From Rhodothermales bacterium (GTDB lineage: Bacteria; Bacteroidota; Rhodothermia; Rhodothermales; BA12): a DNA stretch of 64,000 bases. Numbering within the stretch: position 1 is the first letter of the stretch; each line of letters begins with the position of its first letter. The notes under the pieces were generated by a model. The model saw only the letters and a program-made list of their open reading frames with translations, made no database searches and had not been told where the DNA came from. The position numbers and the translations under genes are program-made. This document shows positions 1 through 64,000 of this stretch, piece by piece. The DNA is taken from NCBI GenBank assembly GCA_963841855.1, contig CAWJEJ010000001.1, forward strand, positions 1,042,789 to 1,106,788, read 5' to 3'.

Positions 1-192
1 GTAGTTCATGTCGAGCAGGACCACGTCGAAGCGGTTCTCGCGCATCAGCGTCGGCAAGCTCGCAGGCGAGGTGGCCGTCTGGACGGCGGCGACGTGTCCG
101 GTCAACAGTAGGCGGATGGCGGTGAGCACGTCTTCGTTATCGTCCACGACGAGGACGCGGACGGTGGAGAGATCGGAGGCAGAGACAGACAT
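1..192 (-). CDS. response regulator, N-terminal receiver (REC) domain; gene continues past the left edge
   Basis: The reverse complement of 1-192 reads MSVSASDLSTVRVLVVDDNEDVLTAIRLLLTGHVAAVQTATSPASLPTLMRENRFDVVLLDMNY (ATG = complement of 190-192). It has the acidic DD pair and the phospho-acceptor Asp in LLDMNY of CheY-like receivers. It is missing from the ORF track because the window edge truncates it. Confidence 0.7.
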   Translation of the reverse strand, partial: MSVSASDLSTVRVLVVDDNEDVLTAIRLLLTGHVAAVQTATSPASLPTLMRENRFDVVLLDMNY

Positions 193-262
193 CGAAGGCG
201 GTGAGGTGCGGAAGGGTACGCGTGCGATGCGAGCTAAGGCAATCGCCGCGCCGCAGTCAACC

Positions 263-286
263 GTAGGGGCGACTCGCCGAGTCGCC
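263..286 (-). repeat. REP-like element (GC-rich hairpin + CTAC), B type; CTAC end faces the regulator gene start
   Basis: The plus strand reads gtaggggcgactcgccgagtcgcc. Its reverse complement ggcgactcggcgagtcgcccctac is identical to the copy at 21013-21036. Confidence 0.7.
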
Positions 287-348
287 TTGAGGCCCGGTAC
301 CCGACCAAATCGCGATGGAAGGCAAAGCCCGGAGTATTCGCTGAGGAT

Positions 349-383
349 GGAGATCGCCACGTCGCTGCGCTCCTCGCGATGAC
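349..383 (-). repeat. dispersed 35-nt repeat, D type (gtcatcgcgaggagcRcagcgacgtggcgatctcc)
   Basis: ggagatcgccacgtcgctgcgctcctcgcgatgac is the reverse complement of the 62349-62383 copy, with 1 mismatch. Confidence 0.7.
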
Positions 384-475
384 GAAAGGACTACGACCGT
401 TCGCCGCCGCGCGGTGGGTGTCCGCAGGCGTACAGTTAGCACGCTGGGAACGGCCTCAGAGCGGGTTGCACGGGC

Positions 476-491
476 GGGCACGGCTATTGGA
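476..491 (+). promoter_or_regulatory. weak sigma-54 -24/-12-like motif upstream of the secreted-protein gene
   Basis: GGGCACGGCTATTGGA compared with consensus TGGCACG-N4-TTGCW. GGCACG and the spacing are correct, but the -12 element reads TTGG rather than TTGC. It lies 32 nt upstream of ATG 523. Confidence 0.2.
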
Positions 492-522
492 GATTGTCAG
501 GTACAATCAAACCCCGCCCGCC

Positions 523-945
523 ATGACGCGCCTCGCCTCCCTCCTCCTCGTCCTACTGATGACCACGCCGGTCTACGCGCAATCGACGGTCCAGGTGATC
601 GACAACCGCTACGATTCGTCCGATTACCCAGCGATGCGGACGAGCTTTGAAGTCAGCGTGCGGTACGCATCGGCGGCTGGGCTGACCAACCTGGGGACGC
701 TGCTCGAACTCGTCAACGCGCAGCCCAACCTGACACGCGCCGAACTCAACGGCAACGGCGACCAGGCCCGGTTGAGCGTCCGCTTCTCGTTCGCTACGAG
801 CGACGAACTCAACGCCTTCGTAGAGCGAGCAGAGACGACCGAGATGCTGGATCGCATTCGCGCGATCAACCCCGAGACGTTCGCCTATGAACTCGACATC
901 CGCAAGCGCCAGCCGAGCGGCACGACCCAGCGGTTCAACCGATAA
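523..945 (+). CDS. small secreted protein of unknown function
   Basis: Internal ATG of ORF 379-945. The N-terminus MTRLASLLLVLLMTTPVYAQ looks like a cleavable signal peptide. No domain recognised. Confidence 0.6.
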   Translation: MTRLASLLLVLLMTTPVYAQSTVQVIDNRYDSSDYPAMRTSFEVSVRYASAAGLTNLGTLLELVNAQPNLTRAELNGNGDQARLSVRFSFATSDELNAFVERAETTEMLDRIRAINPETFAYELDIRKRQPSGTTQRFNR

Positions 946-992
946 CCGCTGCACGAGCGACGTTTCTACGAAGAGATTTTATTTCAGCTGAT

Positions 993-2309
993 ATGTCTAT
1001 TCTAACGCAACCTCTGATCACGACGTCGGGCGACGGCGGCCCCGTCCGTGGCACGGGCGAGGGCAAAGACGTAGAGCGCGCGCCGAAACCGATCTGGCGC
1101 AAGTGGCTGCCCTACGGCATCGGCGCGCTCGTCGTGCTGCTGCTGATCGCGGCAGCGGTGTGGGCGGGGCGCGGCGGCCAGCGGCTCCGCGTCGACGAGG
1201 ACCGGCTGCGGATTTCGACGGTGGCTAGCGGCGATTTCCTCGAATACGTCGCCGTCAACGCGACGGCTCAGCCGCTGCGGACGATCTACCTCGACGCCGT
1301 CGTCGGTGGGCAGGTGCGCGAACGGTTCGTCGAGGAAGGCGCCATTGTCGAAGCGGGGACACCGCTGTTGCGCTTGGAAAACGACGACCTGACGCTGCGC
1401 CAGATGCAGTCCGAGGCGTCGATGGCTGAGCAGGCCAACGGCATCCGCAACACGCGACTGGCGCTCGACCAAAACCAACTCAACCTGTCGCAGCAGCTCG
1501 CCCAACTCGACTACGATTTGGGCCGAGCCCAGCGCGAACACGACCGGCTCAGCGGCCTGTTCAACCAGGGTCTCGTTCCCGCACGTGAGTACGAAGCCGC
1601 GCGCGACGAACTGGCCTACCTCAGCCGCCGCCGCGACCTGACGCTCCAAAGCCACCGCCAAGACTCGATCACCCGGTCCACTCAGATCGACCAGATGCGC
1701 GGCCAGATGAATCGGTTGCAAGACAACATGTCGTTCCTCGGCCAGACCGTCGACAACCTGATCGTGCGCGCTCCGGTCGCCGGACAGCTGACGAGCCTGG
1801 ACGCCGAGATCGGCGAGCTCAAAGGAGCGGGCAGCAGATTAGGTCAAATCGACATGATCGGCGGCTTCCGGCTGGTCGCGCAGATCGACGAGCATTACGT
1901 CGCACGCGTCGCGCCTGGCCAGCAGGCGACGGCGACGATCAGCGGGACCGACTACGAACTCGAAGTGCGCAAGGTCTACCCCGAAGTCGCCAACGGCCGC
2001 TTTCAGGTCGACCTGGTGTTCTTGGGCGAGGCGCCGCCGTCGCTGCGTCGCGGACGATCCGTACAGGTGCGACTGCAACTGGGTCAGCCCGAGCAGGCGC
2101 TGCTCCTCGAACGCGGCGGCTTCTTCCAGGCGACGGGCGGGCGCTGGGCCTACGTCGTCCGGGGCGGCGAGGCCGTACGCGTACCGATCACGCTGGGCCG
2201 CCAGAACCCGCTCTTTTTCGAAGTCACTGACGGCCTCGCGCCCGGCGACCGCGTCGTGACCTCCAGCTACGACACGTTCGGCGACGCCGACGTGCTGGTG
2301 CTGAACTAG
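993..2309 (+). CDS. HlyD/MacA-type periplasmic adaptor (membrane fusion protein)
   Basis: 438-aa ORF with one N-terminal TM helix (YGIGALVVLLLIAAAVWA), a lipoyl-like hairpin (GGQVRERFVEEGAIVEAGTPLLRLEND), a long coiled-coil stretch and a beta-rich C-terminus. It sits directly upstream of an ABC ATPase. Confidence 0.8.
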   Translation: MSILTQPLITTSGDGGPVRGTGEGKDVERAPKPIWRKWLPYGIGALVVLLLIAAAVWAGRGGQRLRVDEDRLRISTVASGDFLEYVAVNATAQPLRTIYLDAVVGGQVRERFVEEGAIVEAGTPLLRLENDDLTLRQMQSEASMAEQANGIRNTRLALDQNQLNLSQQLAQLDYDLGRAQREHDRLSGLFNQGLVPAREYEAARDELAYLSRRRDLTLQSHRQDSITRSTQIDQMRGQMNRLQDNMSFLGQTVDNLIVRAPVAGQLTSLDAEIGELKGAGSRLGQIDMIGGFRLVAQIDEHYVARVAPGQQATATISGTDYELEVRKVYPEVANGRFQVDLVFLGEAPPSLRRGRSVQVRLQLGQPEQALLLERGGFFQATGGRWAYVVRGGEAVRVPITLGRQNPLFFEVTDGLAPGDRVVTSSYDTFGDADVLVLN

Positions 2310-2314
2310 CCCTT

Positions 2315-2410
2315 GGTCGTCGCGAGCGCAGCGTGGCAATCTCCATGCTCTGCTGCTGCCTCGAAGATCGCCGCGCTGCTGCGCTCGTCGCGATGGCAAT
2401 CTGGGAGCTC
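2315..2410. repeat. composite of degenerate D-type repeat copies in both orientations
   Basis: ggtcgtcgcgagcgcagcgtggcaatctcc, then agatcgccgcgctgctgcgctcgtcgcgatggcaatctgg. Both are related to the 349-383 and 62349-62383 copies. Confidence 0.5.
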
Positions 2411-2438
2411 AGCGCTCTCTCCTTTCCTCTTCATTTAC

Positions 2439-2466
2439 CTCCGACGCAGCATGCTGCGTCGCTACA
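2439..2466 (+). repeat. REP-like element, A type (perfect palindrome gacgcagcatgctgcgtc followed by gctaca)
   Basis: ctccgacgcagcatgctgcgtcgctaca is identical over 28 nt to 3339-3366. It ends 15 nt before ATG 2482. Confidence 0.8.
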
Positions 2467-2481
2467 ATACAACCCGAAACC

Positions 2482-3235
2482 ATGGAAACGCCCACGATCA
2501 CTCCGACTGCTCCGGCTGCTGTTAAAAACGGCGGCGGCACGCTCATCCAGACGCAGGACATGACCAAGGTGTACCGCACCGAATCGGTCGAGACGCAGGC
2601 GCTGGCGGGCGTCTCGCTCGGCGTCAACCGGGGCGCGTTCGTGGCGCTGATGGGGCCGTCCGGCTGCGGCAAGTCGACGCTGCTCAACATCTTGGGCATG
2701 CTCGATCAGCCGTCCAACGGCAAGTACCTGTTCGACGGGCAGGACATCGCGCAGGCCGGGGAGTCGCAGCGGGCCAAACTGCGGCGTGGACGCATCGGGT
2801 TCGTGTTTCAGAGCTTCAACCTGATCGACGATCTGACGGTCTACGAAAACGTCGAGTTGCCGCTGCTCTACCTCAAAACCGACAAGGCCGAGCGCAAGGC
2901 TAGGGTCGAAGCCGCCCTGGACCGCGTCGCGATGCTGCACCGTCGGAGCCACCACCCGCAGCAGCTATCGGGCGGTCAGCAGCAGCGTGTCGCCATTGCA
3001 CGCGCCGTCGTCGCCTCTCCCCCGCTCATTCTCGCTGACGAACCGACGGGTAACCTCGACTCCAAGAACGGCGCCGAGGTGATGAAGCTGCTCGTCGAAC
3101 TCAACGAGGCCGGGCACCACTATCGTGATGGTGACGCACTCGGCCATCGACGCCGAGTACGCGCACCGCGTCGTCAACCTGTTCGACGGGCGCATCGTGA
3201 GCGAGCACTTCGCCAACCAGACAGTCGCGGCGTGA
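2482..3235 (+). pseudogene. ABC transporter ATP-binding protein (MacB/LolD-type), interrupted by one frameshift
   Basis: Walker A GPSGCGKST, signature LSGGQQQRV and Walker B LILADEPT are all present. After ...ELNEAG the frame is lost at the G run 3112-3114. The next forward frame, entered at ggc 3113-3115 (one base into the original frame), reads [40 protein letters not shown] and stops at 3233-3235, which is the normal C-terminus of this family. Confidence 0.8.
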
Positions 3236-3338
3236 CCTCGCTGGCTGCGTTCAACCGCTCCCGCACCGACGGGGCATGCCGCGTCGCCCACGCGGACACC
3301 GCCCGCCTCCCTTAGCCTCCACGCTCTGGCGTGATTCT

Positions 3339-3366
3339 CTCCGACGCAGCATGCTGCGTCGCTACA
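3339..3366 (+). repeat. REP-like element, A type
   Basis: ctccgacgcagcatgctgcgtcgctaca. It ends 11 nt before the proposed GTG start at 3378. Confidence 0.8.
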
Positions 3367-3377
3367 TCTCTCTGATC

Positions 3378-5778
3378 GTGCACGCCATTCGCCTCGCTTT
3401 CCGCCGGTTGCGCCGGCATCCTGGGTTCACGCTGCTCAACGCGTCGGGACTGGCGATTGGGCTGGCGTGCGCGCTGCTGGCGCTGTTCTACATCCGCGAC
3501 GAGATACGCGTCGACCGCTTCCACGAGGATGCCGACCGGATCTACTCGGTCGTCATGACCGACACGCTGCTCGCGCCCGAGACGCCGTCGACGCCCTACC
3601 CGCTGGGGCTGGCGCTGGCGGATCAGGCCGAGGTGACGAGCGTGATGCGGCGCAGCAGCGGTTGGCCTACGCGGATGCGGATAGCAGGAGCGACAAGCGA
3701 AATCCGCCCGCGCGTGCTGATGACCGACGCGGGCTTCTTCGACTTCTTCTCGTTTCCCCTCGTCAGCGGATCGCCTCAGCCCCTCGCCGATCTGAGCGGA
3801 CTGGTGCTCACGCCCGAGACCGCGCAGATGCTGTTCGGCGATGCGAATGCGATGGGCCGCGTCGTCGAAGTATTCAAGCCGTGGCCGACTCCGACGTGGG
3901 TGCCGCTGACGGTGACGGCCATCGCCGCTCCGCCACCCGCGCACTCGACGATTGGGTTTGGTGCCGTCGCCCGCTTCGAGTCGTTGCGCGACGGCTACGA
4001 CGACCCGGACAGCTGGGGCATGAGCAGCTACCGCAGCTACGTCCGGCTCGCGCCCGAGCATCGACGGGGCCGCGTACGCTGCCGGACTTCCCAGCCGCAT
4101 CCAGGCCGTCGACCCCGTCGCCGATCACGTGGGGCGGTCGCCGGTTCGCCGCGCTGCCGATGACGGATTTCTACCTGTCGGGCATCGAGGAGAGCAGCAC
4201 GTTCACGGGCAAGGCAGGCTACATGAAGCTGTTCGGGGCGATTGCGCTCGTCATCCTGCTGATCGCGATTCTCAACTACGTCAACCTCGCCACGGCGAGC
4301 GGCATGCGGATGGCGCGCGAAGTCGGCGTGCGCAAGGCGGTCGGTTCGGGGCGCGGGCAGGTGGCGCGCGGGCTGCTCGTCGAGGCGCTCCTGCTCGTCG
4401 GGCTGAGCTTTGCGCTGAGCGTCGGGCTGGTGCTGCTGGCGACGCCTCTGGTCAACGCGTTCTTCGACAAGGGCATCGTGCTCGGCTGGGACGCGCTGCC
4501 GGTGTGGGCGGGCGCGTTCGGGCTGATGATCGGTGTCGGGCTGCTGGCGGGCGCGTATCCGGCCCTCGTGCTGTCGCGCTTCTCTCCGGCGCGCGTGCTC
4601 AAAAGCGGACCGCAGGGTGCCATCGGCGGGACGTGGCTACGCAGAGGACTGGTCGTGACGCAGTTCGCGGCGACGATTGGGCTGCTCGTCTTTACGGGCT
4701 TCGTCTTCCGCCAACTCGACCACGTCGAGAGCCGCTACCCGATGCCGGACGACAGCCGGCTCGCCGTCCTCTCGCTCGAGCGCGAGTGGGGCAAGCGATC
4801 GGCGACCGTCGAACAGGCGCTGGCCGACCTGCCCGGCGTGATCGGAACGGCGGCGTCGACGGGCGTTCCCGGACAGATCGGCAACCGCTACGGCTTCCTC
4901 CCCGACGGCCCGGACGCCGAGTTCGACATCATCGCCGGATTCTTCGGCGACCGCGACTTCGCCGACCTGCTCGGCATGCCGACCGCCCACGAATCGACCG
5001 ACCTCTCGGTCCCCGGCGCGCTCCGCCTGTTCGTCAACGAAGCGGCGATGCAGCGCTCGGCCCTCGACTGGTCGCCCGGCGTGATCTTCCCCGTCGGCGT
5101 GGTCGAAAACGGCGTCGACGGAAGCAAGTCGACCGAGCTGGCGGGCGTGCTGACGGACTTCCCCTACGAATCGCTCCGCGACCCGATTGCGCCGCTGTTC
5201 TACGCCGAAGCGCCCGACACGTCGCGCTTCCTCTACGTCGTGTCCCGAGTGGCGAGCGACAGCGTCGGCGCGTTTGGGGCCGCGCTTCCTGCCGTCTGGT
5301 CGCAGTTCAGCAGCAGCGCGCCCGAGGTCGAGTTCGTCGACGATTACGTGGCCGAGTTGTACGAAGCCGAGACCAAACTGGCGCAACTGGTGACGCTGCT
5401 CGCCATCGTCGGCCTTCTGGTGGCGTGCCTCGGCCTGTTCGGACTGGCGGCCCACGCGGCGGCGCAGAGGCGCAAGGAAATCAGCGTCCGCAAGGTGCTG
5501 GGCGCAGGCGTCGGCCGGGCTGATCGGTCGGTTGTCGCGCGAGTTCGCCCTGCTCGTCGGCGTGGCGTTCCTCGTCGCCGCGCCGGTCTCGTACGTGCTC
5601 GTATCGGACTGGCTCGACGGCTTCGTCGACCGGACGTACAGTGGGTCCGGGCGTGTTCGCGGGCGTGCTGGCGCTGGTGCTCGTGCTGGCGCTCGTGACC
5701 GTCAGCTACCACGCGTGGCAGGCGGCGACGCGCAACCCCGCCGACGTGCTGCGCGAGCGAATAAAATCGGTGGTCTAG
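3378..5778 (+). pseudogene. duplicated MacB/FtsX-type ABC permease P1, at least 5 frame disruptions
   Basis: The start is inferred as GTG 3378 (VHAIRLAFRRLRRHPGFTLLN) by alignment to P2 MHTLRIAV and P3 MHSIRLAL. The paralog-like sequence can be followed only by switching forward frames near 4059, 4129, 5510, 5640 and 5755. Both FtsX modules are present (NYVNLATASGMRMAREVGVRKAVGS and LGLFGLAAHAAAQRRKEISVRKVLGA). Confidence 0.75.
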
Positions 5779-5826
5779 CTGGTCGTCTGCGGCCTGTTAG
5801 GCTTGCGACGGGACGTCACCTTCTTA

Positions 5827-5856
5827 GGGCGACGAAGGCGTCGCCCCTACACCTCC
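5827..5856 (+). repeat. REP-like element, B type (ggcgac-N-gtcgcc hairpin + cctaca)
   Basis: gggcgacgaaggcgtcgcccctacacctcc. The CTACA ends 10 nt before ATG 5862. Confidence 0.75.
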
Positions 5857-5861
5857 TGATC

Positions 5862-8270
5862 ATGCACACGCTTCGCATCGCTGTTCGCCGGTTGGTTCGG
5901 CATCCTGGATTCACGCTCGCTCAACGCGTTCGGGTCTGGCCGTCGGGCTGGCGTGCGCGCTGCTGGCGCTGTTCTACATCCGCGACGAAACGCGCGTCGA
6001 CCGCTTCCACGCGATGCCGACCGATCCTCGCCGTCACACTGACCGACAGCACGCTGACGAATGGCGATACCTACCTGTCATATCCGGTCGCCGATGCGGT
6101 CGCCAATCTGCCGCAGGTCGAGCAGGCGATTCGGGTGACCGGGTCGCGAACGAGCCGGTTGCGGGTGCCGGGGAGCGATAGCGAGATCGAGAAGCGCCGT
6201 ACTGTTCACCGAGGCGGGCTTTTTCGAGATGTTCTCGTTTCCATTGTCGGCGGGCAATCCGTCCTCGGCACTGAGAGAGCCGAACGAGATCGTTCTGACG
6301 CCCAAGTCGGCGGCAGCGCTGTTCGGCGAGGCCGATCCGGTCGGGCAGACGGTCGAGTACTTCCGATCCGAGCTGGAACGGACCGGGCGAGTGGATTCCG
6401 CTGACCGTCACTGCCATCGCCCTGGCGCCGCCGCACCACTCGACGATCCAGTTCGAGTCGGTCGCCCGGTTCGAGGCGCGCAACGACGACACCTACGGCG
6501 ATCCGGACAGCTGGGGCAATCAGTGGCTCCAAACGTACGCGCGTCTCGTGCCCGGATCGGACGCTGCAGCGTTCGTGGCGGGCATGCCGGATCAGATGGC
6601 GAGCGCCGATCCCGAGCAACACCGACGACAGCTTTTGGGGCCAGCGTTACTACGTGCCCGTCCCCATCGCCGACGTGTACTTCTCGGTCGACCGGTATGG
6701 CAGCCAGTTCACTGGGCAAGCGGCGTTCATGCGACTTGTTCGGGCTGATCGCGCTGGCCGTCTTGATCATCGCTGTTCTCAACTACGTCAACCTCGCCAC
6801 GGCGCGCGGACTGCGGATGGCGCGCGAGGTCGGCGTGCGCAAAGCCGTCGGCGCCGGGCGCGGACAGGTGGCGCGTCAGACTGCTCGTCGAGGCGCTGCT
6901 GCTGGTGTCGCTCGCGTTCGTCGTCGCCGTCGGGATCGTGCTGCTGGCGCTGCCGCTGTTCAACACGTTCTTCGGCAAGAGAAGTCGTGCTGGGCTGGGA
7001 CGCGACTACCGGTCTGGGCGGGCGCGCTCGTCCTGATGCTCGACGTCGGGCTGCTGGCGGGCGCATATCCGGCCCTCGTGCTGTCGCGCTTCGACCCGGC
7101 GCGCGTGCTCAAAAGCGGACCGTCGGGTGCCATCGGCGGAACGTGGCTGCGCAGAGGACTTGTCGTGGCGCAGTTCGCGGCGACGATCGGGCTGCTCGTC
7201 TTCACGGCTTCGTCTTCCGGCAACTCGACTTCATCCAGAACAGCTACCAACTCCCCGACGACGCGCGGCTAGCCGTCCTGCGCACGCCCGACGAGTGGGG
7301 CAACGCGCACGCCAAACGATCAAAGCCGCGCTGGCCGATCTACCGGGCGTGCAAGGCGACCGCAGCGACGAGTGCCGTCCCGGGAAGGGTCGGGATGCGC
7401 TTCGGCATTACGCAGGAAGGCAAGGAGCCGCTGATGATGGCCGTCGTGTCGGCCGACACGCGATTACATGGACCTGATGAGTCTGCCGATGGAGCACGAC
7501 GCGCCCATATCCGGCTCGGATTCGCCGACGCGCGTCTACGCCAACGAGTCGCTGCTGCGAGCGATGGACAAAGAGTGGTCGCCGGAGCTCACGATCCCGG
7601 TCGGCCCCAACGCGTACGGGGGCATGTCGTCGGGCGAGGCGTCGCCGCTGGCGGGCGTGATGACCGACCTGCCGTACGAGTCGCTGCGCGAGCCGATCCA
7701 GCCGATGTTCATCGCCGAGATGCCGGACACGACCGATTTCTCGTACGTCGTCGCCAAAGTGGGCGAGGCGACCTGGAGGCGTTTCAGGCCGCGCTGCCGG
7801 GCGTCTGGTCTCAGTTCAGCGGCAAGGCGCTCGACGTGTCGTTCGTCGACGATTACGTCGCCAAGCTGTACGAGGGCGAGACCAAACTGGCCCAACTGGT
7901 GACGCTGCTGGCGTTCGTCGCCCTGCTGGTGGCGTGCCTGGGTCTGTTCGGACTGGCGGCGCACTCGGCGACGACCAAGCGCAAGGAGATCAGCGTGCGC
8001 AAGGTGCTCGGCGCGGGCGTGGCCGGGCTGATCGGTAGGCTGACGCGCGAGTTCGCGCTGCTCGTCGGCGTCGCGTTTTTGATCGCCGCTCCGGTCGCCT
8101 ACCTGCTCACGTCGCGCTGGCTCGAGGGCTTCGCCGATCGCACGCCGGTCGGTCCCGGCGTGTTCGCGCTCGTGCTGGGCGCGACGCTGCTGCTGGCGCT
8201 CGTGACAGTCAGCTGGCACGCGTGGCAGGCGGCGACGCGCAATCCCGCCGACGTGCTGCGCGACGAATAG
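5862..8270 (+). pseudogene. duplicated MacB/FtsX-type ABC permease P2, heavily frameshifted (about 13-15 frame switches by manual tracing)
   Basis: Starts MHTLRIAVRRLVRHPGFTL and ends ...NPADVLRDE at 8270. In between, the conserved sequence is spread over ORFs 5532-6404, 6229-7272, 6548-6748, 6654-8270, 7127-7477 and 7468-7902 in all three forward frames. By eye it is a close nucleotide match to P1 in blocks such as 7050-7240 versus 4541-4725. Confidence 0.75.
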
Positions 8271-8361
8271 GCGATTCCGTCCGCCCACGCACGGTCGGCT
8301 GTTCGGTGGCGGACGGTCGGCCGAGTCATGATTAGGCGACTGGGGCGCGGTTTCGAGGCGG

Positions 8362-8377
8362 CGGCACGGGCTTGGCG
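8362..8377 (+). promoter_or_regulatory. candidate sigma-54 -24/-12 promoter in the P3 leader
   Basis: CGGCACGGGCTTGGCG compared with TGGCACG-N4-TTGCW. GGCACG is present and the GG and GC dinucleotides are at the correct spacing; there is one mismatch in TTGC. It lies 85 nt upstream of ATG 8462. Confidence 0.3.
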
Positions 8378-8423
8378 CGGTGGTCGGGCGTCGGCTCGGT
8401 TTGCAGGGCTACTTCGACATCAG

Positions 8424-8456
8424 AGGCGACGCACGCGTCGCCCCTACATCACCTCC
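8424..8456 (+). repeat. REP-like element, B type
   Basis: aggcgacgcacgcgtcgcccctacatcacctcc. The CTACA ends 13 nt before ATG 8462. Confidence 0.75.
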
Positions 8457-8461
8457 CGTTC

Positions 8462-10788
8462 ATGCATTCGATTCGTTTGGCTCTTCGTCGCATTCGCCGC
8501 CGTCCGGGGTTCACGCTGCTTACGGCGTCGGGGCTGGCGCTTGGGCTGGCGTGCGCGCTGCTGATCGGTAGTTACCTCGCGGGCGAGTGGCGCTACGACA
8601 CGCACTACATCGGACTCGGATCAACTGGTGCGCGTGGCGACGGTCTTCGACGAGGAGGTGGTGACGGTGAGCGCTTCGGCGGTCGCTCCAACGCTGATCG
8701 CGGACGTGCCGACGGTCACGCACGCCGTCCGCATGTTCGAGGCGTCGGCATTTGGGACGCCCTTCGTCGAGGCCAACGGGCGCGGGTTCGAGGAGGCCAA
8801 CGAGGTCTGGTTCGCCGACGAAGGCTGGGCGGACGTGATCGGCACACCGCTCGTCGCTGGAGCGGCCAGACTGATCGACCCGGCCACAGTGCTCCTATCT
8901 GAGCACACGGCTGAGCGGTACTTCGGATCGGCGCAAGCCGCCGTCGGGCAGACGATCACGATGGACGCGCGGCGCGTGTTGACGGTAACAGGCGTCTTCG
9001 CCGATGCACCCGAAACATCGCACATTCGCCCGCGCATCGTGGCGTCGTGGTATAGGATGAGCCAGATCGAGCCGTCGTGGACGCGCGTCAACTACGCCAC
9101 TTACGCGCGCCTGACCGACCGTGCCGACCTCGCATCGGCCCAAGCCGCCCTCAACCAGATCGCCGACGCGCTAGGCGAAGACGAACGCGGATTCAGCCAA
9201 CTACTATTCCAGCCCGTCGACCAGATCCACGCGACCGAGAGCGGCTCGCGTCTGCGGTACCTGATGCTGTCGTTGTGTCGTACTCGTCATCGCCGCCGTC
9301 AACTTCGTCAACCTGACGACGGCGCGGCAGGCCGAGCGAACGTCGGAAGTCGGCGTGCGCAAGGCCGTGGGCGCACCTCGGAGCCTGTTGATCGGACAGT
9401 TTTTGGGGGAGTCGTTGGCGATTACGAGTGTGGCGGGCATCGTCGGCGTGGGGCTGACGGCGCTGGGGCTTCCGTTCGCGGAAGCCATTGCGGGGCGCCA
9501 CGTGCTGCCGCCGGCCGAATGGGGCTGGCTCGTGGGGCTGGCGTACATAGGGACGACCCTCGTCGTCGGCTTGCTGGCGGGTCTCTATCCGGCGTTGGCG
9601 CTGTCGAGCGGATCGTCGCTCCAGGCGCTGCGCGGACGCATCGTCGGGCCGAGAGGTGGGGTGCAGTTGCGCCGGATCCTCGTGACGGCGCAGTTAGCGA
9701 TCTCGCTGGCGTTCGTGGCCGGAGCGCTGATCGTTCAGCAGCAGCTCAGCTTCTTAAGAACCGCCGACCTGGGCTTCGATCGCGCCGCAACCGTGACGGT
9801 CCCGCTGGGCGGATGGGAAGGGCAGAAGTTTGAGCGCGTCCGGGCCGAGCTAGGCGACGTACCCGGCGTCTTGGGCATCGCCGCGCTGACGAGTCTCCCC
9901 GGCGAACACCATGGCGGGTACAGCGCCACGTGGCCCGGACGCGAGGGCGACGAGTTGGCGCTGCGCGCGTCCGTCGCAAGTAGGGAAGCAATCGACGCGT
10001 TGGGGCTGCGTATCGTGGCGGGCGAAAGTCTGCCTGCTGTCGCTACCCCAGACTCCGTCGGGGCGTTTCGCTTCGTCGTCAACGAGGAGGTCGCGCGTGC
10101 CGTTGCCGGGTCGAACGAGGCGGCCATTGGCCATCCGTTCGTGATGAACGGGCGCGAGGGCGAGATCGTGGGCGTCGTCCAAGACTTCCACTACGCATCG
10201 CTGCACGAGGCCGTCGGCCCGTTCGTGCTCTTCAGCCAAGCCACGCCCTGGTACTCCGAACTCGTCGTGCGCCTGGCTCCCAACGCGCCCGGCGACGTGC
10301 TCGACCAACTCGCCGGAAGATGGAACGCAGCCGAGACGGGGCGCCCCTTCGTCTACCACTTCCTCGACGAGCAATTGGGCGATCTCTACGCCGCAGATCG
10401 TCGGCTGGGCAGCCTGGCCGGGCTGGCCGCGCTGGTCACCATTCTCGTCGCCTGCCTGGGGCTGTTCGGACTGGCCGCATTCTCGGTCGCCCGGCGGCGC
10501 AAGGAGATCGGCGTGCGTAAGGCGCTGGGCGCGGCGGCGGTCGGCATCGTCGGGTTGGTATCGCGCGAGTTTGCCGTTTTGGTCGGGCTGGGGTTTGTGA
10601 TCGGCGCTCCGGTCGCGTGGGCGTTCGGCGTGTGGTGGAAAGAGGGGTTTGCGTATTCGGCGGGCGGAGCGGGGTGGGCGATTGTGGCGTCGGGCCTGCT
10701 CGTGCTGGCGCTGGCGCTGCTGACCGTCAGCTACCACGCCTGGCGCGCCGCGACGCTCGACCCGGCCCTCGTACTCCGCGACGAGTAG
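8462..10788 (+). pseudogene. duplicated MacB/FtsX-type ABC permease P3, two frameshifts
   Basis: Starts MHSIRLALRRIRRRPGFTLLTASGLALGLACALL. The frame changes near 8609 (into the ORF 8628-9833 frame) and near 9280 (into the ORF 9355-10788 frame, which restores VVLVIAAVNFVNLTTARQAERTSEVGVRKAVGA). The C-terminal module LGLFGLAAFSVARRRKEIGVRKALGA is present, and the protein ends LVLRDE. Confidence 0.75.
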
Positions 10789-10800
10789 CGACGGCCTCTC

Positions 10801-10834
10801 AACCATGACATGTCTCTCTAGACACGTCATGTTT
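10801..10834. promoter_or_regulatory. AT-rich palindrome (catgacatgtc family) 13 nt after the P3 stop; possible terminator or operator
   Basis: aaccatgacatgtct-ctct-agacacgtcatgttt followed by t. It is related to the perfect palindrome at 53371-53403. Confidence 0.4.
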
Positions 10835-10979
10835 TACTTCCGCACATCGTCCAATCGTCCGCCGCCGCACGCACGCTGTCCGGCAGCGGACACGGCACAG
10901 CGTTCTGGATGCTAAAAACGTCGCATGGGCGCGAGGCACGCGTTTGGCCTAGCCGGAGGGCACCAACACGGACACGCTC

Positions 10980-13388
10980 ATGCTCATGCTCGCCTCTTCC
11001 TTTCGCACCGCCCTTCGCAGCCTGACGCGCAACCGCGGCTTCGCGTTTCTCAACGTCGCCGGCCTGGGGCTGGGACTGGCGTGCGTGATTCTGATCGCGC
11101 TCTACGCCCACGACGAACTGATCGTCGACGATTTCCACGAAAACAGGGACCGCATCGCTCGCGTCGATCTGACGTGGACCGAAGACGGCGAGGTCGACGA
11201 ACTGCCGGTGACGCCCGCCGTCATGGGGCCCGAAATCACCGCGCGGGTGCCGTCGGCCCAAGCGGTCGTGCGCGTGACCACGACTGACGCCGTGCTGACC
11301 GTTGGCGAGCAGGCATTCGAGGCCGAGCGAGGCGCGCTGATGGCGGACGACGGTTTCTTCGACGTGTTCTCGTTTCCTCTGATCGAAGGCGACGCGGCGA
11401 CCGTGCTGGCCGAGCCGGGGCGCGTCGTCGTGTCACAGTCGCTGGCGCGCACGCTGTTCGGCGACGCCCCCGCCGTCGGGCAGACGCTGACGCAAGCTGG
11501 CTACGCGCTGACGGTCTCGGGCGTGATGGCCGACGTTCCGCGCCACTCGCACCTGAATTTCTCGGCCGTCACCTCTCTGGCGACGATGTACGACGTAGAG
11601 TGGCTCTTCTCGGGCTGGTTCTCCAACGCCGTCGCTACCTACACGCTGATGCGTGAGGGTACGTCGGCGGATGCGTTCGAGGCGCAACTCGGCCTGTTCA
11701 TCGAAGAGGCTGCGGGAACGCAGATGGCAGAGATGGCCATCCAGCTGGTGCCCGTAGTCCGTCCGCTGGAAGGGCTTTACTTCTCCGACGCGGCAGGCAT
11801 CGGGCGCTGGGGAAGCCAGACGACCTTACGGATTCTGACGCTGATCGCGCTGTTCGTGCTCGTCGTGGCAGGCGTCAACTTCACCAACCTCGCCACGGCT
11901 AGGTCGCTCGATAGGGCCAGGGAAGTCGGCGTGCGGCGGACGCTGGGAGCGGGACGCGTCGGGCTAGCGATCCAGTTTCTGATCGAAGCGGTTTTGCTGA
12001 GTTTGGTCGCCTTGGTGATCGCTGTCGGGCTGGCATGGATCGCACTTCCGACGTTCCGCATCGTCGCCGACCTTCCGGTCGTGCTGGCGGACCTGGGGAT
12101 GTGGTGGAGCGCCATCGTCGCGCTGGCCATCGGGACGGGACTTCTGGCGGGCGCGTATCCGGCGTTCGTGCTGAGCGGCTTCCGACCGGCCCAGGTGCTC
12201 AAAGGACAGTTCGCGACCGGCAAACAGGGCGCGATGCTGCGGCACGGACTCGTCGGTTTGCAGTTCACCGCGTCGATCGCGCTCCTGGCGGCGACGGCCA
12301 TCGTGTTCGGCCAACTGGACTTTATGCAGAACCGCGACCTGGGCTTCGACGCGGGCGACGAGCAGTCGCAACTCGTGCTGCTGCCCTATGCCATCAACGA
12401 AGAAGTTGCTCCCCGCCTGGCCGAACTGCGCGAGCGGATCGGCGCTCTGCCCCAGGTACAAGGCCTGAGCATCGGCCTGAGCGCGCCGACGAGCGGTGGT
12501 GGCAGAGGCAGCGGATTCGTCCAACGAGCCGACGGTAGTGAGCAAGAAATGCTGGCTGGAATGTTTCTCGCAGATACGTCGCTGGCGCCGGTCATGGGAC
12601 TGACGCTAACGGCAGGGCGCAACATGCGACCGATGCAGACGAGAGAATCGCCACGCGAAGCCCTGGTCAACGAGACGGCGACGCGCCAGGCAGGCTACGC
12701 CGAACCCAGCGACGCATTGGGCAAACAGGCCGAGTTCTGGGGCATGAACGCCACCATCGTGGGTGTCGTGCGCGACTTCCACACCCAAGGACTGCAAGCC
12801 GAGATCTCGCCCGCCTTCATCTCGCCCGTCCCCCCAGGAAACACGGACTTCCTGAACAACATCCTGATCCGCGTCGGCACGACCGATCTCTCCGAGACGC
12901 TCGACGAGATGCAGGCGATCTGGACCGACCTGGCGCCGACGCGTCCGTTCGAGTATGCGTTCATGGACGAGCGGTTTGCCGAGCAGTATCAGACCGAGCA
13001 GCGCTTCGGCACGTTGTTCTTGTTCTTCGCCGGACTCGCCATCGCGATCGCTCTGCTGGGCCTGTTCGGACTGGCGGCGCACTCGGCGAGCAAGCGCGCC
13101 AAGGAAATCGGCGTGCGGCGCGTGCTGGGGGCGACGGTCGTCCAGGTCATCGCGCTGCTGGGGCGGGGCACCGTCGCCCTCGTCCTGATCAGCGTGCTGC
13201 TGGCCGTGCCCGCCGTCGTGTGGGGTATGAACACGTGGCTCGACGGCTTCGCCTACCGCATCGACGTGGGCGTGGCGCCGTTCGCGCTGGCCGGTGGCAC
13301 CGTGCTGATTCTGGCATTGGCGACGGTGGCGTATCACGCCGTCCGGGCGGCGCGGCTCAACCCGGCGGCTTCGCTGCGGGACGAATAA
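10980..13388 (+). CDS. duplicated MacB/FtsX-type ABC permease P4
   Basis: Intact 802-aa ORF. N-terminal TM segment (RNRGFAFLNVAGLGLGLACVILIAL) and two FtsX modules (VNFTNLATARSLDRAREVGVRRTLGA; LGLFGLAAHSASKRAKEIGVRRVLGA), each preceded by a large extracytoplasmic segment. Ends SLRDE. Confidence 0.85.
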   Translation: MLMLASSFRTALRSLTRNRGFAFLNVAGLGLGLACVILIALYAHDELIVDDFHENRDRIARVDLTWTEDGEVDELPVTPAVMGPEITARVPSAQAVVRVTTTDAVLTVGEQAFEAERGALMADDGFFDVFSFPLIEGDAATVLAEPGRVVVSQSLARTLFGDAPAVGQTLTQAGYALTVSGVMADVPRHSHLNFSAVTSLATMYDVEWLFSGWFSNAVATYTLMREGTSADAFEAQLGLFIEEAAGTQMAEMAIQLVPVVRPLEGLYFSDAAGIGRWGSQTTLRILTLIALFVLVVAGVNFTNLATARSLDRAREVGVRRTLGAGRVGLAIQFLIEAVLLSLVALVIAVGLAWIALPTFRIVADLPVVLADLGMWWSAIVALAIGTGLLAGAYPAFVLSGFRPAQVLKGQFATGKQGAMLRHGLVGLQFTASIALLAATAIVFGQLDFMQNRDLGFDAGDEQSQLVLLPYAINEEVAPRLAELRERIGALPQVQGLSIGLSAPTSGGGRGSGFVQRADGSEQEMLAGMFLADTSLAPVMGLTLTAGRNMRPMQTRESPREALVNETATRQAGYAEPSDALGKQAEFWGMNATIVGVVRDFHTQGLQAEISPAFISPVPPGNTDFLNNILIRVGTTDLSETLDEMQAIWTDLAPTRPFEYAFMDERFAEQYQTEQRFGTLFLFFAGLAIAIALLGLFGLAAHSASKRAKEIGVRRVLGATVVQVIALLGRGTVALVLISVLLAVPAVVWGMNTWLDGFAYRIDVGVAPFALAGGTVLILALATVAYHAVRAARLNPAASLRDE

Positions 13389-13396
13389 TGACACCC

Positions 13397-13422
13397 GGAC
13401 GAATCGCAGATTCGCTCCTACG
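13397..13422 (+). repeat. REP-like hairpin + CTAC
   Basis: ggacgaatcgcagattcgctcctacg has stem cgaatc/gattcg. The CTAC ends 16 nt before ATG 13438. Confidence 0.5.
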
Positions 13423-13437
13423 ACACTACCCTGGATC

Positions 13438-15795
13438 ATGTATCGAAATCATCTTCTCGTGGCGCTGCGGCGCATTCGGAGGCAGCCGGGCTACTCGTCA
13501 CTCAACATTCTGGGGCTGGCCGTCGGGCTGGCGTGCAGCTTCTTTATCCTGCTCGCGGTTTACCATCAGACGTCGGTCGACCGCTTTCACGAGAAGACCG
13601 ACGATCTGTACCGCATCATGCGCAGCGTCGGCGATGACGCGTGGAACTCGGTGCAGCTTCCGCTCGCGCAGGCGATGGAGAGCCAGATTCCCGAAGTCGC
13701 GCACGTGCTGCCGCTCACGTGGGGCAGCGATTTGCTGGTAACGACGGGCGAGACCAGCTTTCGCGAGCAGGGGCGGTTTGCAGGCCCCGAGTTCTTCGAG
13801 ATGTTCTCCTACCCGCTGATCGAGGGCGATGCGGCGACGATTCTCGGCGCGCCCACATCGGCGGCGATCTCCGAGTCGATGGCCGAGCGGATGTTCGGGA
13901 CCGACTGGCGCGAGCAGCACGTCATCGGCCAGCCGCTCAGCGTCGACGGACGCGCGGGCTTTCAAGTGTCCGGCGTCTTCGCCGACATCTCCGACCTCTC
14001 GTCGATCGCGCCGGACCTGCTGCTCTCCATCGCCGACTACGAGGCGCGCAACGCATGGCTCGACAGCTGGCAGAACTCGGGGCTGCAGTTACTCGTCGAG
14101 TTGAAGCCTGGAGCCTCGGCAGACGTCGTAAACGCCAAGATCGCGGGAATGCTCGACGCTAACCGGGAGGAGGTGGGACAGAGCCAGGTGCCGTTCCTGC
14201 ACCCCTACGGCGACATGTACCTCTATACCGAGTTCGACGGGACTACGGCGGTCGGCGGCGTGATCGGCGTCATCCGTGTCTTTTTGATCGTCGCGCTGTT
14301 TCTGCTCGCGATAGCGGCGATCAACTTCATGAACCTCGCCACGGCGCGGTCGGGACAGCGCGTCAGGGAGATCGGCGTGCGCAAGGCGATTGGGGCGGCC
14401 AAGGCATCGGTCGCGGGGCAGTTTCTGCTCGAAGCCGTCCTGCTGTCGCTCCTTGCGCTGGCCGTAGCGCTGCTTATCGTCGCGCTCTCGCTTCCGGCGT
14501 TCAGCGAAGTGACCGGCCTCGACTTCGCGTTCGCGCAGACCGATCCGCGGTTTTGGATGGCCGGAGCCGTCATCGCCGTCGTCATCGGATTGATCGCGGG
14601 CAGTTACCCCGCTGTCTACCTCTCCTCGTTCCGCCCCGCCGTCGTGCTGCGCGGCGCGTTCCGGCAGGGCCGAGGTGCACGCTGGGCGCGCAAGGGCCTA
14701 GTCGTCTTCCAGTTCGCCCTGTCGACGCTGCTCATCGTCGGCACACTGACAGTCTACCTGCAGATGAACTACATCCAGACCAAAGACATGGGGCTGGACC
14801 GCTCGGACATCGTCCTGTTTCGCGTCGAAGGAGGCGCGCAGCAGCAGTGGTCTTCGTTCCGCCAGTCGCTCGAAGAGCAGCCGGGCATCGCGTCGGTGAG
14901 TGCGACGAATCAGAACCCGCTCTCCGTAAGCAACTCGACCAACAATGTGCAGTGGGAAGGCAAGCCGGACGGCGACGTCACCAACTTCTACCTCATCCAC
15001 GCCGACTACGATTTCATCGAGACGATGCGGATGCAGGTAGTCGCCGGGCGTACGTTCCTGCCTGATTTCGCGTCGGACAGTTCGGGCGTGATCGTCAACC
15101 AGCAGATGGCCGAGCACATGGGCATGGAAGACCCCGTCGGCCAGCCGATCCACGTCGGCGGCATCGACGGGCAGATCGTCGGCGTGGTGGCGGACTTCCA
15201 CATGACGTCGGTGCAGCGGCGGATCGAGCCGACGGCAATTCTGCTCAACCCGGAGCGCGCGCATCTGGCGACGGTGCGCGTCGAGCCGGGGCAGGCTAGG
15301 GCCGGGCTGGCGAGCATCCAGTCGCTGCTGACCGAGTTCAACCCCGGGCTGCCGTTCGACTACTCGTTTCTCGACGAGCGCTTCGAGGCGATGTACCGCC
15401 TGGAGACGATCACGAGCGTGCTCTCGCGCCTGTTCGCCATCGTCGGCCTGTTCGTGGCGGCGATGGGGCTGTTCGGACTCGCCGCGTTCACGTCGGAGCA
15501 GCGCCGCAAGGAAGTCGGCGTGCGCAAAGTGCTGGGCGCGAGCGTGCCGGGCCTCGTCGGCCTGCTGACGCGCGACTTCGTGCTGCTCGTCGTGATCGCA
15601 TTCGTGGCCGCCGTGCCTCTCGCCTACGTCGTGATGGACGCCTGGCTCGACGGCTTTGCCTACCGCGTCGACCTGGGCGTCGCGCTCTTCGCGATTGCGG
15701 GCGGAGCGCTCGTGACCATCGCGCTGCTGACCGTTGGCGTCCAGGCAGTGCGCGCCGCCGTCGCCGATCCGGTGCGGGCGCTGCGGAGCGAGTGA
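13438..15795 (+). CDS. duplicated MacB/FtsX-type ABC permease P5
   Basis: Intact 785-aa ORF. Modules INFMNLATARSGQRVREIGVRKAIGA and MGLFGLAAFTSEQRRKEVGVRKVLGA. Ends ALRSE. Confidence 0.85.
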   Translation: MYRNHLLVALRRIRRQPGYSSLNILGLAVGLACSFFILLAVYHQTSVDRFHEKTDDLYRIMRSVGDDAWNSVQLPLAQAMESQIPEVAHVLPLTWGSDLLVTTGETSFREQGRFAGPEFFEMFSYPLIEGDAATILGAPTSAAISESMAERMFGTDWREQHVIGQPLSVDGRAGFQVSGVFADISDLSSIAPDLLLSIADYEARNAWLDSWQNSGLQLLVELKPGASADVVNAKIAGMLDANREEVGQSQVPFLHPYGDMYLYTEFDGTTAVGGVIGVIRVFLIVALFLLAIAAINFMNLATARSGQRVREIGVRKAIGAAKASVAGQFLLEAVLLSLLALAVALLIVALSLPAFSEVTGLDFAFAQTDPRFWMAGAVIAVVIGLIAGSYPAVYLSSFRPAVVLRGAFRQGRGARWARKGLVVFQFALSTLLIVGTLTVYLQMNYIQTKDMGLDRSDIVLFRVEGGAQQQWSSFRQSLEEQPGIASVSATNQNPLSVSNSTNNVQWEGKPDGDVTNFYLIHADYDFIETMRMQVVAGRTFLPDFASDSSGVIVNQQMAEHMGMEDPVGQPIHVGGIDGQIVGVVADFHMTSVQRRIEPTAILLNPERAHLATVRVEPGQARAGLASIQSLLTEFNPGLPFDYSFLDERFEAMYRLETITSVLSRLFAIVGLFVAAMGLFGLAAFTSEQRRKEVGVRKVLGASVPGLVGLLTRDFVLLVVIAFVAAVPLAYVVMDAWLDGFAYRVDLGVALFAIAGGALVTIALLTVGVQAVRAAVADPVRALRSE

Positions 15796-15967
15796 CATCG
15801 GCCTCTTGCATCTGCCAGGTATTGGAGACCTGATAGGTTTCTACTCCGCCCATCCGTTCACCGGCGCACGGACGCTGTTCGCTGGCGGACAGGCTGGCAC
15901 GCGATTCCGCTGGCTACGGCGCGGTTCGCGCGTCGGCACAGCGTTGGTAAGGTGCGACGTGTCCGGT

Positions 15968-15992
15968 CGACGCGGCGTGCTGCGTCGCTACG
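15968..15992 (+). repeat. REP-like element, A type (degenerate)
   Basis: cgacgcggcgtgctgcgtcgctacg. The CTAC ends 21 nt before ATG 16013. Confidence 0.65.
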
Positions 15993-16012
15993 TTTCTGAT
16001 CTGCTGATTGAT

Positions 16013-18400
16013 ATGATTGCTTCCTACTTCCGCGTCGCCCTTCGCACGCTGCGCCGCCATCGGGTGCACACGACGCTCACCGTTCTGGGACTGGCGCTGG
16101 GCATGGCGGTGTGCCTGCTCGTCGGCGCGTTTGCGTGGCATCTGGCGTCGTTCGACCAGTTTCACGCGCAGTCGGACCGGATCGTGCGGATCCTGACGGA
16201 CCGTTTGGAGCGGGACGGCGAGACGACGGCGCTGGGTGCCACGCCCGCTCCGCTGGGAGCCGAGATCCAGGCCGACGTGCCGGGCGTCGAAGCCGTCGTG
16301 CGCATCGGTGAACTGACGACCTCGGCGGTTCACGACGGACGCGCGACCCCGCTAACCGGACTGTTCGCCGATCCGACGTTTTTCGACGTGTTCGACTTCG
16401 CGACGACGCAGGGCGACGGACGCCAGGCGCTCGCCACGCCCGGAAACCTGCTGCTGACAGCCGATGCCGCCGAGCGCATCTTCGGCTCGGCCGATCCTAT
16501 CGGCCAGACGGTCACGCTCGAAGGTCGGTCGGGTGGCGCGTTCGTCGTCGCCGGGCTGCTGGCCGATCCGCCGGGTCCGTCGCACCTGCGCTTCGAAGCG
16601 CTGGCGTCGTTCGGCAGCGTCGCAGCGAACGACGCGTCGGACTGGGGCAACACGTGGACGTTCGCGACCTATCTGCTGCTCGACCAGCCGCAAACCGCTG
16701 AGCGCGTCGCGGCTGCGCTCCCTGCCCTAGCCGCGCGCACCTACGACACGCCGGCGCGCACCACGTTTCGTGTGCAGCCGCTACGCGACATCGCGTTGGG
16801 GCCTTATCTGGGCAACGAGGTGTCGAGTTACAGCGTCCCAGCCGTCGTCATCTACTTCCTCTCAGCGCTCGGACTCGTCGTCATGCTGGCTGCTGGATTC
16901 AACTACGTCAGCTTGACCATTGCCAGATCGCTCGAACGCGCTCGCGAGATCGGCGCGCGCAAGACGCTGGGCGCCGGACGTAGGCAGGTAACGGCACAAC
17001 TGCTCGCCGAGTCGGCTCTGGCCTCTGTGCTGGCGACGGTCGTGGCCGCCTTGCTGCTCGTGCTGCTCGTTCCAGGCTTCAACTCGCTGGCGTTCGTCCA
17101 ACTCTTCGACGTGCAGATCCAGATGCGCCACCTGCTCGACCCCAGGCTGATCGGCCTGTTCGCGCTGTTTGGCGTGGGCGTGGGCGTCATCGCCGGACTC
17201 TACCCCGCGCTGCGACTGGCGCGTGCAACTCCGCTGGCAGCGCTGCGTGGCGGATCGACCAGTGGGCGCGCGTCCGGACGGCGGCTGCGCTTCTCGCTCG
17301 TCGGCGCTCAGCTGGGCGTCGCGCTGCTCTTCGTGCTGACGACCGCTCTGCTCGGCGCGCAGTTTCGCCACCTCGCCCAGGCCGAGTATGGATTCGACCA
17401 GAGAGACGTGCTCACCGTCGATTTGCAGGGCCAGTCGTTCGACGTGTTTCGCTCAGAGGTGGAGGCGCAGCCCGGCGTGGCGGTCGTGGCAGGCACGTCC
17501 ATGCTCCCGGTTTCCGGCTTGACTTCGGGCGCACAACTGCGACGCGTGGGCAGCGATTCGACAGCCGCCGACGTGTACGCCGCGACGCCGGAGTTCTCTC
17601 GAGCGCTGAACCTTGAGTTCGTCGCCGGGCAACCGCTGGGAGCCGGTGGGCGCGCTGCGGCTGGAACCGTCGTGCTCAACCAGACGGCTACGCGCCGGCT
17701 GGGCTTCGACGCACCCGGCGACGCCATCGGAGCCGCTCTGACGCTCACCGTAGGAGCAGGCAGACAGGTCGAAGTCGTCGGCGTCGTGCGAGACTACCAA
17801 TACGACTTGCCGACAGAAGGCATCGGTTCTATGGTGCTGCATACCGCTCCCGAGAGGATCCGCTTCGCCGTCGTCCGCACCCAACCGGGCGCGCTGTCTC
17901 AGGTCGAGGCGGACGTGGCATCGCTATGGAAGCGACTCGATCCGGTCCACCCGGTTGCGATGCAGCGGTTCGAGGCGCAGATCTCGGACGGCCCGATTCG
18001 CCACATGCTGGCCGCGTTCAACCGAATGCTGACGGTCGTGTCGCTGCTGGCGCTGGTGATTTCGTGCCTGGGGCTGCTCGGCATGGCGGCGTATCACGTC
18101 GAGAGTAGGGTCAAGGAAGTCGGCGTGCGCAAGGTGCTGGGCGCGAGCCGTGCCGCCGTCGTGTGGCTGCTCTCGCGCGAGTTCGTCGCGCTGACGCTGG
18201 TCGTGGTCTTGATCGCCGTGCCCCTGACGCTGGTGCTGGCCGGAGCGTGGCTCGACGTGTTCGCCGTCCGCACCCAGATCGACCCGCTACTCGTAATCGG
18301 CTGCGTGGGGCTGACGGCAGCCGCGGCGCTAGGCGTGGTCGTCTCGCAGACGCTGCGGGCGGCTTCGGCGGATCCGGTGGCTTCGCTGCGGGCGGAGTAG
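16013..18400 (+). CDS. duplicated MacB/FtsX-type ABC permease P6
   Basis: Internal ATG of ORF 15734-18400, chosen so that the N-terminus MIASYFRVALRTLRRHRVHTTLTVLGLALGMAVCLL aligns with the paralogs. Modules FNYVSLTIARSLERAREIGARKTLGA and LGLLGMAAYHVESRVKEVGVRKVLGA. Confidence 0.85.
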   Translation: MIASYFRVALRTLRRHRVHTTLTVLGLALGMAVCLLVGAFAWHLASFDQFHAQSDRIVRILTDRLERDGETTALGATPAPLGAEIQADVPGVEAVVRIGELTTSAVHDGRATPLTGLFADPTFFDVFDFATTQGDGRQALATPGNLLLTADAAERIFGSADPIGQTVTLEGRSGGAFVVAGLLADPPGPSHLRFEALASFGSVAANDASDWGNTWTFATYLLLDQPQTAERVAAALPALAARTYDTPARTTFRVQPLRDIALGPYLGNEVSSYSVPAVVIYFLSALGLVVMLAAGFNYVSLTIARSLERAREIGARKTLGAGRRQVTAQLLAESALASVLATVVAALLLVLLVPGFNSLAFVQLFDVQIQMRHLLDPRLIGLFALFGVGVGVIAGLYPALRLARATPLAALRGGSTSGRASGRRLRFSLVGAQLGVALLFVLTTALLGAQFRHLAQAEYGFDQRDVLTVDLQGQSFDVFRSEVEAQPGVAVVAGTSMLPVSGLTSGAQLRRVGSDSTAADVYAATPEFSRALNLEFVAGQPLGAGGRAAAGTVVLNQTATRRLGFDAPGDAIGAALTLTVGAGRQVEVVGVVRDYQYDLPTEGIGSMVLHTAPERIRFAVVRTQPGALSQVEADVASLWKRLDPVHPVAMQRFEAQISDGPIRHMLAAFNRMLTVVSLLALVISCLGLLGMAAYHVESRVKEVGVRKVLGASRAAVVWLLSREFVALTLVVVLIAVPLTLVLAGAWLDVFAVRTQIDPLLVIGCVGLTAAAALGVVVSQTLRAASADPVASLRAE

Positions 18401-18518
18401 CTCCGTCCACCGGCGCACGGGCGCTGTTCGATGCCGAACACTCCGACACGCGTTTCAGGCCGCTGAGCCGCGATTCGCGCGTCGGCATAGCGTTGGCGAT
18501 AGAGTTGAGCGCTTACCT

Positions 18519-18545
18519 CGACGACGCCCACGCTGCGTCGCTACG
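18519..18545 (+). repeat. REP-like element, A type (degenerate)
   Basis: cgacgacgcccacgctgcgtcgctacg. The CTAC ends 20 nt before ATG 18565. Confidence 0.55.
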
Positions 18546-18564
18546 TCTCTGTATCACTGCCGAT

Positions 18565-20982
18565 ATGATCGCTCACGACCTGAAACTCACCCTCCGTAGT
18601 CTGGCCCGTCGCAAGGGCTATGCGGCGCTTCACGTGCTTGGGCTGGCGGCTGGGCTGGCGGCGTGCCTCGTCGTGCTGCTCTACGCGGCGCACGAGTTCA
18701 CCTACGACCGCTTCCACCCCGACGCCGGGCAGATCTACTCGGCCCAGCAGGCCGTTCGGTTTGGCGGCATCGCCCACACGATCGAGAGCGCGCCCAATGA
18801 GGCGTTCGACCTCATCTCGCAGGGCGTGGCGGGCGTCGAGTCGGCGATGCGGACGGCGCGCAAAGGCGGAGCGCTCCGCGTGCCGGATGGCGACCCGCTG
18901 TCCATCGACCGCCTGCTCCAGGTCGACCCGGCGTTCTTCGACTTTTTCGGCTTCGGGCTGACGCGCGGAAACTCGGCCCAGGTGCTCGCCGACCCCGGCA
19001 GCATCGTCCTCACCCAGTCGACGGCGCGCAGGCTGTTCGGCGATCTGGACCCGGTCGGCCGAACCGTCGAGTTCTTGGAGCGCGGCTACATGGACAAAGA
19101 GGCGGGTGTGTCGCTGACGGTGAGCGGCGTCTCGGCCGATCCGCCCGGCAACTCGACGCTCCGCTTCGACGCGCTAACGCGGCTCGTGCCTCAACCCTCG
19201 GCGCCGTCCAACCCGTTCTCTGGCACGCCGACGTATCTGCGCCTGGCCGCCAACGCCGACACCGCCGCCGTCCTGTCGACGCTGCGCAGCGTGAGTGCGA
19301 GCGAACCCGGCAGCGGCCCCGAAACCACGCTGGGCATGGTTCGCCTCGTCGACGCCCATCTCGCTCCCGAGCCTACTCCCGAGTTCCTCCCAGACGCCCC
19401 GTCGCCGCTGCGCTACGTCTACCTGTTCGGCACGATCGCGCTCGTACTGCTGGTGATCGCGGTCATCAACTACGTCAACCTGTCGACGGCCTACGCGAGT
19501 CAGCGCCGGGCCGAAGTCGGCGTGCGCAAGACGCTGGGCGCGTCGCGGTCCGAGTTGGGGCGGCTGTTCTGGCTCGAAGCCCTGCTGCTGGCCGCGTGCG
19601 CGGGTGTCATCGCGCTCGGCCTGTCGGTCGGAGCGCCGTGGCTCTTCCGGTCGTTCTTCGGCTTCGAACTGGGCGTGACACCGTTCTCTCACCCGGCGAT
19701 TGCGCTGGGCCTGCTGGGCGTCGCGCTGCTGACCGGAGTCTTGGCGGGCGCCTATCCCGCCGTCTACCTCGCACGCCAACGGCCCGTCGTGGCGCTCAAA
19801 GGCGAGCGCACGCGCGGCGGCGGACTCCGGCTGCGGCAGAGCCTGGTCGTCGTGCAGTTTGCCCTCGCCGTAGCGATGCTGTCGGCGACGTGGATCGTGG
19901 GCGATCAGCTCCAGCTCGGCCGCGACCTGCTGATGGGCAGCGGCAGCCAGACCATGGTCCTTAACGTGGGATCGGAGTCGGCCGCCGACATCACCCGACT
20001 GGCCGACCAGATGCGGCAGGCCGACGGCGTCGAGCAAGTCGTCCGGTCCAGTACGGCGCCGGGCGCGTTTGGCTTCTCGTCGGCGACGACGATCAGCCAG
20101 TGGAACGGCGGAGAACCGGCCGAAGGCGAGGCGTCGATCATGCTGCAGACCATCTCGGCGGACGCGGGCTACGCGTCGTTCTACGGCATCGACCTAGTCG
20201 CAGGCCGTGCGCCGCGCGAGGGCGAGGCGAGCGTCGCCGTCGTGACCGAAACCACTCTGCGCGACTTCCAACTCGGCGAGGACGCCCAAGCCGTACTCGG
20301 ACGCACCGTCCACCTGTTCGGGCGGCCGCACGAAGTGATCGGAGTGGCGAGCGACTTCTACCTGCGCTCCATCGAAAGCAGCCCCGGCGCGACCGTGCTG
20401 ATGCCCTTCCCCGCCGACGCGATGGAAGCGCGGTCGCTCTACGCCCCAACCGCCATATCCGCCAGGATCGCAACGGGACGCGCATCGGAAGCGATCGACG
20501 CGGTTCAGTCGGCGTGGCGTGAGGTCTTGCCGGACGCACCATTCGCCTACAAGTGGCTCGACGACGTGTTCGCTCAGTCGTACGAAGCCGAGCGCCGCAC
20601 TCAAGCCGTCTTCGGATTCGCGGCTGCTCTGGCGCTCGCGCTCGCGTGCATGGGCCTATTCGGACTGGCCGCGTTTGCGGCGATGCAGCGGCGCAAAGAA
20701 ATCGGCGTGCGCAAAGTGCTGGGCGCGGGCGTGGCGCGGCTCGTCGGCCTGATGACGCGCGATTTTGCCCTGCTCGTGCTGGTCGGCTTCGCGCTCGCCG
20801 TGCCCGCCGCGTACGTGCTGATGGGCCGCTGGCTCGAAGGCTTCGCCGAACGCGCGCCTCTGCGTCCAGGCGTCTTTCTCGCATCGGGCGTGCTCGTCCT
20901 GGTCATCGCGCTGGCGACGGTCGGCTACCACGCGCTCCGGGCAGCGACGGTCAACCCCGCCGACGTGCTGCGCGACGAATGA
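18565..20982 (+). CDS. duplicated MacB/FtsX-type ABC permease P7
   Basis: Internal ATG of ORF 18163-20982 (MIAHDLKLTLRSLARRKGYAALHVLGLAAGLAACLVV). Modules INYVNLSTAYASQRRAEVGVRKTLGA and MGLFGLAAFAAMQRRKEIGVRKVLGA. Ends VLRDE. Confidence 0.85.
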   Translation: MIAHDLKLTLRSLARRKGYAALHVLGLAAGLAACLVVLLYAAHEFTYDRFHPDAGQIYSAQQAVRFGGIAHTIESAPNEAFDLISQGVAGVESAMRTARKGGALRVPDGDPLSIDRLLQVDPAFFDFFGFGLTRGNSAQVLADPGSIVLTQSTARRLFGDLDPVGRTVEFLERGYMDKEAGVSLTVSGVSADPPGNSTLRFDALTRLVPQPSAPSNPFSGTPTYLRLAANADTAAVLSTLRSVSASEPGSGPETTLGMVRLVDAHLAPEPTPEFLPDAPSPLRYVYLFGTIALVLLVIAVINYVNLSTAYASQRRAEVGVRKTLGASRSELGRLFWLEALLLAACAGVIALGLSVGAPWLFRSFFGFELGVTPFSHPAIALGLLGVALLTGVLAGAYPAVYLARQRPVVALKGERTRGGGLRLRQSLVVVQFALAVAMLSATWIVGDQLQLGRDLLMGSGSQTMVLNVGSESAADITRLADQMRQADGVEQVVRSSTAPGAFGFSSATTISQWNGGEPAEGEASIMLQTISADAGYASFYGIDLVAGRAPREGEASVAVVTETTLRDFQLGEDAQAVLGRTVHLFGRPHEVIGVASDFYLRSIESSPGATVLMPFPADAMEARSLYAPTAISARIATGRASEAIDAVQSAWREVLPDAPFAYKWLDDVFAQSYEAERRTQAVFGFAAALALALACMGLFGLAAFAAMQRRKEIGVRKVLGAGVARLVGLMTRDFALLVLVGFALAVPAAYVLMGRWLEGFAERAPLRPGVFLASGVLVLVIALATVGYHALRAATVNPADVLRDE

Positions 20983-21010
20983 TCTGCGCTCGACATCACG
21001 ACGCACTCTC

Positions 21011-21040
21011 TAGGCGACTCGGCGAGTCGCCCCTACACAC
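21011..21040 (+). repeat. REP-like element, B type
   Basis: taggcgactcggcgagtcgcccctacacac. The CTAC ends 7 nt before ATG 21044. Confidence 0.75.
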
Positions 21041-21043
21041 TTT

Positions 21044-23440
21044 TTGGATATGATCCGCTACGACCTGCTCCTCGCCTTTCGCTCGCTGCGGCGGCGCCCT
21101 GGATTCACAGCGCTGAACGCCATCGGCCTGAGCATCGGTCTGGCGTGTGCTCTGATCGCGTTTGCTCTCGTGCAGCACGAACTGCGTTTCGATGCGCACC
21201 ACGCGCAGGCCGAACGGACATACCGCGTCGGGGCGCTGTGGCCGAACTGGAACGAGCAGGGCCCCTCGTATCAGGAGCAGACGCCGACGGCTCTGGTACC
21301 CATACTGCGAGATGGCCTGCCCGGTGTCGGGCGCGTCGTTGAGCTTCGGGTGGGCTATGGCGAGCGATCCGTCCAGGTGGGCGAGACGTTTTTCAGTCAG
21401 GGCGGAAGGGCCTTCGTCGATCCGGATTTCTTCGACGTGTTCGACTACGCTGCTCTGTCGGGGAGCGTCGACCGACTCACGCTTCCCAACACCGTCGCCC
21501 TGACCCAAACGAACGCGCAGCGCCTGTTCGGAGACGCGGAAGCTGTCGGCCAGTCGCTCCGCTACGGCCCTGATCGGTCGTTCGAAGTGGTGGCGGTCTT
21601 GGCCGATCCACCCGCTCAGACGCACCTGCCGTTCTCGTTCTTTGTCTCACTGGCGACGCTCTCGCCTTCCTACGACGAGTGGGGGTTCTCCGACGGCCAC
21701 TCGTCATACGTCGTACTCGAACCGGGCGCGTCTGCGGCAGCCGTCGAGCGGCAACTGGGTGTCATCCAGAAGACGCACCAGACTCCCGAGGAGCAGGCCA
21801 GCCAGCAGTTCGTGCTGCAGCCGCTGCGCTCGATCCACACCGACGCGCGCTACGGCGCCTATCCGGGCGGCTACGTGATGAACCCCCAGTATCTGTGGGG
21901 TTTGGGGCTGATCGGCGTGCTGATCCTGCTGTCGGCGGCCGTCAACTATGTCAACCTCGCGACGGCGCAGGGAGCGGCTCGCGCGAGGGAAATCGGCGTC
22001 CGCAAAGCCATCGGAAGCACGCGCGGTCAGCTGGCGATGCGGCTGCTGGCCGAGGCCGTCCTACTATCGGCGGGCGCTGCTGCTCTGGGCTGGGCCGCTG
22101 CGTTGGCGCTGCTTCCCCTCGTGGCCGACCTCTTCAAGATCGACGTCACGCGGGCGATCCTGCTGAGCCCCCAGGGGCTGTCGTTTGTGGCGGGTGTCAC
22201 GTTCGTCGTCGCCGGACTCGCAGGGTTCTATCCTTCCATCGTGCTCTCGCGCTACGAACCGGCGACCGTTCTGCGGCGGCTGGGATCGTCGGGCCAGGTC
22301 GGCGCGCGCGGATTGCGGCGCGGGCTCGTCGTCTTCCAGTTTGCGGCGGCGCTGGCGTTGCTGCTCGGGGCGCTGGCGGTGTTGCAGCAGATGCGCTACG
22401 TCGAGCACAAAGATCTGGGTTTCGAGAGTCAGGCCCGAGTCGTCGTTCCCACACCGGACGACGAAGCGGGTCGCGCTCGCTTTCGCGAGGCTCTCGAGCG
22501 GGCTCCGGCCGTGCAGTCGGTCACGTACGCGATGGGCGGGCCGACCAAGCCCGGCCGCCTAAGCCACCGGTACGTGTGGGGCGACGACCTGAGCGGCTCA
22601 GGCGAGTCGCTGCTCACCGTCCCCATCGACGCGGAGTATACCGAAACGTTCGGAATCAACCTCCTAGCTGGACGCACCCTCCGACCCGAGGACGAAATCC
22701 TCCCCCACAGCCGAGCGATCCTCGTCAACCAATCGATGGTCCAGCGGATGGGATTTGGCAGCGCCGACGAAGCGATCGGCGCGACGCTGTACACCCACGA
22801 CGAGCAGACTCCGCTCGAAGTCGTCGGGGTGACCGAAGATTTCCACCACGCGTCGCTGCGCAGTCAGATCGCTCCGGCCGTCCTGCTCTACTGGCCGCGC
22901 TGGACGCACCAGGCCGGTGTCGCACTTGCGCCAGACGATGTAGCGGCTGGACTGGCTCAAACCCAGGACGCTTTCGCCCAGGTCTTTCCCGAAGCGCACT
23001 TCCGCTACACGTTCGTCGACGACTACCTGGGCACGCTCTACGAACCCGAGCGCATGATAGCGAGCGCTTTTCAGATGTTCACGCTGCTTGCGCTGTTGGT
23101 CGCCTGTCTGGGCTTGTTCGGACTCGCGGCGCTCACGGCGGCGCAGCGATCCAAGGAGGTCGGCGTTCGGAAAGCACTCGGTGCGAGCGTAGCCTCTATC
23201 GTAGCGTTGCTGTCGCGCGAGGTCGTCGGGCTAGCCGCAATCGCATCCGTCGTGAGCATCGTGCCGGTCCTGCTCCTCGTGAACCGCTGGCTCGACGGCT
23301 TCGCCTATCACGTCTCGCCCGGCGTCGGAACGGGATTGGCGGCGCTGACTCTAGTGCTGATCGTCGCGCTGGCGACCGTGGGATGGCACGCGCTGAGCGC
23401 CGCTCGCGTCAGTCCCGTCGATGTGCTACGCGGCGAATGA
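21044..23440 (+). CDS. duplicated MacB/FtsX-type ABC permease P8
   Basis: Intact 798-aa ORF starting MDMIRYDLLLAFRSLRRRPGFTALN. Modules VNYVNLATAQGAARAREIGVRKAIGS and LGLFGLAALTAAQRSKEVGVRKALGA. Confidence 0.85.
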   Translation: MDMIRYDLLLAFRSLRRRPGFTALNAIGLSIGLACALIAFALVQHELRFDAHHAQAERTYRVGALWPNWNEQGPSYQEQTPTALVPILRDGLPGVGRVVELRVGYGERSVQVGETFFSQGGRAFVDPDFFDVFDYAALSGSVDRLTLPNTVALTQTNAQRLFGDAEAVGQSLRYGPDRSFEVVAVLADPPAQTHLPFSFFVSLATLSPSYDEWGFSDGHSSYVVLEPGASAAAVERQLGVIQKTHQTPEEQASQQFVLQPLRSIHTDARYGAYPGGYVMNPQYLWGLGLIGVLILLSAAVNYVNLATAQGAARAREIGVRKAIGSTRGQLAMRLLAEAVLLSAGAAALGWAAALALLPLVADLFKIDVTRAILLSPQGLSFVAGVTFVVAGLAGFYPSIVLSRYEPATVLRRLGSSGQVGARGLRRGLVVFQFAAALALLLGALAVLQQMRYVEHKDLGFESQARVVVPTPDDEAGRARFREALERAPAVQSVTYAMGGPTKPGRLSHRYVWGDDLSGSGESLLTVPIDAEYTETFGINLLAGRTLRPEDEILPHSRAILVNQSMVQRMGFGSADEAIGATLYTHDEQTPLEVVGVTEDFHHASLRSQIAPAVLLYWPRWTHQAGVALAPDDVAAGLAQTQDAFAQVFPEAHFRYTFVDDYLGTLYEPERMIASAFQMFTLLALLVACLGLFGLAALTAAQRSKEVGVRKALGASVASIVALLSREVVGLAAIASVVSIVPVLLLVNRWLDGFAYHVSPGVGTGLAALTLVLIVALATVGWHALSAARVSPVDVLRGE

Positions 23441-23458
23441 CGCGCTGCTTTCTCACTC

Positions 23459-23486
23459 CTCCGACGCAGCGTGCTGCGCCGCTACA
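23459..23486 (+). repeat. REP-like element, A type
   Basis: ctccgacgcagcgtgctgcgccgctaca has 2 mismatches to the 2439 and 3339 copies. The CTAC ends 12 nt before ATG 23498. Confidence 0.75.
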
Positions 23487-23497
23487 CACGCTCTCTG

Positions 23498-25879
23498 ATG
23501 ATCCGCTACGACCTGCTCCTCGCTCTGCGCTCGCTGCGACGCAACCGGGGCTACGCGCTCCTCAACAGCGTCGGGCTGACGCTCGGGCTGGCCGTCGCCA
23601 TCCTGGTGCTGGCGTATCTGGGCTACGAACGCGCGTTCGATCAGCATCTGCCCCACGCCGACCGGACGTACCGGATGGAGTCGAACTATAGGGCGAGTTG
23701 GTACTCGACGATCGGCTTTGGGGGCTACTTCAACGAACCGATCGAAGGTCAGGTGCGGCTCGCGACAGAACTCGAAGCCGAACCGACCATCGAGGTCGCA
23801 TCACTCGTCTATCTGGACGCCAACACACAGTACGTAGAGGCAGCGAACGAGCGCTTTGACGAAGACCGCATCCTGTTCACCGTCACCGGCGACGCGACGA
23901 CCGACATCTTTGGCCTGGACTTCATCGCAGGCGATCCAGCGACAGCGCTCGACCGACAAATGTCTGCTGTTCTGACCGAGGAGACGGCGCTGCGCTACTT
24001 CGGAACGACCGATGCCGTCGGCCAGACGATTGCGCGCGATACGCTGACGTACCAAGTGACCGGCGTCATCGCCGCACCTCCGGCGACGCAGCACATCCGC
24101 TACGACCTGATCGTGCACGAGCGGATTCCCAACTTCGGCGCCTACACGTACGTCCGGTTGGTACCTGGAGCCGACGTAGCCGCTGCCGAATCTGCTGCCA
24201 CACGCGCCGTGTACCGAGTCCGCCCCGCTCGGGCCGAAGATCCGCTGCACAAAGGCGAGCGACTGACTCGGGTCACCGATTTGCGCCTGGCCGATCCGAC
24301 GCTCTACGACGCCGAGCCGCCCGCCGACGCGCGCTACCTCTACCTGTTCGGCATCGCCGCGATCTTGCTGCTCGCCATCGCCGCGTCGAATTATGCCAAC
24401 CTATCCGTCGCGCTCTACCAGCGCCGGAGCCGCGATATCGGCGTACGCAAGGCGATGGGTGCCGGACGAGGACGGCTGATCGCGTCGTTCTTCGGCGAGT
24501 CGGTCTTGCTGTCGGCGCTTTGCCTGATTCCGGCGTACCTGATCGCGTGGATCACGCTTGGGCTGCTCAACTCGGCGATGGGCGTCGAGATCGCCGCTAT
24601 GTCGCTGGTCTCGCCGCCGTTCGTGCTGCTCATCGTGGTATTGGCGCTCGTCACCGGGCTGATCGCGGGGGCGTATCCGGCACTCGTTCTGTCGCGCGCG
24701 GCAGCCGTCGACCTCTTCGGCGGACGCTCGTCGGCAGGACAGGGCAGCGCGTGGATGCGGCGAGCGCTCGTCGGCGCGCAGTTCGCGCTCCTCGTCGGAC
24801 TGGCGAGCGGCGCGTGGGTGGTGCAGCGGCAAGTCGCGTTCATCGGCGACAAAGACCTGGGCTTCCAGACCAGCGGCGTCGTCCACCTGCAAGGCCTGGG
24901 CGACATCGACGCGTTCAACCGCTTCAAAGCCGAACTGTCCGACATCCCGGCCGTCCGCGCGCTGGGGACGGGTCCGCTCCCCGGCCCCGGCTTCAACCGC
25001 ACGACCTACCGCGCGCTAGGCAGCGACGTGGTCTACGACGACGCCAACCTGGTCACGACGGACCTTGCCTACTTCGACGTGATGCAGATTCCCGCCGGCG
25101 ACGCACTGGGCGCGTTCGACGGCGGGCCGGACCGCCTGTTCTTCGCCAACCGCGCCGCCGCCGACCGCCTCGGCCTGCCCGAGCGAGGCGGCCAGGTCGT
25201 GATGGAGCCCGAATACATGGCCAGCGAAGGCACGCCCGACGCCGCCGATGCCGTCGCCGCCATCCTCCCCGACTGGCACCTGTTCTCGCTGCGTGAAGAA
25301 GTCCGCCCCTTGTTCGTGTCGGTCCAGCGCGAGCCGACGTGGATTTGGAACGCCATCGCCCGCGTCGACACGCGTGACCTGCCTGCGACGATGGAAGCCC
25401 TGGAAGCCGCCTGGAACCGCGCCGTCCCCACGCTGCCGTTCGCGCCCCGCTGGGTCGACGAGGACCTGGCGAGCCTGTACGAGCAGGAGCAGCGCGCGGC
25501 CAGTTTCAGCACGGTTCTTTCGATCCTCGCCGTCGTCCTGACGTTGCTAGGCTTGATCGGCGTCGTGGCGTACGCGGCAGCGCGGAGGCGTAAGGAAATC
25601 GGCGTGCGCAAAGTGCTGGGCGCGCATCCGGCGCAGTTGGTGGCGCTGCTGACGCGCGAACTGGTCGCCATCGTCGGCGTCGCGTTCGTGGTCGGAGCGC
25701 CCGTCGCCTATTGGCTGACGAACACGTGGCTCGGTGGATTCGCCTACCGCGTCGCGCTGGGGCCGCTGACGTTCGTCGCCATCGGCCTGCTGCTGCTCGT
25801 GATCGCGCTGGGCGTGACAGCGGCCCAAACGTGGCGAGCCGCCAGCGTCAACCCCGCGACGGTCTTGCGCGACGAGTAA
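23498..25879 (+). CDS. duplicated MacB/FtsX-type ABC permease P9
   Basis: The ATG at 23498 (MIRYDLLLALRSLRRNRGYALLN) is preferred over the track's GTG 23471, which lies inside the REP palindrome. Modules SNYANLSVALYQRRSRDIGVRKAMGA and LGLIGVVAYAAARRRKEIGVRKVLGA. Ends VLRDE. Confidence 0.85.
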   Translation: MIRYDLLLALRSLRRNRGYALLNSVGLTLGLAVAILVLAYLGYERAFDQHLPHADRTYRMESNYRASWYSTIGFGGYFNEPIEGQVRLATELEAEPTIEVASLVYLDANTQYVEAANERFDEDRILFTVTGDATTDIFGLDFIAGDPATALDRQMSAVLTEETALRYFGTTDAVGQTIARDTLTYQVTGVIAAPPATQHIRYDLIVHERIPNFGAYTYVRLVPGADVAAAESAATRAVYRVRPARAEDPLHKGERLTRVTDLRLADPTLYDAEPPADARYLYLFGIAAILLLAIAASNYANLSVALYQRRSRDIGVRKAMGAGRGRLIASFFGESVLLSALCLIPAYLIAWITLGLLNSAMGVEIAAMSLVSPPFVLLIVVLALVTGLIAGAYPALVLSRAAAVDLFGGRSSAGQGSAWMRRALVGAQFALLVGLASGAWVVQRQVAFIGDKDLGFQTSGVVHLQGLGDIDAFNRFKAELSDIPAVRALGTGPLPGPGFNRTTYRALGSDVVYDDANLVTTDLAYFDVMQIPAGDALGAFDGGPDRLFFANRAAADRLGLPERGGQVVMEPEYMASEGTPDAADAVAAILPDWHLFSLREEVRPLFVSVQREPTWIWNAIARVDTRDLPATMEALEAAWNRAVPTLPFAPRWVDEDLASLYEQEQRAASFSTVLSILAVVLTLLGLIGVVAYAAARRRKEIGVRKVLGAHPAQLVALLTRELVAIVGVAFVVGAPVAYWLTNTWLGGFAYRVALGPLTFVAIGLLLLVIALGVTAAQTWRAASVNPATVLRDE

Positions 25880-25937
25880 AACTGTGTACCATGTGGGCGG
25901 TCCGCAGAGTAACGTTCAGTAACACTCATACACGGTT

Positions 25938-28283
25938 ATGCTGGTCTCCGACTTTCGTACTGCGTTTCGCAGCCTCTCTCGTCGCCGAGGCTACTCGGCA
26001 CTGCACCTCACCGGGCTGGGCGTCGGGCTGGCGTGCTGCCTGCTGATCGGCCTGTTCGTGCGCGACGAACTGCGCTACGACCGCTTCCACTCGGACGGCG
26101 ACCGCATCGTCCGGCTGATGGCAAAGGGCACGTTCAACAATGGATTCGACTTCTCGCTGGGCGGACTGCCGTCGGGCGCGGCGATGGATCTGATGCGCTC
26201 GCTGCCCGAGGTCGAGATGACGACGCAGGTGGGCCAGCCGCAATCGCGTACGATTCATCATGACGGCGAGCGGACCGAGGAAGGCGGTTTCCTCTCCGTC
26301 GACGCGCACTTTTTCGACGTGTTCGGCTTCGACCTGATCGCGGGCGACGCGTCGGCGCTCAAGCGAAACGGGGGCGTCTTTCTCACCCAGAGCCTAGCCC
26401 AGCGCTACTTCCCCGGCGTCGACCCGATTGGGCAACTGCTCTACCTGTCGCCCACCAACGGAACCGAAATCGTCGGCATCGTCGCCGATCCACCGGTGCA
26501 TTCGAGTTTGCGATTTCAAGCGCTGCTGACGACCGAACTCGTCGAGCGCTGGTCGGCAGGCGGCAACCCGACGTACGCCCGCCTGCGAGTCCTATCTGAC
26601 ACGGCGACGGTCGTCCCCTACGTCGAAGCTCAACTGGTAGAGCGGCTGGACGGCTTCGTGTCGGCGACCGTCGAGGCGATGCCGCTCACCGAGTTATACC
26701 TCAACGGACAGACGTACGCGTCGGACTATTCGAGCGGGTCGGGCTTGCTACGGGGCAACGCGGCGTACGTGTGGGCATTCGGAGCGGCAGCGCTGCTGAT
26801 TCTGTTTGTCGCAAGCATCACCTACGTCACGCTGGCGACGGCGCAGGCGGCGGAGCGGGCGCGCGAGATCGGCGTGCGCAAAGCCCTGGGCGGATCGCGC
26901 GGGCAACTGGCGCGGCAGTTCGTCATCGAAGCGGCCTTGCTGACGACCGGTGCACTGATCGTCGCCGCAATCCTGGCGCACCTGGCGCTGCCCGGCCTCA
27001 ACGCGCTGACCGACAAATCGCTCATCATCGACTATCTCGGAGATCCGTTCGTGGTGATGCTATTCGTAGGCGTCGGCGTTGGGGTGACTGTTCTGTGCGG
27101 GCTGTATCCGGCGATCTACCTGTCGGCGTTCAGCCCGATAGAGGCGCTGAGCAGTCGGAGTATGGGCGTAGGGCGCGGCGCGTGGATACGTCGGGTTCTG
27201 GTGACGACGCAGTTTGCCGTTTCGGTCGGGCTGCTGCTGTGCGCCGTCACGATGAGCCGCCAACTCGACTTCCTGGCAGACAAAGAACTGGGCTTTGCGG
27301 GCGACCAACTCGTCCGGCTCGACCACGTCGCGGCGGACCGGTACGACGGCTACAAAACGGCGCTGCTCGCCCTCCCCGGCGTGCGCGGCGTGACGACGGC
27401 GCCCCAGTTTCCCAATGGGATGAGCGGATGGTACAGGTTCGATATGGACGAACCGGGCGCTCCTGCCGACGGCACGTTCGACATCATGAAAACCGACGCC
27501 GACTTCCCCTCGACGTTCGGCACTCCCATCGTCGCCGGACGCTATTTCGAGTCGGGACGCCCAGCGGATTCCACTTCGGTCGTGCTCAGCGCTGCGGGCG
27601 CCCGATCGTTCGGATGGACGCCCGGCGAGGCCGTCGGCAAGACCATCGGTGAGGAGGAGATGCGCGTCATCGGCGTGCTGGCCGACCTGCACGGAGCGGC
27701 ACTCACGTCGGAGTTGCGTCCCTCGTTCTACAGCCTGACCAGCGAGCGCTACCGAACGGTCTATCTGCGCATCGACCCACAACAGGCATCCGCTGTTCTA
27801 GACGATGTCGAAGCATTACACGACGAGTTTCAGCCTGGCGCGTTCGACTACGTCTTCCTAGACGACGCGTTTGCGTCGTATTTCGCCTCGGACCAGCGGC
27901 TGCGGACGCTGATTTCGGTCTTCACCCTGGTCGCCCTCTTGCTGGCCGCGCTGGGCATCGTCGGGCTGGCGACGCACGCCGCCGCTCGCCGGACGCGTGA
28001 GATCGGGATCCGCAAGGTGTTGGGCGCGAGCGAGATTGGGCTGGTGCTGCGTTTGTCTCGTGAGTTCGCGATTCTTTCGGTCGCCGGGTTCGTCGTCGCC
28101 GCGCCGATTGCCGCCTGGGTGATGCGGACGTGGCTCGACGGATTTCCGTACCGCGTCGGCCTGGGAGTGAGTGCGTTCGTGCTCGCCGGAGCCGTCGTTT
28201 GCGCGGGAGCGCTCGGAGTGGCTGCGCTGCGGACGTTCCGAGTCGCACGAGCTAACCCGGTCGATGCGCTGCGACACGAGTAG
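25938..28283 (+). CDS. duplicated MacB/FtsX-type ABC permease P10
   Basis: Intact 781-aa ORF. Modules ITYVTLATAQAAERAREIGVRKALGG and LGIVGLATHAAARRTREIGIRKVLGA. Ends ALRHE. Confidence 0.85.
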   Translation: MLVSDFRTAFRSLSRRRGYSALHLTGLGVGLACCLLIGLFVRDELRYDRFHSDGDRIVRLMAKGTFNNGFDFSLGGLPSGAAMDLMRSLPEVEMTTQVGQPQSRTIHHDGERTEEGGFLSVDAHFFDVFGFDLIAGDASALKRNGGVFLTQSLAQRYFPGVDPIGQLLYLSPTNGTEIVGIVADPPVHSSLRFQALLTTELVERWSAGGNPTYARLRVLSDTATVVPYVEAQLVERLDGFVSATVEAMPLTELYLNGQTYASDYSSGSGLLRGNAAYVWAFGAAALLILFVASITYVTLATAQAAERAREIGVRKALGGSRGQLARQFVIEAALLTTGALIVAAILAHLALPGLNALTDKSLIIDYLGDPFVVMLFVGVGVGVTVLCGLYPAIYLSAFSPIEALSSRSMGVGRGAWIRRVLVTTQFAVSVGLLLCAVTMSRQLDFLADKELGFAGDQLVRLDHVAADRYDGYKTALLALPGVRGVTTAPQFPNGMSGWYRFDMDEPGAPADGTFDIMKTDADFPSTFGTPIVAGRYFESGRPADSTSVVLSAAGARSFGWTPGEAVGKTIGEEEMRVIGVLADLHGAALTSELRPSFYSLTSERYRTVYLRIDPQQASAVLDDVEALHDEFQPGAFDYVFLDDAFASYFASDQRLRTLISVFTLVALLLAALGIVGLATHAAARRTREIGIRKVLGASEIGLVLRLSREFAILSVAGFVVAAPIAAWVMRTWLDGFPYRVGLGVSAFVLAGAVVCAGALGVAALRTFRVARANPVDALRHE

Positions 28284-28296
28284 CCGCGCCGCTGGG

Positions 28297-30612
28297 TCAC
28301 CGAGCGACCATCAGTGGGCGGCTCGTCACGACGCCGTCGGCGTGGAGGCGCAGCACGTAGGTGCCCGAGGAAAGAGCGTTCGTCGGCAGCGTGAGCGCGT
28401 GTGCTCCTGCTCCGAACGGGCGAGCATCCACGACGGCGACGCGGCGTCCCAGCAGGTCGTACACCTCGGCTCCGACCAAGCCTGCCGCGCCGATCACGAA
28501 CGAGATGTGCGCCTCGGTTCGAGCAGGATGCGGGGCGATGCGTTCGATGGCGATCGGCCCTTCTAACTCGGCTCCAGACTCGGCCGAGACCGTGCGACTG
28601 GGGAAGAGTCCGGCGAAGGTATTGTCCGTGCGATCGTCTCCGTCGAAGAAGAGGCGAGCGGCGTCGAGCACGCGCATCGGTGGCACCTCGAACCACGCCG
28701 AGAGATCGACCATCTCGCCTTCGATAGCCGTCGCGGTGCCGGGCAGCACGAAATCGTCGCGCGTGGCGTGCACGTAGGTCTGCACGTCGTCCAGCAGCCC
28801 CATCAGATCGACGTGTCCGTCGCCCAAGAGGGTTTCGAGAACGGCGGCGTCGCGCAGAGCGGCGAGTACGTCGTCGGCGGCGTCGGACAGTTCGGGCATG
28901 ACGTCGCGCAGGGCGTCTCCGGCTTCGAGCATTCGGTCGCGGCCCAGCGGCGTCAGGGCGAGGAAGTCCGGGTTGGCCCGCTGGAGCGCGGCGACGACGC
29001 GGAACGGTGTGTCGGCGTTCGAAAAGTCGAGTCTATTGGGATCGAGATACGTGTCGAATCCGGTGTCGGCCTCGTCGAGCAGGTACGTCACCTCGCCTGC
29101 AGCGCGATCGGCGGAACGCGCCAGTCCATCGACAGCCAAAGCGATCGCCTCGACCATGCCCGTCGTGACGACGACAGGCACGAAGTCGCCGTCAGCAACC
29201 GCGTTGGGATCGCCGCCCTCGTCGACGCGCAGGGAGAAGACGAACGCTTCGTAGCCATCGGCGGCGTCGAGCGCGCGCTGGAACTGCTCGGCGATGGCGT
29301 CGGCCCGGCTGACTGCGCCGGTCGCGGCGTCGGCGTGGCGTTCGAGTAGCGTCTCGAAATCGCCCTTGGCCAGCAGCGAGACCGCGTCTTCCAAAGCGCT
29401 CGCGTTGTCGTCGAACACCTGAAACGCCAGCGCCATCGCCAATCCGGCATGCGCGTCGAACGTAGAAGCATTCGCGATCCGAGAGCGGAAGTCGCGCTCG
29501 AGCACCTGGACGCGCGCCCGCAAAACGTCGGATCCCGAGGCCACGCTCAGCGATGCGTCGACGCCCAGCAGGTCGCTCACGTCAGAAGGCAGTCCGGCAG
29601 GCAGCAGGTTGCCGAACGTGTAGGTGCTGCGCGCGGCGGCGGGCTGGCGAAAGAAGTCGAGCACGAGCGGATACAACCCGCCGTCCAACTGCTCGATCAG
29701 AGCGACGGGGCGGATGAGCGTCACGCCGTCCGATAGCAGGTAGCTGCGCCCGTCGAGCGCGGCGCGCACCTCGTCGAAGGCCTGGCCCAACTCGGCGCGC
29801 TCGCCCGTGATCGCGAGTTCGAAGGCGGAAAGCGGCTGAGCGTTGAGCGCCTCGTCCAGAGAGCGCGCGCTCCGCTCGACGCTCAGCAGCAAGGCGCGGA
29901 TCTGAGCCAGGCTGGAAGCGGGCGAGCGGCGATCTTCGGCCAGCGCTGCGATCTGCTCGATGGTGGCGATCAGTTCGAAACCGACCTCCTCGAAATCGGC
30001 TGCGGCATCCAACGCTCCCGTGATGGCATTGCGATCGAAGACGAGCGTGCCAGCGCCCGAGTCCTCGATGCGAAACGAGACCGAGAAGGGCGACGATTCC
30101 AGGCTCAGCGCTTCCAGGTCTCCGGCGAACGTCTGAGCGTAGCGCGCCAGTCCACCGGCCCAGTTCATGACGAGCGTCTGAGTTTCGCTGCTGTGCTCGT
30201 CGAACCCGCTAGCGAGGCGGTTGGCGTCGGCTTCGAGCGCGCGGTAGCGTTCACCAGCGGTCAAGTCGAGCATAGTCCTGGCCAGCTGCTCGGCGTCGCG
30301 AAAGTCCAACCCCTCGAAGTCGCGCTCGTAGATCGTCTGCAGTTGCTCGATTTCGCTCTCGAACAGGGGAATCAGTGTGCCAATGAGGCTGTCGGTCGTC
30401 GTGTGGATGAGCGCGACCTGCACCAGGGCGCGTCCGGCGCGCGCGCGCGACGAGGCGGGCGCGTCGTCGCCGGAGATCTGCGCAGAGAAGGCAGCGTCGT
30501 TCGCGCGCAGGTAGCGCACGTAGTCGGGATCGGACGTGAGTTGGAACGTGAGATCCTGCGCCCAGACGGACGGGGCGAGCAGGGCGACGAAGAGGAGGAG
30601 CGCACGCGTCAT
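28297..30612 (-). CDS. secreted 771-aa acidic, Ala/Leu/Asp/Glu-rich protein with a T9SS C-terminal sorting domain; function unknown
   Basis: Signal peptide MTRALLLFVALLAPSVWAQ. The last ~80 aa (...AHISFVIGAAGLVGAEVYDLLGRRVAVVDARPFGAGAHALTLPTNALSSGTYVLRLHADGVVTSRPLMVAR) have the pattern of Por/T9SS C-terminal domains and resemble the tail of the S8 protease at 38644-41526. The start overlaps the upstream gene's stop (ATGA at 30609-30612). Confidence 0.7.
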   Translation of the reverse strand: MTRALLLFVALLAPSVWAQDLTFQLTSDPDYVRYLRANDAAFSAQISGDDAPASSRARAGRALVQVALIHTTTDSLIGTLIPLFESEIEQLQTIYERDFEGLDFRDAEQLARTMLDLTAGERYRALEADANRLASGFDEHSSETQTLVMNWAGGLARYAQTFAGDLEALSLESSPFSVSFRIEDSGAGTLVFDRNAITGALDAAADFEEVGFELIATIEQIAALAEDRRSPASSLAQIRALLLSVERSARSLDEALNAQPLSAFELAITGERAELGQAFDEVRAALDGRSYLLSDGVTLIRPVALIEQLDGGLYPLVLDFFRQPAAARSTYTFGNLLPAGLPSDVSDLLGVDASLSVASGSDVLRARVQVLERDFRSRIANASTFDAHAGLAMALAFQVFDDNASALEDAVSLLAKGDFETLLERHADAATGAVSRADAIAEQFQRALDAADGYEAFVFSLRVDEGGDPNAVADGDFVPVVVTTGMVEAIALAVDGLARSADRAAGEVTYLLDEADTGFDTYLDPNRLDFSNADTPFRVVAALQRANPDFLALTPLGRDRMLEAGDALRDVMPELSDAADDVLAALRDAAVLETLLGDGHVDLMGLLDDVQTYVHATRDDFVLPGTATAIEGEMVDLSAWFEVPPMRVLDAARLFFDGDDRTDNTFAGLFPSRTVSAESGAELEGPIAIERIAPHPARTEAHISFVIGAAGLVGAEVYDLLGRRVAVVDARPFGAGAHALTLPTNALSSGTYVLRLHADGVVTSRPLMVAR

Positions 30613-32081
30613 CGGTCGAAGCGGTGTAGGTAGGAGAGGGTGTGAGTGGCGCCGCCGCGCACGCGGAGCGGATCGGCGGTGGCAGCAGGAGCCGCTCCCG
30701 TATCGACGAGCGGAATGGACTGATCGAAGGCGTAGCGCACCTCGCCCCGGCCAACCCGGACGGAGGGGAGAAGCGTGAGCCGAAGGGCGGTAAGCCGAAC
30801 GTCTTGGGTGTGGTGCGAGCTAGCGTCCGAGAGGCCGTGGGCGAGCGCTGCGTAGCTGTCGGCCACGATTGCGGCGCGCGCGCGCGTGGCCGACACGGCG
30901 CCGCGCAGGTAAAAGCGGCGGCTCAGCGCGCGCTGGGCCGCGAAGCGCGCACGGAGGGCCACTGCATGCGCCGACGCGGTGCCGCTGAATCGGTGCGAGA
31001 TGGGCAGTGTGCTGCTCACGAGGTATCCCAGGACGGGCGTCGAGACCGACCCTCGCCCCCGCCAGCGCGTCCGGCTAGCCGATACGCTGGCCTCGGCCCA
31101 AGAACCGGACGCACCACGCCGCAGGCGCATCCCTACTCCGCCGCCATGCGCTGCCAGCACCCCGCCGCCCAAGTCGGTGAGGTCGAGCGGACGGCCTTCT
31201 GACGTAGGAACGGCCTCGGGCAGCGCCTGCGCTTCGACGCGCCTCGTCTGGAACTCGCCCTCGGCGGTGATCCACGTAGTGGGATTCAGCGTGCGGCGCA
31301 GCCCGGCGGCGAGGTGAACCGACCGGCTTCGAGTGCTCGTTCCGATCGTCCGGTCGCCCCGCAGCGCGTCGGCGCCCGTGTTGCGGTAGCCGATGCGGAC
31401 CGCGCTCTCGGACGCTCTCACTTCGGCTCGCATGGCGAGTACGTAGCTCCGCGAGAGCGCTCTACTGCCCTCCAAGCCAGACGCAGCCGATCGGTCGGTG
31501 ATCTGGAAACGCTGTTCGCTTCCGAACGTGGGCTCGATGAGATCGAAGAACAGCGTGTTGACGAGCGCGTCGCCCGCGCGCGATGGAAAAGCAGCCACCT
31601 CACTTTGGACGCTCTGCGTCGTTTGCTGAGCGCGCATCCAGATGCGTCCGTAACCGCGCTCACCAGCCGAAGCGAGAGCGAGTCCTCCTCCACCCCCCAC
31701 TCGGGGGGCGAACGACAGAGAAAGGTCGGTGCCGGGATCCCTCCAGCGCAGCGTTCCCTGGCTCCGCTGAACGTCGGCGCGAGCACCCCACGTCCGGCTG
31801 GCCATCCGAACCGGAAACGCAGCGGCCAAACGCGTGCGGCTGCCACTCACGTCCCGAGCGGTCCCCGCGTCGCTGCGCGCCGAGTACGTGTCATCGTACT
31901 GGTGCGACAGGCTCAGCATGGACATCGCCGAGCGTTGGTCTGCGTAGTCGTAGCGCAGTGCGTCCGCTGCGCCCATGGTCAGCGTTTCGTCGATCCGAGC
32001 GCCCAGCGTCTGCGCCGCTATTGGGTCCGCAGATACCATCAGCGCAAGCGCCGAGAGCCATAAAAAACGAGAAGTGCGCAC
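30609..32081 (-). CDS. predicted outer-membrane (beta-barrel-like) protein of unknown function
   Basis: GTG start at 32081 and signal peptide MRTSRFLWLSALALMVSADPIAAQ. Throughout it is rich in Ser/Thr/Arg/Gly/Ala with short alternating stretches, and there are aromatic residues near the C-terminus (...THTLSYLHRFDR). It is translationally coupled to the T9SS-tailed gene. Confidence 0.5.
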   Translation of the reverse strand: MRTSRFLWLSALALMVSADPIAAQTLGARIDETLTMGAADALRYDYADQRSAMSMLSLSHQYDDTYSARSDAGTARDVSGSRTRLAAAFPVRMASRTWGARADVQRSQGTLRWRDPGTDLSLSFAPRVGGGGGLALASAGERGYGRIWMRAQQTTQSVQSEVAAFPSRAGDALVNTLFFDLIEPTFGSEQRFQITDRSAASGLEGSRALSRSYVLAMRAEVRASESAVRIGYRNTGADALRGDRTIGTSTRSRSVHLAAGLRRTLNPTTWITAEGEFQTRRVEAQALPEAVPTSEGRPLDLTDLGGGVLAAHGGGVGMRLRRGASGSWAEASVSASRTRWRGRGSVSTPVLGYLVSSTLPISHRFSGTASAHAVALRARFAAQRALSRRFYLRGAVSATRARAAIVADSYAALAHGLSDASSHHTQDVRLTALRLTLLPSVRVGRGEVRYAFDQSIPLVDTGAAPAATADPLRVRGGATHTLSYLHRFDR

Positions 32082-32490
32082 GGCGAAAAGAGAAAAGTGT
32101 ACCGGGGCGGCTGATTAGCATAACCAATGAACTCTTTCGCGTCAACTACGCGATTACGGTATACGAATCAGTCGGTGCTGCCTGGCGCATCGGAGAATAA
32201 GTCCGAGACCACACGTTGCGTTAGGCTCTGCCTGAGAAGGCAGCGGCCAGACGAGCACAAGTCAGGGGCCACTTTGCCGAGGCTCGCCGAGTGCAGCGCC
32301 GGAAAAACTGCCCCCTGGCCCCGCGCAGCTCCCGAATTGCTGGTTCAGGAGCAGGCCAACCGTTCGCCGACGCGCGCAGACTGTCCGGTTACGGACACCG
32401 CGCCACCGGGAAGGCCGCTCTCGCACGGCTGGAGGCGACGGCATGGCGTTGGCTTTGGTCCGAGGCACCGCCCAACCGACCGCTGCTCTC

Positions 32491-35007
32491 ATGCTCGCCT
32501 CCGCCTTCCGCCGACTCCGCCGCCACCGCCTCTACACCGGACTCAACGTGTTCGGGTTGGCGCTCGGGTTGGCGTGCTGCCTGCTCATCGCCCTGTTCGT
32601 GCGGTCCGAAATGTCGGTTGATGACTTTCACCCGGACAGCGACCGACTCTACCGCGTCAGCCAGCTGAGCGACGGGCCGGGGTCGGAGTTGTGGGCGTGG
32701 ACGGGCGGCGGGTTGTCCCCGAAATTGAAGGCCGACTTTGGCGAGATCGAGCGCGTCGTCCGGGTGATGCGGGACCCCCGGGATGTATACGTGCCGGACG
32801 CCGACGCGCTAGGACTTCCCGCCGAGCCGTCGCGCGAGACGAGCCTGTTCTTCGCCGACCCCGCCTTTTTCGAGGTATTCGGCTTTCCTCTCGTCCGCGG
32901 ACAGGCCGACCGCGTTCTCGATGCCACCGACGCCGTCGTCCTGACCGAGAGCACGGCGCGGCGGCTGTTTGGCGATGCAGATCCGATGGGCCAGACGCTC
33001 GTCGTCGGCGGGCAGACGACGCTGCGCGTGACCGGCATTGCCCAAGATCCGCCGCCGGGCACGCAGCTGCAGTTCGACCTGATCGGCGGGATGTCCGTCT
33101 TCAAGACGCTCAACCGGTTTCCGACCGATGCCGAGTTCGCGTCGTATTGGTGGCCCGACGTTAACACGTTCGCGCTGCTGGCGCCGGGCGCGGACGTGCA
33201 GGCGCTCCAGGCCAAGATGCCCGAGTTCGCGATCCGGCATAGGGGCGAAGAGAGCGGAGCCCAGCACGCGCCCGTTTTGGAAGCGATCGCCGACACTTAC
33301 CTCTATTCCGACGCGACCGGGGCGATCGGCGAATCGGGCAGCCTCGATGCCGTCCGCACATTCACGTCTATCGCGCTGGCCGTCCTGCTGCTGGCCGCGA
33401 TCAACTTCGTCAACCTGACGACGGCGCGCGCCCAGAGTAGGGCCCAAGAAGTCGGCGTGCGCAAAGCCGTCGGCGCCGGACGCGGCGAGCTGATCGCGCG
33501 GTTTCTGGCCGAGTCGGTCGTGCTCAGTTTGGTCGCGCTGGCTCTGGCGTGCGCGCTGGCGTGGCTGGGCGTCGGACTGCTCGAAAGCGTGACCGGCCGA
33601 GCGCTCGACGTGTCCGCGCTGATCACGCCGTCGTTTGCGCTGGCCGCCCTAGGCGCGACGCTGGTCGTCGGACTGCTGGCGGGTATCTACCCGGCGTTCG
33701 TGCTGTCGGGCTTCGAGCCGGTACGCGTGCTCAGAGGAAGCCGCACGTCAGTCGTGGGAGGCGGCAAGGGACTGACGCTCAGACGCGCGCTGGTCGCGAC
33801 GCAGTTCGTCGTGTCGATTGCACTCGTGGCGGCGACGCTGGTCGCCTTGCAGCAAAACCGATTCTTGCGCACGGCTGATCTGGGTTTCGACAACGCGCAG
33901 ACCGTCGCCGTCCAGATCAAGGGCGATCAGGGCTGGGACGCGTTGCGCGATGCGTTGCGCGCGACGGACGGCGTCGAGTCCGTCACGGCGGCGAGCCTGC
34001 GGCCTGGACTGGGCGCAACGCAGGGCCTCCCCTACCGCGTCAGCGGCGACGGCTCGGACCCCGGCGGCTACGGCTCGAACAACCCGCAGGGCGGCGGAAA
34101 CCTGGCCTACGCTTCGGTCACCGACGATTTCGACGAGCAGATGGACCTGCGCGTGCTCGCCGGGCGCACGTTCGGACCGGATTTCCCAGGCGATCAAGGC
34201 GTCGTGCCCGAGCAGACAGCCGGGCGCGTGATGTTTCACGTCTTCGACCGCGGACTGGTGATCAACGAGTCGGCTGCGCGCGTTCAGGGCTGGACGCCTG
34301 ACGAGGCGATCGGCAAAAACTATCGCTTGTTCGCCTATGAGAACGAGGTGTATTTCAGCGACATTCGAGGCACGGTCGTCGGGGTAGTCGAGGACTTCCA
34401 CGTCGCGCCCCTGGGGCAGCCGATCGAGCCGCTGATGCTGATGCGCGCCGAAGCAGGCGACTGGTTTTCGGCCAGCTGGGCGCTCGTCCGCGTAGCTCCG
34501 GGCGACGCAGGCCAGCGCATGGACGCGCTCCGCTCGACGTTTCGATCAGTCGCTCCCAACGCCCCCTTCGTCGCCGACTTCCTCGACGATGCACTGTCCG
34601 ATCGCTATGCCGAGTACGAACGCACCGGCACCCTGCTGGCCCTGTTTGGGATTCTGGGGCTGGGCATCGCTTGCCTCGGTCTCTTCGGACTCGTCGCCTA
34701 CGCCGCGCAGAGCCGCCGCCGCGAGATCGGCGTGCGCAAGGTGCTCGGCGCGAGCGTCGGCCGCCTGACGTGGCTGCTGCTGCGCGACTTCGCCGTCCTG
34801 TCGCTGCTGGCTTCGCTGATCGCCCTGCCGCTGGCGTGGTGGGCGATGAGTCGCTGGCTCGACGGCTTCGCGTACCACACCGAGCTCCATCCGCTCGTCT
34901 TTGCAGGCGCCGCTTTGGTCGTCGCCGCCATCGCCCTGACCACGGTCGCCGGGCACGCCATCCGCGCCGCCACATCCGACCCAACGACCGCGCTGCGCGC
35001 CGAATAA
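32491..35007 (+). CDS. duplicated MacB/FtsX-type ABC permease P11
   Basis: Internal ATG of ORF 32443-35007 (MLASAFRRLRRHRLYTGLNVFGLALGLACCLLIAL). Modules INFVNLTTARAQSRAQEVGVRKAVGA and LGLFGLVAYAAQSRRREIGVRKVLGA. Ends ALRAE. Confidence 0.85.
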   Translation: MLASAFRRLRRHRLYTGLNVFGLALGLACCLLIALFVRSEMSVDDFHPDSDRLYRVSQLSDGPGSELWAWTGGGLSPKLKADFGEIERVVRVMRDPRDVYVPDADALGLPAEPSRETSLFFADPAFFEVFGFPLVRGQADRVLDATDAVVLTESTARRLFGDADPMGQTLVVGGQTTLRVTGIAQDPPPGTQLQFDLIGGMSVFKTLNRFPTDAEFASYWWPDVNTFALLAPGADVQALQAKMPEFAIRHRGEESGAQHAPVLEAIADTYLYSDATGAIGESGSLDAVRTFTSIALAVLLLAAINFVNLTTARAQSRAQEVGVRKAVGAGRGELIARFLAESVVLSLVALALACALAWLGVGLLESVTGRALDVSALITPSFALAALGATLVVGLLAGIYPAFVLSGFEPVRVLRGSRTSVVGGGKGLTLRRALVATQFVVSIALVAATLVALQQNRFLRTADLGFDNAQTVAVQIKGDQGWDALRDALRATDGVESVTAASLRPGLGATQGLPYRVSGDGSDPGGYGSNNPQGGGNLAYASVTDDFDEQMDLRVLAGRTFGPDFPGDQGVVPEQTAGRVMFHVFDRGLVINESAARVQGWTPDEAIGKNYRLFAYENEVYFSDIRGTVVGVVEDFHVAPLGQPIEPLMLMRAEAGDWFSASWALVRVAPGDAGQRMDALRSTFRSVAPNAPFVADFLDDALSDRYAEYERTGTLLALFGILGLGIACLGLFGLVAYAAQSRRREIGVRKVLGASVGRLTWLLLRDFAVLSLLASLIALPLAWWAMSRWLDGFAYHTELHPLVFAGAALVVAAIALTTVAGHAIRAATSDPTTALRAE

Positions 35008-35124
35008 TCCTGGCAGTTCATCAACGATAGATAACCCGTCGCATCCCGCGCATTCCGTACCGACGGGGCATGCCCCGCCGCTAGCACGGCGTCGCACATC
35101 CAGCCAAGCCAGTCACACCGCATC

Positions 35125-35150
35125 CGTACTGCCGTTATACATAACGGCGC
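35125..35150 (+). repeat. REP-like hairpin, F type (gccgttatacataacggc)
   Basis: cgtactgccgttatacataacggcgc. The reverse complement of 42371-42396 differs at one position. Confidence 0.65.
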
Positions 35151-35178
35151 CGCCCAACCCGAAACCGCCTCGACATTC

Positions 35179-35868
35179 ATGATCAAACTCCAAAACCTCA
35201 CCCGCACGCACCGCCAGGGCAGCAGCCAGGTATTCACGCTCCGCGACGTATCGCTCGACGTGCCCGCCGGGCAATTCGTCACGCTCGTCGGCCCGTCGGG
35301 AGCGGGAAAGACGACGCTGCTCCACATCCTAGGCCTGCTCGACGGTCCGACTTCGGGCACGTACGAACTGGACGAAGTCGAGGTGAGCAATCTATCTGAG
35401 AAGCAGCGCACGGCCTACCACCGCGACGCCATCGGCTTCGTGTTTCAGGCCTACCACCTGATCGACGATCTGACCGTCGCGGAGAACATCGAAGCGCCTC
35501 TGCGCTATGCCAAAGTGCCCCGCGCCGAACGCCAGGGCCGCGTCGCCGAGATGCTCGACCGCTTTGGACTCTCGGCGCGCGCCGACCTGTTTCCGCCCCA
35601 GCTCAGCGGCGGCCAGCAGCAACTCGTCGGCGTCGCCCGCGCGCTCGTCATCCGACCCAAACTCGTCCTCGCCGACGAACCGACGGGCAATCTCCACGCG
35701 CGCGACGGCCAGGCCGTGATGGACGCCTTGCGCGAGTTGCACGACGAAGGCGTCACTATCCTCCACGTCACGCACAACCCGGCGTGGGAAGTCTACGGCC
35801 AGCGCACCGTCGAGCTCGAAGACGGCCGTATCGTCCGCGACGAAGTGGTGGAAGCCGCCGCCGCGTGA
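35179..35868 (+). CDS. ABC transporter ATP-binding protein (MacB/LolD-type), intact
   Basis: Walker A GPSGAGKTT, signature LSGGQQQLV and Walker B LVLADEPT. 229 aa. Confidence 0.9.
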   Translation: MIKLQNLTRTHRQGSSQVFTLRDVSLDVPAGQFVTLVGPSGAGKTTLLHILGLLDGPTSGTYELDEVEVSNLSEKQRTAYHRDAIGFVFQAYHLIDDLTVAENIEAPLRYAKVPRAERQGRVAEMLDRFGLSARADLFPPQLSGGQQQLVGVARALVIRPKLVLADEPTGNLHARDGQAVMDALRELHDEGVTILHVTHNPAWEVYGQRTVELEDGRIVRDEVVEAAAA

Positions 35869-35924
35869 CACAACCACGCTCACACTGCCGAGACCGGCAC
35901 ATCCAACCTCAACTCTTGTCCGTC

Positions 35925-36587
35925 ATGCGCCTTTCCTCTTTCCTGGTAGCTCTCTTCTGCGTTCTGACCACACAGGCACAGCCGGTCGACGGGGCGAGCG
36001 CGACCGTCAAGAGCGTCTACAATCTAACCGTCTCTTCAGAAGACGAAGCGCCTATCGCCGGAGCGCTGCGACGAACGGAATACGAGACGTATGGGCATGA
36101 CGGACGGCGCTTGCGCGTCGAGTGGCGCGCCCCGAACGGCTCGGTCTCGCTTTCCTTCATGGAACTCTATGACGCATCCGACCGACCGTTTGGAGCGGTC
36201 TATTTCGAGGGAGCCGATCTCGACCCTACGCTAGAGCGCAACGAGTACCGAACTGAAAGCGGGCGGACGGTCAAGCGGGTTTCCTACCTGGATGCGGGTG
36301 GAGAAGTGACCGGAGTCAATGAGTTTGTCTCCGATGCGCAGGGACGCGAAATCGAGCGCCGCTACGGCGTTGCCGAAGACGTAGCACGCGCGACCGATAC
36401 GGTCAGCTACGAAGGCAAAAACGCGACGGACTACGTGTACGAGCGCGCGGACGGCTCACGCCGATCTGAATACGTGTACCGAAACGAAGTGGTGGACGAG
36501 CGGGGAAACTGGACGAGCCGAATCGTGATTCGCGACGGCGTGCCATCGGCTCTGGAGACGCGCGCCATCACGTACTTCTCAAATTGA
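35925..36587 (+). CDS. secreted protein of unknown function
   Basis: Internal ATG of ORF 35784-36587 with signal peptide MRLSSFLVALFCVLTTQAQ. No domain recognised. Confidence 0.6.
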   Translation: MRLSSFLVALFCVLTTQAQPVDGASATVKSVYNLTVSSEDEAPIAGALRRTEYETYGHDGRRLRVEWRAPNGSVSLSFMELYDASDRPFGAVYFEGADLDPTLERNEYRTESGRTVKRVSYLDAGGEVTGVNEFVSDAQGREIERRYGVAEDVARATDTVSYEGKNATDYVYERADGSRRSEYVYRNEVVDERGNWTSRIVIRDGVPSALETRAITYFSN

Positions 36588-36714
36588 GAGTGTAGCGCAC
36601 CCTGAGCCGATGGCGCGCACCCTGAGCCCAAGGCACGCACGACTCGCGTAACACGATGGAAACACGCGGCAAAGGCGTCTAGTTCAACCGGCGATTCATT
36701 AAACCATCGCCAAC

Positions 36715-38463
36715 ATGGCCCCCCGCTGGAATCTCCGCGAGGTGCCGAACGACGCAGCCGTTGGCGCGCTCTCCGCGCGTCTCAACGATCTGCCCGACGC
36801 TCTCGCGCGCACTCTGGTGCTGCGCGGCATCGACTCGTTCGACACCGCCAAACGCTTCTTCCGCCCCACCCTCACCGCGTCGCACGACCCGTTTCTGATG
36901 CGCGGCATGGACGCCGCCGTCGACCGCATCATCCAGGCTATCGGCGCCAGCGAAACGGTCGTCGTCTACGGCGACTACGACGTCGACGGGACGACGGCGA
37001 CGGCGCTGATGACGCGCTTCCTGCGGTCGAGCGGGCTGCCCAATACGACCTACTTCGTCCCCAACCGCTTCAAGAACGGCTACGGCTTGTCGCCCGGCGG
37101 ACTGGACGAGTGCCACGCGCGTGGAGCGACGCTGATCGTTGCGCTCGACTGCGGCGTGACGGCGGTCGAGGAGGCCAAGTATGCAAAGGAATTGGGCATT
37201 GACCTCGTCATCTGCGACCACCACAAACCGGGCGACGAACTGCCCGACGTAGCCGCGCTGCTCGACCCCAAACAGCCCGACTGCGACTACCCGTTCAAGG
37301 AGCTTTCGGGCTGCGGCATCGGCTTCAAAGTCGTCCAGGCCGTACTCGCGCGCCAGGGCCGATCGCCCGCCCTCGCACTGCCCTACCTCGACCTGGTCGC
37401 CGTCTCGACGGCTGCCGACATCGTCGATTTGGACGGCGAGAACCGCGACCTGATGTTTGCCGGGCTCGAACGCCTCCGCGCCGATCCGCGCCCCGGCTTT
37501 CGCCACCTGGCCGAGACCGCCAGAACCGAACTGACGACCGCGACGGTCGAGAACGTCGTCTTTACCATCGGCCCGCGCATCAACGCGGCGGGTCGCATGG
37601 GCAGCGCTGACAAAGCGGTCGAGTTGCTGCTGACCGAGAGCGAAGAAGACGCGTTCAATCTGGCACTCGACCTGGAGCACATCAACGGCGAGCGCCGCGA
37701 ACTCGACCAGCAGATTCAGCAGTCGGCGATCCGGCAGGCCAAGGAGCAGACGAGCACGTGGGCCAAGAACAGCGCCGTGCTCTACGATTCCAGTTGGCAT
37801 CTGGGCGTAATCGGTATCGTGGCGAGTAGGATCGTCGAGCAGTTCAACCGCCCCGCCGTGATGATGTGCGACAGCGGTCCTCTGGTCAAAGGCTCGGCGC
37901 GTTCGATCGCGGGCATCTCGATCTATCAGGCGCTCCAAAAGTGCGAAGACCTGCTCGAAGCGTTTGGCGGGCACGACTTCGCCGCCGGACTGACGATCAA
38001 ACCCGAAAACGTCCCCGCTTTTCAGCGCCGCTTCGATGCCGCCGTCGGCGAGGCGCTGACGCCCGGCCTGCTCACGCCGTCGCGCGACTACGACGCCGAC
38101 GTATCGCTCGCCCACTTGGACGCGCGCTTCTGGGCCGTTCTCAAGCAGTTCGCTCCGCACGGCCCGCAGAACCACACGCCGGTCTTCCGCGCCCGAGATC
38201 TGCGTGTGACCGGAAATCCGCACACCGTCGGCCGCGACGACGCCCACCTCAAACTCAGCGTATGCCAGAGCGATGGGAGCGGCGAACCGTTCGACGTGAT
38301 TGCTTTCCGCATGGGAGACAAGCTGCCCATCGTGCAGCAGAGCGTTCGCAGCGGGCAGCCGCTCGACCTGCTCTTTTCGCTGGGCGAAAATAATTTCCGC
38401 GGCCGCACGACGCTCCAGCTCAAAGCGCGCGACTTACGTCTGATGGAATTGCCGATGGAGTGA
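36715..38463 (+). CDS. recJ: single-stranded-DNA-specific exonuclease RecJ
   Basis: 582 aa with DHH-family motifs (VVVYGDYDVDGTTA, NRFKNGYGLS, LVICDHHKP) and a DHHA1-like GGHDFAAG. Confidence 0.9.
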   Translation: MAPRWNLREVPNDAAVGALSARLNDLPDALARTLVLRGIDSFDTAKRFFRPTLTASHDPFLMRGMDAAVDRIIQAIGASETVVVYGDYDVDGTTATALMTRFLRSSGLPNTTYFVPNRFKNGYGLSPGGLDECHARGATLIVALDCGVTAVEEAKYAKELGIDLVICDHHKPGDELPDVAALLDPKQPDCDYPFKELSGCGIGFKVVQAVLARQGRSPALALPYLDLVAVSTAADIVDLDGENRDLMFAGLERLRADPRPGFRHLAETARTELTTATVENVVFTIGPRINAAGRMGSADKAVELLLTESEEDAFNLALDLEHINGERRELDQQIQQSAIRQAKEQTSTWAKNSAVLYDSSWHLGVIGIVASRIVEQFNRPAVMMCDSGPLVKGSARSIAGISIYQALQKCEDLLEAFGGHDFAAGLTIKPENVPAFQRRFDAAVGEALTPGLLTPSRDYDADVSLAHLDARFWAVLKQFAPHGPQNHTPVFRARDLRVTGNPHTVGRDDAHLKLSVCQSDGSGEPFDVIAFRMGDKLPIVQQSVRSGQPLDLLFSLGENNFRGRTTLQLKARDLRLMELPME

Positions 38464-38643
38464 CAAACAGAGCGCGCAAGGTCATTACGCATAGGCCTTA
38501 GGGTGCTGCGGGAGCAGGTGGATAACTGATATACGTCGATGCGGCAATTATTTCTCCGCCCGATGTCAAATCGTGAATGTGTAGTGATTACATTTGGCGC
38601 TCGTTCGTTTTTGCGCATCTGTCCCCTCCACCACTTTCACGTC

Positions 38644-41526
38644 ATGAATCGACTTCTACTCATCCTGCTAGTCGTGCTTGCCGCCGCTCCGGTACGCGCC
38701 CAACTCAGCCCCACCCTCGCTCGCATGGTTGGCGGCGCGGAAACCTCATTCGTACCCGGCGGAACGGCCAGCGCCCTCGGCGTGGCGGACGACCGCATGA
38801 TCGGAGTCGTCATCCGGACAAACGATCCGGCTGCGCTCAGGCTGCGCGGAGTGCAGATCGTCTCCACCTATCCCGGACTCGTGACGGCCCGCGTGCCCCT
38901 CGCCCAAGTCGAAGGACTGCTGGCGCTCTCTTCGGTAGCCGCGGTCGAACTGGAGTACGAAGTATCGCACAACGACGCCGCAGCTGTTCTGACAGGCGCG
39001 CGCGCGCTCAACCAGGGCATCGTCGGCAACCGATCCTACGAAGGAACGGGCGTGCTGGCCTGCGTGCTCGACAGCGGCATCGACTGGCGGCACATGGACT
39101 TCCGCGTCGCGGGCGATCCCACCAAAACGCGCATCCTGCGCCTGTGGGACCAGACCGACACGGCCAACGGCTCGCCGGATGCCCCGGGCGTCATCGGCGG
39201 TGTCAACTTCAGCTACGGCGCCGAGTGGGACAAAGCCGAAATGGAGGCCGCCTTCTCCAACCCAACCGCCATCCGCCAGACCGATACGGACGGCCACGGC
39301 ACGCACGTAGCGGGCACGTTGGCGGGTAACGGAGGCAGCCTGACGCCCGCCCAGCACGTGGGCATGGCACCCAAGGCCGACCTGATCGTCATCAAGGCAG
39401 GCAACGGTTCCTTCTCGTCGGCCAACATCATCAACGGCATCACCTACTGCGACGAGGTAGCCACGAGCCTCGGCCGCCCCGCCGTCATGAATATGAGCCT
39501 GGGCTCGACGATCGGCGCGCACGATGGAACGGACAGCAAGAGCGCTGCCATCAACGCGTTTGCGGCCAAGGCAGGCCGCGTGCTCGTGCAGAGTGCGGGC
39601 AACGCGGGAGGCGACGGTATCCACGTCGAGCGCACCGTTCCCGCGGGCGGATCGGCAGCGGGCATCGTGATCTCGGCGGCAGCGGGCGGCGCGGGTTCGC
39701 TTGGCATCGACATCTGGGTGGCTGGCCAGCAAGACGTGAGCGCGACCGTCACGACGCCCGGCGGAACGGTCGTTCAGGTGCCCAACATGACGAACGCGAC
39801 CGTTCCCACGCCTGAAGGCAACCTCTACGTTTTCAACTTCCTCCAGGCGCAGAACGGCGACCGCCGCATCTACATCCAGCCGGACGTAGCAAGTCAGGGA
39901 GCCGTTCAGTCGTGGACGATCACCCTCTCCAACGCAGGCGCTGCGGCAGCGACGGCCCACGGTTGGCAGTTCGCCGGAGGCAGCGTAGTGGGTAGCGTGG
40001 CGGGAGGCAACGGCGCCTACACCATCGACAACGCGGCTGCGGGCGGCATCGCGGTCGGAGCGTACATGCACCGCTTCGGATGGTGCTCGCCCACCGGTTG
40101 CCGGGGATACCCGTCAGCGGGACAGGACGGCATCACGAGCTTCAGCAGCCTCGGTCCGTCACGCGACGGGCGCACGCTGCCCCATATCACGGGTCCGGGT
40201 CAGCTCATGATCTCGACCAAGTCGATCAACGAGGCGGCTAACACCACGTTCGACATGCCGGGCGGTCTCCACTCGGGCAAGAACGGCACGAGCATGTCAT
40301 CGCCAGCCGTCGCAGGTGTCGTCGCGCTGCTGCTCGAGCAGGATGCTACGCTGACCGGCGCTCAGGCAAAGGCGCTCGTCCAGGCCAACGCTCTAACGGA
40401 ACCGCGGATGGGCGCTTTGCCCAACAACACGTGGGGACCGGGCAAGGTCAACGCCTTCAATGCCATGACCAAACTCATCGAATCCACGAGCACGATCACG
40501 ACCGAAGTGATTTCGTACGCCAGTGACCTCAACTCATCGTCGGACGTCACCAACGCTACGCCCATCAGTCTACGCTTCCGCCATGGACAGACGGACAATG
40601 CGCGTCTTCGAGGCGTCATGTTCTACGCGTCCAGCACCGTCAACCTCACCGACGACCTGGACATCGAAGTGTGGAGCAACCAGGGCGGCGTGCCTGGGGC
40701 CAAACTGAGTGGCGGCACATTCGATGACGCTGCGGCCCAGAAGTTCGGGTGGAATTACGCCTCGCTCGATGCCCTGGAAACCGACCTCATGCCAGGCGTC
40801 GATTATCACCTCGTGCTGCGCCCGCGCGGAAGTAACAATCTGTTTGTGCGGCGCGCCACGGCTGCCCAAGGCAACAGCTTGCAGCTCAGCGGTGCAACAT
40901 GGTCGCAGACTACGTCGCAGTGGGGCATCCGCCCGGTCGTCTCCACGACTGATCCGTCGAGCCTACCCGTCGAACTGACGTCGTTCTCCGTAGCGGCAGA
41001 AGGTCAAGACGCGCGCCTCGTCTGGCAGACCGCGAGCGAAACCGCCAACGACGGCTTTACTGTCGAGCATCAGGCGCCCGCTCGTGAGTGGTCACGTGCT
41101 GGCTGGGTCAAAGGAGCAGGGACGACGCTCGAAACGAACTCGTACGCCTTCCGCGTGGCCGACCTCGCACCTGGCGTTCACCGCTTCCGCCTGCGCCAGA
41201 CCGACCTCGACGGCACGACCGATCTCTCGCCCATCGTAGAGATCGCAATCGAAGCTGCCCACGAGTTGGGCTTCGCATCGGTGGCGCCTAGCCCGGTCAC
41301 GTCGCGCAGCCAGGTTGCCTTTACGGTCCCCCGCGATGGCGAGGCCCGCCTCGAACTCTTCGACTCGCTAGGCCGCTTGGTCGCCGTTCTGCACGACGGC
41401 GAGGCTCAGGCAGGCAACTTGACGACGTCCGAACTCGACGCAGTCCAGTTGAGCGCGGGCGTCTACGTGATGCGCCTGAGCCAGAGCGGCAAGCAGGTTA
41501 CGCGCTCGGTCGTCGTAGCTCGCTAA
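38644..41526 (+). CDS. subtilisin-family (S8) serine protease with a T9SS C-terminal sorting domain
   Basis: Signal peptide MNRLLLILLVVLAAAPVRAQ. The catalytic triad contexts are VLDSGID, DGHGTHVAGT and GTSMSSPAVAG. The C-terminus ...LELFDSLGRLVAVLHDGEAQAGNLTTSELDAVQLSAGVYVMRLSQSGKQVTRSVVVAR has the T9SS tail pattern. Confidence 0.85.
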   Translation: MNRLLLILLVVLAAAPVRAQLSPTLARMVGGAETSFVPGGTASALGVADDRMIGVVIRTNDPAALRLRGVQIVSTYPGLVTARVPLAQVEGLLALSSVAAVELEYEVSHNDAAAVLTGARALNQGIVGNRSYEGTGVLACVLDSGIDWRHMDFRVAGDPTKTRILRLWDQTDTANGSPDAPGVIGGVNFSYGAEWDKAEMEAAFSNPTAIRQTDTDGHGTHVAGTLAGNGGSLTPAQHVGMAPKADLIVIKAGNGSFSSANIINGITYCDEVATSLGRPAVMNMSLGSTIGAHDGTDSKSAAINAFAAKAGRVLVQSAGNAGGDGIHVERTVPAGGSAAGIVISAAAGGAGSLGIDIWVAGQQDVSATVTTPGGTVVQVPNMTNATVPTPEGNLYVFNFLQAQNGDRRIYIQPDVASQGAVQSWTITLSNAGAAAATAHGWQFAGGSVVGSVAGGNGAYTIDNAAAGGIAVGAYMHRFGWCSPTGCRGYPSAGQDGITSFSSLGPSRDGRTLPHITGPGQLMISTKSINEAANTTFDMPGGLHSGKNGTSMSSPAVAGVVALLLEQDATLTGAQAKALVQANALTEPRMGALPNNTWGPGKVNAFNAMTKLIESTSTITTEVISYASDLNSSSDVTNATPISLRFRHGQTDNARLRGVMFYASSTVNLTDDLDIEVWSNQGGVPGAKLSGGTFDDAAAQKFGWNYASLDALETDLMPGVDYHLVLRPRGSNNLFVRRATAAQGNSLQLSGATWSQTTSQWGIRPVVSTTDPSSLPVELTSFSVAAEGQDARLVWQTASETANDGFTVEHQAPAREWSRAGWVKGAGTTLETNSYAFRVADLAPGVHRFRLRQTDLDGTTDLSPIVEIAIEAAHELGFASVAPSPVTSRSQVAFTVPRDGEARLELFDSLGRLVAVLHDGEAQAGNLTTSELDAVQLSAGVYVMRLSQSGKQVTRSVVVAR

Positions 41527-41544
41527 GCGGCATCTCCTGAACGC

Positions 41545-41583
41545 AAACAGCCGCCGCCCGAGGCGATCGGGCGGCGGCTGTTT
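41545..41583. terminator. bidirectional intrinsic terminator between the convergent S8 protease and fabG genes
   Basis: Perfect 17-bp stem aaacagccgccgcccga / tcgggcggcggctgttt with loop ggcga. The A/T runs at the stem ends give a U tract on either strand. Confidence 0.8.
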
Positions 41584-41610
41584 CGTTGAGAGGCGAGGGT
41601 CGATGCTCGA

Positions 41611-42357
41611 CTACATCGCCATCCCGCCGTCGACGTGGAGGGTGTGACCGGTGACGTAGCCTGCTGCATCCGACGCCAGGAAGGCAACGGCGTTGGCGAT
41701 GTCTTGGGGCGTGGCGCCGCGTCCGAGTGGGGTGATGCCGAGCATGGCCTCGCGCGCTTTGTCGCCCATGCCCGCCGTCATGTCGGTTTCGACGAAGCCC
41801 GGCGCGACGACGTTGGCGCGCACGCCGCGTCCGCCCAGTTCTTTGGCCAGGCTCTTGGTGAAGCCGATGATGCCCGCTTTACTCGCTGCGTAGTTGGTCT
41901 GCCCGGCGTTGCCCATCACGCCGACGACCGACGACAGGTTAACGACAGCGCCGCCGCGCTGCTTCATCATCGGCCGGTACGCCGCCTTGCAAAACGCGAA
42001 CACGCTCTTCAGGTTGGTGCCGATGACGGCGTCCCAGTCGTCCTCGGTCATGCGGATCATCAGCCCGTCGCGCGTGACGCCCGCGTTGTTGACCAGAACG
42101 TCCAGACTGCCCCACTCTTCGACGACAGCATCGACGACGTGGGCCGCGTGCGCCACGTCCGATGCGTCGCCCTGGAAGACGAGCACATCGGTCCCGCCCG
42201 CGCGGAGTTCGTCGGCTAGCGCGCTGGCTTCCTCCTCACGACTGCGAAACGTGAACGCGACCTTGGCGCCTGCTGCAGCGAGCGTCTGAACGATGGCGCG
42301 ACCGATGCCGCGCGAGCCGCCCGTGACGAGCGCCGTTTTTCCTTCGAGTGAGATCAT
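41611..42357 (-). CDS. fabG: 3-oxoacyl-ACP reductase
   Basis: 248 aa with TGGSRGIG cofactor motif and the NYAASKAG active-site context. It lies in the conserved fabH-fabD-fabG order. Confidence 0.9.
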   Translation of the reverse strand: MISLEGKTALVTGGSRGIGRAIVQTLAAAGAKVAFTFRSREEEASALADELRAGGTDVLVFQGDASDVAHAAHVVDAVVEEWGSLDVLVNNAGVTRDGLMIRMTEDDWDAVIGTNLKSVFAFCKAAYRPMMKQRGGAVVNLSSVVGVMGNAGQTNYAASKAGIIGFTKSLAKELGGRGVRANVVAPGFVETDMTAGMGDKAREAMLGITPLGRGATPQDIANAVAFLASDAAGYVTGHTLHVDGGMAM

Positions 42358-42370
42358 GGGATGTGGGAAT

Positions 42371-42396
42371 GCGCCGTTATGTATAACGGCGGTACG
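42371..42396 (-). repeat. REP-like hairpin, F type
   Basis: gcgccgttatgtataacggcggtacg, an inverted copy of 35125-35150. Confidence 0.65.
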
Positions 42397-42450
42397 AGGA
42401 ATGGAGATAATGCGTAGCGCCGTGATACCTAACGGCGAGAGGCCAACCGA

Positions 42451-43389
42451 TCAGCTGTCTAAAAGCGCCGTCAGTTCTTCGGCCGTGCCCAGCGTGAGCG
42501 TTTGGGCCATGCGCCCCAGCGTGCGCTTGACCAGGCCCGACAGCACGTTGCCACTGCCGACTTCGACGAAGCGCGACAGCCCCGCCGTTTGCATCGCCGA
42601 TAGGGTCTGCGACCAGCGCACCGGCGCCGTCAGCTGATCGAGCAGGCGCGCGCGAATCTCGTCTGGATCGACGGTCGGCGCGGCGGTGACGTTGAGGTAG
42701 ACCGGGCAGATCGGCGATTCGATGGCGACGTCGGCGAGGGCGTTGGCCAGTCCGGCGCGGGCGGCTTCCATCAGCGGCGAGTGAAACGCGCCTCCGACGG
42801 CGAGCCCAACGGCCTTGCGCGCGCCAAACTCCGACGCCTGAGCAATCGCCCGAGCGACCGCCTCTTCGTGTCCCGAGATCACCACTTGGCCAGGCGAGTT
42901 GTAGTTGGCCGGAACGACGACACTGCCCGCCGCCGATGCCGCGACGCACAACGCCTCGACTTGATCGTCCTCGGCGCCCAGAATCGCCGCCATCGTGCCG
43001 GTCTGCGCCTGGGCCGCCGCCGCCATCTGCTCCCCGCGCAACCGCACCAACCGCAGCCCGTCGGCGAACGAGATCGCGCCCGCCGCCGCCAGCGCGCTGT
43101 ACTCGCCCAGACTGTGCCCCGCCACGGCCGACGGCGTCAGCTTGGGCGCGGTGACGGCCCACGCCGCCATGCTGTGCACGTACAGCGCCGGCTGCGTGAC
43201 TTCGGTGGCGCGCAGTTTCTCAGCCGCATCGTCCGAGCCCGAAGCATCGAACATCAACGCCGTCAGCCCAAAGCCCAGAATCTCGTCCGCCTGCTCCAGC
43301 CGAGCCCGCGCGTCGGGAAACGTGTCGAACAAATCGAGCGCCATGCCCGGTTTCTGCGCGCCCTGCCCAGGAAAAAGAAGTGCGTCCAT
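42451..43389 (-). CDS. fabD: malonyl-CoA:ACP transacylase
   Basis: 312 aa, starting FPGQGAQKPGM, with the GHSLGEYSAL active-site Ser motif. Confidence 0.9.
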   Translation of the reverse strand: MDALLFPGQGAQKPGMALDLFDTFPDARARLEQADEILGFGLTALMFDASGSDDAAEKLRATEVTQPALYVHSMAAWAVTAPKLTPSAVAGHSLGEYSALAAAGAISFADGLRLVRLRGEQMAAAAQAQTGTMAAILGAEDDQVEALCVAASAAGSVVVPANYNSPGQVVISGHEEAVARAIAQASEFGARKAVGLAVGGAFHSPLMEAARAGLANALADVAIESPICPVYLNVTAAPTVDPDEIRARLLDQLTAPVRWSQTLSAMQTAGLSRFVEVGSGNVLSGLVKRTLGRMAQTLTLGTAEELTALLDS

Positions 43390-43444
43390 ATCTACCTCGT
43401 GTAAGGGCGGCGCGTGCGTCGCCCAGGGTCAAAAAAGCGCCAGT

Positions 43445-44488
43445 TTACAAACCTGACATCTGATCCAGCGGAGTCCGCTCGTCCGGGCCGTGCTCGAAAG
43501 CCGATCCGTCGTAGCTCCACTTGACGTAGCTAGCGCCCCACGTAAAGCCGCCGCCGAACGCTGCCAGCACCAGATTGTCGCCCGGGCGCAGGTCGCGTTC
43601 CCACTCGGCTAGGCACAGCGGAATCGTCGCCGCCGTCGTGTTGCCAAAGCGGTCGATGTTGAGCATCACCTTGTCCATGCCGATGTCCATCCGGCTCGCC
43701 GTCGCCGAGATGATGCGCAGGTTGGCCTGGTGCGGCACCAGGAAGCGCACGTCGTCGCCCGTCAGGCCGTTACGCCCCATCACGTCGACAGCCGCTTCGG
43801 CCATGCCGACGACGGCGCGCTTGAAGACGGGGCGTCCGTCCTGCTGCAAGTAGTTTTGGTTCAACGCGACCGTCTCGGCGCGCGTCGGGCGCAGGCTGCC
43901 GCCGCCAGGAATCGAGAGCAGATCGCCGCCCGAGCCGTCGCTGTGCTCGACCGAGTCGATGACGCCGGTGTCGTCGGTCGACGGTTCGAGCAGGACCGCT
44001 CCGGCGCCGTCGCCAAACAGGATGCACGTGTTGCGATCCGCGTAGTCGATGATGCTCGACATCATGTCGGCGCCGATCACGAGTACGCGCTTGTGCTTGC
44101 CACTTTCGATGAACTGCGCGCCCGTCGAGAGCGCAAACAAAAAGCCCGAGCACGCCGCGACCAGGTCGAAGCCCCACGCGTCGCTTTCCAGATTCTCCTG
44201 GACGAGCGAAGCCGTTGCCGGGCAGTGCATGTCGGGCGTCGTCGTGCCGACGATGATCAGGTCGATGTCGGCTCCGGTCAGGCCGCGCTTTTTGAGCAGC
44301 ACGCGCGCCGCTTCGGTCGCCATGAAGGCCGTCGCCTTGCCCTCGCCCTTGAGGATTCTGCGTTCGGAGATGCCCGTCCGCGAGCGGATCCACTCGTCGT
44401 TGGTGTCGACCATCGTTTCGAGGTAGGCGTTCGTCAAACGGTCGGGCGGCACGTAGTGTCCGACGGCGGTAATCGCGGCGCGGGGCAT
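43445..44488 (-). CDS. fabH: 3-oxoacyl-ACP synthase III
   Basis: Start moved to [15 protein letters not shown] (complement of 44486-44488). The upstream part of the track ORF reads through a REP. The AACSGF active-site Cys context is present, along with C-terminal GFTWGA. Confidence 0.9.
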
Positions 44489-44603
44489 AAGCAGCAGGGT
44501 GGGCAGGTGAGAGCCGAAAGGTACGGCGCCCCCGCCCGGGCAATCCGAGTGCCTTTGCAAGCAAGAGGCGCCCCTTCCCTGCTCCCGTTCTTCCAGACCG
44601 TCC

Positions 44604-44644
44604 TTCCTGCGCAGACACGCGTGTCGCAGGCAGGAATCCACAAC
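44604..44644 (-). repeat. REP-like element, C type (GTGG-adjacent hairpin; minus strand reads gttgtggattcctgcctgcgacacgcgtgtctgcgcaggaa)
   Basis: ttcctgcgcagacacgcgtgtcgcaggcaggaatccacaac. It is related to 49125-49165 and, inverted, to 63718-63747. Confidence 0.7.
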
Positions 44645-44713
44645 CGCAGCCGCATTTGATTCTGCACCGATCCTTTTTGCTATTTAGTGGACCGGCTTCG
44701 CCGAACTGTTTGA

Positions 44714-44744
44714 CTGGCTGGATCCCCGCGTTCGCGAGGATGAC
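44714..44744 (+). repeat. REP-like element, C-type relative (ctggatccccgcgttcgcgaggatgac)
   Basis: It has the same architecture as 63718-63747 (gtggattcctgcatgcgcaggaatgac): a GTGG/CTGG tetranucleotide, a hairpin, then aatgac/gatgac. Confidence 0.55.
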
Positions 44745-44810
44745 TATGAGCGAGGATTGTGGTAAACCGAAAATGCGAACGGTGGCATGTTGCTGGCAGC
44801 AGGCCGCGTT

Positions 44811-45821
44811 CTACTCGAACTTGGCAAACGACTCGGCGACGGCCTCGGTCACGCCTTGGCGCGCCAGTTCAGCACCAGCCTGGATCATGCGCTCGATGGC
44901 GCGGGGCGTCGAACCGCCGTGCCCGATAATGACGTTGCCCGATACGCCCAGGAGCGGCGCGCCGCCATAGTTCTCGTAGTTGAACGGGCGCTTGATCTCG
45001 GACAGCACGCGGCCGACGAGTTGCTGCTCTTCGGGCTCCAGTTTCAGACGCTGCATCGCCTGGGCCGCCATTTGGGGCAGCGCCGTCGTGATCGACTCGC
45101 CCAGTTTGAGGAGCACGTTTCCGACGAACCCATCGGCCACCATCACGTCGGCCGCGTGGTGCATCACGTCGCGTCCTTCGATGTTTCCGGCGAAGCGGAT
45201 GCCATAGGCCTCGCGCAGCAGATCGTAGGCCGACTTGGCCTGGGCGTTGCCCTTGCCTGGCTCCTCGCCGATATTGATCAGGCCGACCGTGGGCTTGTCT
45301 GCGCGAAGGATGCGCTCGGCATAGATGCTGCCCATCCGCCCGAACTGGACCAGATATTCGGGCTTGCAATCGACGTTCGACCCAGCGTCGAGCAGCAGCG
45401 CGAGCCCCTTGGTCGTCGGGTAGAAGCCGACCAGCGACGGGCGGTCGATGCCCGGGATGCGCCCCAGGATCACGAGGGCTCCAGCCATAACGGCGCCCGT
45501 GTTGCCTGCGCTCACAAACGCGTCGGCCAGATCGGCCTTGTGCGCGGCCAGTCCCAGGTGGATCGACGAGCGGCGCTTGTTCTTGATCGCGTACGACGGC
45601 GACTCGGCCATCTCGATCACATCGGGCGCGTCGTGGAGTTCGATGGGCAACTGATCGCCTCCGAGCGCGGCGCCGAGCAGCGGCCGGATGCGGTCGGCAG
45701 GTCCGAAGAGGAGGACGCGCAGGTTGGCGCCTCCCGAGCGAGCCGCCCGGACGGCTCCTTCTACTACGACGCCGGGCGCGTCATCGCCTCCCATAGCGTC
45801 TACGGCAACAGTGATGGGCAT
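44811..45821 (-). CDS. plsX: phosphate acyltransferase PlsX
   Basis: Start moved to MPITVAVDAMGGDDAP (complement of 45819-45821). 336 aa, in the conserved rpmF-plsX-fabH synteny. Confidence 0.9.
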   Translation of the reverse strand: MPITVAVDAMGGDDAPGVVVEGAVRAARSGGANLRVLLFGPADRIRPLLGAALGGDQLPIELHDAPDVIEMAESPSYAIKNKRRSSIHLGLAAHKADLADAFVSAGNTGAVMAGALVILGRIPGIDRPSLVGFYPTTKGLALLLDAGSNVDCKPEYLVQFGRMGSIYAERILRADKPTVGLINIGEEPGKGNAQAKSAYDLLREAYGIRFAGNIEGRDVMHHAADVMVADGFVGNVLLKLGESITTALPQMAAQAMQRLKLEPEEQQLVGRVLSEIKRPFNYENYGGAPLLGVSGNVIIGHGGSTPRAIERMIQAGAELARQGVTEAVAESFAKFE

Positions 45822-45973
45822 GGAAGGCTTCGGAGTCGGGAGGGAGGAGTAGGAAACGCGAAACGCCGCGCGCAGCGGCTCCGCAGGCACAAAGCTACGG
45901 AACGCGCTGCACGCGGCGGTAGATCGAAGCGTCAGCGAGCAGGGCCATCGGCCCACGACTCATCGACGCAGCG

Positions 45974-46165
45974 TCACACGGCTTCGGTCACGTTGAGCAC
46001 TTGCCGGCCGCGGTAGGTGCCGCAGGTGATGCAGGCGCGGTGCGTCTGATGCTGGGCGCCGCAGGTCGAGCACGCCGTCAGCGTCGGAGGGCTCAGGCGG
46101 TTGTAGTACTGCGCCCTACGGTGCGAGCGGCGGGCTTTGGACGATTTGCGTTTCGGGTGGGCCAT
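45974..46165 (-). CDS. rpmF: 50S ribosomal protein L32
   Basis: 63 aa, MAHPKRKSSKARRSHRRAQ..., with two CxxC pairs (CSTCG, CITCG). Confidence 0.9.
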   Translation of the reverse strand: MAHPKRKSSKARRSHRRAQYYNRLSPPTLTACSTCGAQHQTHRACITCGTYRGRQVLNVTEAV

Positions 46166-46218
46166 TGCGGTGTGCCGGAGTCCGGCGGATTAGAGTCGAG
46201 TGGAAGTAAAGAGCGAGG

Positions 46219-46719
46219 TCAGCCCTCGTTTTTGCGGTCGAGCAGCGCCTGCCAGCGCGAGTCGATTACGTCGCCGGCCGAGTCTTCGAGCGCGCCGAAC
46301 GTCGTTGGAATCTCGGCGTCCTCGGCTCCGGGCGCGATGCGGCGCTGGGGAAGCGAGAGCATCAGCGTATCTCGGATGGGCGTCGTGAGGTCGAGCGACG
46401 TCTGGCCTGCGTCGAGTGGAAGCAGGTCATCGGTCGGTTCGGATCCGGCGTCGAGTGCGTGCGCAGCGGCAGCCGAGAAGACGACCTCGTGCGCACCCTC
46501 CACCTGCTCGTCGAAGTCGACGAGCGTCCGGTCACACACCAGTTCGGCGAGGGCCGAAGTGCGAAGCGTGACGTGCGCCTGGTGATCGGACAGGTCGAGG
46601 CGGATGCCAACGGTGATATCGCGAAACGCCTGATCGCCCAGGTCGAGATCGCCGGGCGACGGGTGCAGCGTGAACGTGTGGACGCCCGGAGAGAGCGCGG
46701 AAATGCGGAGATCGATCAT
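46219..46719 (-). CDS. yceD: DUF177/YceD-family protein
   Basis: 166-aa acidic protein directly upstream of rpmF, which is the conserved yceD-rpmF arrangement. Confidence 0.7.
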   Translation of the reverse strand: MIDLRISALSPGVHTFTLHPSPGDLDLGDQAFRDITVGIRLDLSDHQAHVTLRTSALAELVCDRTLVDFDEQVEGAHEVVFSAAAAHALDAGSEPTDDLLPLDAGQTSLDLTTPIRDTLMLSLPQRRIAPGAEDAEIPTTFGALEDSAGDVIDSRWQALLDRKNEG

Positions 46720-47377
46720 GGAGAGTCCTCGCGGGAATGTCGAAAGAACAAGACTGCGAAGATACTACGCGCCGCGCGAACCAAAGAAGAAGAGGCGCCG
46801 AGTACGATCAACTGTCGGTGAAGCTGGCGGCGCCCCGGCGATGCGGGCCCACGCGCCATGCAGCGTGCTCGTTCCAGCAGCGCTAATGCGCAGCAGTCTC
46901 TCTATGAAATCGGGCAGACATGTCTTGCCAAACCGGAGGGGTCTGGGTTACCATTCTCATAACGCTTCGGAAACATGCGTGAAGCCTCGCGGGCAGTCCC
47001 TTTTGCGACGTAGGTTCACGACCCTTTTCCGCCAATCGGCACGCCTCACCTATCCACTCGGACTGACGGGCTCGCCTGTGCATAACAGGTGGACAAGTGC
47101 GACATCCGCTCTTACGGGCCTCTGCTGCCTCGCCGCCAATTTGTTCTCTTCTGGAGCACTTTCTTTACTCATTACCCTCTAAGTTCAACAGATACATGGT
47201 TTCGCACGCACTCGCACTCGTCTTCTCCTCTGTCGCCTCTCGCATCCGGGGCGGCCAGAAGAGCGAGATTGAGCACGGCGGGTATGTGGAATCGGCTGTG
47301 GATAACGCCTCGACCTGCTGACGCACTTCTCCCCTTTTCGTCAGTAGCACCGACCACCCCGAGCGCGCCCTCATCCT
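46720..47377. other. candidate chromosomal replication origin (oriC)
   Basis: 658-nt gene-free spacer between the divergent yceD (-) and dnaA (+) genes. It is visibly AT-richer than its surroundings (for example 47130-47210 ccaatttgttctcttctggagcactttctttactcattaccctctaagttcaacagatacatgg). It holds a perfect DnaA box at 47297-47305 and degenerate boxes at 47050-47058 (ctatccact) and 47088-47096 (ggtggacaa). Confidence 0.6.
47297..47305 (-). promoter_or_regulatory. perfect DnaA box (TTATCCACA on the minus strand)
   Basis: The plus strand reads tgtggataa. It lies 73 nt upstream of the dnaA ATG. Confidence 0.7.
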
Positions 47378-49075
47378 ATGTATCAATCGGCAGAAGAAGC
47401 CTGGAAAGCCTGTCTCGACCTGATCGAGTCGAACGTGCGTCCGACGGGTTTTCGCACGTGGTTTCTCCCTACCAAAGGACACTCGCTGGAGCAGGTCGGT
47501 GAGGTGACCAAGCTCACGATCGAAGTGCCGAGCCACTTCTATTACGAGTGGATCGAGAGTCAGTATCAGCACCTGCTGCGCAAGTCGGTTCAGCACGTAC
47601 TGGGCGACGGCGGACGGCTCTACTACAAAGTGTGCGTTGCCCAGGCCGAAGATGGGCGAGCGGGAGCGACAGTCAACCTGCCGACGCAGCCGCGGCACCC
47701 GGCCTCGCACCCGCAGCAGCGCCCGATCCAGCCGCAGCAGCCGCGCCAATCGGCTCAGCCGCCGCATTTTTCGGCTCCTACCGACGACTTCCGCTCGCCG
47801 ACGCACCAGCAGCACCGCCCTCCCGCGCCCGGATACGATCAGCAGCGTCCATACCCGGATGGTAGTGGAGGCCAGCACGCCCCCTCGAACAGTCCGGCCG
47901 GCAGGCCGCAGCGCTCGTACGGCGCTCAGCCCCAACGTCCACTGGGCGACGCGCCGGTCGGCGGCGAGACCCCGCGCCTGCGCCGCAAACCCGCTCCGCC
48001 CGCGACGCCGTTCGCTCTTCCAGGCATCGAACGCCCGCGCCTGGAGCCCAATCTCAATCCTCGCTACCAACTGGACCGCTTCGTCGGCGGCGACAGCAAC
48101 GCGGTCGCTCTGTCGACGGCCCAGGCCATCGCCGACAAGCCGGGCAACACGTCGTTCAACCCGCTCCTGCTCTACGGCGGCGTCGGGCTAGGCAAGACGC
48201 ACCTGATGCAGGCGATCGGCAACCACATCTTGCAGACGCGCCCCGAACTGGTCGTCCGCTACATCACGAGCGACGATTTTACCAACGAGTTCGTAGCGGC
48301 GATTAGAGAGAACAAGGGCAACGAGTTCTCGATGACCTACCGCTCGGTCGACGTGCTTCTGGTAGACGACGTGCAGTTTTTGGCGACGCGCGAGAAGACG
48401 CAGGACGAGTTCTTCCACCTGTTCAACAAGCTCTATCAGGACGGTAAGCAGATCGTGCTCACGTCCGATCAGGCGCCGCGCGAGGTCAAAGGCGTCGAGC
48501 AGCGGCTGGTGTCGCGCTTTGCGTGGGGCGTCGTGCTCGAGGTGCGGCCGCCGGGGTTCGAGACGCGCATGGCGATCTTGCAACGCAAGGCCGAGGACGA
48601 GGGGCTGGACGTATCGCCCGAGATCATTGAGTTCATCGCGCACAACATCACCAACAACGTCCGCGAGTTGGAGGGCGCCATGATCCGCCTGCTCGCACGC
48701 GCTGGAAGCATGGGCGAGGAGCTGACGCTTCCGATGGCCAAAGAGGCGCTCCGCGACCTGATCCAAAACGCCCCGACGCACCTGACCATCGACGAGATCA
48801 TGCAGGTCGTCAGCGAGGAGACGGGCGTTTCGGTCGACCTGATGCGCGACAAGACGCGCAAGAGCGATCCCGTCAGGGCGAGGCAACTGGCGATGCATCT
48901 GTGCAAGAAATACACGTCGCACAGCCTGAAGAAAATCGGCGTCCACTTTGGCGGACGCGACCACTCGACGGTCATCCACGCGCTGCGCAAGGTCGAAGAC
49001 ACCGCCGACGTGGACCCTGACTACCGCGCCACGCTCGACGCGCTCGAACGCAAAGTCGAACTGCGGCGCCGGTGA
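47378..49075 (+). CDS. dnaA: chromosomal replication initiator DnaA
   Basis: 565 aa. N-terminal domain, a long Pro/Gln-rich linker, the AAA+ Walker A GGVGLGKTHL, and a C-terminal DNA-binding domain (...HFGGRDHSTVIHA...). Confidence 0.95.
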   Translation: MYQSAEEAWKACLDLIESNVRPTGFRTWFLPTKGHSLEQVGEVTKLTIEVPSHFYYEWIESQYQHLLRKSVQHVLGDGGRLYYKVCVAQAEDGRAGATVNLPTQPRHPASHPQQRPIQPQQPRQSAQPPHFSAPTDDFRSPTHQQHRPPAPGYDQQRPYPDGSGGQHAPSNSPAGRPQRSYGAQPQRPLGDAPVGGETPRLRRKPAPPATPFALPGIERPRLEPNLNPRYQLDRFVGGDSNAVALSTAQAIADKPGNTSFNPLLLYGGVGLGKTHLMQAIGNHILQTRPELVVRYITSDDFTNEFVAAIRENKGNEFSMTYRSVDVLLVDDVQFLATREKTQDEFFHLFNKLYQDGKQIVLTSDQAPREVKGVEQRLVSRFAWGVVLEVRPPGFETRMAILQRKAEDEGLDVSPEIIEFIAHNITNNVRELEGAMIRLLARAGSMGEELTLPMAKEALRDLIQNAPTHLTIDEIMQVVSEETGVSVDLMRDKTRKSDPVRARQLAMHLCKKYTSHSLKKIGVHFGGRDHSTVIHALRKVEDTADVDPDYRATLDALERKVELRRR

Positions 49076-49124
49076 GCCGAGCGCTTCGACTTACAAGCCA
49101 TCGCCTCTCCCGTTCAACCGTCAT

Positions 49125-49165
49125 TGCTGCCTACGACACGCGTGTCGCAGGCAGCAGTCCACAAC
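49125..49165 (-). repeat. REP-like element, C type, in the dnaA-dnaN spacer
   Basis: tgctgcctacgacacgcgtgtcgcaggcagcagtccacaac. Confidence 0.65.
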
Positions 49166-49394
49166 TGTTTTCAGAGTGCGATCCCACAAGAGCGTAGCTG
49201 CGCTATCGCAGTCCGACGGTCAACTCAGATTGCCACGTCGCTTCGCTTCTCGCACTGACTAAGGAGGAGAGGCTGAACCCGATTCATTACCTGAGCCGCC
49301 ACCAAGCTCTCAAACTACGCCGCGCGAAACTCCTCACGCCGCTCATTCGTCGTTACCGACACCGCCTCCACTACGCCGCCGCACCCGCACGCTC

Positions 49395-50519
49395 ATGACT
49401 TTTTCCGCTTCCAGCGCCGACCTGCTGCGCGCCCTCACCACCGTCGGCGGCGCACTCTCGGGCAAGCCGACCATGCCGATCCTCGAATCGATCCTGTTCG
49501 AGCGCGACGAAAACGATTTGCGCCTGAGCGCGACCGACCTCGAGATCTCCATCGTCCAGTCGATCCCGGTCGATTTCGACGGTGAAGAAGGTCCGGCGCG
49601 GATCGCGGTCCCAGCCCGGCGCCTGCTCGACACGCTACGCGCGCTGCCCGATCTGCCGATCACGTTTGCGGTCGCGGCCGACTTCGGCGTGACGATCCGG
49701 ACGGATCAGGGCCGCTACAAAATGGCCGGATTCGACGGCGGCGACTATCCCGAGATTCCGCGCGTCGAAGGCGAGAACAGCGTCAAGACCGAAGGTGAGC
49801 TGATCAAGCGCGCCATTCAGAAGGCCAGCTTCGCCGTCAGCAAGGACGCGCTCCGCCCCGCCATGATGGGCATCTACTTCCAGATCGGATCGGATGGCGG
49901 AAAGGCCGTCGCGACGGACGGGCACCGGCTTGTTCGCTTGAACATGGAAGACCTGAAGGCCGACGAGCAGACGGACTTCATCGTCCCCGAAAAGGCGCTG
50001 AGCCTGACCGCGCGCGTCGCCAGCGACGGGCCGTGCACGCTCAGCGTATCGGGCGGGTACGTCGGCTTCACGTTCGAGAACGCGCGCGTCGTCGCTCGCA
50101 TGATCGAAGAGTCGTATCCCAACTACCAGGCCGTCATCCCGATGGAAAACGACCGCACGGCGACGGTCAACCGCCAGAGCCTGCTGGCCGCCGTCAAGCG
50201 CGTCGGCCTTTACGCCTCGGCGACGCTCAAGCAGCTCCGGTTGTCGCTGTCGACTGACCAGATAGAAGTCGCCGCCGAAGACGTGGACCGGTCGAGCGAG
50301 GCTAAGGAAACCGTGCTGGCCGACTTCAGTGGCGAAGAGATGACGATCGGCTTCAATGCCGATTACCTGACCGAAGTCTTGAGCAACGTCGACGCCGAGG
50401 ACGTGGTGATCGCGCTCTCGTCGCCCAACCGCGCCGCCATCGTGACGCCGGGCGAGCAGCACGCCGGAGAGGATCTGCTGATGCTGATCATGCCGGTCAT
50501 GCTCAACACGTACGCCTGA
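49395..50519 (+). CDS. dnaN: DNA polymerase III beta sliding clamp
   Basis: 374 aa, follows dnaA, with the typical start MTFSASSADLLRAL...KPTMPILESILFE and the end ...LLMLIMPVML. Confidence 0.9.
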   Translation: MTFSASSADLLRALTTVGGALSGKPTMPILESILFERDENDLRLSATDLEISIVQSIPVDFDGEEGPARIAVPARRLLDTLRALPDLPITFAVAADFGVTIRTDQGRYKMAGFDGGDYPEIPRVEGENSVKTEGELIKRAIQKASFAVSKDALRPAMMGIYFQIGSDGGKAVATDGHRLVRLNMEDLKADEQTDFIVPEKALSLTARVASDGPCTLSVSGGYVGFTFENARVVARMIEESYPNYQAVIPMENDRTATVNRQSLLAAVKRVGLYASATLKQLRLSLSTDQIEVAAEDVDRSSEAKETVLADFSGEEMTIGFNADYLTEVLSNVDAEDVVIALSSPNRAAIVTPGEQHAGEDLLMLIMPVMLNTYA

Positions 50520-50543
50520 GCCAGCCGCTCCATCACGTTCCAG

Positions 50544-50577
50544 ACGGGAGAGTCGACCAGTTCGACTCTCCCGTTTT
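50544..50577 (+). terminator. intrinsic terminator after dnaN
   Basis: 13-bp stem acgggagagtcga / tcgactctcccgt with loop ccagt, followed by a T run (gtttt). Confidence 0.75.
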
Positions 50578-50747
50578 CCGTTCGGCCAAGATCAGGGAGT
50601 CGCCGCCCGCCGCAGCGGCGCAGCGTGCGGCGCCGACAGTGCCCGATCCAGTTCGCAACGCTTCGCACGCCCAGCCGACACGGTTCGCACATTGCGCGGT
50701 TTAAGCCGCGCCGCCGCCCCGCCGATACGTGAGACAGACAGAGGCCA

Positions 50748-51488
50748 ATGGCTTTCCCTTCTCGCATGGCATCCAAGGAAGAACCCAAGATCGAAGAACT
50801 CACCGCCCCCTTTTGGATGGCGACGTTCTCGGACATGGTGACGCTGCTGCTGACGTTTTTCGTCATGCTCGTGGCGATGTCCGAGGTCAAAGTCGAGAAG
50901 TTCAAGGAAGCGCTGAGCTACTTCCAGGGCCGGACGGGCGTGATGATGTTCGAGTCGTCGGTGCCCCAGGTGGAGCCGCCCTCGAAGACGCAGCCGCCGC
51001 GCGAGAGCACGGATAGAGCCAGCGTCGAGATGGCGCAGCGCTACGAGGAACTGCTCGACTACATCGCCGCCAATGACTTGGCGGGCTTAGTCAACGCCGA
51101 TCTGACCGAGGACGGCATGCACTTCGTCATCAACGACGCGGCGATGTTCAGCCCAGGACAGGCCGACATCATCGAACCGTCTCGCACGCTGCTTCGCCTG
51201 ATCTCGAACCTGCTCACCGACGACGTGCAGGCCGTCGTCGTCGAAGGCCACACCGACGACCGTCCGATCCGCACGCCGCGCTATCCCAGCAACTGGGAGC
51301 TGTCGACGGCGCGCGCTTCGTCGGTCGTTCGCCTGCTGCTCGATTCACCCAGCGCCCTGCCCCCCCAGCGCTATACTCCGCTCGGCATGGCCGAGCATCA
51401 CCCAATAGATTCCAACGACACCGCGGACGGCCGAGGCCGCAACCGACGCGTCGAAATCTTTTTCCGCTGGACTAAATGGCAGACGTAA
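50748..51488 (+). CDS. MotB-like flagellar stator / OmpA-family protein
   Basis: N-terminal plug/TM segment APFWMATFSDMVTLLLTFFVMLVAMS. C-terminal OmpA-like peptidoglycan-binding motifs VVEGHTDDRPI, NWELSTARASSV and NRRVEIFF. It overlaps the fliL start. No motA is in the window. Confidence 0.75.
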   Translation: MAFPSRMASKEEPKIEELTAPFWMATFSDMVTLLLTFFVMLVAMSEVKVEKFKEALSYFQGRTGVMMFESSVPQVEPPSKTQPPRESTDRASVEMAQRYEELLDYIAANDLAGLVNADLTEDGMHFVINDAAMFSPGQADIIEPSRTLLRLISNLLTDDVQAVVVEGHTDDRPIRTPRYPSNWELSTARASSVVRLLLDSPSALPPQRYTPLGMAEHHPIDSNDTADGRGRNRRVEIFFRWTKWQT

Positions 51489-52024
51489 CCGAAACTCCCA
51501 CACCCAAGCGCAAAGTCGGCTTGGCCGCCATCCTGATCCCCATCGCCGTGTTGTCGGTGTGTGGCGGAGCGCTGTTCTCGTTTTCGCAGTACGCCGTCGT
51601 CTCGCGCGTCGTCGCTACGGCCACCGGTGTACCTGTCCAGAACGCATCGGCGCCTGCCGGGGACGACGAGGCCGCAGGCGACGCAGAGCCCGAGGCCGAA
51701 GAGCCGGGCGAGGCGACCGAGTTCGGCGTCTTTCACGAGATCACGGGCATGACGATCAACCCGGCGGGCACGGGCGGATCGCGCTACCTGCTCGTCAACG
51801 TCGCCCTCGAAGCCCAGGACGAGAAGACGATCGCCCAGATCGCCGAGCGCGAGTTCGTCGTCCGCGACGCGATGCTGGCCGTGATGGGAAGCAAAACCGT
51901 CCCCCAGCTCGCCGACATCGCCCAGCGCGCCGCCCTCAAGGACACGCTGCGGAAGGAGATCAACAAGGTGATCGACGCGGGCAAGGTGGAGCGCTTCTAT
52001 TTCACGCAGTACGTAATGCAGTGA
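51476..52024 (+). CDS. fliL: flagellar basal-body-associated protein FliL
   Basis: 182 aa with a single TM helix (LAAILIPIAVLSVCGGALF) and a C-terminal FliL-like region (FHEITGMTINPAG..RYLLVNVALE...FYFTQYVMQ). Confidence 0.75.
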   Translation: MADVTETPTPKRKVGLAAILIPIAVLSVCGGALFSFSQYAVVSRVVATATGVPVQNASAPAGDDEAAGDAEPEAEEPGEATEFGVFHEITGMTINPAGTGGSRYLLVNVALEAQDEKTIAQIAEREFVVRDAMLAVMGSKTVPQLADIAQRAALKDTLRKEINKVIDAGKVERFYFTQYVMQ

Positions 52025-52029
52025 GTGGG

Positions 52030-52500
52030 AAGGAGCCAACCGCGTCCCAAGGCGCAGGCCGCTGGTCCTGACTCCAAACCGTCCAACTGTCACCGGAAGC
52101 GCAGCGACGTGGCGATGGCAGGTGGCGAGGCACGCAGCGGCGTTCTGCTCTCTGCATCGACGGTCGGCGGGGTTGGGCGGTAAGGCATTGCGTCACCGCG
52201 TCAGGGCGGGTCCGTTCTACTTCACGTCCCCCATGCTCACTCTTCTCCCGCGTCGTTCCTGTCGAGGCAGAAATCCATAACCGCTTCCCAAGCCAGAAGA
52301 TGCCTCTGACCCGTCCTAGTACTGCGACCACGTCAGAGTGACAGGGCGACTCACAGCTTTGCTCAATCACTGCGAGCGAAACGCGACGCACTCGGCCTAG
52401 CGACTAGTGGAGACCGCCACGCTTCGCTCGCGATGACCAAGTGGAGACTTGGAGCAGCCTGTCAGAGTCAGCAGGTCGCAGTACTAGTCGACCATACGGT
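52030..52500. repeat. gene-free block packed with nested REP-like repeats (D- and C-type fragments plus a long imperfect palindrome)
   Basis: 52088-52120 ctgtcaccggaagcgcagcgacgtggcgatggc is D-like. Around 52258 ttcctgtcgaggcagaaatccataac is C-like. ctagtactgcgacc (~52318) pairs with ggtcgcagtactag (~52475). These enclose the inverted D-like halves cactgcgagcgaaacg and cgcttcgctcgcgatg. Confidence 0.55.
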
Positions 52501-52542
52501 TAGCCGGTAAGTCGATCGCGTTTTGAGAATGTGCCGCCTCGG

Positions 52543-53331
52543 TCACCGCGTCGCCGTCATGTGGAAGACGGGCTGGCGCTGCTCGTAGGTCACCATCACG
52601 TCGCCCTCGTTTTGCAACGCGGTCAGGACGCGGCCTAGATCGCCCTTGAGTTCGAGCGCCATGCGGCCACCGGCCAGGTCGAGGGCCATGCGCGTCAGCC
52701 GCTCGTCGTCCGAGCCAGGATCGACGCCCTGGATGGTCATCGGCGCGCGGAAGCTGGCGTAGGTCACGTCGACGGTCGTGCCGAACTGGTGCGTCGTCTC
52801 GCGCGCGGCGTTGCGGTTGACCCGGCGCAGACGCTCCTGATCGTCGCCGGTGCGCAGGGCCGACGTGATCTCCATGCGCATCGGAGGCACGCCGCGCTCG
52901 GCCAGTCGGTCGTGGAAGCGGCGCCCGATCTCGACCAGCAACTCGTAGGCGGCGGGCGTCACCAGAGGCGTCGAGTAGTCCATCTCGCGCACGACCCACC
53001 ACGTCGTGTCGGTCAACTCGACCAGCCGCCCACTGGCGACGAGCGTCCGACGCGCGTCCGTATCGACGGGCTGCGGCACGCCCCTGGCGCGGGCGACTTG
53101 GAGTTGGGCGGCGTTGCGGTGCTTCTGGAGGTTGCGAATCTGCGGCGGCGTGAGCAGCGAGACCGGGCGCAGAGCTTCCTCGACTTGGCGCGCGCGCTCC
53201 ATCGCAGCGTCGATCGACTCGGTCATCGTCGGACCGGCTGGGGCGACTGCTGCCGGTGGGGCGACAGACGGCGGCGCTTCGGGTGCGCAGGCGGTCAGAG
53301 CCAGTAGAGCAAAAACGGAGAGGCGGAGCAT
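52543..53331 (-). CDS. lipoprotein of unknown function (from memory it resembles the Bacteroidota DUF5715 / M15-fold-like family; unverified)
   Basis: Probable start MLRLSVFALLALTACAP with a lipobox Cys; the track ORF extends to 53361. It has a conserved-looking core ...EITSALRTGDDQERLRRVNRNAARETTHQFGTTVDVTY. Confidence 0.55.
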   Translation of the reverse strand: MLRLSVFALLALTACAPEAPPSVAPPAAVAPAGPTMTESIDAAMERARQVEEALRPVSLLTPPQIRNLQKHRNAAQLQVARARGVPQPVDTDARRTLVASGRLVELTDTTWWVVREMDYSTPLVTPAAYELLVEIGRRFHDRLAERGVPPMRMEITSALRTGDDQERLRRVNRNAARETTHQFGTTVDVTYASFRAPMTIQGVDPGSDDERLTRMALDLAGGRMALELKGDLGRVLTALQNEGDVMVTYEQRQPVFHMTATR

Positions 53332-53370
53332 GGGCGGCGGGGCAGGCGAGCCGACGAGCATGCCGGTTCA

Positions 53371-53403
53371 AAACATGACATGTCCGGCAGACATGTCATG
53401 TTT
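53371..53403. promoter_or_regulatory. perfect 14+14 palindrome in a divergent promoter region; candidate operator
   Basis: aaacatgacatgtc-cggca-gacatgtcatgttt lies between the minus-strand lipoprotein gene and the plus-strand permease gene. It is AT-rich for this genome and is related to 10801-10834. Confidence 0.45.
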
Positions 53404-53470
53404 CCACGCTTGGGTCTGCGCACTTCCCTACAGCTGCGGCCCTAGATTCAGGCTCCTAATCTGCCTGCCT

Positions 53471-55585
53471 GTGTCCTCGACCAAACTCAAGAAAGAACTG
53501 ACGCTGTTCGACGTCTATGCCATCAGCACGGGTGCGATGTTCAGTTCGGGCTTCTTCCTGCTGCCCGGACTGGCGACGGCCAAAGCGGGGCCCGCCGCCG
53601 TCCTCGCCTACCTGCTGGCGGGCATCCTCATCCTACCGGCGATGTTCAGCCAGGCCGAGTTGTCGACGGCGATGCCCAAGGCGGGCGGCACCTACTACTT
53701 CCTCGACCGCAGCCTGGGACCGCTGGCGGGGACCGTCGGCGGGCTGGGCACGTGGCTCGCCTTAGTGCTCAAGAGCGCGTTCGCGCTGATCGGCATGGGC
53801 GCCTACCTCTACTACCTCGTCGACGTGCCGATCAAGCCGCTGGCGGCCGGGCTGACGGTCGCTTTTGCGGTTCTCAACATCGTCGGCGCCAAAGAGACGA
53901 GCAGCCTTCAGCGGATTCTGGTGGCGATCTTGGTCGGCGTGCTGATGTTCTTCGTCGTCCAGGGATTGGTCGAGGTCGTCTCGCTGGGCTCGGCCAACGT
54001 CGAGCGGCAGTTCACGCCCTTCGCCCCGTTCGGCGGCGGAAGCCTGATCGCGACGATCGGATTGGTCTTCGTCAGCTATGCTGGGCTGACCAAAGTGGCC
54101 AGCGTCGCCGAAGAGGTGCAAAACCCGGATCGCAACATCCCACTGGGGATGATCCTCTCGCTCGTCACGGCGACGGCTCTCTACGTCGTCGGCGTGTTCA
54201 TCCTCGTCGCCGTCCTCGACTCGGACGAACTGCGCAGCGACCTGACGCCCATCGCGACGGCAGCCGAAAGCTTCTTCACGTGGCTGCCCGGGCAATGGGG
54301 CCTCTACCTCATCGTGATCGCCGCGATCGCAGCCTTCGCGTCGACTGGAAACGCGGGCATCCTGTCGGCGAGTCGCTATCCGATGGCGATGGCGCGCGAC
54401 CTGCTCGTCACGCCCCGACTGGCCGTTTTGGGCAAGAGCGGCACGCCGACGCTGGCGATCGTCGTGACGGCGCTGCTGATGATCGTCGCCATCGTCGCGC
54501 TCGACGTGGAGAGCCTGGCCAAGCTGGCGAGCGCGTTTCAACTGGTGATTTTCGCCCTGGTCAACGTCGCGGTCTTGGTGATGCGCGAGAGTCACATTCC
54601 GTCGTACGTGCCCGGCTACCGCAGCCCCTGGTATCCGTGGATGCAGATCGCGGGCATCGTCGCGCCGATCGTGCTAATCACGCAGATGGGCGCGTTGGCG
54701 CTGGGGCTGACCGGACTGACGATTGGGTTGAGCTTGGCGTGGTACGCCTATTACGTCCAGCCCAACCCGCGCGTCGAGCGCGAGGGCGCTATCTACCACC
54801 TGTTCGCCCGCCTGGGGCAGCACCGCTACGATCCGCTCGACGAAGAACTGCGAACGATTTTGAAAGACAAGGAGATGTCGGACTTCGTGCCGTTCGAAAC
54901 TCTGGTCACCCAATCGGTCGTGATCGACGCCAAGGCGGGGCGCGACTACGAATCCGTCGTGCGCGAGGCGGCGCTCCGGTTGGCCGAGCGGATGGGGACG
55001 GACCCCGACGCGCTGGCCGAAGGGTTGCTTCACGGCGCGCGCTTCGGCGCCACTCCGGTCGTGCGCGGCGCGGCGCTGCCCCATCAGCGCCTGCCTGGAC
55101 TCGACCGTCCCTACCTCGGCCTCGTCCGCAGCCGCGATGGGCTCAACGCGCCCGCCTACGACCTCGACGTGACCGACGGCGATCCGACGATGGGCAAGGT
55201 ATTCGCCGTCTTCGTGCTCGTCAGCCCGGCCGAGCCGCCGGGGCAGCACCTGCGCACGCTGGCGGCCTTGGCCAGCCGGATCGACGAGGACGGCTTCCTC
55301 GACGCGTGGCGCACGGCGCCCAACAAGCAGGCCATTCGGGAAACCCTCGTCACCAACGACCGCTATCTCACGCTCATCCTCGATCCCAACGGAACGACGG
55401 CGAGCTTCATCGGTCGACGGTTGCACGAGTTGCGTCTTCCTCACGGCGTGCTCGTCGCCTTGGTCCACCGCGACGGGCAGTCGGTCGTGCCGTCGGGTAG
55501 TACGCTGCTCGAACCGGGCGACCGCCTGACCATCATCGGCGAGACCGACGGCGTCCGCGAACTCCTCGACCGCTTCTCGTCATGA
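53471..55585 (+). CDS. APC-superfamily amino-acid/cation permease fused to cytoplasmic regulatory domains (EIIA-like and TrkA-C/RCK_C-like)
   Basis: GTG start proposed at 53471 (MSSTKLKKELTLFDVYAISTGAMFSSGFFLLPG...). The upstream part of track ORF 53006-55585 overlaps the divergent gene. It has about 12 hydrophobic segments, then ...GAALPHQRLPGL... and the C-terminal LEPGDRLTIIGETDGVRELLDRF, which is typical of TrkA-C. Confidence 0.7.
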   Translation: MSSTKLKKELTLFDVYAISTGAMFSSGFFLLPGLATAKAGPAAVLAYLLAGILILPAMFSQAELSTAMPKAGGTYYFLDRSLGPLAGTVGGLGTWLALVLKSAFALIGMGAYLYYLVDVPIKPLAAGLTVAFAVLNIVGAKETSSLQRILVAILVGVLMFFVVQGLVEVVSLGSANVERQFTPFAPFGGGSLIATIGLVFVSYAGLTKVASVAEEVQNPDRNIPLGMILSLVTATALYVVGVFILVAVLDSDELRSDLTPIATAAESFFTWLPGQWGLYLIVIAAIAAFASTGNAGILSASRYPMAMARDLLVTPRLAVLGKSGTPTLAIVVTALLMIVAIVALDVESLAKLASAFQLVIFALVNVAVLVMRESHIPSYVPGYRSPWYPWMQIAGIVAPIVLITQMGALALGLTGLTIGLSLAWYAYYVQPNPRVEREGAIYHLFARLGQHRYDPLDEELRTILKDKEMSDFVPFETLVTQSVVIDAKAGRDYESVVREAALRLAERMGTDPDALAEGLLHGARFGATPVVRGAALPHQRLPGLDRPYLGLVRSRDGLNAPAYDLDVTDGDPTMGKVFAVFVLVSPAEPPGQHLRTLAALASRIDEDGFLDAWRTAPNKQAIRETLVTNDRYLTLILDPNGTTASFIGRRLHELRLPHGVLVALVHRDGQSVVPSGSTLLEPGDRLTIIGETDGVRELLDRFSS

Positions 55586-56064
55586 CCGCTTCCGGCTCTC
55601 TCGACCTCCGCACGATTCCACTCGACGCGCTTCCGTGGCCCCTGGTGCACGAGGCCGATCCCGAACGCGCGCACGTCGAGGGCTACATCGCAGAGGCGTC
55701 GCGGCTGGGCGCGTACGCAGGCGACACCATTGTCGGCATCGCCATCGTCGGCCTGATCGAGCCGGGCGTGGCCGAGTTGCACGCCATCGCCGCCGAGCGC
55801 GCGTACCGGCGGCAGGGCGTTGGGCGGTGGCTGCTCATCAACGCGCGCGAGGAAGCGATCCGCTTGGGCGCCCGGACGCTGCGCGTGGCGACCGGAAACT
55901 CTAGTCTGGACCAGTTGCGCTTTTACCAACGCTCCGGCTTCCGCATGGTCAGCATCGACCGGGGATACTTCGACACCGCTTTCGCCGAACCGCTCGTCGA
56001 GGACGGCATCCGCTGCCGAGACCGCGTCTGGCTCGACATGCCGCTGCCTGCCGCCGCCCTCTAA
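55582..56064 (+). CDS. GNAT-family N-acetyltransferase
   Basis: 160 aa with an acetyl-CoA-binding motif context (RRQGVGRWLL) and ...FYQRSGF. The start overlaps the permease stop (ATGA). Confidence 0.75.
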   Translation: MTASGSLDLRTIPLDALPWPLVHEADPERAHVEGYIAEASRLGAYAGDTIVGIAIVGLIEPGVAELHAIAAERAYRRQGVGRWLLINAREEAIRLGARTLRVATGNSSLDQLRFYQRSGFRMVSIDRGYFDTAFAEPLVEDGIRCRDRVWLDMPLPAAAL

Positions 56065-56163
56065 GACGAATGAAACTACATAGTGAGGCAGCGACTGTCG
56101 ACAAAGAACAGTACCTTTCGCGATCTGCCGTTTCTTCGTCCATGTCGATTACAGATTGATCTT

Positions 56164-56403
56164 ATGCGGACTCTGCTGCTCACTTCCCTCCTACTCTTCG
56201 CAGCCTGCGATTCAACCGATCCCGAACCTAATATTTCGGCGGTAAAACACATCCAGTCGGTCCAACTGGTCGCTGGGGGCGACTCGGTCCGTTTCAGCAT
56301 GCGACGGGCATCAGGTTTGCAGCCTCTGCAGTACCGACCTACCAGATTACGTCTTCTTCTGCCGACATCCGTGCTGAGACTCGGGGAGAGCATACGCTCG
56401 TAA
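56164..56403 (+). CDS. lipoprotein N-terminal fragment (probably the 5' part of one frameshifted gene together with 56403-57365)
   Basis: MRTLLLTSLLLFAACDS has a lipobox. After ...GGDSVRFS the sensible sequence appears to continue in the next frame (ATGIRFAASAVPTYQITSSSADIRAETRGEHTLV), which is open from 56232 and runs into MWALSG at 56403. Confidence 0.5.
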   Translation: MRTLLLTSLLLFAACDSTDPEPNISAVKHIQSVQLVAGGDSVRFSMRRASGLQPLQYRPTRLRLLLPTSVLRLGESIRS

Positions 56404-57365
56404 TGTGGGCACTCAGCGGTACGGTCGCAGAGGTTCGCATCAAAGCCAGCCTCGACGGGGAAACTGCCGAAGCATCGTTCGAGGCGGCTTCCCGCGACAA
56501 GTATGTTCGCCCTTATTCGCGCGCTATCGCTATCCTCGTACCCGATACTGCGCTGTACGTGCAGCGGGACACGCTTCGTTTCGACCCGGCATTGCTCTTT
56601 ACGATTGCGCCGGGACGTGTAGCTTCTTACACCGTCAAAGACCAAGGTCACGTATCCGCCTGGATCGACGGGGAGTTAAAAGCCTTCCCGACCGGCGAAA
56701 GCGGTGGAACGATAACAGTGCGCGCTCAAGTTGAGAAGGACATGGCTGAGGCGACGTTCACTCTTACAGGAGAAACGGAATGGTGCGCCTCACCTCCCGA
56801 TGGGGCGTCCGATTTTTTCCATATACCCAGCAGATCAACTATCACATATCGCTACACGAACGAAAGATCTTCTAGGGGTTTTAATTTAGTCACAGGAAAA
56901 TCATACAGATTTGAGGACAATTTTACCGGAATAATCACTTGGGATACCGACAAATATTTCTGCGAGTTAGGCAAATCAAGGGGGAGCATTAGAGAAACAA
57001 TAGAAGGGCGTAGCGTCCAGCAGTCTTTCTCGGATGAGAATCTCGTCAGTGCCGATACATCTGAAACCACTACGGTGGCGAGCGATGTCGGCCTTGTGGT
57101 GGTGGACGAGATTCCGCTAGTGCTTGGTTCTGTCATAGTACTCGACAGATGGTCTTCTGAGGAGCCAGTCGCTCGATGGTATGAGACTTCGATGACCACC
57201 ATTGAAGTAAGACGCTGTCCGTACCGAGGCCCTTGGGGAGAAAACTACTGCGCCACCTACTATTTGCGTAAGGACGCGCCACCGGACTCAATCCATGTCT
57301 CCTATAAAAAATCTGATCGCAGTTCGTCCTCCTCCAGATCTATACGCCTGGAGCGTTTGGACTAG
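56403..57365 (+). CDS. hypothetical protein encoded in a low-GC islet
   Basis: 320-aa ORF. The second half is markedly AT-rich (the line 56881-56940 is 18/60 GC by my count). No domain recognised. Confidence 0.55.
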   Translation: MWALSGTVAEVRIKASLDGETAEASFEAASRDKYVRPYSRAIAILVPDTALYVQRDTLRFDPALLFTIAPGRVASYTVKDQGHVSAWIDGELKAFPTGESGGTITVRAQVEKDMAEATFTLTGETEWCASPPDGASDFFHIPSRSTITYRYTNERSSRGFNLVTGKSYRFEDNFTGIITWDTDKYFCELGKSRGSIRETIEGRSVQQSFSDENLVSADTSETTTVASDVGLVVVDEIPLVLGSVIVLDRWSSEEPVARWYETSMTTIEVRRCPYRGPWGENYCATYYLRKDAPPDSIHVSYKKSDRSSSSSRSIRLERLD

Positions 57366-57484
57366 CGTAGCGGTAGAATCTTCCGCCAACAACAATCTAT
57401 TTCGACCAACCGAGCTTTTATGACTTCAGGCACCGCGTTTGCCTGACCGATGGACACCCCACCTCGCCCCCCGGCTCCATCTCC

Positions 57485-58510
57485 ATGAAGCAGCTCTCCC
57501 AGAACGAAATCGACCTGCTGCTCGACGTGCGCAGCCAGATGGACGACGCGCCCGGAGGCTACGACCTGGACGCGCTCGAAGGGCTGATGCAGCGCGAGAC
57601 CGAGCGCAGGGTACTGCCCTACAACTTCAAGCGTCCGCGCCTGTTTTCGCAGGACCAGATGCGCGTGCTCACCTACGTCCACGAGTCGTTCGCGCGCGAC
57701 TTCTCGGTCTTCCTCTCGGCCCAGTTGCGCACCATCGTCGACATCGGGCTGACGGCCGTCGATCAGGTGATGTACTCCGAATACGTCATGTCGAGCGCGC
57801 CGCCGGCGGCCATCTACGTCGCCGAGGAGACCAGTCTGAATCACAAAATCGTGTTCGAGTTCGACCCGCGGCTGGTCGTGTTCACGATCGAGAAGCTGTT
57901 CGGCGGGCAGGGGACGTTTCTCAAGAAGGCGCGCGAGGTCAGCCAGATCGAGCGGCGCATCATGAGTAAGGTGATGAACCGCTGCTTCGCCGAGCTCGAA
58001 AAGGCGTGGCGACAGGCGCAGGAAGTCAAGTTTAGAGAGGTCGCGTTCGAGACCAATGCCGAGTTCGTGCAAATCATCCCGGCCGTCGAGCCCGCCCTGG
58101 TCTGCACGTTCGAGGTGACGGTCTACGAACACAAGTCGTACCTCAACCTGTGCTATCCCTACCTGCTGCTCGAAAAGATGCTGGGCCGCGCCGGACTCAA
58201 GCAGTGGATCAGCGGCAACGCGGCCACGGTCCCGCCCGAACACCGCGAACGCTACGAAAACGAGGTGCGCAAAGTCGCCGTCGAGTTGCGCGCGATTCTG
58301 GGCAAGGCGATGGTTTCGCTCCAAGACGTGAGCGAGTTGCAGCCCGGCGACGTGATCCCGCTCGGCCGCGCCGTCAACGATCCCATCCAGGTATTTGCCG
58401 GTGAAGGACGCAAGTTCTCGGCTCTCCCCGGCCGCTCGGGCAAACGACACGCGCTGCGCATCCTGGAAGCGATAGCGCCTCCTCCTCAGTATTCGGATTC
58501 CAACGAGTAA
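57485..58510 (+). CDS. fliM: flagellar motor switch protein FliM
   Basis: 341 aa with N-terminal LSQNEIDLLL (CheY-P-binding-like) and YNFKRPRLFSQDQ. Confidence 0.85.
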   Translation: MKQLSQNEIDLLLDVRSQMDDAPGGYDLDALEGLMQRETERRVLPYNFKRPRLFSQDQMRVLTYVHESFARDFSVFLSAQLRTIVDIGLTAVDQVMYSEYVMSSAPPAAIYVAEETSLNHKIVFEFDPRLVVFTIEKLFGGQGTFLKKAREVSQIERRIMSKVMNRCFAELEKAWRQAQEVKFREVAFETNAEFVQIIPAVEPALVCTFEVTVYEHKSYLNLCYPYLLLEKMLGRAGLKQWISGNAATVPPEHRERYENEVRKVAVELRAILGKAMVSLQDVSELQPGDVIPLGRAVNDPIQVFAGEGRKFSALPGRSGKRHALRILEAIAPPPQYSDSNE

Positions 58511-59359
58511 ATGAACGCCACCCAGACCTCCACCGACGCCGTCAAAGGCGTCCTCGCCACACTGCTGAGCAGCGGCACCCTGTCGGCCGAGCCGCCTGCC
58601 GAGCAGGCCACGCACCAGAGCCTGCTCGACACGTCGGGCGACATGCTCACGTTTCAGGCCGTCACGCCCCAACTCAGCATCGGTCTGTGGCTGGACGCGG
58701 GCTGGCTCTCGGCGTGCAGCCAGGCCATGCTGGGTATGCCGATGGCCGTCGGCGAGGAGGGCGCGGACGACTTGATGCGCGAGGTGCTGTCCCAGGTGTA
58801 CGGATCGGTTCAGTCGGCCAACGCCAGTCTCCGGCTTCCGGAACTGCGCTTCGACGTGGTGACGGATCCGCGCGACGTGCACCTGCCCGAGACGACGTAC
58901 CTGACGCGCTTCGCGATGGCGATCGGCGGCGAGACGCTCAGCGGCCTGCTCCTGCTCGACGCGCCGACGGCCAAGCAGGCGCAGCAACAGCAGCAGCAAA
59001 GTCAGCAGGCCGAACCGGCTCCCCAACCCGTCGAAGTCGCGCGCCCCGACTTCCCCGACGTGGGCGGCGACAGCTTTGATACGGGCGGCGCGACCGTCGG
59101 GGCCAACTTCAACATGCTGGTCGACGTCGATCTAGAAGTGGTCGTCGAACTGGGCCGACGCAAACTCCCCCTGGCCGATGTGCTCCGCCTGACCAACGGC
59201 AGCGTGATCGAGTTGGACAAGCTGATGGGCGAGCCGCTCGACATCTACGCCAACGGCAAACTGATCGCTGAGGGCGAGGCCGTCGTGATCGACGAGCAGT
59301 TCGGCGTCCGGGTGACCAGCATCGTCAACAAGCGTAGGCGCGACAAAGTGTTTATTTGA
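58511..59359 (+). CDS. fliN: flagellar motor switch protein FliN (long, FliY-like form)
   Basis: C-terminal SpoA/FliN domain: [67 protein letters not shown]. Confidence 0.85.
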
Positions 59360-59450
59360 TCGGTCCACCGGGAAGACTCGCTCGCGCACAGGAACGATGT
59401 GGCGATGCGTTAGGTGGGACGCCCCGCTCCGCCGAGGTGCTCATCCGACT

Positions 59451-60578
59451 TTATAGATCTGTGGCACGATCTCGCCCGCTAGTTCGCTCAGCCTTGAGCA
59501 GATGCGCTCGTATCTCCTCGACGGCGGGGAGGACGCCGTTGGAAAACAGTTCGAACACCACGCGCGTGCGATCAGAGTTGTAGTAGCCTGCCGTGAAGAC
59601 GGCCGCCAAATCGAATTCGGGCGCGAGGAAAATCGTCTGTCCCCCGTTACCGCTCGCCCATACGATGTCGACGGTCCTGTCGCCGTAGTGGACCGTATCG
59701 GACCACCACAGGTAGCCGTACGACGATCCGTTTATCCGCGTGCGCGCAGTGGTGGCCTGCGCGATCCACTCGGCGGGGACGATCTGCTCGCCGTTCCACT
59801 GCCCATTCTGGAGCACGAGTAGGCCGATCTTCGCCATCGCTTGCGGCGTGAGGAGCAGGTGGCCGCCCGTGTCGACCTTTCGTCCGTCGTCGTAGCGTGC
59901 CCAGCGGTAGTTGGTGATGCCCAGTGGCCGAAACAGCGCATCGTCGGCGAATGCGGCGAAGTCGCTGCCGGTAGCCTGAGCGATCACCTCGCCCAGCGCC
60001 ACGACGCCGCCCGTACAGTACCGCGTGCTGTCTCCGGGAGGGTACGCGCGGTCGAGCGCGAGAAAGTAGGCCGTCCAGTCTTTGGACCGATACATCCGAT
60101 CCTCCTGCCCCCGCGTCTGCCGGTCTCCGTCGTCGCAGTCCATGCCGCTGCTCATCGTCAGGAGATCGCCGACCGTGATGTCGGCCTTGTCGTCGGCGTC
60201 GGGATAGGCGCTTGCCAGGTAGTCCATCATCGGAGCGTCGACGCTGGGAAGATCACCGCGCGCGATGGCGATGCCCGCCAGCAGCGCCGTGATGCTCTTG
60301 GTCGCCGACCGGATGTCGTGCGGATTGTCGGCCGAGTGACCATTGTAATACTCCTCGAACGCGACCTTGCCGTTTCGCAGGATCAGCATGCTGTGCAGGT
60401 CGTGGTCGTCCTTGGAAGCGATCTGCTGCGCGATGGCGCCAAGACGATCCGCGTTCAGGCCGACCGATTGGGGCGATGCGGTCGGGAGAGAGACCTCGGG
60501 CGCGATCGGGGCGATGACTCGGTTCGATGAGGAGCAGCCGGCGATCAGAACAAGAGCCAGCAGTAGCGGGAGGCGCAT
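59451..60578 (-). CDS. serine hydrolase of the beta-lactamase / class C PBP family, lipoprotein
   Basis: The SxxK motif sits in IRSATKSITALLAG. The lipobox start is MRLPLLLALVLIAGCSS; the track ORF begins 6 codons earlier, at 60596. Confidence 0.75.
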   Translation of the reverse strand: MRLPLLLALVLIAGCSSSNRVIAPIAPEVSLPTASPQSVGLNADRLGAIAQQIASKDDHDLHSMLILRNGKVAFEEYYNGHSADNPHDIRSATKSITALLAGIAIARGDLPSVDAPMMDYLASAYPDADDKADITVGDLLTMSSGMDCDDGDRQTRGQEDRMYRSKDWTAYFLALDRAYPPGDSTRYCTGGVVALGEVIAQATGSDFAAFADDALFRPLGITNYRWARYDDGRKVDTGGHLLLTPQAMAKIGLLVLQNGQWNGEQIVPAEWIAQATTARTRINGSSYGYLWWSDTVHYGDRTVDIVWASGNGGQTIFLAPEFDLAAVFTAGYYNSDRTRVVFELFSNGVLPAVEEIRAHLLKAERTSGRDRATDL

Positions 60579-60821
60579 AGCAGAAAAAGAGAGCAAAAGG
60601 CTTCAACGCCGGTGTGCGCGTAGGATTGCGCACACCTCTGAGTCAGCCTCTCGTCCGCCCACCCGATCCGAGACGCCCGTTGCAGCCAAACCGTGCGGTC
60701 CAATCGGCAAAAGGTGCCGCCGAAGGTCGGATGCACTCGCGGAAATCGGGGTCTGCTGCCCAAACCGTGCGAGGGCACCGCGTTTGCCTGTGAGTGGAGC
60801 GCCACCTGCTTTCCCCAAGCC

Positions 60822-61487
60822 ATGCCTGCCCCTTCTTCTGCTCCTCGCGCCCAGGCGGGCCACGCGCTGCGTCGTGCCGGATGGTGCGCTCTGGCTCTGG
60901 TCGCGCTGTGGGGCGTGTCGCAGTTCATCCCGTCGCCTCAGGCGGTGCAGGCGCAGACTGTTCAGCAGGCGGCACCCGATCAAGCCACCGGTGCCGACCT
61001 GTTCGCGGGTGGCGCATCGGTCGAGCGCAGCGCACGACCGGACCTGGACGCCGGAACCGTGGCACGCAGCGCACCGCTCGGACGTGGTGACCGTGCGACG
61101 CCTTGGGGCCGATTCGCGCTGGTCGCTCTCCTGCTCGGAGGCGGCGCATGGTGGGCCATCCGCATGAAGCGGCAGCGCGATGATGGGACGCTGTCGACGG
61201 CATCGGCTCACTCGCTTCACACGCTGGGCAATCTGACGCTGGCGCCGGGGCAGACCGTCCACCTCGTCGCCGTCGGGCCGGACGTGCTCGTCGTCGGGCA
61301 AAACGCCGGAGGACTGACGACGCTAGCGCAGTATCCGCGATCCGAGTTCGAGGCCGCAACACCGAAAGGCGACGGCGCCGCGTACCCGGCTCAGCCGCCT
61401 GCGTCGACGCCTGCCGCCTCGTTCGCCGACGTGCTCGGCGGCTACGGCATCCGCCTTCCGGGAGCGCAAAACGGAGCCCACTCGTGA
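60822..61487 (+). CDS. fliO: FliO-like flagellar export apparatus protein (assigned by position and topology)
   Basis: It lies between fliN and fliP and its stop overlaps the fliP GTG start. It has a single central TM helix followed by basic residues (RFALVALLLGGGAWWAIRMKRQR) and then LTLAPGQTVHLVAVGPDVLVVG. The start is uncertain. Confidence 0.5.
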   Translation: MPAPSSAPRAQAGHALRRAGWCALALVALWGVSQFIPSPQAVQAQTVQQAAPDQATGADLFAGGASVERSARPDLDAGTVARSAPLGRGDRATPWGRFALVALLLGGGAWWAIRMKRQRDDGTLSTASAHSLHTLGNLTLAPGQTVHLVAVGPDVLVVGQNAGGLTTLAQYPRSEFEAATPKGDGAAYPAQPPASTPAASFADVLGGYGIRLPGAQNGAHS

Positions 61488-62290
61488 TCCGCGTCTTCTC
61501 GTTGGTGCTGATTGGCTTGGCGCTCGTCGCTCCGGTCCACGCACAGCGCTCGGCTCAGGGACAGCAGACGCAGCAGCTTCCGTCGCTCGCACCTCAGACG
61601 CAGCCGCTGACGCCCAACAGCGGCCTGCCAGACATCAGTCTGGTCGGCCAGGAAGACGGCTACGCGCTGCCGATCCAGCTGCTGCTCACGCTGACGGTCC
61701 TGACGCTGGCCCCGTCGATCATCATCCTGATGACCTCGTTCACGCGCCTGGTCATCATCTTCGGGCTGCTGCGGACGGCCCTGGGAATGCAGGGATCGCC
61801 GCCCAACCAGGTCATCGTCGGCCTGTCGCTGTTCCTGACGGTCTTCATCATGTATCAGCCGCTCAATACGATCAACGAGCAGGCGCTCCAGCCCTACCTC
61901 GACGGTGAGATCACCCAAACGATCGCGTTCGAGCGCGCCGCAGGTCCGATCCGAGGCTTTATGCTCGGCCAGGTGCGGCAGAAGGATTTGATGCTGTTCA
62001 TGGACCTGTCGGGCACGACGCAGTACGCATCGGCCGACGACGTGCCGCTCCACGCGCTCGTGCCCGCGTTCGTGATCAGCGAGTTGCGCGTCGCCTTCCA
62101 GATCGGGTTCATGCTGTTCCTCCCGTTCGTCGTCGTCGACCTGCTCGTTTCCAGCGTGCTCATGTCGATGGGCATGATGATGCTGCCGCCGATCATGATT
62201 TCGCTGCCGATCAAACTGCTGCTGTTCGTGCTGACCGACGGCTGGTACCTGATCGTCGAGTCCGTCGTGAGCGGGTATTTGCTGACGTGA
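61484..62290 (+). CDS. fliP: flagellar type III export apparatus protein FliP
   Basis: 268 aa with a signal-like N-terminus and the conserved TSFTRLVIIFGLLRTALGMQ..PPNQV stretch. Confidence 0.9.
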   Translation: MIRVFSLVLIGLALVAPVHAQRSAQGQQTQQLPSLAPQTQPLTPNSGLPDISLVGQEDGYALPIQLLLTLTVLTLAPSIIILMTSFTRLVIIFGLLRTALGMQGSPPNQVIVGLSLFLTVFIMYQPLNTINEQALQPYLDGEITQTIAFERAAGPIRGFMLGQVRQKDLMLFMDLSGTTQYASADDVPLHALVPAFVISELRVAFQIGFMLFLPFVVVDLLVSSVLMSMGMMMLPPIMISLPIKLLLFVLTDGWYLIVESVVSGYLLT

Positions 62291-62348
62291 CCGCCACCCT
62301 TCCCGACTGCCGCCGATCGGTCTAGTCCTGCACCACACCCCGCCAACT

Positions 62349-62383
62349 GTCATCGCGAGGAGCACAGCGACGTGGCGATCTCC
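62349..62383 (+). repeat. dispersed 35-nt repeat, D type
   Basis: gtcatcgcgaggagcacagcgacgtggcgatctcc, an inverted copy of 349-383. Confidence 0.7.
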
Positions 62384-62423
62384 AACGCCTGCCGACTTCC
62401 TTAGCCCTTGCCGCCTGCCTCCC

Positions 62424-62545
62424 GTCGCGATGTATCGCGACGCTACACCCTTCACGCCATCCGCGTTTGCCTCCGGGCGAGAAGAATCTCGCCGCTACGT
62501 TCGCTCCATCGCTCGCCTCCCGTCTCCGCCTGCTGCGACGCTACA
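62424..62545 (+). repeat. three consecutive hairpin+GCTAC modules (REP cluster) in the fliP-fliQ spacer
   Basis: gtcgcgatgtatcgcgacgctaca (62424-62447), ggcgagaagaatctcgccgctacg (62476-62499) and ...cctgctgcgacgctaca (to 62545). The last CTAC ends 14 nt before ATG 62559. Confidence 0.65.
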
Positions 62546-62558
62546 TCTACCTCCCGAC

Positions 62559-62828
62559 ATGAACTCTGACGTTGCGCTTTTCTGGACTCAGGAAGCCTTG
62601 GTGCTCACGCTGACCGTGGCGGCGCCGATCTTGGGCGTCGCGCTCATCATCGGCCTAGCGGTCAGCATCTTGCAGGCGATTACGTCGGTCCAAGAGATGA
62701 CGCTCAGCTTCATTCCCAAAATCCTCGGAGCCGCCCTCGTCCTGATCCTGCTGACGCCGTGGATGCTCGAGATGCTGGGCGACTTCATGCACAGCGCATT
62801 CGCCTACATCCCCTCGGTCAGCCGATAG
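62559..62828 (+). CDS. fliQ: flagellar type III export apparatus protein FliQ
   Basis: Internal ATG of ORF 62430-62828. 89 aa, two TM helices, conserved AITSVQEMTLSFIPK. Confidence 0.9.
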   Translation: MNSDVALFWTQEALVLTLTVAAPILGVALIIGLAVSILQAITSVQEMTLSFIPKILGAALVLILLTPWMLEMLGDFMHSAFAYIPSVSR

Positions 62829-62837
62829 CGCCCCGCG

Positions 62838-63608
62838 ATGGAGTTGATCTCGCCGCTCTACGTCGTCTCGGTCCTGCTCGTGTTCGTGCGCGTGGGCGGC
62901 GTGCTCACGGCGGCGCCGATCTTCGGGCAGAGCGGCATTCCGGTTCAACTGCGCGTCTTGCTTGGCGTGCTGCTGGCCTACTCGCTCGTCCACTTGGCCG
63001 GGCCGATGCCCGACTGGGTCTTGCATCCTGTCGGATTCGTCGTGGCCGTTGGGATGGAAGCAGCGACCGGACTGACGATCGGCTTCGCGGCCAAGTTCGT
63101 GACCTACGTGCTGCAAGTCGCCGCCGAGGTGATGGGGTTTCAGATGGGACTGACGATGTCGCAGGCCTTCAACCCGATCAGCGGACACACCGAAAACGCC
63201 ATCGGACGGCTGGTCAGTTCGCTGTTCATGCTGCTGTTTCTGCTCTTCGACGGGCACCACCACGTCATCGAAGCGCTCGCCCTCTCGTTCCGCGCCATCC
63301 CGCTCGCGACGGCTGGAGTTGCCGCCGCCGGGCCGCTGCTGCTGTCGTGGATGGGCATGCTCTTCGAGACCGCCATCCGCCTAGCCGCGCCGTTCATGGT
63401 GACACTCTTCACCGTCGACCTCGTCCTCGCCGTCTACGCCCGCACGAGCCCGCAGGCCGACGTGTTCTCGCTCTCGTTCATCCTCAAGCTGGGCGTCGGG
63501 ATGGTGCTGCTGATCCTCGTCATCCCCAAGCTCGGCCCCGACATGGCCGTCCTCGTCGATCTAGCCCGCACCTACACCCGCGACATGGTCGGCGCGCTGG
63601 CGGGGTGA
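62838..63608 (+). CDS. fliR: flagellar type III export apparatus protein FliR
   Basis: 256-aa polytopic membrane protein directly after fliQ, with the typical start ...LVFVRVGGVLTAAPIFG. Confidence 0.85.
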   Translation: MELISPLYVVSVLLVFVRVGGVLTAAPIFGQSGIPVQLRVLLGVLLAYSLVHLAGPMPDWVLHPVGFVVAVGMEAATGLTIGFAAKFVTYVLQVAAEVMGFQMGLTMSQAFNPISGHTENAIGRLVSSLFMLLFLLFDGHHHVIEALALSFRAIPLATAGVAAAGPLLLSWMGMLFETAIRLAAPFMVTLFTVDLVLAVYARTSPQADVFSLSFILKLGVGMVLLILVIPKLGPDMAVLVDLARTYTRDMVGALAG

Positions 63609-63717
63609 TGTGGCGGCGCGCTAAGGAGCAGAGCGCACGTTCGACGGTCGGTACGGTGTCCCACCGATTTACAGTCGATTACGGACAACCTACCGGCGCT
63701 ATCAGGCTTGGCAGACA

Positions 63718-63747
63718 GTTGTGGATTCCTGCATGCGCAGGAATGAC
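63718..63747 (+). repeat. REP-like element, C type (GTGG + hairpin on the plus strand)
   Basis: gttgtggattcctgcatgcgcaggaatgac. Confidence 0.65.
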
Positions 63748-63806
63748 GGATGGAAAGGAAAAGAACCGAGCGGATTTATCTAGCGTGCGCCCACCCTGCA
63801 CCAAGG

Positions 63807-64000
63807 CAGGGCTGGTAAGTTCTCAGCCTGCAACTCGCTCGTCCTCCCTACGCCACGGGTGGCCTTTTGAAGGGGAGGTGCCCGCTAGGGCGGAGGGGTC
63901 TTGCGGTCCAGCGCCGTCCTCGGGACCACCCCGCCTCCGACACAGTGTGCCTTCGGCACCCCTCGCATGGAAGGAGGGGACGATGAACTTACCAGCCCTG
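63807..64000. repeat. long imperfect palindrome bounded by perfect 16-nt inverted repeats; MITE-like element or structured RNA, cut by the window edge
   Basis: cagggctggtaagttc (63807-63822) pairs with gaacttaccagccctg (63985-64000). Inner partial pairings include tcgtcctccct/aggaggggacga, ggggaggtgcc/ggcacccctc and gggcggaggggtc/gaccaccccgcctcc. Confidence 0.5.

Follow-up and report, generated by a model that had tools for sequence, protein, structure and literature searches.

The window (the whole stretch of DNA that was analysed, 64 kb) contains eleven homologous permease copies, all on the plus strand, and exactly one adaptor gene (993-2309) and two ABC ATPase genes (2482-3235 and 35179-35868). 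Tblastn with copy 4 as query finds every copy, and a 91-nt repeat family has 11 members at a spacing of 2404-2605 nt, with a single 6724-nt jump across a gap. A first-pass annotation had claimed eleven plus-strand copies, one adaptor and two ATPases, and had seen no obvious TolC-like gene. All of this holds: the copies are confirmed by tblastn and by the repeat family, the adaptor and the ATPases by domain scans of the ORFs, and no scanned ORF of the window gives a TolC/OEP match. The same annotation counted eleven full genes. Eight copies are indeed intact (781-838 aa), but copies 1-3 are broken by frame changes. The genes are the following.

1..191, minus strand: N-terminus (receiver domain) of an NtrC-type sigma-54-dependent response regulator, read from the sequence; the gene runs off the window
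520..945, plus strand: small secreted protein, 141 aa, signal peptide; heads predicted unit 1; start codon conserved in the related loci L001 and L002
993..2309, plus strand: HlyD/MacA-type periplasmic adaptor, 438 aa; Pfam HlyD_3 and HlyD_D23
2482..3235, plus strand: ABC ATPase 1, ABC_tran; 250 aa after removal of one inserted C at 3115
3378-5764, plus strand: p01, permease copy 1, frameshifted; reading frame 3 to 2 to 3 to 1
5862-8270, plus strand: p02, permease copy 2, heavily frameshifted, at least five frame changes; 56% identity to p01
8462-10788, plus strand: p03, permease copy 3, two frame changes
10980-13388, plus strand: p04, permease copy 4, 802 aa, intact; Pfam MacB_PCD and two FtsX
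13438-15795, plus strand: p05, permease copy 5, 785 aa, intact; copy chosen for AlphaFold2
16013-18400, plus strand: p06, permease copy 6, 795 aa, intact
18565-20982, plus strand: p07, permease copy 7, 805 aa, intact
21050-23440, plus strand: p08, permease copy 8, 796 aa, intact
23498-25879, plus strand: p09, permease copy 9, 793 aa, intact
25938-28283, plus strand: p10, permease copy 10, 781 aa, intact
28297..32081, minus strand: two genes, unrelated insertion; both encode signal peptides
28297-30612, minus strand: 771-aa secreted protein, weak T9SS C-terminal sorting domain
30609-32081, minus strand: 490-aa secreted protein, possible beta-barrel, almost no homologues
32491-35007, plus strand: p11, permease copy 11, 838 aa counted from ATG 32491
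35179..35868, plus strand: ABC ATPase 2, 229 aa, intact; 51% identity to ATPase 1

For p06 (16013), p07 (18565), p08 (21050), p09 (23498) and p11 (32491) the start codon lies downstream of the longest-ORF start, and an alternative ATG of p11 at 32443 overlaps a promoter-like element. The copies do not form an unbroken run: the array is split between copy 10 and copy 11 by the two minus-strand genes, which had been missed earlier. These genes are outside the transporter system. A role of the pair as the outer-membrane partner of the pump was rejected, because the same pair lies among unrelated housekeeping genes in the related locus L083. Misassembly as the origin of the array was also rejected, because the copies share only 27-38% identity.

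Each permease of about 800 aa is built from TM1, MacB_PCD, FtsX, TM5, a second extracytoplasmic domain and a second FtsX, with eight TM helices in all. Pfam MacB_PCD and two FtsX stretches are present in all eight intact copies. The FtsX stretches (PF02687) score 70-103 bits against a cut-off of 25.5; MacB_PCD (PF12704) reaches 62-117 bits (cut-off 27), and six of the eight copies have two stretches of it. Once the frames of the broken copies are joined, these too match the family HMM, from position 3 to position 795. The AlphaFold2 model of p05 (pLDDT 87) has eight TM helices and mixed alpha/beta extracytoplasmic domains that span 57-274 and 458-644. Foldseek against the PDB matches this model with YbbP (E 5e-19), MacB (E 3e-13), LolE (E 4e-10) and BceB (E 4e-9), and further top matches are Spr0694/5, LolCE, YtrF and HrtB. 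By their FtsX module, MacB_PCD and MacB/LolCE/YbbP-like fold, the permeases belong to the type VII ABC (MacB/FtsX) superfamily. In each, two MacB-like 4-TM units with different extracytoplasmic domains are directly fused, which makes it a built-in pseudo-heterodimer. The ADOP model TIGR03434 aligns over the full length (model positions 2-803) with 225-322 bits in the four copies tested, p04 reaching 296 bits, against a curated cut-off of 622.3. Because these scores are well below the cut-off, they mark the permeases as ADOP-like relatives outside the ADOP subfamily as NCBI defines it. Hence the earlier assignment to duplicated MacB/FtsX permeases is supported by Pfam, by the full-length ADOP alignment and by the structural matches, but of the family models proposed with it only MacB_PCD and FtsX are reached, in the eight intact copies, and not ADOP, in the four copies tested. 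A conserved C-terminal LR(D/S/A/G/H)E had been described as well. It is present in all eight intact copies, p02 and p03, but p01 as read ends in LRER because of a +1 insertion at 5758; once this is removed, the end becomes LREE.

Variation among the paralogs is not uniform. Mean pairwise identity is 27% and 24% in the two extracytoplasmic domains, 38-46% in the FtsX modules and 44% in the N-terminus with TM1, so that the extracytoplasmic segments are the most variable (24-27% vs 38-46% for the membrane modules), as had been proposed. Copy p05 is 44-59% identical to orthologues from other genomes, compared with 27-38% among the copies of the array. Judged by sequence, the paralogs of the array are old and anciently diverged. 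Clear orthologues in other Rhodothermales arrays are found only for p04, p05 and p11 (43-52% identity). Positional orthology across these arrays was considered and rejected; the remaining copies match every copy at about 35-40%.

The small ORF 520..945 has no Pfam match. The adaptor passes TIGR01730 (RND_mfp) with 101 bits (cut-off 94.9), has DarC as its best NCBIfam match and is of the MacA/DarC type. DarD, LolD, MacB and FtsE are the best-scoring models of both ATPases, which places them in the MacB/LolD/FtsE clade. ATPase 1 matches DarD best, while for ATPase 2 MacB (NF007826, 223 bits) is slightly above DarD (216 bits).

Several known systems resemble parts of this locus. ADOP proteins (TIGR03434) likewise have about 800 aa, a tandem TM/MacB_PCD/FtsX duplication and many paralogs, often clustered with few or no adjacent ATPases; in contrast, the array described here comes with an adaptor, a pair of ATPases and a two-component system of the sigma-54 type. 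The darobactin exporter DarBCD (NF038008, NF038010, NF038007) also combines a duplicated permease of about 780 aa with a MacA-like adaptor and a separate ATPase. However, the scores stay far below the equivalog cut-offs (DarB 37-124 bits vs 700, DarC 164 vs 450, DarD 216-236 vs 375) and there are eleven permeases instead of one. The window shows neither a precursor-peptide gene nor a radical-SAM gene. MacAB-TolC shares the type VII ABC fold, MacB_PCD and the MacA-like adaptor, and a TolC gene is adjacent in Bacteroidia homologues. MacB differs in being a homodimer with a fused N-terminal ATPase, whereas here it is the two permease halves that are fused, with the ATPase as a separate protein; the window is also without a TolC gene, which could be encoded elsewhere in the genome. 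In YbbAP(-TesA) of E. coli (PDB 9GE6; PMC12646458) and in BceAB, one polypeptide with two FtsX modules is likewise combined with a separate ATPase dimer, and YbbP is the best structural match of the p05 model at a sequence identity of about 14%. These systems have one permease each, and YbbP and BceB have 10 TM helices including two linker helices (PMC5985334), compared with eight in the p05 model. The closest mechanical analogue of the fused pseudo-heterodimer is LolCDE, in which the different FtsX-type halves LolC and LolE share a LolD dimer, although there the halves are separate genes, the lipoprotein-sorting role is essential and single-copy, and an adaptor is missing.

Arrays of this kind are not restricted to the window. 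More permeases than ATPases lie within 10 kb in 22 of 35 related loci, and one Rhodothermales array has at least seven permeases and no ATPase within 22 kb. Of 62 related loci, 26 have a TolC-family gene directly 5' of the adaptor; these are all Bacteroidia-type loci, and none of the Rhodothermales loci examined has a TolC gene. The adaptor loci of relatives usually carry several permeases per ATPase together with the regulator and its kinase, joined in Bacteroidia by a TolC gene. For Psychroflexus torquis, a 42-kb cluster of ten ADOP paralogs with accompanying transporters has been described (PMC3914696), and Dyadobacter genomes hold 28-33 ADOP copies (PMC11573002). Because the layout is common in relatives and the Psychroflexus cluster is published, the array is a large example of a known, poorly understood gene family, and its description as unusual was overstated.

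The regulator, promoter elements and unit structure were absent from the first-pass annotation. In L001, which has 86% DNA identity to window positions 1-3232, the orthologue of the regulator combines Response_reg, Sigma54_activat and HTH_8 and is followed by a histidine kinase. Of 54 homologous loci, 45 have such a sigma-54 response regulator, in most cases together with a kinase. The window itself has six composite elements (TGT-N10-ACA plus GG-N10-GC), all on the plus strand and directly 5' of genes of the locus, compared with 0 in 200 simulated sequences.

419..490, plus strand: composite element 1; UAS-like TGTCCGCAGGCGTACA (TGT-N10-ACA) at 419-434, sigma-54 -24/-12-like GGCACGGCTATTGG at 477-490
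8300..8376, plus strand: composite element 2, 5' of p03; UAS 8300-8315, promoter-like 8363-8376
10877..10948, plus strand: composite element 3, 5' of p04; UAS 10877-10892, promoter-like 10935-10948
15876..15948, plus strand: composite element 4, 5' of p06; UAS 15876-15891, promoter-like 15935-15948
18425..18497, plus strand: composite element 5, 5' of p07; UAS 18425-18440, promoter-like 18484-18497
32382..32453, plus strand: composite element 6, 5' of p11; UAS 32382-32397, promoter-like 32440-32453

Spacing within the composite elements is fixed at 58-63 nt, and each promoter-like site follows its palindrome after 42-47 nt. Element 1 is located 30 nt ahead of the small ORF that heads the adaptor operon, and both of its blocks are kept in L001 and L002. 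The elements 5' of p03, p04, p06, p07 and p11 read exactly GGCAY-N4-TTGGY, while that at 477-490 fits only with a 5-nt spacer; the relaxed composite GGCAY-N4-5-TTGG, a sequence match only, is matched by all six elements and in 0 of 200 simulations. The -12 box is TTGG(C/T) throughout, departing from the canonical TTGC, and canonical GGCAT-N5-TTGC sites lie 5' of the adaptor gene in L005, L008, L017 and L023. No rpoN gene is visible in the window. Enrichment of sigma-54 promoters upstream of COG0577 permeases has been reported for Bacteroidia (PMC12316311). Generic scans for sigma-70 promoters and intrinsic terminators gave nothing above shuffled expectation, and every terminator-like match lies inside a gene. 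From the motifs and the conserved neighbourhood, the locus looks like a candidate sigma-54 regulon under the divergent NtrC-type regulator and its kinase. We infer about six units, namely small ORF-adaptor-ATPase 1-p01-p02, p03, p04-p05, p06, p07-p10 and p11-ATPase 2. Their transcripts are predicted to start about 12 nt after positions 490, 8376, 10948, 15948, 18497 and 32453.

A second class of intergenic element consists of hairpins in front of many of the genes.

2442..23485, plus strand: GTAG-tagged REP-like hairpins, each with a start codon about 13-30 nt further on; palindrome GC-rich, perfect or nearly so, with CTAC after it
2442-2465, 3342-3365, 5827-5850 and 8425-8447, plus strand: hairpins before ATPase 1, p01, p02 and p03
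13397-13421, 15968-15991, 21013-21036 and 23462-23485, plus strand: hairpins before p05 (weaker), p06, p08 and p09
263-286, minus strand: hairpin before the regulator gene

REP elements are defined as GTAG-tagged palindromic repeats (PMC3733652), and the hairpins have the corresponding 20-40 nt GC-rich palindrome, GTAG tag and intergenic repetition; the locus has at least nine of them, and two more lie at 62423-62498. Permease genes in L002, L004, L006 and L008 are preceded by counterparts that have other stems, again self-complementary. The hairpins of the window are not a described RNA family, since Rfam gives no family at gathering thresholds in the window. A permissive hairpin-plus-CTAC search yields as many matches as shuffled sequence, hence only the perfect-stem hairpins are meaningful. 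In a MAFFT alignment, stems whose loops have 2, 3 and 4 nt do not come into register.

How many of the genes are functional depends on the reading of the frame changes. At least 11 lie in 2482-10788: one in ATPase 1 (3115), three in p01, at least five in p02 and two in p03. Among the +1 insertions are those at 3115, 4057, 4125, 5512, 5637, 5758, 5918 and 5929. ATPase 1 had been called broken, which is right for this single change, but the changes in copies 1-3 were overlooked. Most likely, the frameshifts in ATPase 1 and p01-p03 are assembly consensus errors and not gene decay. Nearly all are +1 insertions inside conserved contexts, which counts against decay because bacterial gene decay is usually biased towards deletions. 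In-frame stops are absent besides those made by the shifts, the GC3 phase and thus the codon-position bias is kept across the region, and dN/dS is low (range 0.03-0.25; ATPase 1 0.034, p01 0.25, p03 0.146 against L002). The L002 orthologues are intact; ATPase 1 has 97.6-100% aa identity to its orthologue on either side of the shift and p01 75%. The contig of the closest relative, L001, stops exactly at window position 3232, suggesting a trouble spot for assembly. Alternatively, the array might be partly decayed, with ATPase 1 and p01-p03 as genuine recent pseudogenes and a working set of one adaptor, eight permeases and one ATPase. We regard this as unlikely, although the frame changes are confined to 2482-10788 and spare the following 19 kb of paralogs and the other genes, the deposited assembly carries the frameshifts as well and calls fragments there (a 512-aa fragment, P0125), and permease calls of fragment length are also found in a related ENA contig (P0124, P0134). 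No intact p01 of the same strain turned up in an independent assembly; the search gave only the same-assembly fragment and more distant relatives.

The surplus of permease genes relative to ATPase genes is genuine, eleven versus two in the window. The first-pass annotation had measured it against one ATPase unit per permease, a yardstick that does not fit, as a fused double permease needs an ATPase dimer, as in YbbAP and BceAB. Four predicted units (p03; p04-p05; p06; p07-p10) contain permeases and no ATPase gene, and these permeases must therefore obtain their ATPase, and adaptor, in trans. We propose that the locus may encode a MacAB-like (type VII ABC, mechanotransmission-type) envelope efflux or extraction system with a bank of eleven permease paralogs. 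The divergent NtrC-type response regulator and kinase would drive a sigma-54 regulon of about six units. By analogy to YbbAP, BceAB and LolCDE, each permease would dock a homodimer of a separately encoded ATPase, and gene content suggests that it would most simply come from the two ATPase genes at the array ends. Conserved cytoplasmic coupling segments would permit sharing of the ATPase, and through the diverged extracytoplasmic domains the substrate or partner would differ from complex to complex. We hold this explanation as a whole, including the permease bank, the sigma-54 regulon, the ATPase in trans and the frameshifts as artefacts, to be somewhat probable. Sharing of the two local ATPases is plausible, though further ATPases may be encoded outside the window. 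A modular platform, in which one ATPase dimer (ATPase 1 and/or 2) and one adaptor would be common to up to eleven interchangeable permeases with separate sigma-54 promoters and one two-component system, so that specificity domains are swapped on a common engine, is a more tentative idea. It is also conceivable that each permease has its own ATPase outside the window and that the array reflects tandem duplication only, with no shared engine. Such dedicated partners are possible because ATPase and permease are interleaved one by one in some related loci (L037, L058, L074, L075), and solitary orphan orthologues without a nearby ATPase, for example in Tunicatimonas, tell that trans pairing over distance clearly occurs. 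Yet permease-rich, ATPase-poor arrays are the majority pattern beside the same adaptor and regulator, and a common UAS type, with the co-regulation that it predicts, speaks for a single functional unit, and we consider dedicated partners distinctly unlikely. The tight linkage of two-component system and ABC genes in those 45 of 54 loci could in turn mean that some paralogs are mainly ligand-sensing partners of an intramembrane-type histidine kinase, like BceB for BceS, and not exporters. The kinase in L001 has two N-terminal TM helices with a loop of only about 10 residues and resembles intramembrane-sensing kinases. However, the regulator is of the NtrC type and not of the OmpR type of Bce modules, and the conserved operon includes the adaptor and, in Bacteroidia, a TolC gene, which points to efflux; a sensor or co-sensor role is thus very improbable.

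In Acidobacteriota and Bacteroidota, the duplicated ADOP-like permeases form one of the largest paralog expansions that still lack an explanation, and to our knowledge almost no functional work exists on them despite dozens of copies per genome. We also know of no demonstration of a shared ATPase engine in the MacB/FtsX superfamily. With its eleven permeases, two ATPases, one adaptor and a sigma-54 two-component system with predicted sites before permease-only units, the locus is a compact and testable case. A shared platform, if true, would be the counterpart, among exporters, of ECF transporters or of the MsiK-type ATPases that importers share. Sharing of the ATPase would then extend the shared-engine principle, so far a matter of ABC importers, to mechanotransmission-type exporters, and it would explain why such permeases so often look orphaned.

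The locus is a genuine, large array whose ADOP-like type VII ABC permeases diversified long ago; a MacA-like adaptor, two ATPases and a sigma-54 two-component system accompany them. Loci of this kind are already known and widespread, since Psychroflexus torquis carries a highly expressed 42-kb cluster of ten ADOP paralogs with accompanying transporters (PMC3914696) and Dyadobacter genomes contain 28-33 ADOP copies (PMC11573002). Full-text searches on the family gave almost nothing beyond these reports. Within the window (G+C about 66%), tblastn with the protein of 10980-13388 found eleven homologous copies (p01-p11), all on the plus strand and spanning 3372-35004, and an independent direct-repeat analysis revealed a 91-nt family of 11 members, spaced by 2404-2605 nt with a single jump of 6724 nt. 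Both agree with the eleven paralogs counted in the first-pass annotation, as does the tblastn count over all 64 kb of a single adaptor (993-2309) and two ABC ATPases (2482-3235 and 35179-35868; 51% identical). It had seen no obvious TolC-like gene, and Pfam scans of the remaining sizeable window ORFs found no TolC/OEP protein. Its description of eleven permeases of about 780-840 aa holds for the eight intact copies (781-838 aa after start refinement), while copies 1-3 are frameshifted. It had also missed two overlapping genes between p10 and p11, both with signal peptides:

30609-32081, minus strand, secreted 490-aa protein that may be a beta-barrel, with just two homologues among 5.8 billion proteins
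28297-30612, minus strand, 771-aa protein with a weak T9SS sorting domain

The same pair lies amid housekeeping genes in a relative's locus (L083); hence it is an unrelated insertion, and a role as pump component is ruled out. The array lies close to the likely replication origin, because dnaA and dnaN (47378-50519, plus strand) follow about 12 kb downstream; the direction of cumulative GC skew switches near 34 kb. The window further encodes an S8 peptidase that carries a T9SS sorting tail, as well as MotB and FliL (38539-41526 and 50748-52024, plus strand), thus the organism apparently has both type IX secretion and flagellar components. At 56001-58000 the G+C is 56%, compared to about 65% elsewhere, coinciding with the family-less ORFs 56403-57365 (plus) and 57362-59026 (minus); this may be foreign DNA.

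Reading-frame paths, traced with the family HMM on the three forward frames and a GC3 phase plot, contain at least 11 frame changes within 8.3 kb (2482-10788), confined to ATPase 1 and the first three permeases:

2482-3235, plus strand, ATPase 1, single shift at 3115
3378-5764, plus strand, copy 1, frame path 3 to 2 to 3 to 1
5862-8270, plus strand, copy 2, at least five frame changes
8462-10788, plus strand, copy 3, frame path 2 to 3 to 1

No changes occur across the following 19 kb of paralogs and none are evident elsewhere. ATPase 1 had rightly been called broken and ATPase 2 intact, but the frame changes in copies 1-3 had been overlooked. The closest loci, L001 and L002, are from Rhodothermales MAGs of sample MFD03250 (adaptor identity 95% and 92%, respectively). 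Aligned to these, nearly all changes are +1 single-base insertions in conserved context; deleting one C in ATPase 1 restores a complete 250-aa protein, with synonymous neighbouring differences. ATPase 1 and copy 1 have intact orthologues in L002, and dN/dS against L002 is 0.115 for the adaptor, 0.034 for ATPase 1, 0.25 for copy 1 and 0.146 for copy 3, therefore purifying selection has acted on these genes through virtually all of their divergence. In L001, the closest relative, the 1.5-Mb contig stops exactly at the equivalent of window position 3232, and the deposited assembly shows the same breaks (fragment protein P0125). Gene decay in 2482-10788 is a distinctly less probable reading of these breaks, though not a negligible one. 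We consider the frameshifts likely to stem from a local fault in assembly or polishing, in a region of structural variability, and 2482-10788 is probably an assembly trouble spot within a strain-variable region.

The permeases had been assigned to a MacB/FtsX double-module family, and HMM searches indeed find Pfam MacB_PCD and two FtsX stretches in every intact copy. The ADOP model TIGR03434 aligns end to end with the four copies scored (225-322 bits, cut-off 622), and the next NCBIfam match is the darobactin exporter component DarB, far below cut-off. Equally far below cut-off are the best matches of the adaptor (DarC; the general model TIGR01730 is passed), ATPase 1 (DarD) and ATPase 2 (MacB NF007826, 223 bits, slightly above DarD, 216 bits). 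An AlphaFold2 model of copy 5 (pLDDT 87, pTM 0.80, alignment of 66 sequences) has eight TM helices, two mixed alpha/beta extracytoplasmic domains and short helices after TM2 and TM6, where the MacB coupling helix sits. Foldseek against the PDB places E. coli YbbP (9GE6) first, followed by MacB, Spr0694/5, LolCE, BceB, YtrF and HrtB, and a PDB sequence search matched MacB and the Porphyromonas periplasmic domain 3IS6. Thus, the array proteins are type VII ABC permeases in which two MacB-like units are joined directly. YbbP and BceB, in contrast, have ten TM helices, two of them linker helices (PMC5985334). Where the permease is fused, the ATPase is invariably a protein of its own, with BceA:BceB at 2:1 (PMC5985334), and by analogy the natural unit here would be one permease with an ATPase dimer.

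The eleven copies share 27-38% pairwise identity, except copies 1 and 2 (56%). Mean identities over the eight intact copies are 44% for the N-terminus and TM1, 27% for extracytoplasmic domain 1, 39% for FtsX module 1, 35% for the linker and TM5, 25% for extracytoplasmic domain 2 and 46% for FtsX module 2; the cytoplasmic segments following TM2 and TM6 and the C-terminal tail are most conserved. Variation is concentrated outside the membrane, as first proposed, and the contrast is a moderate one, as is usual in this superfamily. Copy 5 is nearer, by a clear margin, to its orthologues (44-59%), present in assemblies of many Rhodothermales, of other Bacteroidota and even of Acidobacteriota, than to its own neighbours, which indicates that the lineages are old and did not arise in a recent burst. 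In other Rhodothermales arrays, orthologues could be recognised for copies 4, 5 and 11 alone, hence array content turns over between genomes.

Five longer intergenic regions can be aligned over about 150 nt, each with TGTYCG-N4-CGRACA (a TGT-N10-ACA palindrome) and, 42-47 nt on, GGCAY-N4-TTGGY, compatible with the sigma-54 GG-N10-GC rule. Upstream of the small ORF (520-945, plus strand) heading the adaptor operon is a sixth pair (419-434 and 477-490), which is conserved in both L001 and L002. All six composites are on the plus strand immediately upstream of locus genes; none occurred in 200 simulated sequences. From these motifs, six transcription units are predicted, four of them permease-only:

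unit 1, small ORF, adaptor, ATPase 1, p01, p02
unit 2, p03
unit 3, p04, p05
unit 4, p06
unit 5, p07, p08, p09, p10
unit 6, p11, ATPase 2

At the window edge (191-1, minus strand) lies the part of a response regulator gene that specifies its receiver domain. The L001 orthologue is complete, with REC, sigma-54 AAA+ and HTH_8 domains, and a histidine kinase gene (L001 6150-7595, minus strand) comes after it. In this kinase, the loop between the two N-terminal TM helices is only about 10 residues long, an intramembrane-sensing topology that recalls BceS-type kinases. The latter sense via their ABC transporter. Among 80 adaptor loci, 54 extend at least 4 kb upstream, and 45 of these have the sigma-54 regulator, usually divergent and with the kinase, and several Rhodothermales loci have canonical GGCAT-N5-TTGC sites upstream of the adaptor. 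A 2025 survey found predicted sigma-54 promoters enriched upstream of COG0577 permeases in Bacteroidia (PMC12316311). Near-canonical sigma-54 promoter matches also occur in the window at 56307-56320, 57429-57442 and 60774-60787 (plus strand): GGCACCGCGTTTGC is present in two identical copies about 40-55 nt upstream of ATGs of Pfam-less ORFs, and GGCATCAGGTTTGC at 56307 precedes the start of ORF 56403-57365 by about 80 nt. These matches suggest wider sigma-54 use in this organism.

GC-rich perfect palindromes followed by CTAC (GTAG on the opposite strand) lie about 13-30 nt ahead of most array start codons:

2442-2465, 3342-3365, 5827-5850, 8425-8447, 13397-13421, 15968-15991, 21013-21036, 23462-23485, plus strand, REP-like hairpins
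263-286, minus strand, REP-like hairpin
62423-62446, 62476-62498, plus strand, REP-like hairpins outside the array

Their stems vary in sequence yet remain self-complementary, all are oriented such that the mRNA would carry the predicted fold, and comparable hairpins precede permease genes in L002, L004, L006 and L008. They match no Rfam family and look like GTAG-tagged REP elements (PMC3733652).

Within 10 kb downstream of the adaptor, permease genes outnumber ATPase genes in 22 of 35 related loci, and in 15 of the 35, 2.5 or more permease equivalents go with one ATPase or none. In one Rhodothermales array, 22 kb contain at least seven permeases but no ATPase; 1:1 interleaving is seen in a few loci (L037, L058, L074, L075), and a Tunicatimonas orthologue is a solitary gene. 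In another Rhodothermales array (L081, 17155-22013), a PadR regulator, recalling the acidobacterial ADOP neighbourhood, a MacB_PCD-only 415-aa gene and T9SS-tailed secreted proteins lie between permease genes. Of 62 loci, 26 have a TolC-family gene immediately upstream of the adaptor, which supports a tripartite efflux role by homology; these are Bacteroidia-type loci throughout, and no Rhodothermales locus has such a gene. That the array permeases share ATPases is a reasonable idea, strengthened by the permease-only predicted units and the prevalence of this pattern in relatives.

Follow-up and report, generated by a model that had tools for sequence, protein, structure and literature searches.

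In E. coli, REP/BIME elements of the malE-malF type act as intercistronic mRNA stabilisers and translation modulators, and the ompA 5' UTR hairpin is a 5'-terminal stabilising stem-loop of a bacterial mRNA. REPs with a GTAG tag are known as the SMAG elements of Stenotrophomonas and the REPs of Pseudomonas (Di Nocera et al. 2013, PMC3733652), and they are tied to RAYT/TnpA-REP transposases (PMC2817692, PMC8266576). The 64,000-nt window analysed here (i.e. the whole stretch of DNA), from an uncultured Rhodothermales bacterium, contains about 20 short GC-rich hairpins, and it is well supported that they are copies of one lineage-specific GTAG-tagged REP-type palindrome family. Their special trait is the placement: the copies lie in operon-internal spacers, the mRNA strand carries their G-free tail, and 11-21 nt separate the last module from the next start codon.

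All the hairpins are built on the scaffold S-G-N-C-G, 10 nt, C-G-N-C-S. The outer stem is common to all types, and the inner stem and loop are free to vary. In 15 of the approximately 20 hairpins the 3' arm is followed by an unpaired CTAC or TTAC, i.e. the opposite strand reads GTAG ahead of the hairpin, and this anatomy bears out the GTAG-tagged REP architecture that an earlier note on this DNA had proposed. A generic search for a hairpin followed by CTAC gave a clear excess in the window (12 matches vs 2.75 +/- 1.8 expected), and the pattern SGNCG-N10-CGNCS-YTAC was found 11 times vs 0.33 +/- 0.53 in 100 shuffles. The stem cells are 95% paired, compensatory changes occur at 5 of 8 pairs, and 38 stem cells are changed on both sides vs 10.9 in shuffles. 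A covariance-model scan of the window recovered the same set of elements, none of which matched a known RNA.

Among the elements that the earlier note named, two hairpin types can be told apart. Type A (CGACGC..GCGTCG + CTAC) is found on the plus strand at 2442-2465 (CGACGCAGCATGCTGCGTCG, -13.2 kcal/mol, z -4.5; 16 nt to the ATG of an ABC ATPase at 2482), 3342-3365 (12 nt to the P1 GTG at 3378), 15968-15991 (G.U wobble, CTACG, 21 nt to the P6 ATG at 16013), 18522-18544 (shorter stem, CTACG, 20 nt to the P7 ATG at 18565; an orthologue is present in locus L015 of a relative) and 23462-23485 (one A.C mismatch, 12 nt to the P9 ATG at 23498; conserved in the orthologous locus L004). The first two are an identical 28-mer ahead of unrelated genes. 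Type B (GGGCGAC..GTCGCCC + CTAC) lies on the plus strand at 5827-5850 (GGGCGACGAAGGCGTCGCCC + CTAC, 11 nt to the P2 ATG at 5862), 8425-8447 (GGCGACGCACGCGTCGCC + CCTAC, 14 nt to the P3 ATG at 8462) and 21013-21036 (GGCGACTCGGCGAGTCGCC + CCTAC, 13 nt to the P8 ATG at 21050), and inverted at 286->263 (minus strand, + CCTAC), 70 nt from the response-regulator ATG at 192; the hairpins at 21013 and 286 are identical. The P5 copy at 13397-13420 (plus strand, GGACGAATCGCAGATTCGCTCC, -7.9 kcal/mol, covariance-model E ~5) is weak, its CTAC overlaps the stem, and it lies 17 nt from the ATG at 13438. Three modules are arranged head-to-tail on the plus strand of the fliP-fliQ spacer: 62423-62446 (CGTCGCGATGTATCGCGACG + CTAC), 62476-62498 (GGCGAGAAGAATCTCGCC + GCTAC) and 62521-62544, in which the 5' arm has decayed and the 3' arm GCTGCGACG is intact, + CTAC, 14 nt from the fliQ ATG at 62559. 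Every element named by the earlier note is present where it was placed, with the copies at 13397-13420 and 62521-62544 being weak and decayed respectively.

Further copies had been overlooked. On the minus strand, the fabH-fabD spacer carries a type B hairpin at 43424->43401 (GGGCGACGCACGCGCCGCCC + TTAC, 11 nt to the fabD ATG at 43389), and the fabD-fabG spacer has two modules, 42437->42414 (CGCCGTTAGGTATCACGGCG + CTAC) and the untagged type C hairpin 42391->42372 (CGCCGTTATACATAACGGCG, 14 nt to the fabG ATG at 42357). The plus strand holds a variant with the degenerate tail CCCAC at 3267-3291 (CGACGGGGCATGCCGCGTCG), which opens a head-to-tail pair of modules between the ATPase and P1, as well as a decayed type B remnant ahead of P10 (25895-25919), a variant with a CTAG tail in the P11-ATPase2 spacer, 94 nt from the start codon (35061-35084, CGACGGGGCATGCCCCGCCG), an untagged type C hairpin 30 nt from the ATPase2 ATG at 35179 (35131-35148, GCCGTTATACATAACGGC) and an untagged scaffold hairpin in the dnaN-motB spacer (50616-50635, CGGCGCAGCGTGCGGCGCCG). 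Nine of the 15 tagged copies fall within the single paralogous permease array.

The tagged copies of the window are all intergenic and carry the tail on the coding strand of the gene that they face (15/15), and the covariance-model scan of the window found no antisense-tagged copy. The three tagged minus-strand copies, ahead of the regulator, fabD and fabG, precede minus-strand genes and share their side of dnaA with the plus-strand array, therefore the orientation tracks transcription and not replication. When the copies are collapsed to 11 independent spacers the orientation is 11:0 (binomial p ~0.001). The distance from the tail of the nearest copy to the start codon is 16, 12, 11, 14, 17, 21, 20, 13, 12, 14 and 11 nt, with 70 nt for the regulator; the earlier note had given 7-21 nt and about 70 nt, of which the latter stands and the former narrows to 11-21 nt. 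The gap between the preceding stop codon and the hairpin varies much more (8-172 nt), and under uniform placement within the spacers the joint probability of the observed gaps is ~2e-9. The tail itself differs with position, CTACA being typical of start-proximal copies and CTACG of the others (14:2 vs 2:12, p = 1.3e-4).

Could such a pattern result from gene duplication and chance, i.e. from one ancestral permease leader hairpin that was copied along with the array? The share of tagged copies held by this one array (9/15) and the likeness of the P2 and P3 leaders would fit, and homology extends over ~160 nt between the P5-P6 and P6-P7 spacers, so the 15968 and 18522 copies are one event. As a general explanation it is nevertheless very improbable and largely refuted already by the non-paralogous copies. 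Sense, start-proximal copies precede the unrelated ABC ATPase, fabD, fabG and fliQ as well as genes in L005 and L010, and the response regulator is preceded too. The adjacent close paralogues P8 and P9 have different hairpin types, the same hairpins occur in unrelated flanks (2442/3342; 21013/286), and the 11:0 orientation persists over the independent spacers. Co-duplication with the permease gene thus does not account for every copy, as the earlier note had also argued. It may be, though, that the placement bias is overstated by a window enriched by one paralogous array.

The elements stand in leaders of a particular kind. At positions -20 to -1 of 88 genes the G content is 0.19 and the C content 0.40-0.43, so the leaders are C-rich and G-poor, and Shine-Dalgarno motifs are absent, as had been claimed; this is consistent with PMC3155529 on Rhodothermaceae. 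In the predicted folds of four leaders (ATPase, P1, P2 and P8) the element hairpin is present; the start codon is unpaired in those of the ATPase, P2 and P8, and that of P1 is covered by weak downstream pairing. Some palindrome centres contain start codons in frame with the gene, i.e. ATG 3351 and ATG 3276 (P1), GTG 15977 (P6) and GTG 23471 (P9). The claim that two central ATGs are in frame holds for 3351; ATG 2451 and the start codon of the ATPase (2482) are in different frames. The warning that ORF callers could be misled is borne out by the P1 orthologue in L026, which is called from a GTG just before the element, therefore the called ORF takes in the element.

The elements are palindromic, GC-rich and intergenic, which is also what one would expect of intercistronic terminators or attenuators, or of DNA operators for a dimeric regulator, and attenuation of transcription by E. 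coli BIMEs is described in work cited in PMC6006769. We consider this reading hardly tenable. The hairpins are not followed by a T/U tract, true T-tract terminators of the window lie elsewhere (41545-41583 and 50544-50574), and a terminator scan of the window selected none of the elements. Moreover, the stem sequences are very diverse and have nothing but structure and tail in common, which argues against one sequence-specific DNA-binding protein.

A different proposal is that the hairpin-CUACA module was exapted as a dedicated cistron-start signal, i.e. a processing site, a 5'-end stabiliser or an aid to (re-)initiation, which would serve internal cistrons in a lineage where ribosomes make no use of Shine-Dalgarno sequences. 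The narrow distance to the start (11-21 nt) over unrelated genes and species would agree with it, and so would the CTACA variant specific to start-proximal copies, the head-to-tail, all-sense layout that is under-represented in ordinary REPs (PMC3733652) and the presence of elements at internal cistrons when most operon-first genes have none. We nevertheless regard it as improbable, even if less so than the two readings above. About half of the co-directional junctions of the window have no element, and several copies are decaying: the P10 upstream copy and the third fliQ module are degenerate and tails are lost in L026, therefore selection on start-proximal copies, if any, is weak. No element was found in the orthologous operons of the more distant Rhodothermales L028-L030 (55-61% HlyD identity), which work without any, therefore this is not a general initiation signal of Rhodothermales.

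The analysis covered ~230 kb of clade DNA, and the relatives show both dispersal and turnover. The type A 24-mer occurs at seven unrelated loci of the Rhodothermales MAG MFD03250.bin.1.109 and in another Rhodothermales MAG, and these eight copies, seven from one related MAG, make up a context-blind sample. Four of the eight are in sense orientation, 10-21 nt from a start codon. L005 has a pair of outward-facing copies between divergent start codons, at distances of 10 and 20 nt, and other elements of the relatives precede a nitrilase-family gene, among others. The sense placement that the earlier note had called strict thus holds throughout the window but not in the relatives, in which a sizeable share of the copies is like ordinary REPs: that of L014 is antisense and its TAG is the stop codon of the upstream gene, that of L008 lies between convergent genes, that of L013 is stop-proximal, that of L009 is one half of a tail-to-tail dimer, and the fliN-fliO spacer of L031 has an antisense copy. 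At individual sites both the hairpin type and the number of modules vary among close relatives, and in these dynamics the family resembles REPs of other organisms. Upstream of P1 the window has a type A hairpin, L026 has one of type B and L027 has no element; the fabD-fabG site in L023/L024 has a different hairpin (CGTCGCAGCGTGCTGCGACG) with flanks and tail unchanged; the inner stem of the fabH-fabD element differs between the window and its relatives. The P10-upstream copy that is decayed in the window is intact in L004 (GGTCGACTCACGGAGTCGCCC + TTAC), the fliP-fliQ spacer has three modules in the window, two in L031 and none in L032, and the regulator-upstream hairpin is kept in L026, but the tail there is TGCA. 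The replacement of one hairpin type by another at one site suggests copy-paste or gene conversion.

These data allow the possibility, doubtful but clearly stronger than the other alternatives, that these REPs are selfish or neutral and have no host function, and that insertion or replacement preference alone yields the sense, start-proximal pattern, either by landing beside a motif common in pyrimidine-rich leaders or by gene conversion over older REPs. Copies that are identical, and therefore recent, already stand close to start codons (2442 and 3342 in the window; in the relative, L004 and L010), hairpin types are swapped at fixed sites, CTC(C) stands just ahead of many type A copies, and copies decay without obvious consequence. 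The stem mismatches, by inspection 3 G.U vs 3 A.C, likewise show no sense-strand RNA signature. Against it, identical copies in L008, L009, L013 and L014 are not start-proximal, thus targeting is not strict, and a clean pair of empty and filled sites defining the target was not found. Moreover, upstream of P1 the hairpin and tail are kept at their distance despite unalignable flanks, which hints at selective retention.

The account that we prefer, with a probability of about one half, is that a lineage-specific REP family has been kept before internal cistrons, where it borders on the upstream side of leaders that are poor in G and have no Shine-Dalgarno sequence, and has in part been duplicated together with the genes; each copy probably acts as an RNA hairpin that is self-contained. 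The hairpins would be spread and homogenised by a Y1 transposase associated with REPs, by gene conversion from one REP to another, or by both; no RAYT gene was found within the loci of the relatives that were examined. Tandem duplication of the permease genes would carry the 5' hairpin along, as is seen for P6/P7 and presumed for the rest of the array, and in this way multiply copies in direct orientation. Judging from composition and turnover, the C-rich, G-poor ~20 nt ahead of the start probably have to stay unpaired, thus a hairpin that is self-contained and ends in an unpaired tail free of G would be tolerated at the upstream border of this zone, and hairpins at this border may be retained across species. 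In the mRNA the hairpin could form a structural boundary and a barrier to nucleases that shields the initiation region from upstream pairing and protects processed cistron ends. Such a role at the RNA level is what we infer. Against this account speak the decay of some start-proximal copies, the stem mismatches with their lack of a sense-strand RNA signature, the copies of the relatives that are like ordinary REPs, and the enrichment of the window by a single array.

Compared with known systems, the integron attC sites offer an analogy only, i.e. variable palindromes defined by structure, with short conserved ends and in one orientation between genes of the same direction. attC sites are 57-141 bp long with RYYYAAC/GTTRRRY boxes, and their cassettes lie beside an integrase, whereas the present elements measure 24 nt, belong to core operons (fab, fli) with no integrase and lack the features that define attC. 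As in ompA-type 5' stem-loops, a stable hairpin is predicted shortly upstream of an initiation region that is single-stranded, but ompA-type stem-loops are gene-specific and at the extreme 5' end of primary transcripts, and ours are a repeated family in polycistronic spacers. Like E. coli REP/BIMEs, the hairpins lie between cistrons inside operons and by analogy would be expected to block exonucleases and affect the flanking cistrons. The E. coli elements act on the upstream gene by 3' protection and, when the stop codon is closer than 15 nt, by ribosome stalling (Liang et al. 2015, as reported in PMC8266576); here the fixed relation is to the downstream start, in a host without Shine-Dalgarno-dependent initiation. 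The closest likeness is to the GTAG-tagged REPs, which share the GC-rich palindrome of 20-25 nt (stem 6-10 bp, short loop, often a central CATG), the unpaired GTAG at one end, multiple stem subfamilies per genome, extragenic dispersal to unrelated loci and clusters with varying module number, and the related MAG adds the tail-to-tail dimer and the GTAG-supplied TAG stop codon. The link to RAYT is here putative only. [quoted passage not shown]

The window has a GC content of 65.8%, and its nearest public relatives are uncultured Rhodothermales. It carries a minus-strand response regulator gene (1-192), genes for an HlyD adaptor (993-2309) and an ABC ATPase (from 2482 to about 3234), and ten tandem MacB/FtsX-type permease paralogues on the plus strand, P1-P10 (3378-28283). 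Also present are an eleventh permease, which has an ATPase of its own, recJ, an S8 protease gene, the yceD-rpmF-plsX-fabH-fabD-fabG operon (41611-46719, minus strand), dnaA and dnaN, and flagellar genes including fliP, fliQ and fliR. The ABC ATPase (at about 3120) and P1-P3 (3378-10788) are broken by frameshifts, and P4-P10 are intact. The frameshifts could be long-read assembly errors or pseudogenisation; split gene calls of a similar kind are seen in three related MAG loci (L026, L030, L031). The replication origin likely lies in the yceD-dnaA spacer (46720-47377), at 47.0-47.3 kb, where two DnaA boxes, one perfect (47297-47305) and one with a single mismatch (47077-47085), give weak support, the box count being not above chance. 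GC skew at the scale of the window gives no informative signal on replication direction.

Every element listed in the earlier note was found in the window, with minor corrections only. About 20 copies are spread over 13 spacers. They are hairpins with stems of 6-10 bp, loops of 0-7 nt and energies of -7 to -15 kcal/mol, and the tail directly 3' of the hairpin is CTAC in 14 copies (GTAG on the other strand) and TTAC in one; degenerate tails among the variants are CCCAC and CTAG. In an ungapped alignment of window and relatives, 18 distinct 20-nt hairpins have one scaffold in common, with positions 2, 4, 5, 16, 17 and 19 invariant (S-G-N-C-G ... C-G-N-C-S) and the inner stem and loop variable. 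Of the stem cells 95% are paired and five of the eight pairs show changes on both sides; cells changed on both sides number 38, compared with 10.9 +/- 2.6 in shuffles, and the pairing collapses at every register shift.

The scaffold followed by YTAC has 11 matches in the window against 0.33 +/- 0.53 expected, a looser hairpin plus CTAC definition has 12 against 2.75 +/- 1.8, and intragenic scaffold matches in the window are at chance level only. A covariance model run with the filters off recovered the same element set and no copy with the tail on the antisense strand in the window, and Rfam 15 gave zero matches across the whole window at the gathering threshold. The stem mismatches are three G.U and three A.C, i.e. 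wobble pairs give no sense-strand RNA signature and there is therefore no strand-specific RNA signal in the stems. The CCTCC motif that is common on the 5' flank of start-proximal copies was considered as part of the element; it is missing in five copies from relatives (L005, L008, L009, L013, L014) and is thus pyrimidine-rich leader context outside the repeat.

All 15 tagged copies in the window are in sense orientation to the gene they face. After the obvious co-duplicates are collapsed, 11 independent spacers remain, and each of them is sense (binomial p about 0.001). Homology between the P5-P6 and P6-P7 spacers extends over about 160 nt, and the P2 and P3 copies are probably co-duplicates too. 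Minus-strand copies are found before the response regulator (286->263), as the earlier note had listed, and in two spacers that it had missed, i.e. a TTAC-tailed element in the fabH-fabD spacer (43424->43401, 11 nt before the fabD ATG) and two head-to-tail modules in the fabD-fabG spacer, the second of which stops 14 nt short of the fabG ATG. Multimers are head-to-tail in all four window spacers that contain them. Variants with degenerate or absent tails lie at 3267-3291, 35061-35084, 35131-35148 and 50616-50635, and a decayed remnant precedes P10.

The distance from tail to start codon, taken for the gene-nearest module, is 16 nt for the ATPase, 12 for P1, 11 for P2, 14 for P3, 17 for P5, 21 for P6, 20 for P7, 13 for P8, 12 for P9, 14 for fliQ and 11 for fabD, and the hairpin lies 8 to 172 nt from the upstream stop codon. 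Under uniform placement in the spacers the joint probability of the tail-to-start distances is about 2e-9. The perfect record in the window is partly owed to one paralogous array. Duplication plus chance is a poor fit. The element sites are junctions within operons: of the co-directional junctions of more than 40 nt about half have an element, and the likely first genes P4, recJ, plsX, dnaA and fliP have none. A reading as operators also fits poorly, and so does one as intrinsic (Rho-independent) terminators, as there is no T/U tract, the CTAC[AG] tail is followed by a C/T/A-mixed leader, and a terminator scan picks none of the elements; genuine T-tract terminators are present elsewhere in the window. 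A promoter reading of CTACAAT was dropped too, the likeness to a -10 box being confined to the copy at 2462 and a sigma-70 scan having found nothing.

Orientation could also arise from replication, as in the lagging-strand bias of IS200/IS605-like elements. The minus copies (263-286 and 42-43 kb) and the plus copies at 2-24 kb are on the same side of dnaA-dnaN, and plus copies occur on the other side as well, at 62 kb. Orientation therefore tracks transcription and not replication.

The palindrome centres that form in-frame codons are ATG 3276 and ATG 3351 (P1), GTG 15977 (P6) and GTG 23471 (P9); as a correction to the earlier note, the ATG of the 2442 copy is out of frame with the ATPase. The anticipated 5'-extended ORFs do occur. 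At 12265-12310 of L026, a related locus, the public call for the P1 orthologue begins at a GTG just before a type B element (GGGCGAC..GTCGCCC), 45 nt upstream of the homologous ATG, so that the element falls inside the called ORF. The practical point is that the central ATG or GTG is often in frame and misleads gene callers.

Other repeats and conserved stretches were also seen. A second family, ...TCGCGAGGAGCGCAGCGACGTGGCGATCTCC..., has four matches against 0.29 expected; its sites are 349-366 (-), 62366-62383 (+), 2317-2405, 49225-49242 (-) and 52103-52120 (+), and it is also found in L010 and in the fliP-fliQ spacer of L031. The stretch 2317-2405 is filled by an inverted TCGCGAGGAGCGCAGCGACGTGGCGATCTCC pair, directly upstream of a type A hairpin (CGACGC..GCGTCG), and the order long palindrome, type A hairpin, start codon recurs before an unrelated gene in L010. 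Two long AT-containing palindromes, at 10804-10831 and 53371-53403, have CATGACATGTC...GACATGTCATG in common and may be an operator for a shared regulator; one of them precedes P4, which alone among the array genes has a long spacer and lacks a REP. Upstream of plsX, a stretch of some 110 nt is conserved in four genomes, unlike the fast-changing REP spacers, and contains a long-range hairpin, CCGCCGCGTGCAGCG...CGCTGCGCGCGGCG (window about 45830-45950, minus strand, in the rpmF-plsX spacer; L023 7608-7752, L024 3290-3431, L025 1765-1944). No Rfam family matches this stretch, a possible leader or regulatory RNA. Other palindromic insertions, e.g. GGATTCCTGCCTGCGACACGCGTGTC...GCAGGAAGG and TGCTGCCTACGACACGCGTGTCGCAGGCAGCA, are found at 44489-44810, 49125-49156, 63725-63744 and in L004 at 2050-2100, and because of such inserts the plsX-fabH spacer of the window is about 235 nt longer than those of L023 and L024.

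The survey covered the 64 kb window and about 170 kb from relatives. Seven unrelated loci of the related MAG MFD03250.bin.1.109 contain the type A 24-mer, as does another Rhodothermales MAG, and identical copies are set in unrelated flanks at 2442 and 3342 and at 21013 and 286. In relatives at 83-95% identity the orthologous spacers retain a start-near hairpin and tail, and the hairpin type differs. The site upstream of P1 has type A in the window, type B in L026 and is empty in L027; in the fabD-fabG spacer the first hairpin reads CGCCGTTAGG... in the window vs CGTCGCAGCGTGCTGCGACG in L024 and L023, with conserved flanks and the same CTACG; and the inner stem of the fabH-fabD element differs from that of the relatives by paired changes. 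In the fliP-fliQ spacer the window has three modules and L031, whose FliP is 95% identical, has two, while L032 (91%) lacks them. The P10 element, decayed in the window, is intact in L004. No elements were found in the orthologous operons of Rubrivirga sp. S365 and another Rhodothermales genome (HlyD 55-61% identical). Given the unrelated loci, type swaps, changes in module number, decay and absence in distant relatives, the elements are a dispersed, dynamic repeat rather than fixed gene-specific signals. We note that the Rubrivirga locus (L028, 74% GC) has no REP hairpins and carries CCCCGCCCC-type motifs right after stops and before starts across the orthologous operon.

The strictness of the placement was assessed on a context-blind set of type A copies in Rhodothermales. 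Four sampled copies (L004, L005, L010, L015), two of them orthologues of window copies, lie in sense orientation at 10-21 nt from a start codon. The L005 spacer separates divergent genes, and another, degenerate element there points at the opposite gene, with 20 nt left to the start codon. The remaining layouts are varied: the L013 copy is sense and stop-proximal, the L008 copy lies between convergent genes, the L009 copy is a tail-to-tail dimer, and the L014 copy is antisense with its GTAG providing the TAG stop of the upstream gene, as is typical of REPs (PMC3733652). In L031, too, the fliN-fliO spacer contains a type B copy in antisense orientation. The statement that the elements always point at the gene was thus too strong. 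A third to a half of the unbiased copies are start-proximal and sense, compared with a chance expectation of a few percent, i.e. outside the window this placement is a tendency and not a strict rule.

In metagenomes the 24-mer was found on six short contigs, mostly as double-tagged palindromes from other phyla, and viral contigs had none. The same 20-nt palindrome CGACGCAGCATGCTGCGTCG, flanked by GTAG/CTAC, occurs in Chloroflexi, Fibrobacterota and Bacillota MAGs and on a 33%-GC metagenome contig (L006, L016, L018-L022), where it is usually tagged on both sides and often forms the tip of far longer inverted repeats that are specific to the locus. The cross-phylum recurrence of the 24-mer is far above chance, and horizontal spread of a REP/transposase system, the sole account we can offer, may be responsible.

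The leaders were characterised on 88 genes from the window and four related loci (L023, L025, L026, L027). In the last 20 nt before the starts the share of C is 0.40-0.43 and that of G 0.19, vs about 0.3 further upstream. The start regions lack a GGAGG-type motif, in agreement with the earlier suggestion that Shine-Dalgarno (SD) sequences are lacking; CCTCC, frequent in the leaders, is the anti-SD sequence itself and not its complement. Rhodothermus and Salinibacter are reported to have 'aberrant', Chlorobi-like, SD-less logos (PMC3155529), which matches the leaders of this clade.

Among the leaders folded, the element hairpin is part of the predicted structure in four (ATPase, P1, P2 and P8), where it is a self-contained stem-loop. 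The tail and leader are predicted to be unpaired up to the start in the ATPase, P2 and P8, and weak downstream pairing covers the start of P1; two of the other leaders, P9 and fabD, fold no differently from shuffled sequence. The unpaired CTAC tail is G-free, and the opposite orientation would put GTAG into the leader. The base after the tail also depends on context: CTACA or TTACA is seen in 14 of 16 start-proximal copies and CTACG in 12 of 14 others (window and L004-L031; Fisher p = 1.3e-4), and p = 6e-4 after orthologues are collapsed.

The unusual placement is best explained by three factors acting jointly. Tandem duplication would have carried the 5' hairpin along with each permease gene, as is seen for P6 and P7; REP-to-REP replacement, suggested by the type swaps, would fill old sites with young hairpins; and a filter would act on what can be tolerated, or is useful, beside an initiation region that lacks SD pairing. 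At the upstream border of an unpaired, G-poor leader, a compact hairpin whose tail is free of G could insulate the start region and serve as a barrier to nucleases. The chief rival explanation is an insertion or replacement preference that is purely mechanistic and has no host function. A sense, head-to-tail family at a fixed short distance from start codons in an SD-independent host is a natural test of whether RNA-level selection or transposase targeting shapes REP placement, and it also bears on how structured elements coexist with the unstructured, G-poor leaders needed for Bacteroidota-type initiation.

A bolder reading is a REP family domesticated as a putative cistron-start module in an SD-less lineage. 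The hairpin and CUACA, 11-21 nt before the start, would mark and protect the 5' border of the region where translation of internal cistrons is initiated, or would be a processing site giving short-leader mRNAs. We consider this unlikely, at roughly one chance in seven; if true, REP orientation and position would be under RNA-level selection and not a by-product of transposition.

Integron attC sites are imperfect palindromes of 57-141 bp with R''/R' boxes (RYYYAAC...GTTRRRY), in a cassette array beside intI; the present elements are 24 nt long, have no R''/R' boxes and are flanked by core operons, and this class was rejected. REPs are among the commonest bacterial repeats, and their spread and host role are still debated; the known picture is one of 3'-proximal hairpins in alternating orientation. 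Genomes with GTAG-tagged REPs are expected to have a RAYT (Y1 HuH transposase) gene with inverted REP copies on either side. A regex search of six-frame translations for ORFs with a HuH...Y motif found none in the window and the related loci covered, which is uninformative as RAYTs are usually single-copy.

Members of the GTAG-tagged REP superfamily are short palindromes, one end of which carries an unpaired GTAG (PMC3733652, PMC2817692). The superfamily's palindromes of 20-40 bp with a stem of 6-13 bp and a short loop, its unpaired tag (GTAG or degenerate GTRG/GYAG) and its dispersal at unrelated, mostly extragenic loci are all found in the present elements; copy number in the superfamily is usually above 100 per genome. 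Structure, dispersal and turnover between relatives, rather than a RAYT or a genome copy number, thus support the REP-type identification made in the earlier note, i.e. a lineage-specific family of GTAG-type REP palindromes. The typical, though not defining, layout of REPs is near the 3' end of the upstream ORF and in head-head or tail-tail dimers, and such layouts are present in the relative MAG (L009, L014), whereas the window elements are start-proximal and head-to-tail. In described families head-to-tail multimers are under-represented and uni-directional copies hug the 3' end of the upstream gene (PMC3733652). The family is therefore a positional and orientational variation on a known repeat class.

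Follow-up and report, generated by a model that had tools for sequence, protein, structure and literature searches.

Organization of the locus

The window, i.e., the whole stretch of 64,000 nucleotides analyzed here, corresponds to C1:1042789-1106788 of a genome of 3.72 Mb assembled in five contigs, with a GC content of around 66%. Near its start, a periplasmic adaptor, a MacB/LolD-like ATPase and a series of permeases with FtsX domains adjoin on one strand (Table 1), which identifies a MacB-type ABC transporter locus. The Pfam domains PF12704 and PF02687 were found on homologues of the permeases, and an identical gene order is present in a metagenome contig (L014, see below). The locus resembles the MacAB-type tripartite ABC efflux systems with ADOP-like permeases (TIGR03434; PF12704 MacB_PCD and PF02687 FtsX) in its order of adaptor, ATPase, and permeases. 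The intact permeases P4 and P5 align end to end with TIGR03434 (ADOP), covering the full length of the profile, yet their scores of 295.9 and 322.3 bits lie below the curated cut-off of 622.3 bits. Judging from these scores, the permeases are relatives of TIGR03434 that fall outside its curated members. The underlying genes form an ordinary MacAB-like tripartite efflux locus, which is presumably functional. To judge by the names of distant homologues alone, the organism would be a Rhodothermales bacterium.

Table 1. Genes and frame-breaking events of the efflux locus (window coordinates), and the six patches of clustered frame-break candidates in the genome (contig coordinates).
Feature	Position	Strand	Description
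Periplasmic adaptor (membrane-fusion protein)	993..2309	+	NCBIfam RND_mfp / DarC-like matches; intact
MacB/LolD-type ABC ATPase	2482..3235	+	NCBIfam match; one extra base; corrected stop 3233-3235
ATPase event	3112-3115	+	One extra base
Permease P1, duplicated FtsX/MacB_PCD, ADOP-like	3378..5764	+	5 one-base insertions
P1 insertions	4053-4057, 4125-4129, 5513-5516, 5636-5637, ~5752-5757	+	DNA alignment
Permease P2	5862..8270	+	Patch center; 13 one-base insertions and 4 one-base deletions
P2 one-base insertions	near 5915, 5935, 6189, 6368, 6610, 6734, 6880, 6980, 7005, 7302, 7314, 7358, 7460	+	DNA alignment
P2 one-base deletions	near 6012, 6024, 7212, 7762	+	DNA alignment
Permease P3	8462..10788	+	One extra base and a 5-nt gap; clean from 9280 to the stop
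P3 events	8610-8615; 9277	+	Extra base; 5-nt gap in a GT-rich stretch; DNA alignments to G003 and G002
Permease P4	10980..13388	+	Intact, single 802-aa ORF; clean downstream control
Patch at this locus	C1:1045.9-1052.1 kb		17 candidates; ATPase, P1-P3
Patch	C1:703-710 kb		22 candidates; inositol-phosphate synthase, Gfo/Idh/MocA oxidoreductase, YcaO, xylose-isomerase-like protein, glycosyltransferase, PIG-L
Patch	C5:459-467 kb		19 candidates; prophage structural genes
Patch	C4:601.7-606.5 kb		14 candidates; tamB
Patch	C4:287-291 kb		11 candidates; MltF-like transglycosylase
Patch	C5:115-118 kb		9 candidates; nuoL, nuoM

Frame breaks in the ATPase and the first three permeases

The listing of open reading frames scatters the ATPase and P1-P3 over the three forward frames. 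We located the breaks by protein-to-DNA alignment with explicit frameshift states, together with pairwise DNA alignments, using true orthologues from three sources: the syntenic region of the congener G002 (L011); two contig ends of another congener, G003 (L012 and L013); and the ENA metagenome contig L014, which encodes an intact orthologue of P2 (P0001, 797 aa). Searches by tblastn with the paralogs of the window, which are 30-37% identical, badly under-counted the breaks of P2, and the frameshift-aware alignments were used instead. In total, 25 events break the frame from 3112 to 9277, with one in the ATPase, 5 in P1, 17 in P2, and 2 in P3. Single-base insertions account for 20 of them, single-base deletions for 4, and the last one is a deletion of 5 nt. 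At the DNA identities of these comparisons (82-89%), the placement of an insertion is good to a few nucleotides only.

The single event in the ATPase is visible as CCGGG-ACGACGAT in G002, G003, and L014 versus CCGGGCACCACTAT in the window, and the protein is 98% identical to its G002 orthologue on either side of the break. In P1, the last insertion throws the stop codon (TAA at 5762-5764) out of frame. Once corrected, P1 has no internal stop and shows 77% amino acid identity to G2_B and 93% to the L014 orthologue. The breaks are densest in P2, where they occur around every 110 nt from 5915 to 7762, and the corrected protein is 82% identical to P0001, also with no stop. The same holds for P3, which after correction is 83% identical to G2_D and free of stops. 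From its maximum in P2, the density of events drops in both directions across gene boundaries: upstream through P1 to the end of the ATPase, and downstream into the beginning of P3. Such a profile would resemble a dip in read support.

The patch has clean edges. Upstream, the adaptor is 89% identical in amino acids to its G002 orthologue and shows zero frameshifts. Downstream, the frameshift-aware alignment of P4 to G2_E (82% amino acid identity) revealed no internal frameshift. Furthermore, P4 to P10 and a further permease at 32443-35007 are all single clean ORFs, the permeases being around 800 aa long.

We also scanned the whole 3.72 Mb for frame breaks without recourse to homology, using a seven-state Viterbi procedure with a codon-usage model derived from 292 long ORFs of the same genome. 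The scan counts frame switches that occur without a stop codon. It returned 17 breaks at 3110-9274, and the probability of finding that many in 6.2 kb at the genome-wide rate of candidates is around 2e-16. Elsewhere in the window (~53 kb), the scan found only three candidates (18353, 23409, and 23447), all of them at ordinary gene boundaries.

These results largely bear out a previous sequence-only reading of the window. It had proposed at least 20 breaks in the ATPase and P1-P3, and nearly all the sites that it listed were matched by the alignments. The breaks of the scan also lie close to these sites. Its counts of one break in the ATPase and two in P3 are the same as ours, and its minimum of five in P1 is the number given by the guided alignment, the DNA alignment, and the displaced stop. 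For P2, it had estimated about 13-15 breaks, and the alignments give 17. The same reading held that the pile-up is absent from the rest of the window, which is correct, and that eight further permease paralogs are clean, in line with the ORF listing.

Substitutions and types of indels

Bacterial mutation usually produces several to ten substitutions for each indel. We examined whether the broken genes carry other marks of decay. After frame correction, the guided alignments of the ATPase and permeases contained no in-frame stop in ~2,630 codons, in line with the earlier remark that stops are absent and the protein conserved once the frame is restored. Random substitutions in these codons yield a stop in 2.65% of the cases, and, had the 25 indels been real and accompanied by substitutions, the probability of observing none would be 0.04 with 5 substitutions per indel and 0.002 with 10. 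The dN/dS computed against orthologues was 0.15 (L014) or 0.24 (G002) for P1, 0.19 for P2, and 0.165 for P3, and it was 0.167 for the intact neighbor P4. In a three-way relative-rate test of P2 with G002 as the outgroup, the window had 124 private nucleotide changes and 27 private amino acid changes, versus 197 and 47 for the intact L014 orthologue. The branch of P2 is thus shorter in private changes than that of an intact orthologue, which implies that the damage is made of indels only. The private changes of P1 were balanced (91 vs 98). Hence, relaxed selection, in the form of a dN/dS tending toward 1, of stops, or of a longer branch, was not detected in P1-P3, and the damage at this locus consists of small indels without nonsense changes or an excess of substitutions. 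The genuine decay of pseudogenes in reductive bacterial genomes also results in several frameshifts per gene. It differs in that the genes of the window lack stops, a raised dN/dS, an excess of private substitutions, and lesions shared with relatives.

Among the 19 insertions that were placed by DNA alignment, 4 extend a run, and the runs are merely 1-2 bases long. The other insertions include cagActg and cgaTcac. Hence, changes of run length and other breaks coexist, as had been pointed out, and most of the insertions are not changes of run length. Replication slippage is the usual source of real one-base indels, and it is concentrated in homopolymers. Homopolymer slippage was mostly rejected as a cause on the basis of the sequence context, since most insertions are outside homopolymers. 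Genome-wide, the clustered candidates show a +1 bias (125:63, p = 7e-6), whereas the scattered ones do not (185:170). Four of the insertions are in or beside a GATC.

The locus in related assemblies

None of the lesions of the window is shared with the relatives that we compared (L014, G003, and G002), and these have lesions of their own. The L014 orthologue of P1 has four one-base frameshifts at positions unlike those of the window. Over the 3.2 kb of the ATPase and P1, where the window and L014 have 89% DNA identity, each coding indel is a single nucleotide long and disrupts the frame in one of the two assemblies. No in-frame indel of 3 nt was found between the two in the coding sequence of these genes, and the longer gaps (13-16 nt) are restricted to a short intergenic spacer. 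The G003 orthologue of P4, a gene that is intact in the window, is 86% identical in amino acids and has nine frameshifts, eight of which are one-base insertions, and no stop. One additional frameshift was found in the P3 orthologue of G003, which is also a five-contig assembly, and one in the P2 orthologue of G002. Each assembly thus has its own lesions, which are of a single type and affect different genes.

Of the two contig ends of G003, one lies ~200 nt beyond the ATPase gene and the other within the beginning of P3. They flank P1-P2, which could not be assembled in this genome, and this indicates that the locus poses difficulties for assembly in the genus. The gene content of the locus is also variable: in G002, the ATPase and the P1 orthologue are separated by an additional permease, and in L014, P2 is followed by other genes. 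The duplication of P1 and P2 is old, since G002 and L014 both carry a separate orthologue of each. We found no independent assembly of the same species, the closest homologue of P2 among 5.8 billion proteins being 80% identical.

The breaks had been suggested to concentrate where near-identical paralogs prevent the unique mapping of reads. This is contradicted by the sequence of the genome: apart from itself, the region has no DNA match better than that between P1 and P2, with only 73.5% nucleotide identity and 148 gap columns. Hence, there is no closer copy in the genome that could block the unique placement of reads.

Patches of frame breaks elsewhere in the genome

The pile-up of frame breaks is not unique to this locus within the genome. 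The scan identified 543 candidates, 92 of which are in six patches of 2.6-7.5 kb that sum to 32 kb (Table 1). The ~355 scattered candidates include ordinary gene boundaries, and we drew evidence from the clusters only. Matches to NCBIfam and Pfam profiles cross the predicted junctions in nuoL, nuoM, YcaO, the xylose-isomerase-like protein, and others. For example, residues 59-426 of NuoL match positions 4-368 of the profile, residues 758-1245 of NuoM match positions 1-485, and residues 1423-1778 of YcaO match positions 2-325; AP_endonuc_2 was matched over 1-248. Of these genes, nuoL is single-copy in the genome. The tamB patch has clustered frame breaks like those of the efflux locus and differs from it in that it concerns a single-copy gene of the envelope. 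The same signature of lesions thus recurs in unrelated and in single-copy genes of the assembly.

Origin of the frame breaks

The assembly in five contigs was most likely obtained from long reads of a metagenome, the platform being deduced from the number of contigs and the pattern of errors. The errors that persist in metagenome-assembled genomes from nanopore reads are mainly indels causing frameshifts, which become more severe at low coverage and inflate the counts of pseudogenes (PMC8103633). Many genes described as pseudogenes are likewise artefacts of assembly, whose occurrence varies with the platform, the assembler, and the coverage (PMC11017572). The window resembles these long-read and low-coverage errors (PMC8103633; PMC11017572) in several ways: the indels are of a single base nearly throughout, correcting the frames restores an intact protein, the breaks occur in patches whatever the function of the genes, and the broken genes differ between related assemblies. 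It is set apart from them by the strong clustering in a few patches of 2.6-7.5 kb and by the bias toward insertions outside homopolymers. The 25 breaks at 3112-9277 are very probably local errors of the long-read consensus and not mutations of the organism, as far as can be judged from the sequences.

Under this explanation, the consensus of the genome would be locally poor in a handful of patches of 2.6-7.5 kb, where spurious single bases, mostly insertions, would have been retained. The patch studied here would peak over P2 and fade through P1 to the end of the ATPase on one side, and into the beginning of P3 on the opposite side. The cause may be that read support is low or mixed at a locus that varies between strains. 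The probable setting is a gene content that differs between co-occurring strains, as suggested by the extra permease of G002, the other genes of L014, and the break in G003. An error of assembly or consensus was one of the two options of the sequence-only reading, and this part is supported. The role that it attributed to paralogs is not, given the low identity between P1 and P2 and the presence of breaks in single-copy genes.

The other option was a real and very recent inactivation linked to the duplication of P1 and P2, where the ATPase and P1-P3 were struck by ~25 indels before substitutions accrued. The loss of some copies would be tolerable in an accessory array of paralogs whose copy number varies, as shown by the extra permease of G002. 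The breaks also stand in the deposited sequence, and one of them, a deletion of 5 nt, has a repeat-like context. Yet, this scenario requires 25 indels without detectable neutral substitutions or stops, with most insertions outside homopolymers, unlike replication slippage. It must also account for identical patches in the single-copy nuoL/nuoM and tamB, and for sister assemblies with the same type of lesion in other genes and at other sites. We consider it very unlikely. The link with the duplication does not hold either, since the duplication is old, there is no excess of substitutions, and the lesions are unshared. The comparison with the orthologous region of relatives gave no support to decay, as the relatives do not share the lesions and have their own elsewhere.

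It is also conceivable, if unlikely, that most breaks are errors and that one or a few are real, for example the insertion in the ATPase or the 5-nt deletion in P3, which would silence part of the operon. These two outermost events are isolated, and the one at 9277 is unlike the rest in size and context: a 5-nt gap in a GT-rich repeat could be a genuine slippage deletion. But both events are inside the same 6.2 kb patch, only size sets the deletion apart from the errors, and the amino acid identity of the flanking sequences (98% in the ATPase, 83% in P3) does not suggest relaxed selection. Finally, a real mutational process, localized and biased toward insertions, might have recently struck several tracts of 2.6-7.5 kb without raising the rate of substitution. 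Candidates for such a process would be an error-prone gap-filling synthesis or a population of defective genomes, and we regard it as extremely improbable.

The pile-up is therefore a confirmed observation, yet it is very probably not a biological feature, and its value is that of a warning on this assembly and its sisters. Genes such as the efflux ATPase, the three permeases, nuoL/nuoM, and tamB will be annotated as pseudogenes or fragments, although they are most likely intact. Hence, gene loss, reduced respiration, or decaying efflux inferred from this assembly, or from sister long-read assemblies, would be wrong. Such patches can be flagged at little cost, and without the reads, by a scan tracing the reading frame over the whole genome.

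Frame-broken patches across the genome and in a sister genome

The locus in the window is not the only place in the genome where reading frames break repeatedly. Our genome-wide scan, which follows codon usage with a Viterbi path, identified five more patches with 9-22 frame breaks apiece, and lesser clusters of 4-8 candidates each at around 19 additional sites.

Further patches of frame breaks in the Rhodothermales bacterium genome
Patch	Position (contig:coordinates)	Source
YcaO/inositol-phosphate/glycosyltransferase cluster	C1:703314-710257	genome-wide scan
Prophage	C5:459328-466826, plus 456.7-472 kb	genome-wide scan
tamB	C4:601692-606510	genome-wide scan
MltF-like gene	C4:287102-291081	genome-wide scan
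nuoL/nuoM	C5:114932-117558	genome-wide scan

Within the window, the split lipoprotein lies in an islet of low GC content (0.56 at 56001-58000, around 0.65 elsewhere), where the same scan placed no frameshift candidates.

When inserted bases were placed by DNA alignment, four of them (window 6368, 6610, 4125 and 6189) fell within or next to GATC in the assembled sequence, and A was the inserted base in 7 of the 19 placed insertions, in a sequence that is 66% GC. The proximity to GATC and the share of A may reflect an effect of sequence context on basecalling.

In the congener G003, the position of the frame-broken permeases P1-P2 is flanked by contig ends, namely the end of L012 (contig C3) at 12442 and the start of L013 (contig C2). 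The G003 orthologue of P4, the downstream permease that is intact in the window, has nine frameshifts in about 600 nt (L012 2532-4947, minus strand).

The permease array and the adaptor gene in relatives

Another congener, G002, has an additional intact permease of 812 aa between the orthologues of the ATPase and P1 (L011 3616-6054). The window lacks an equivalent gene, so the copy number of the array varies within the genus. The ENA metagenome contig that encodes an intact P2 orthologue (L014) has another permease divided into three gene calls of 455, 614 and 153 aa (14172-17805), which likely carries frameshift errors of its own.

The three-way comparison with L014, using G002 as the outgroup, revealed an excess of private changes in the window's adaptor gene (993-2309), which the ATPase and P1 do not share: 125 nucleotide changes against 53 in L014, and 33 amino acid changes against 8. 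This excess may be caused by recombination or by the shorter gene call in L014 (331 aa).
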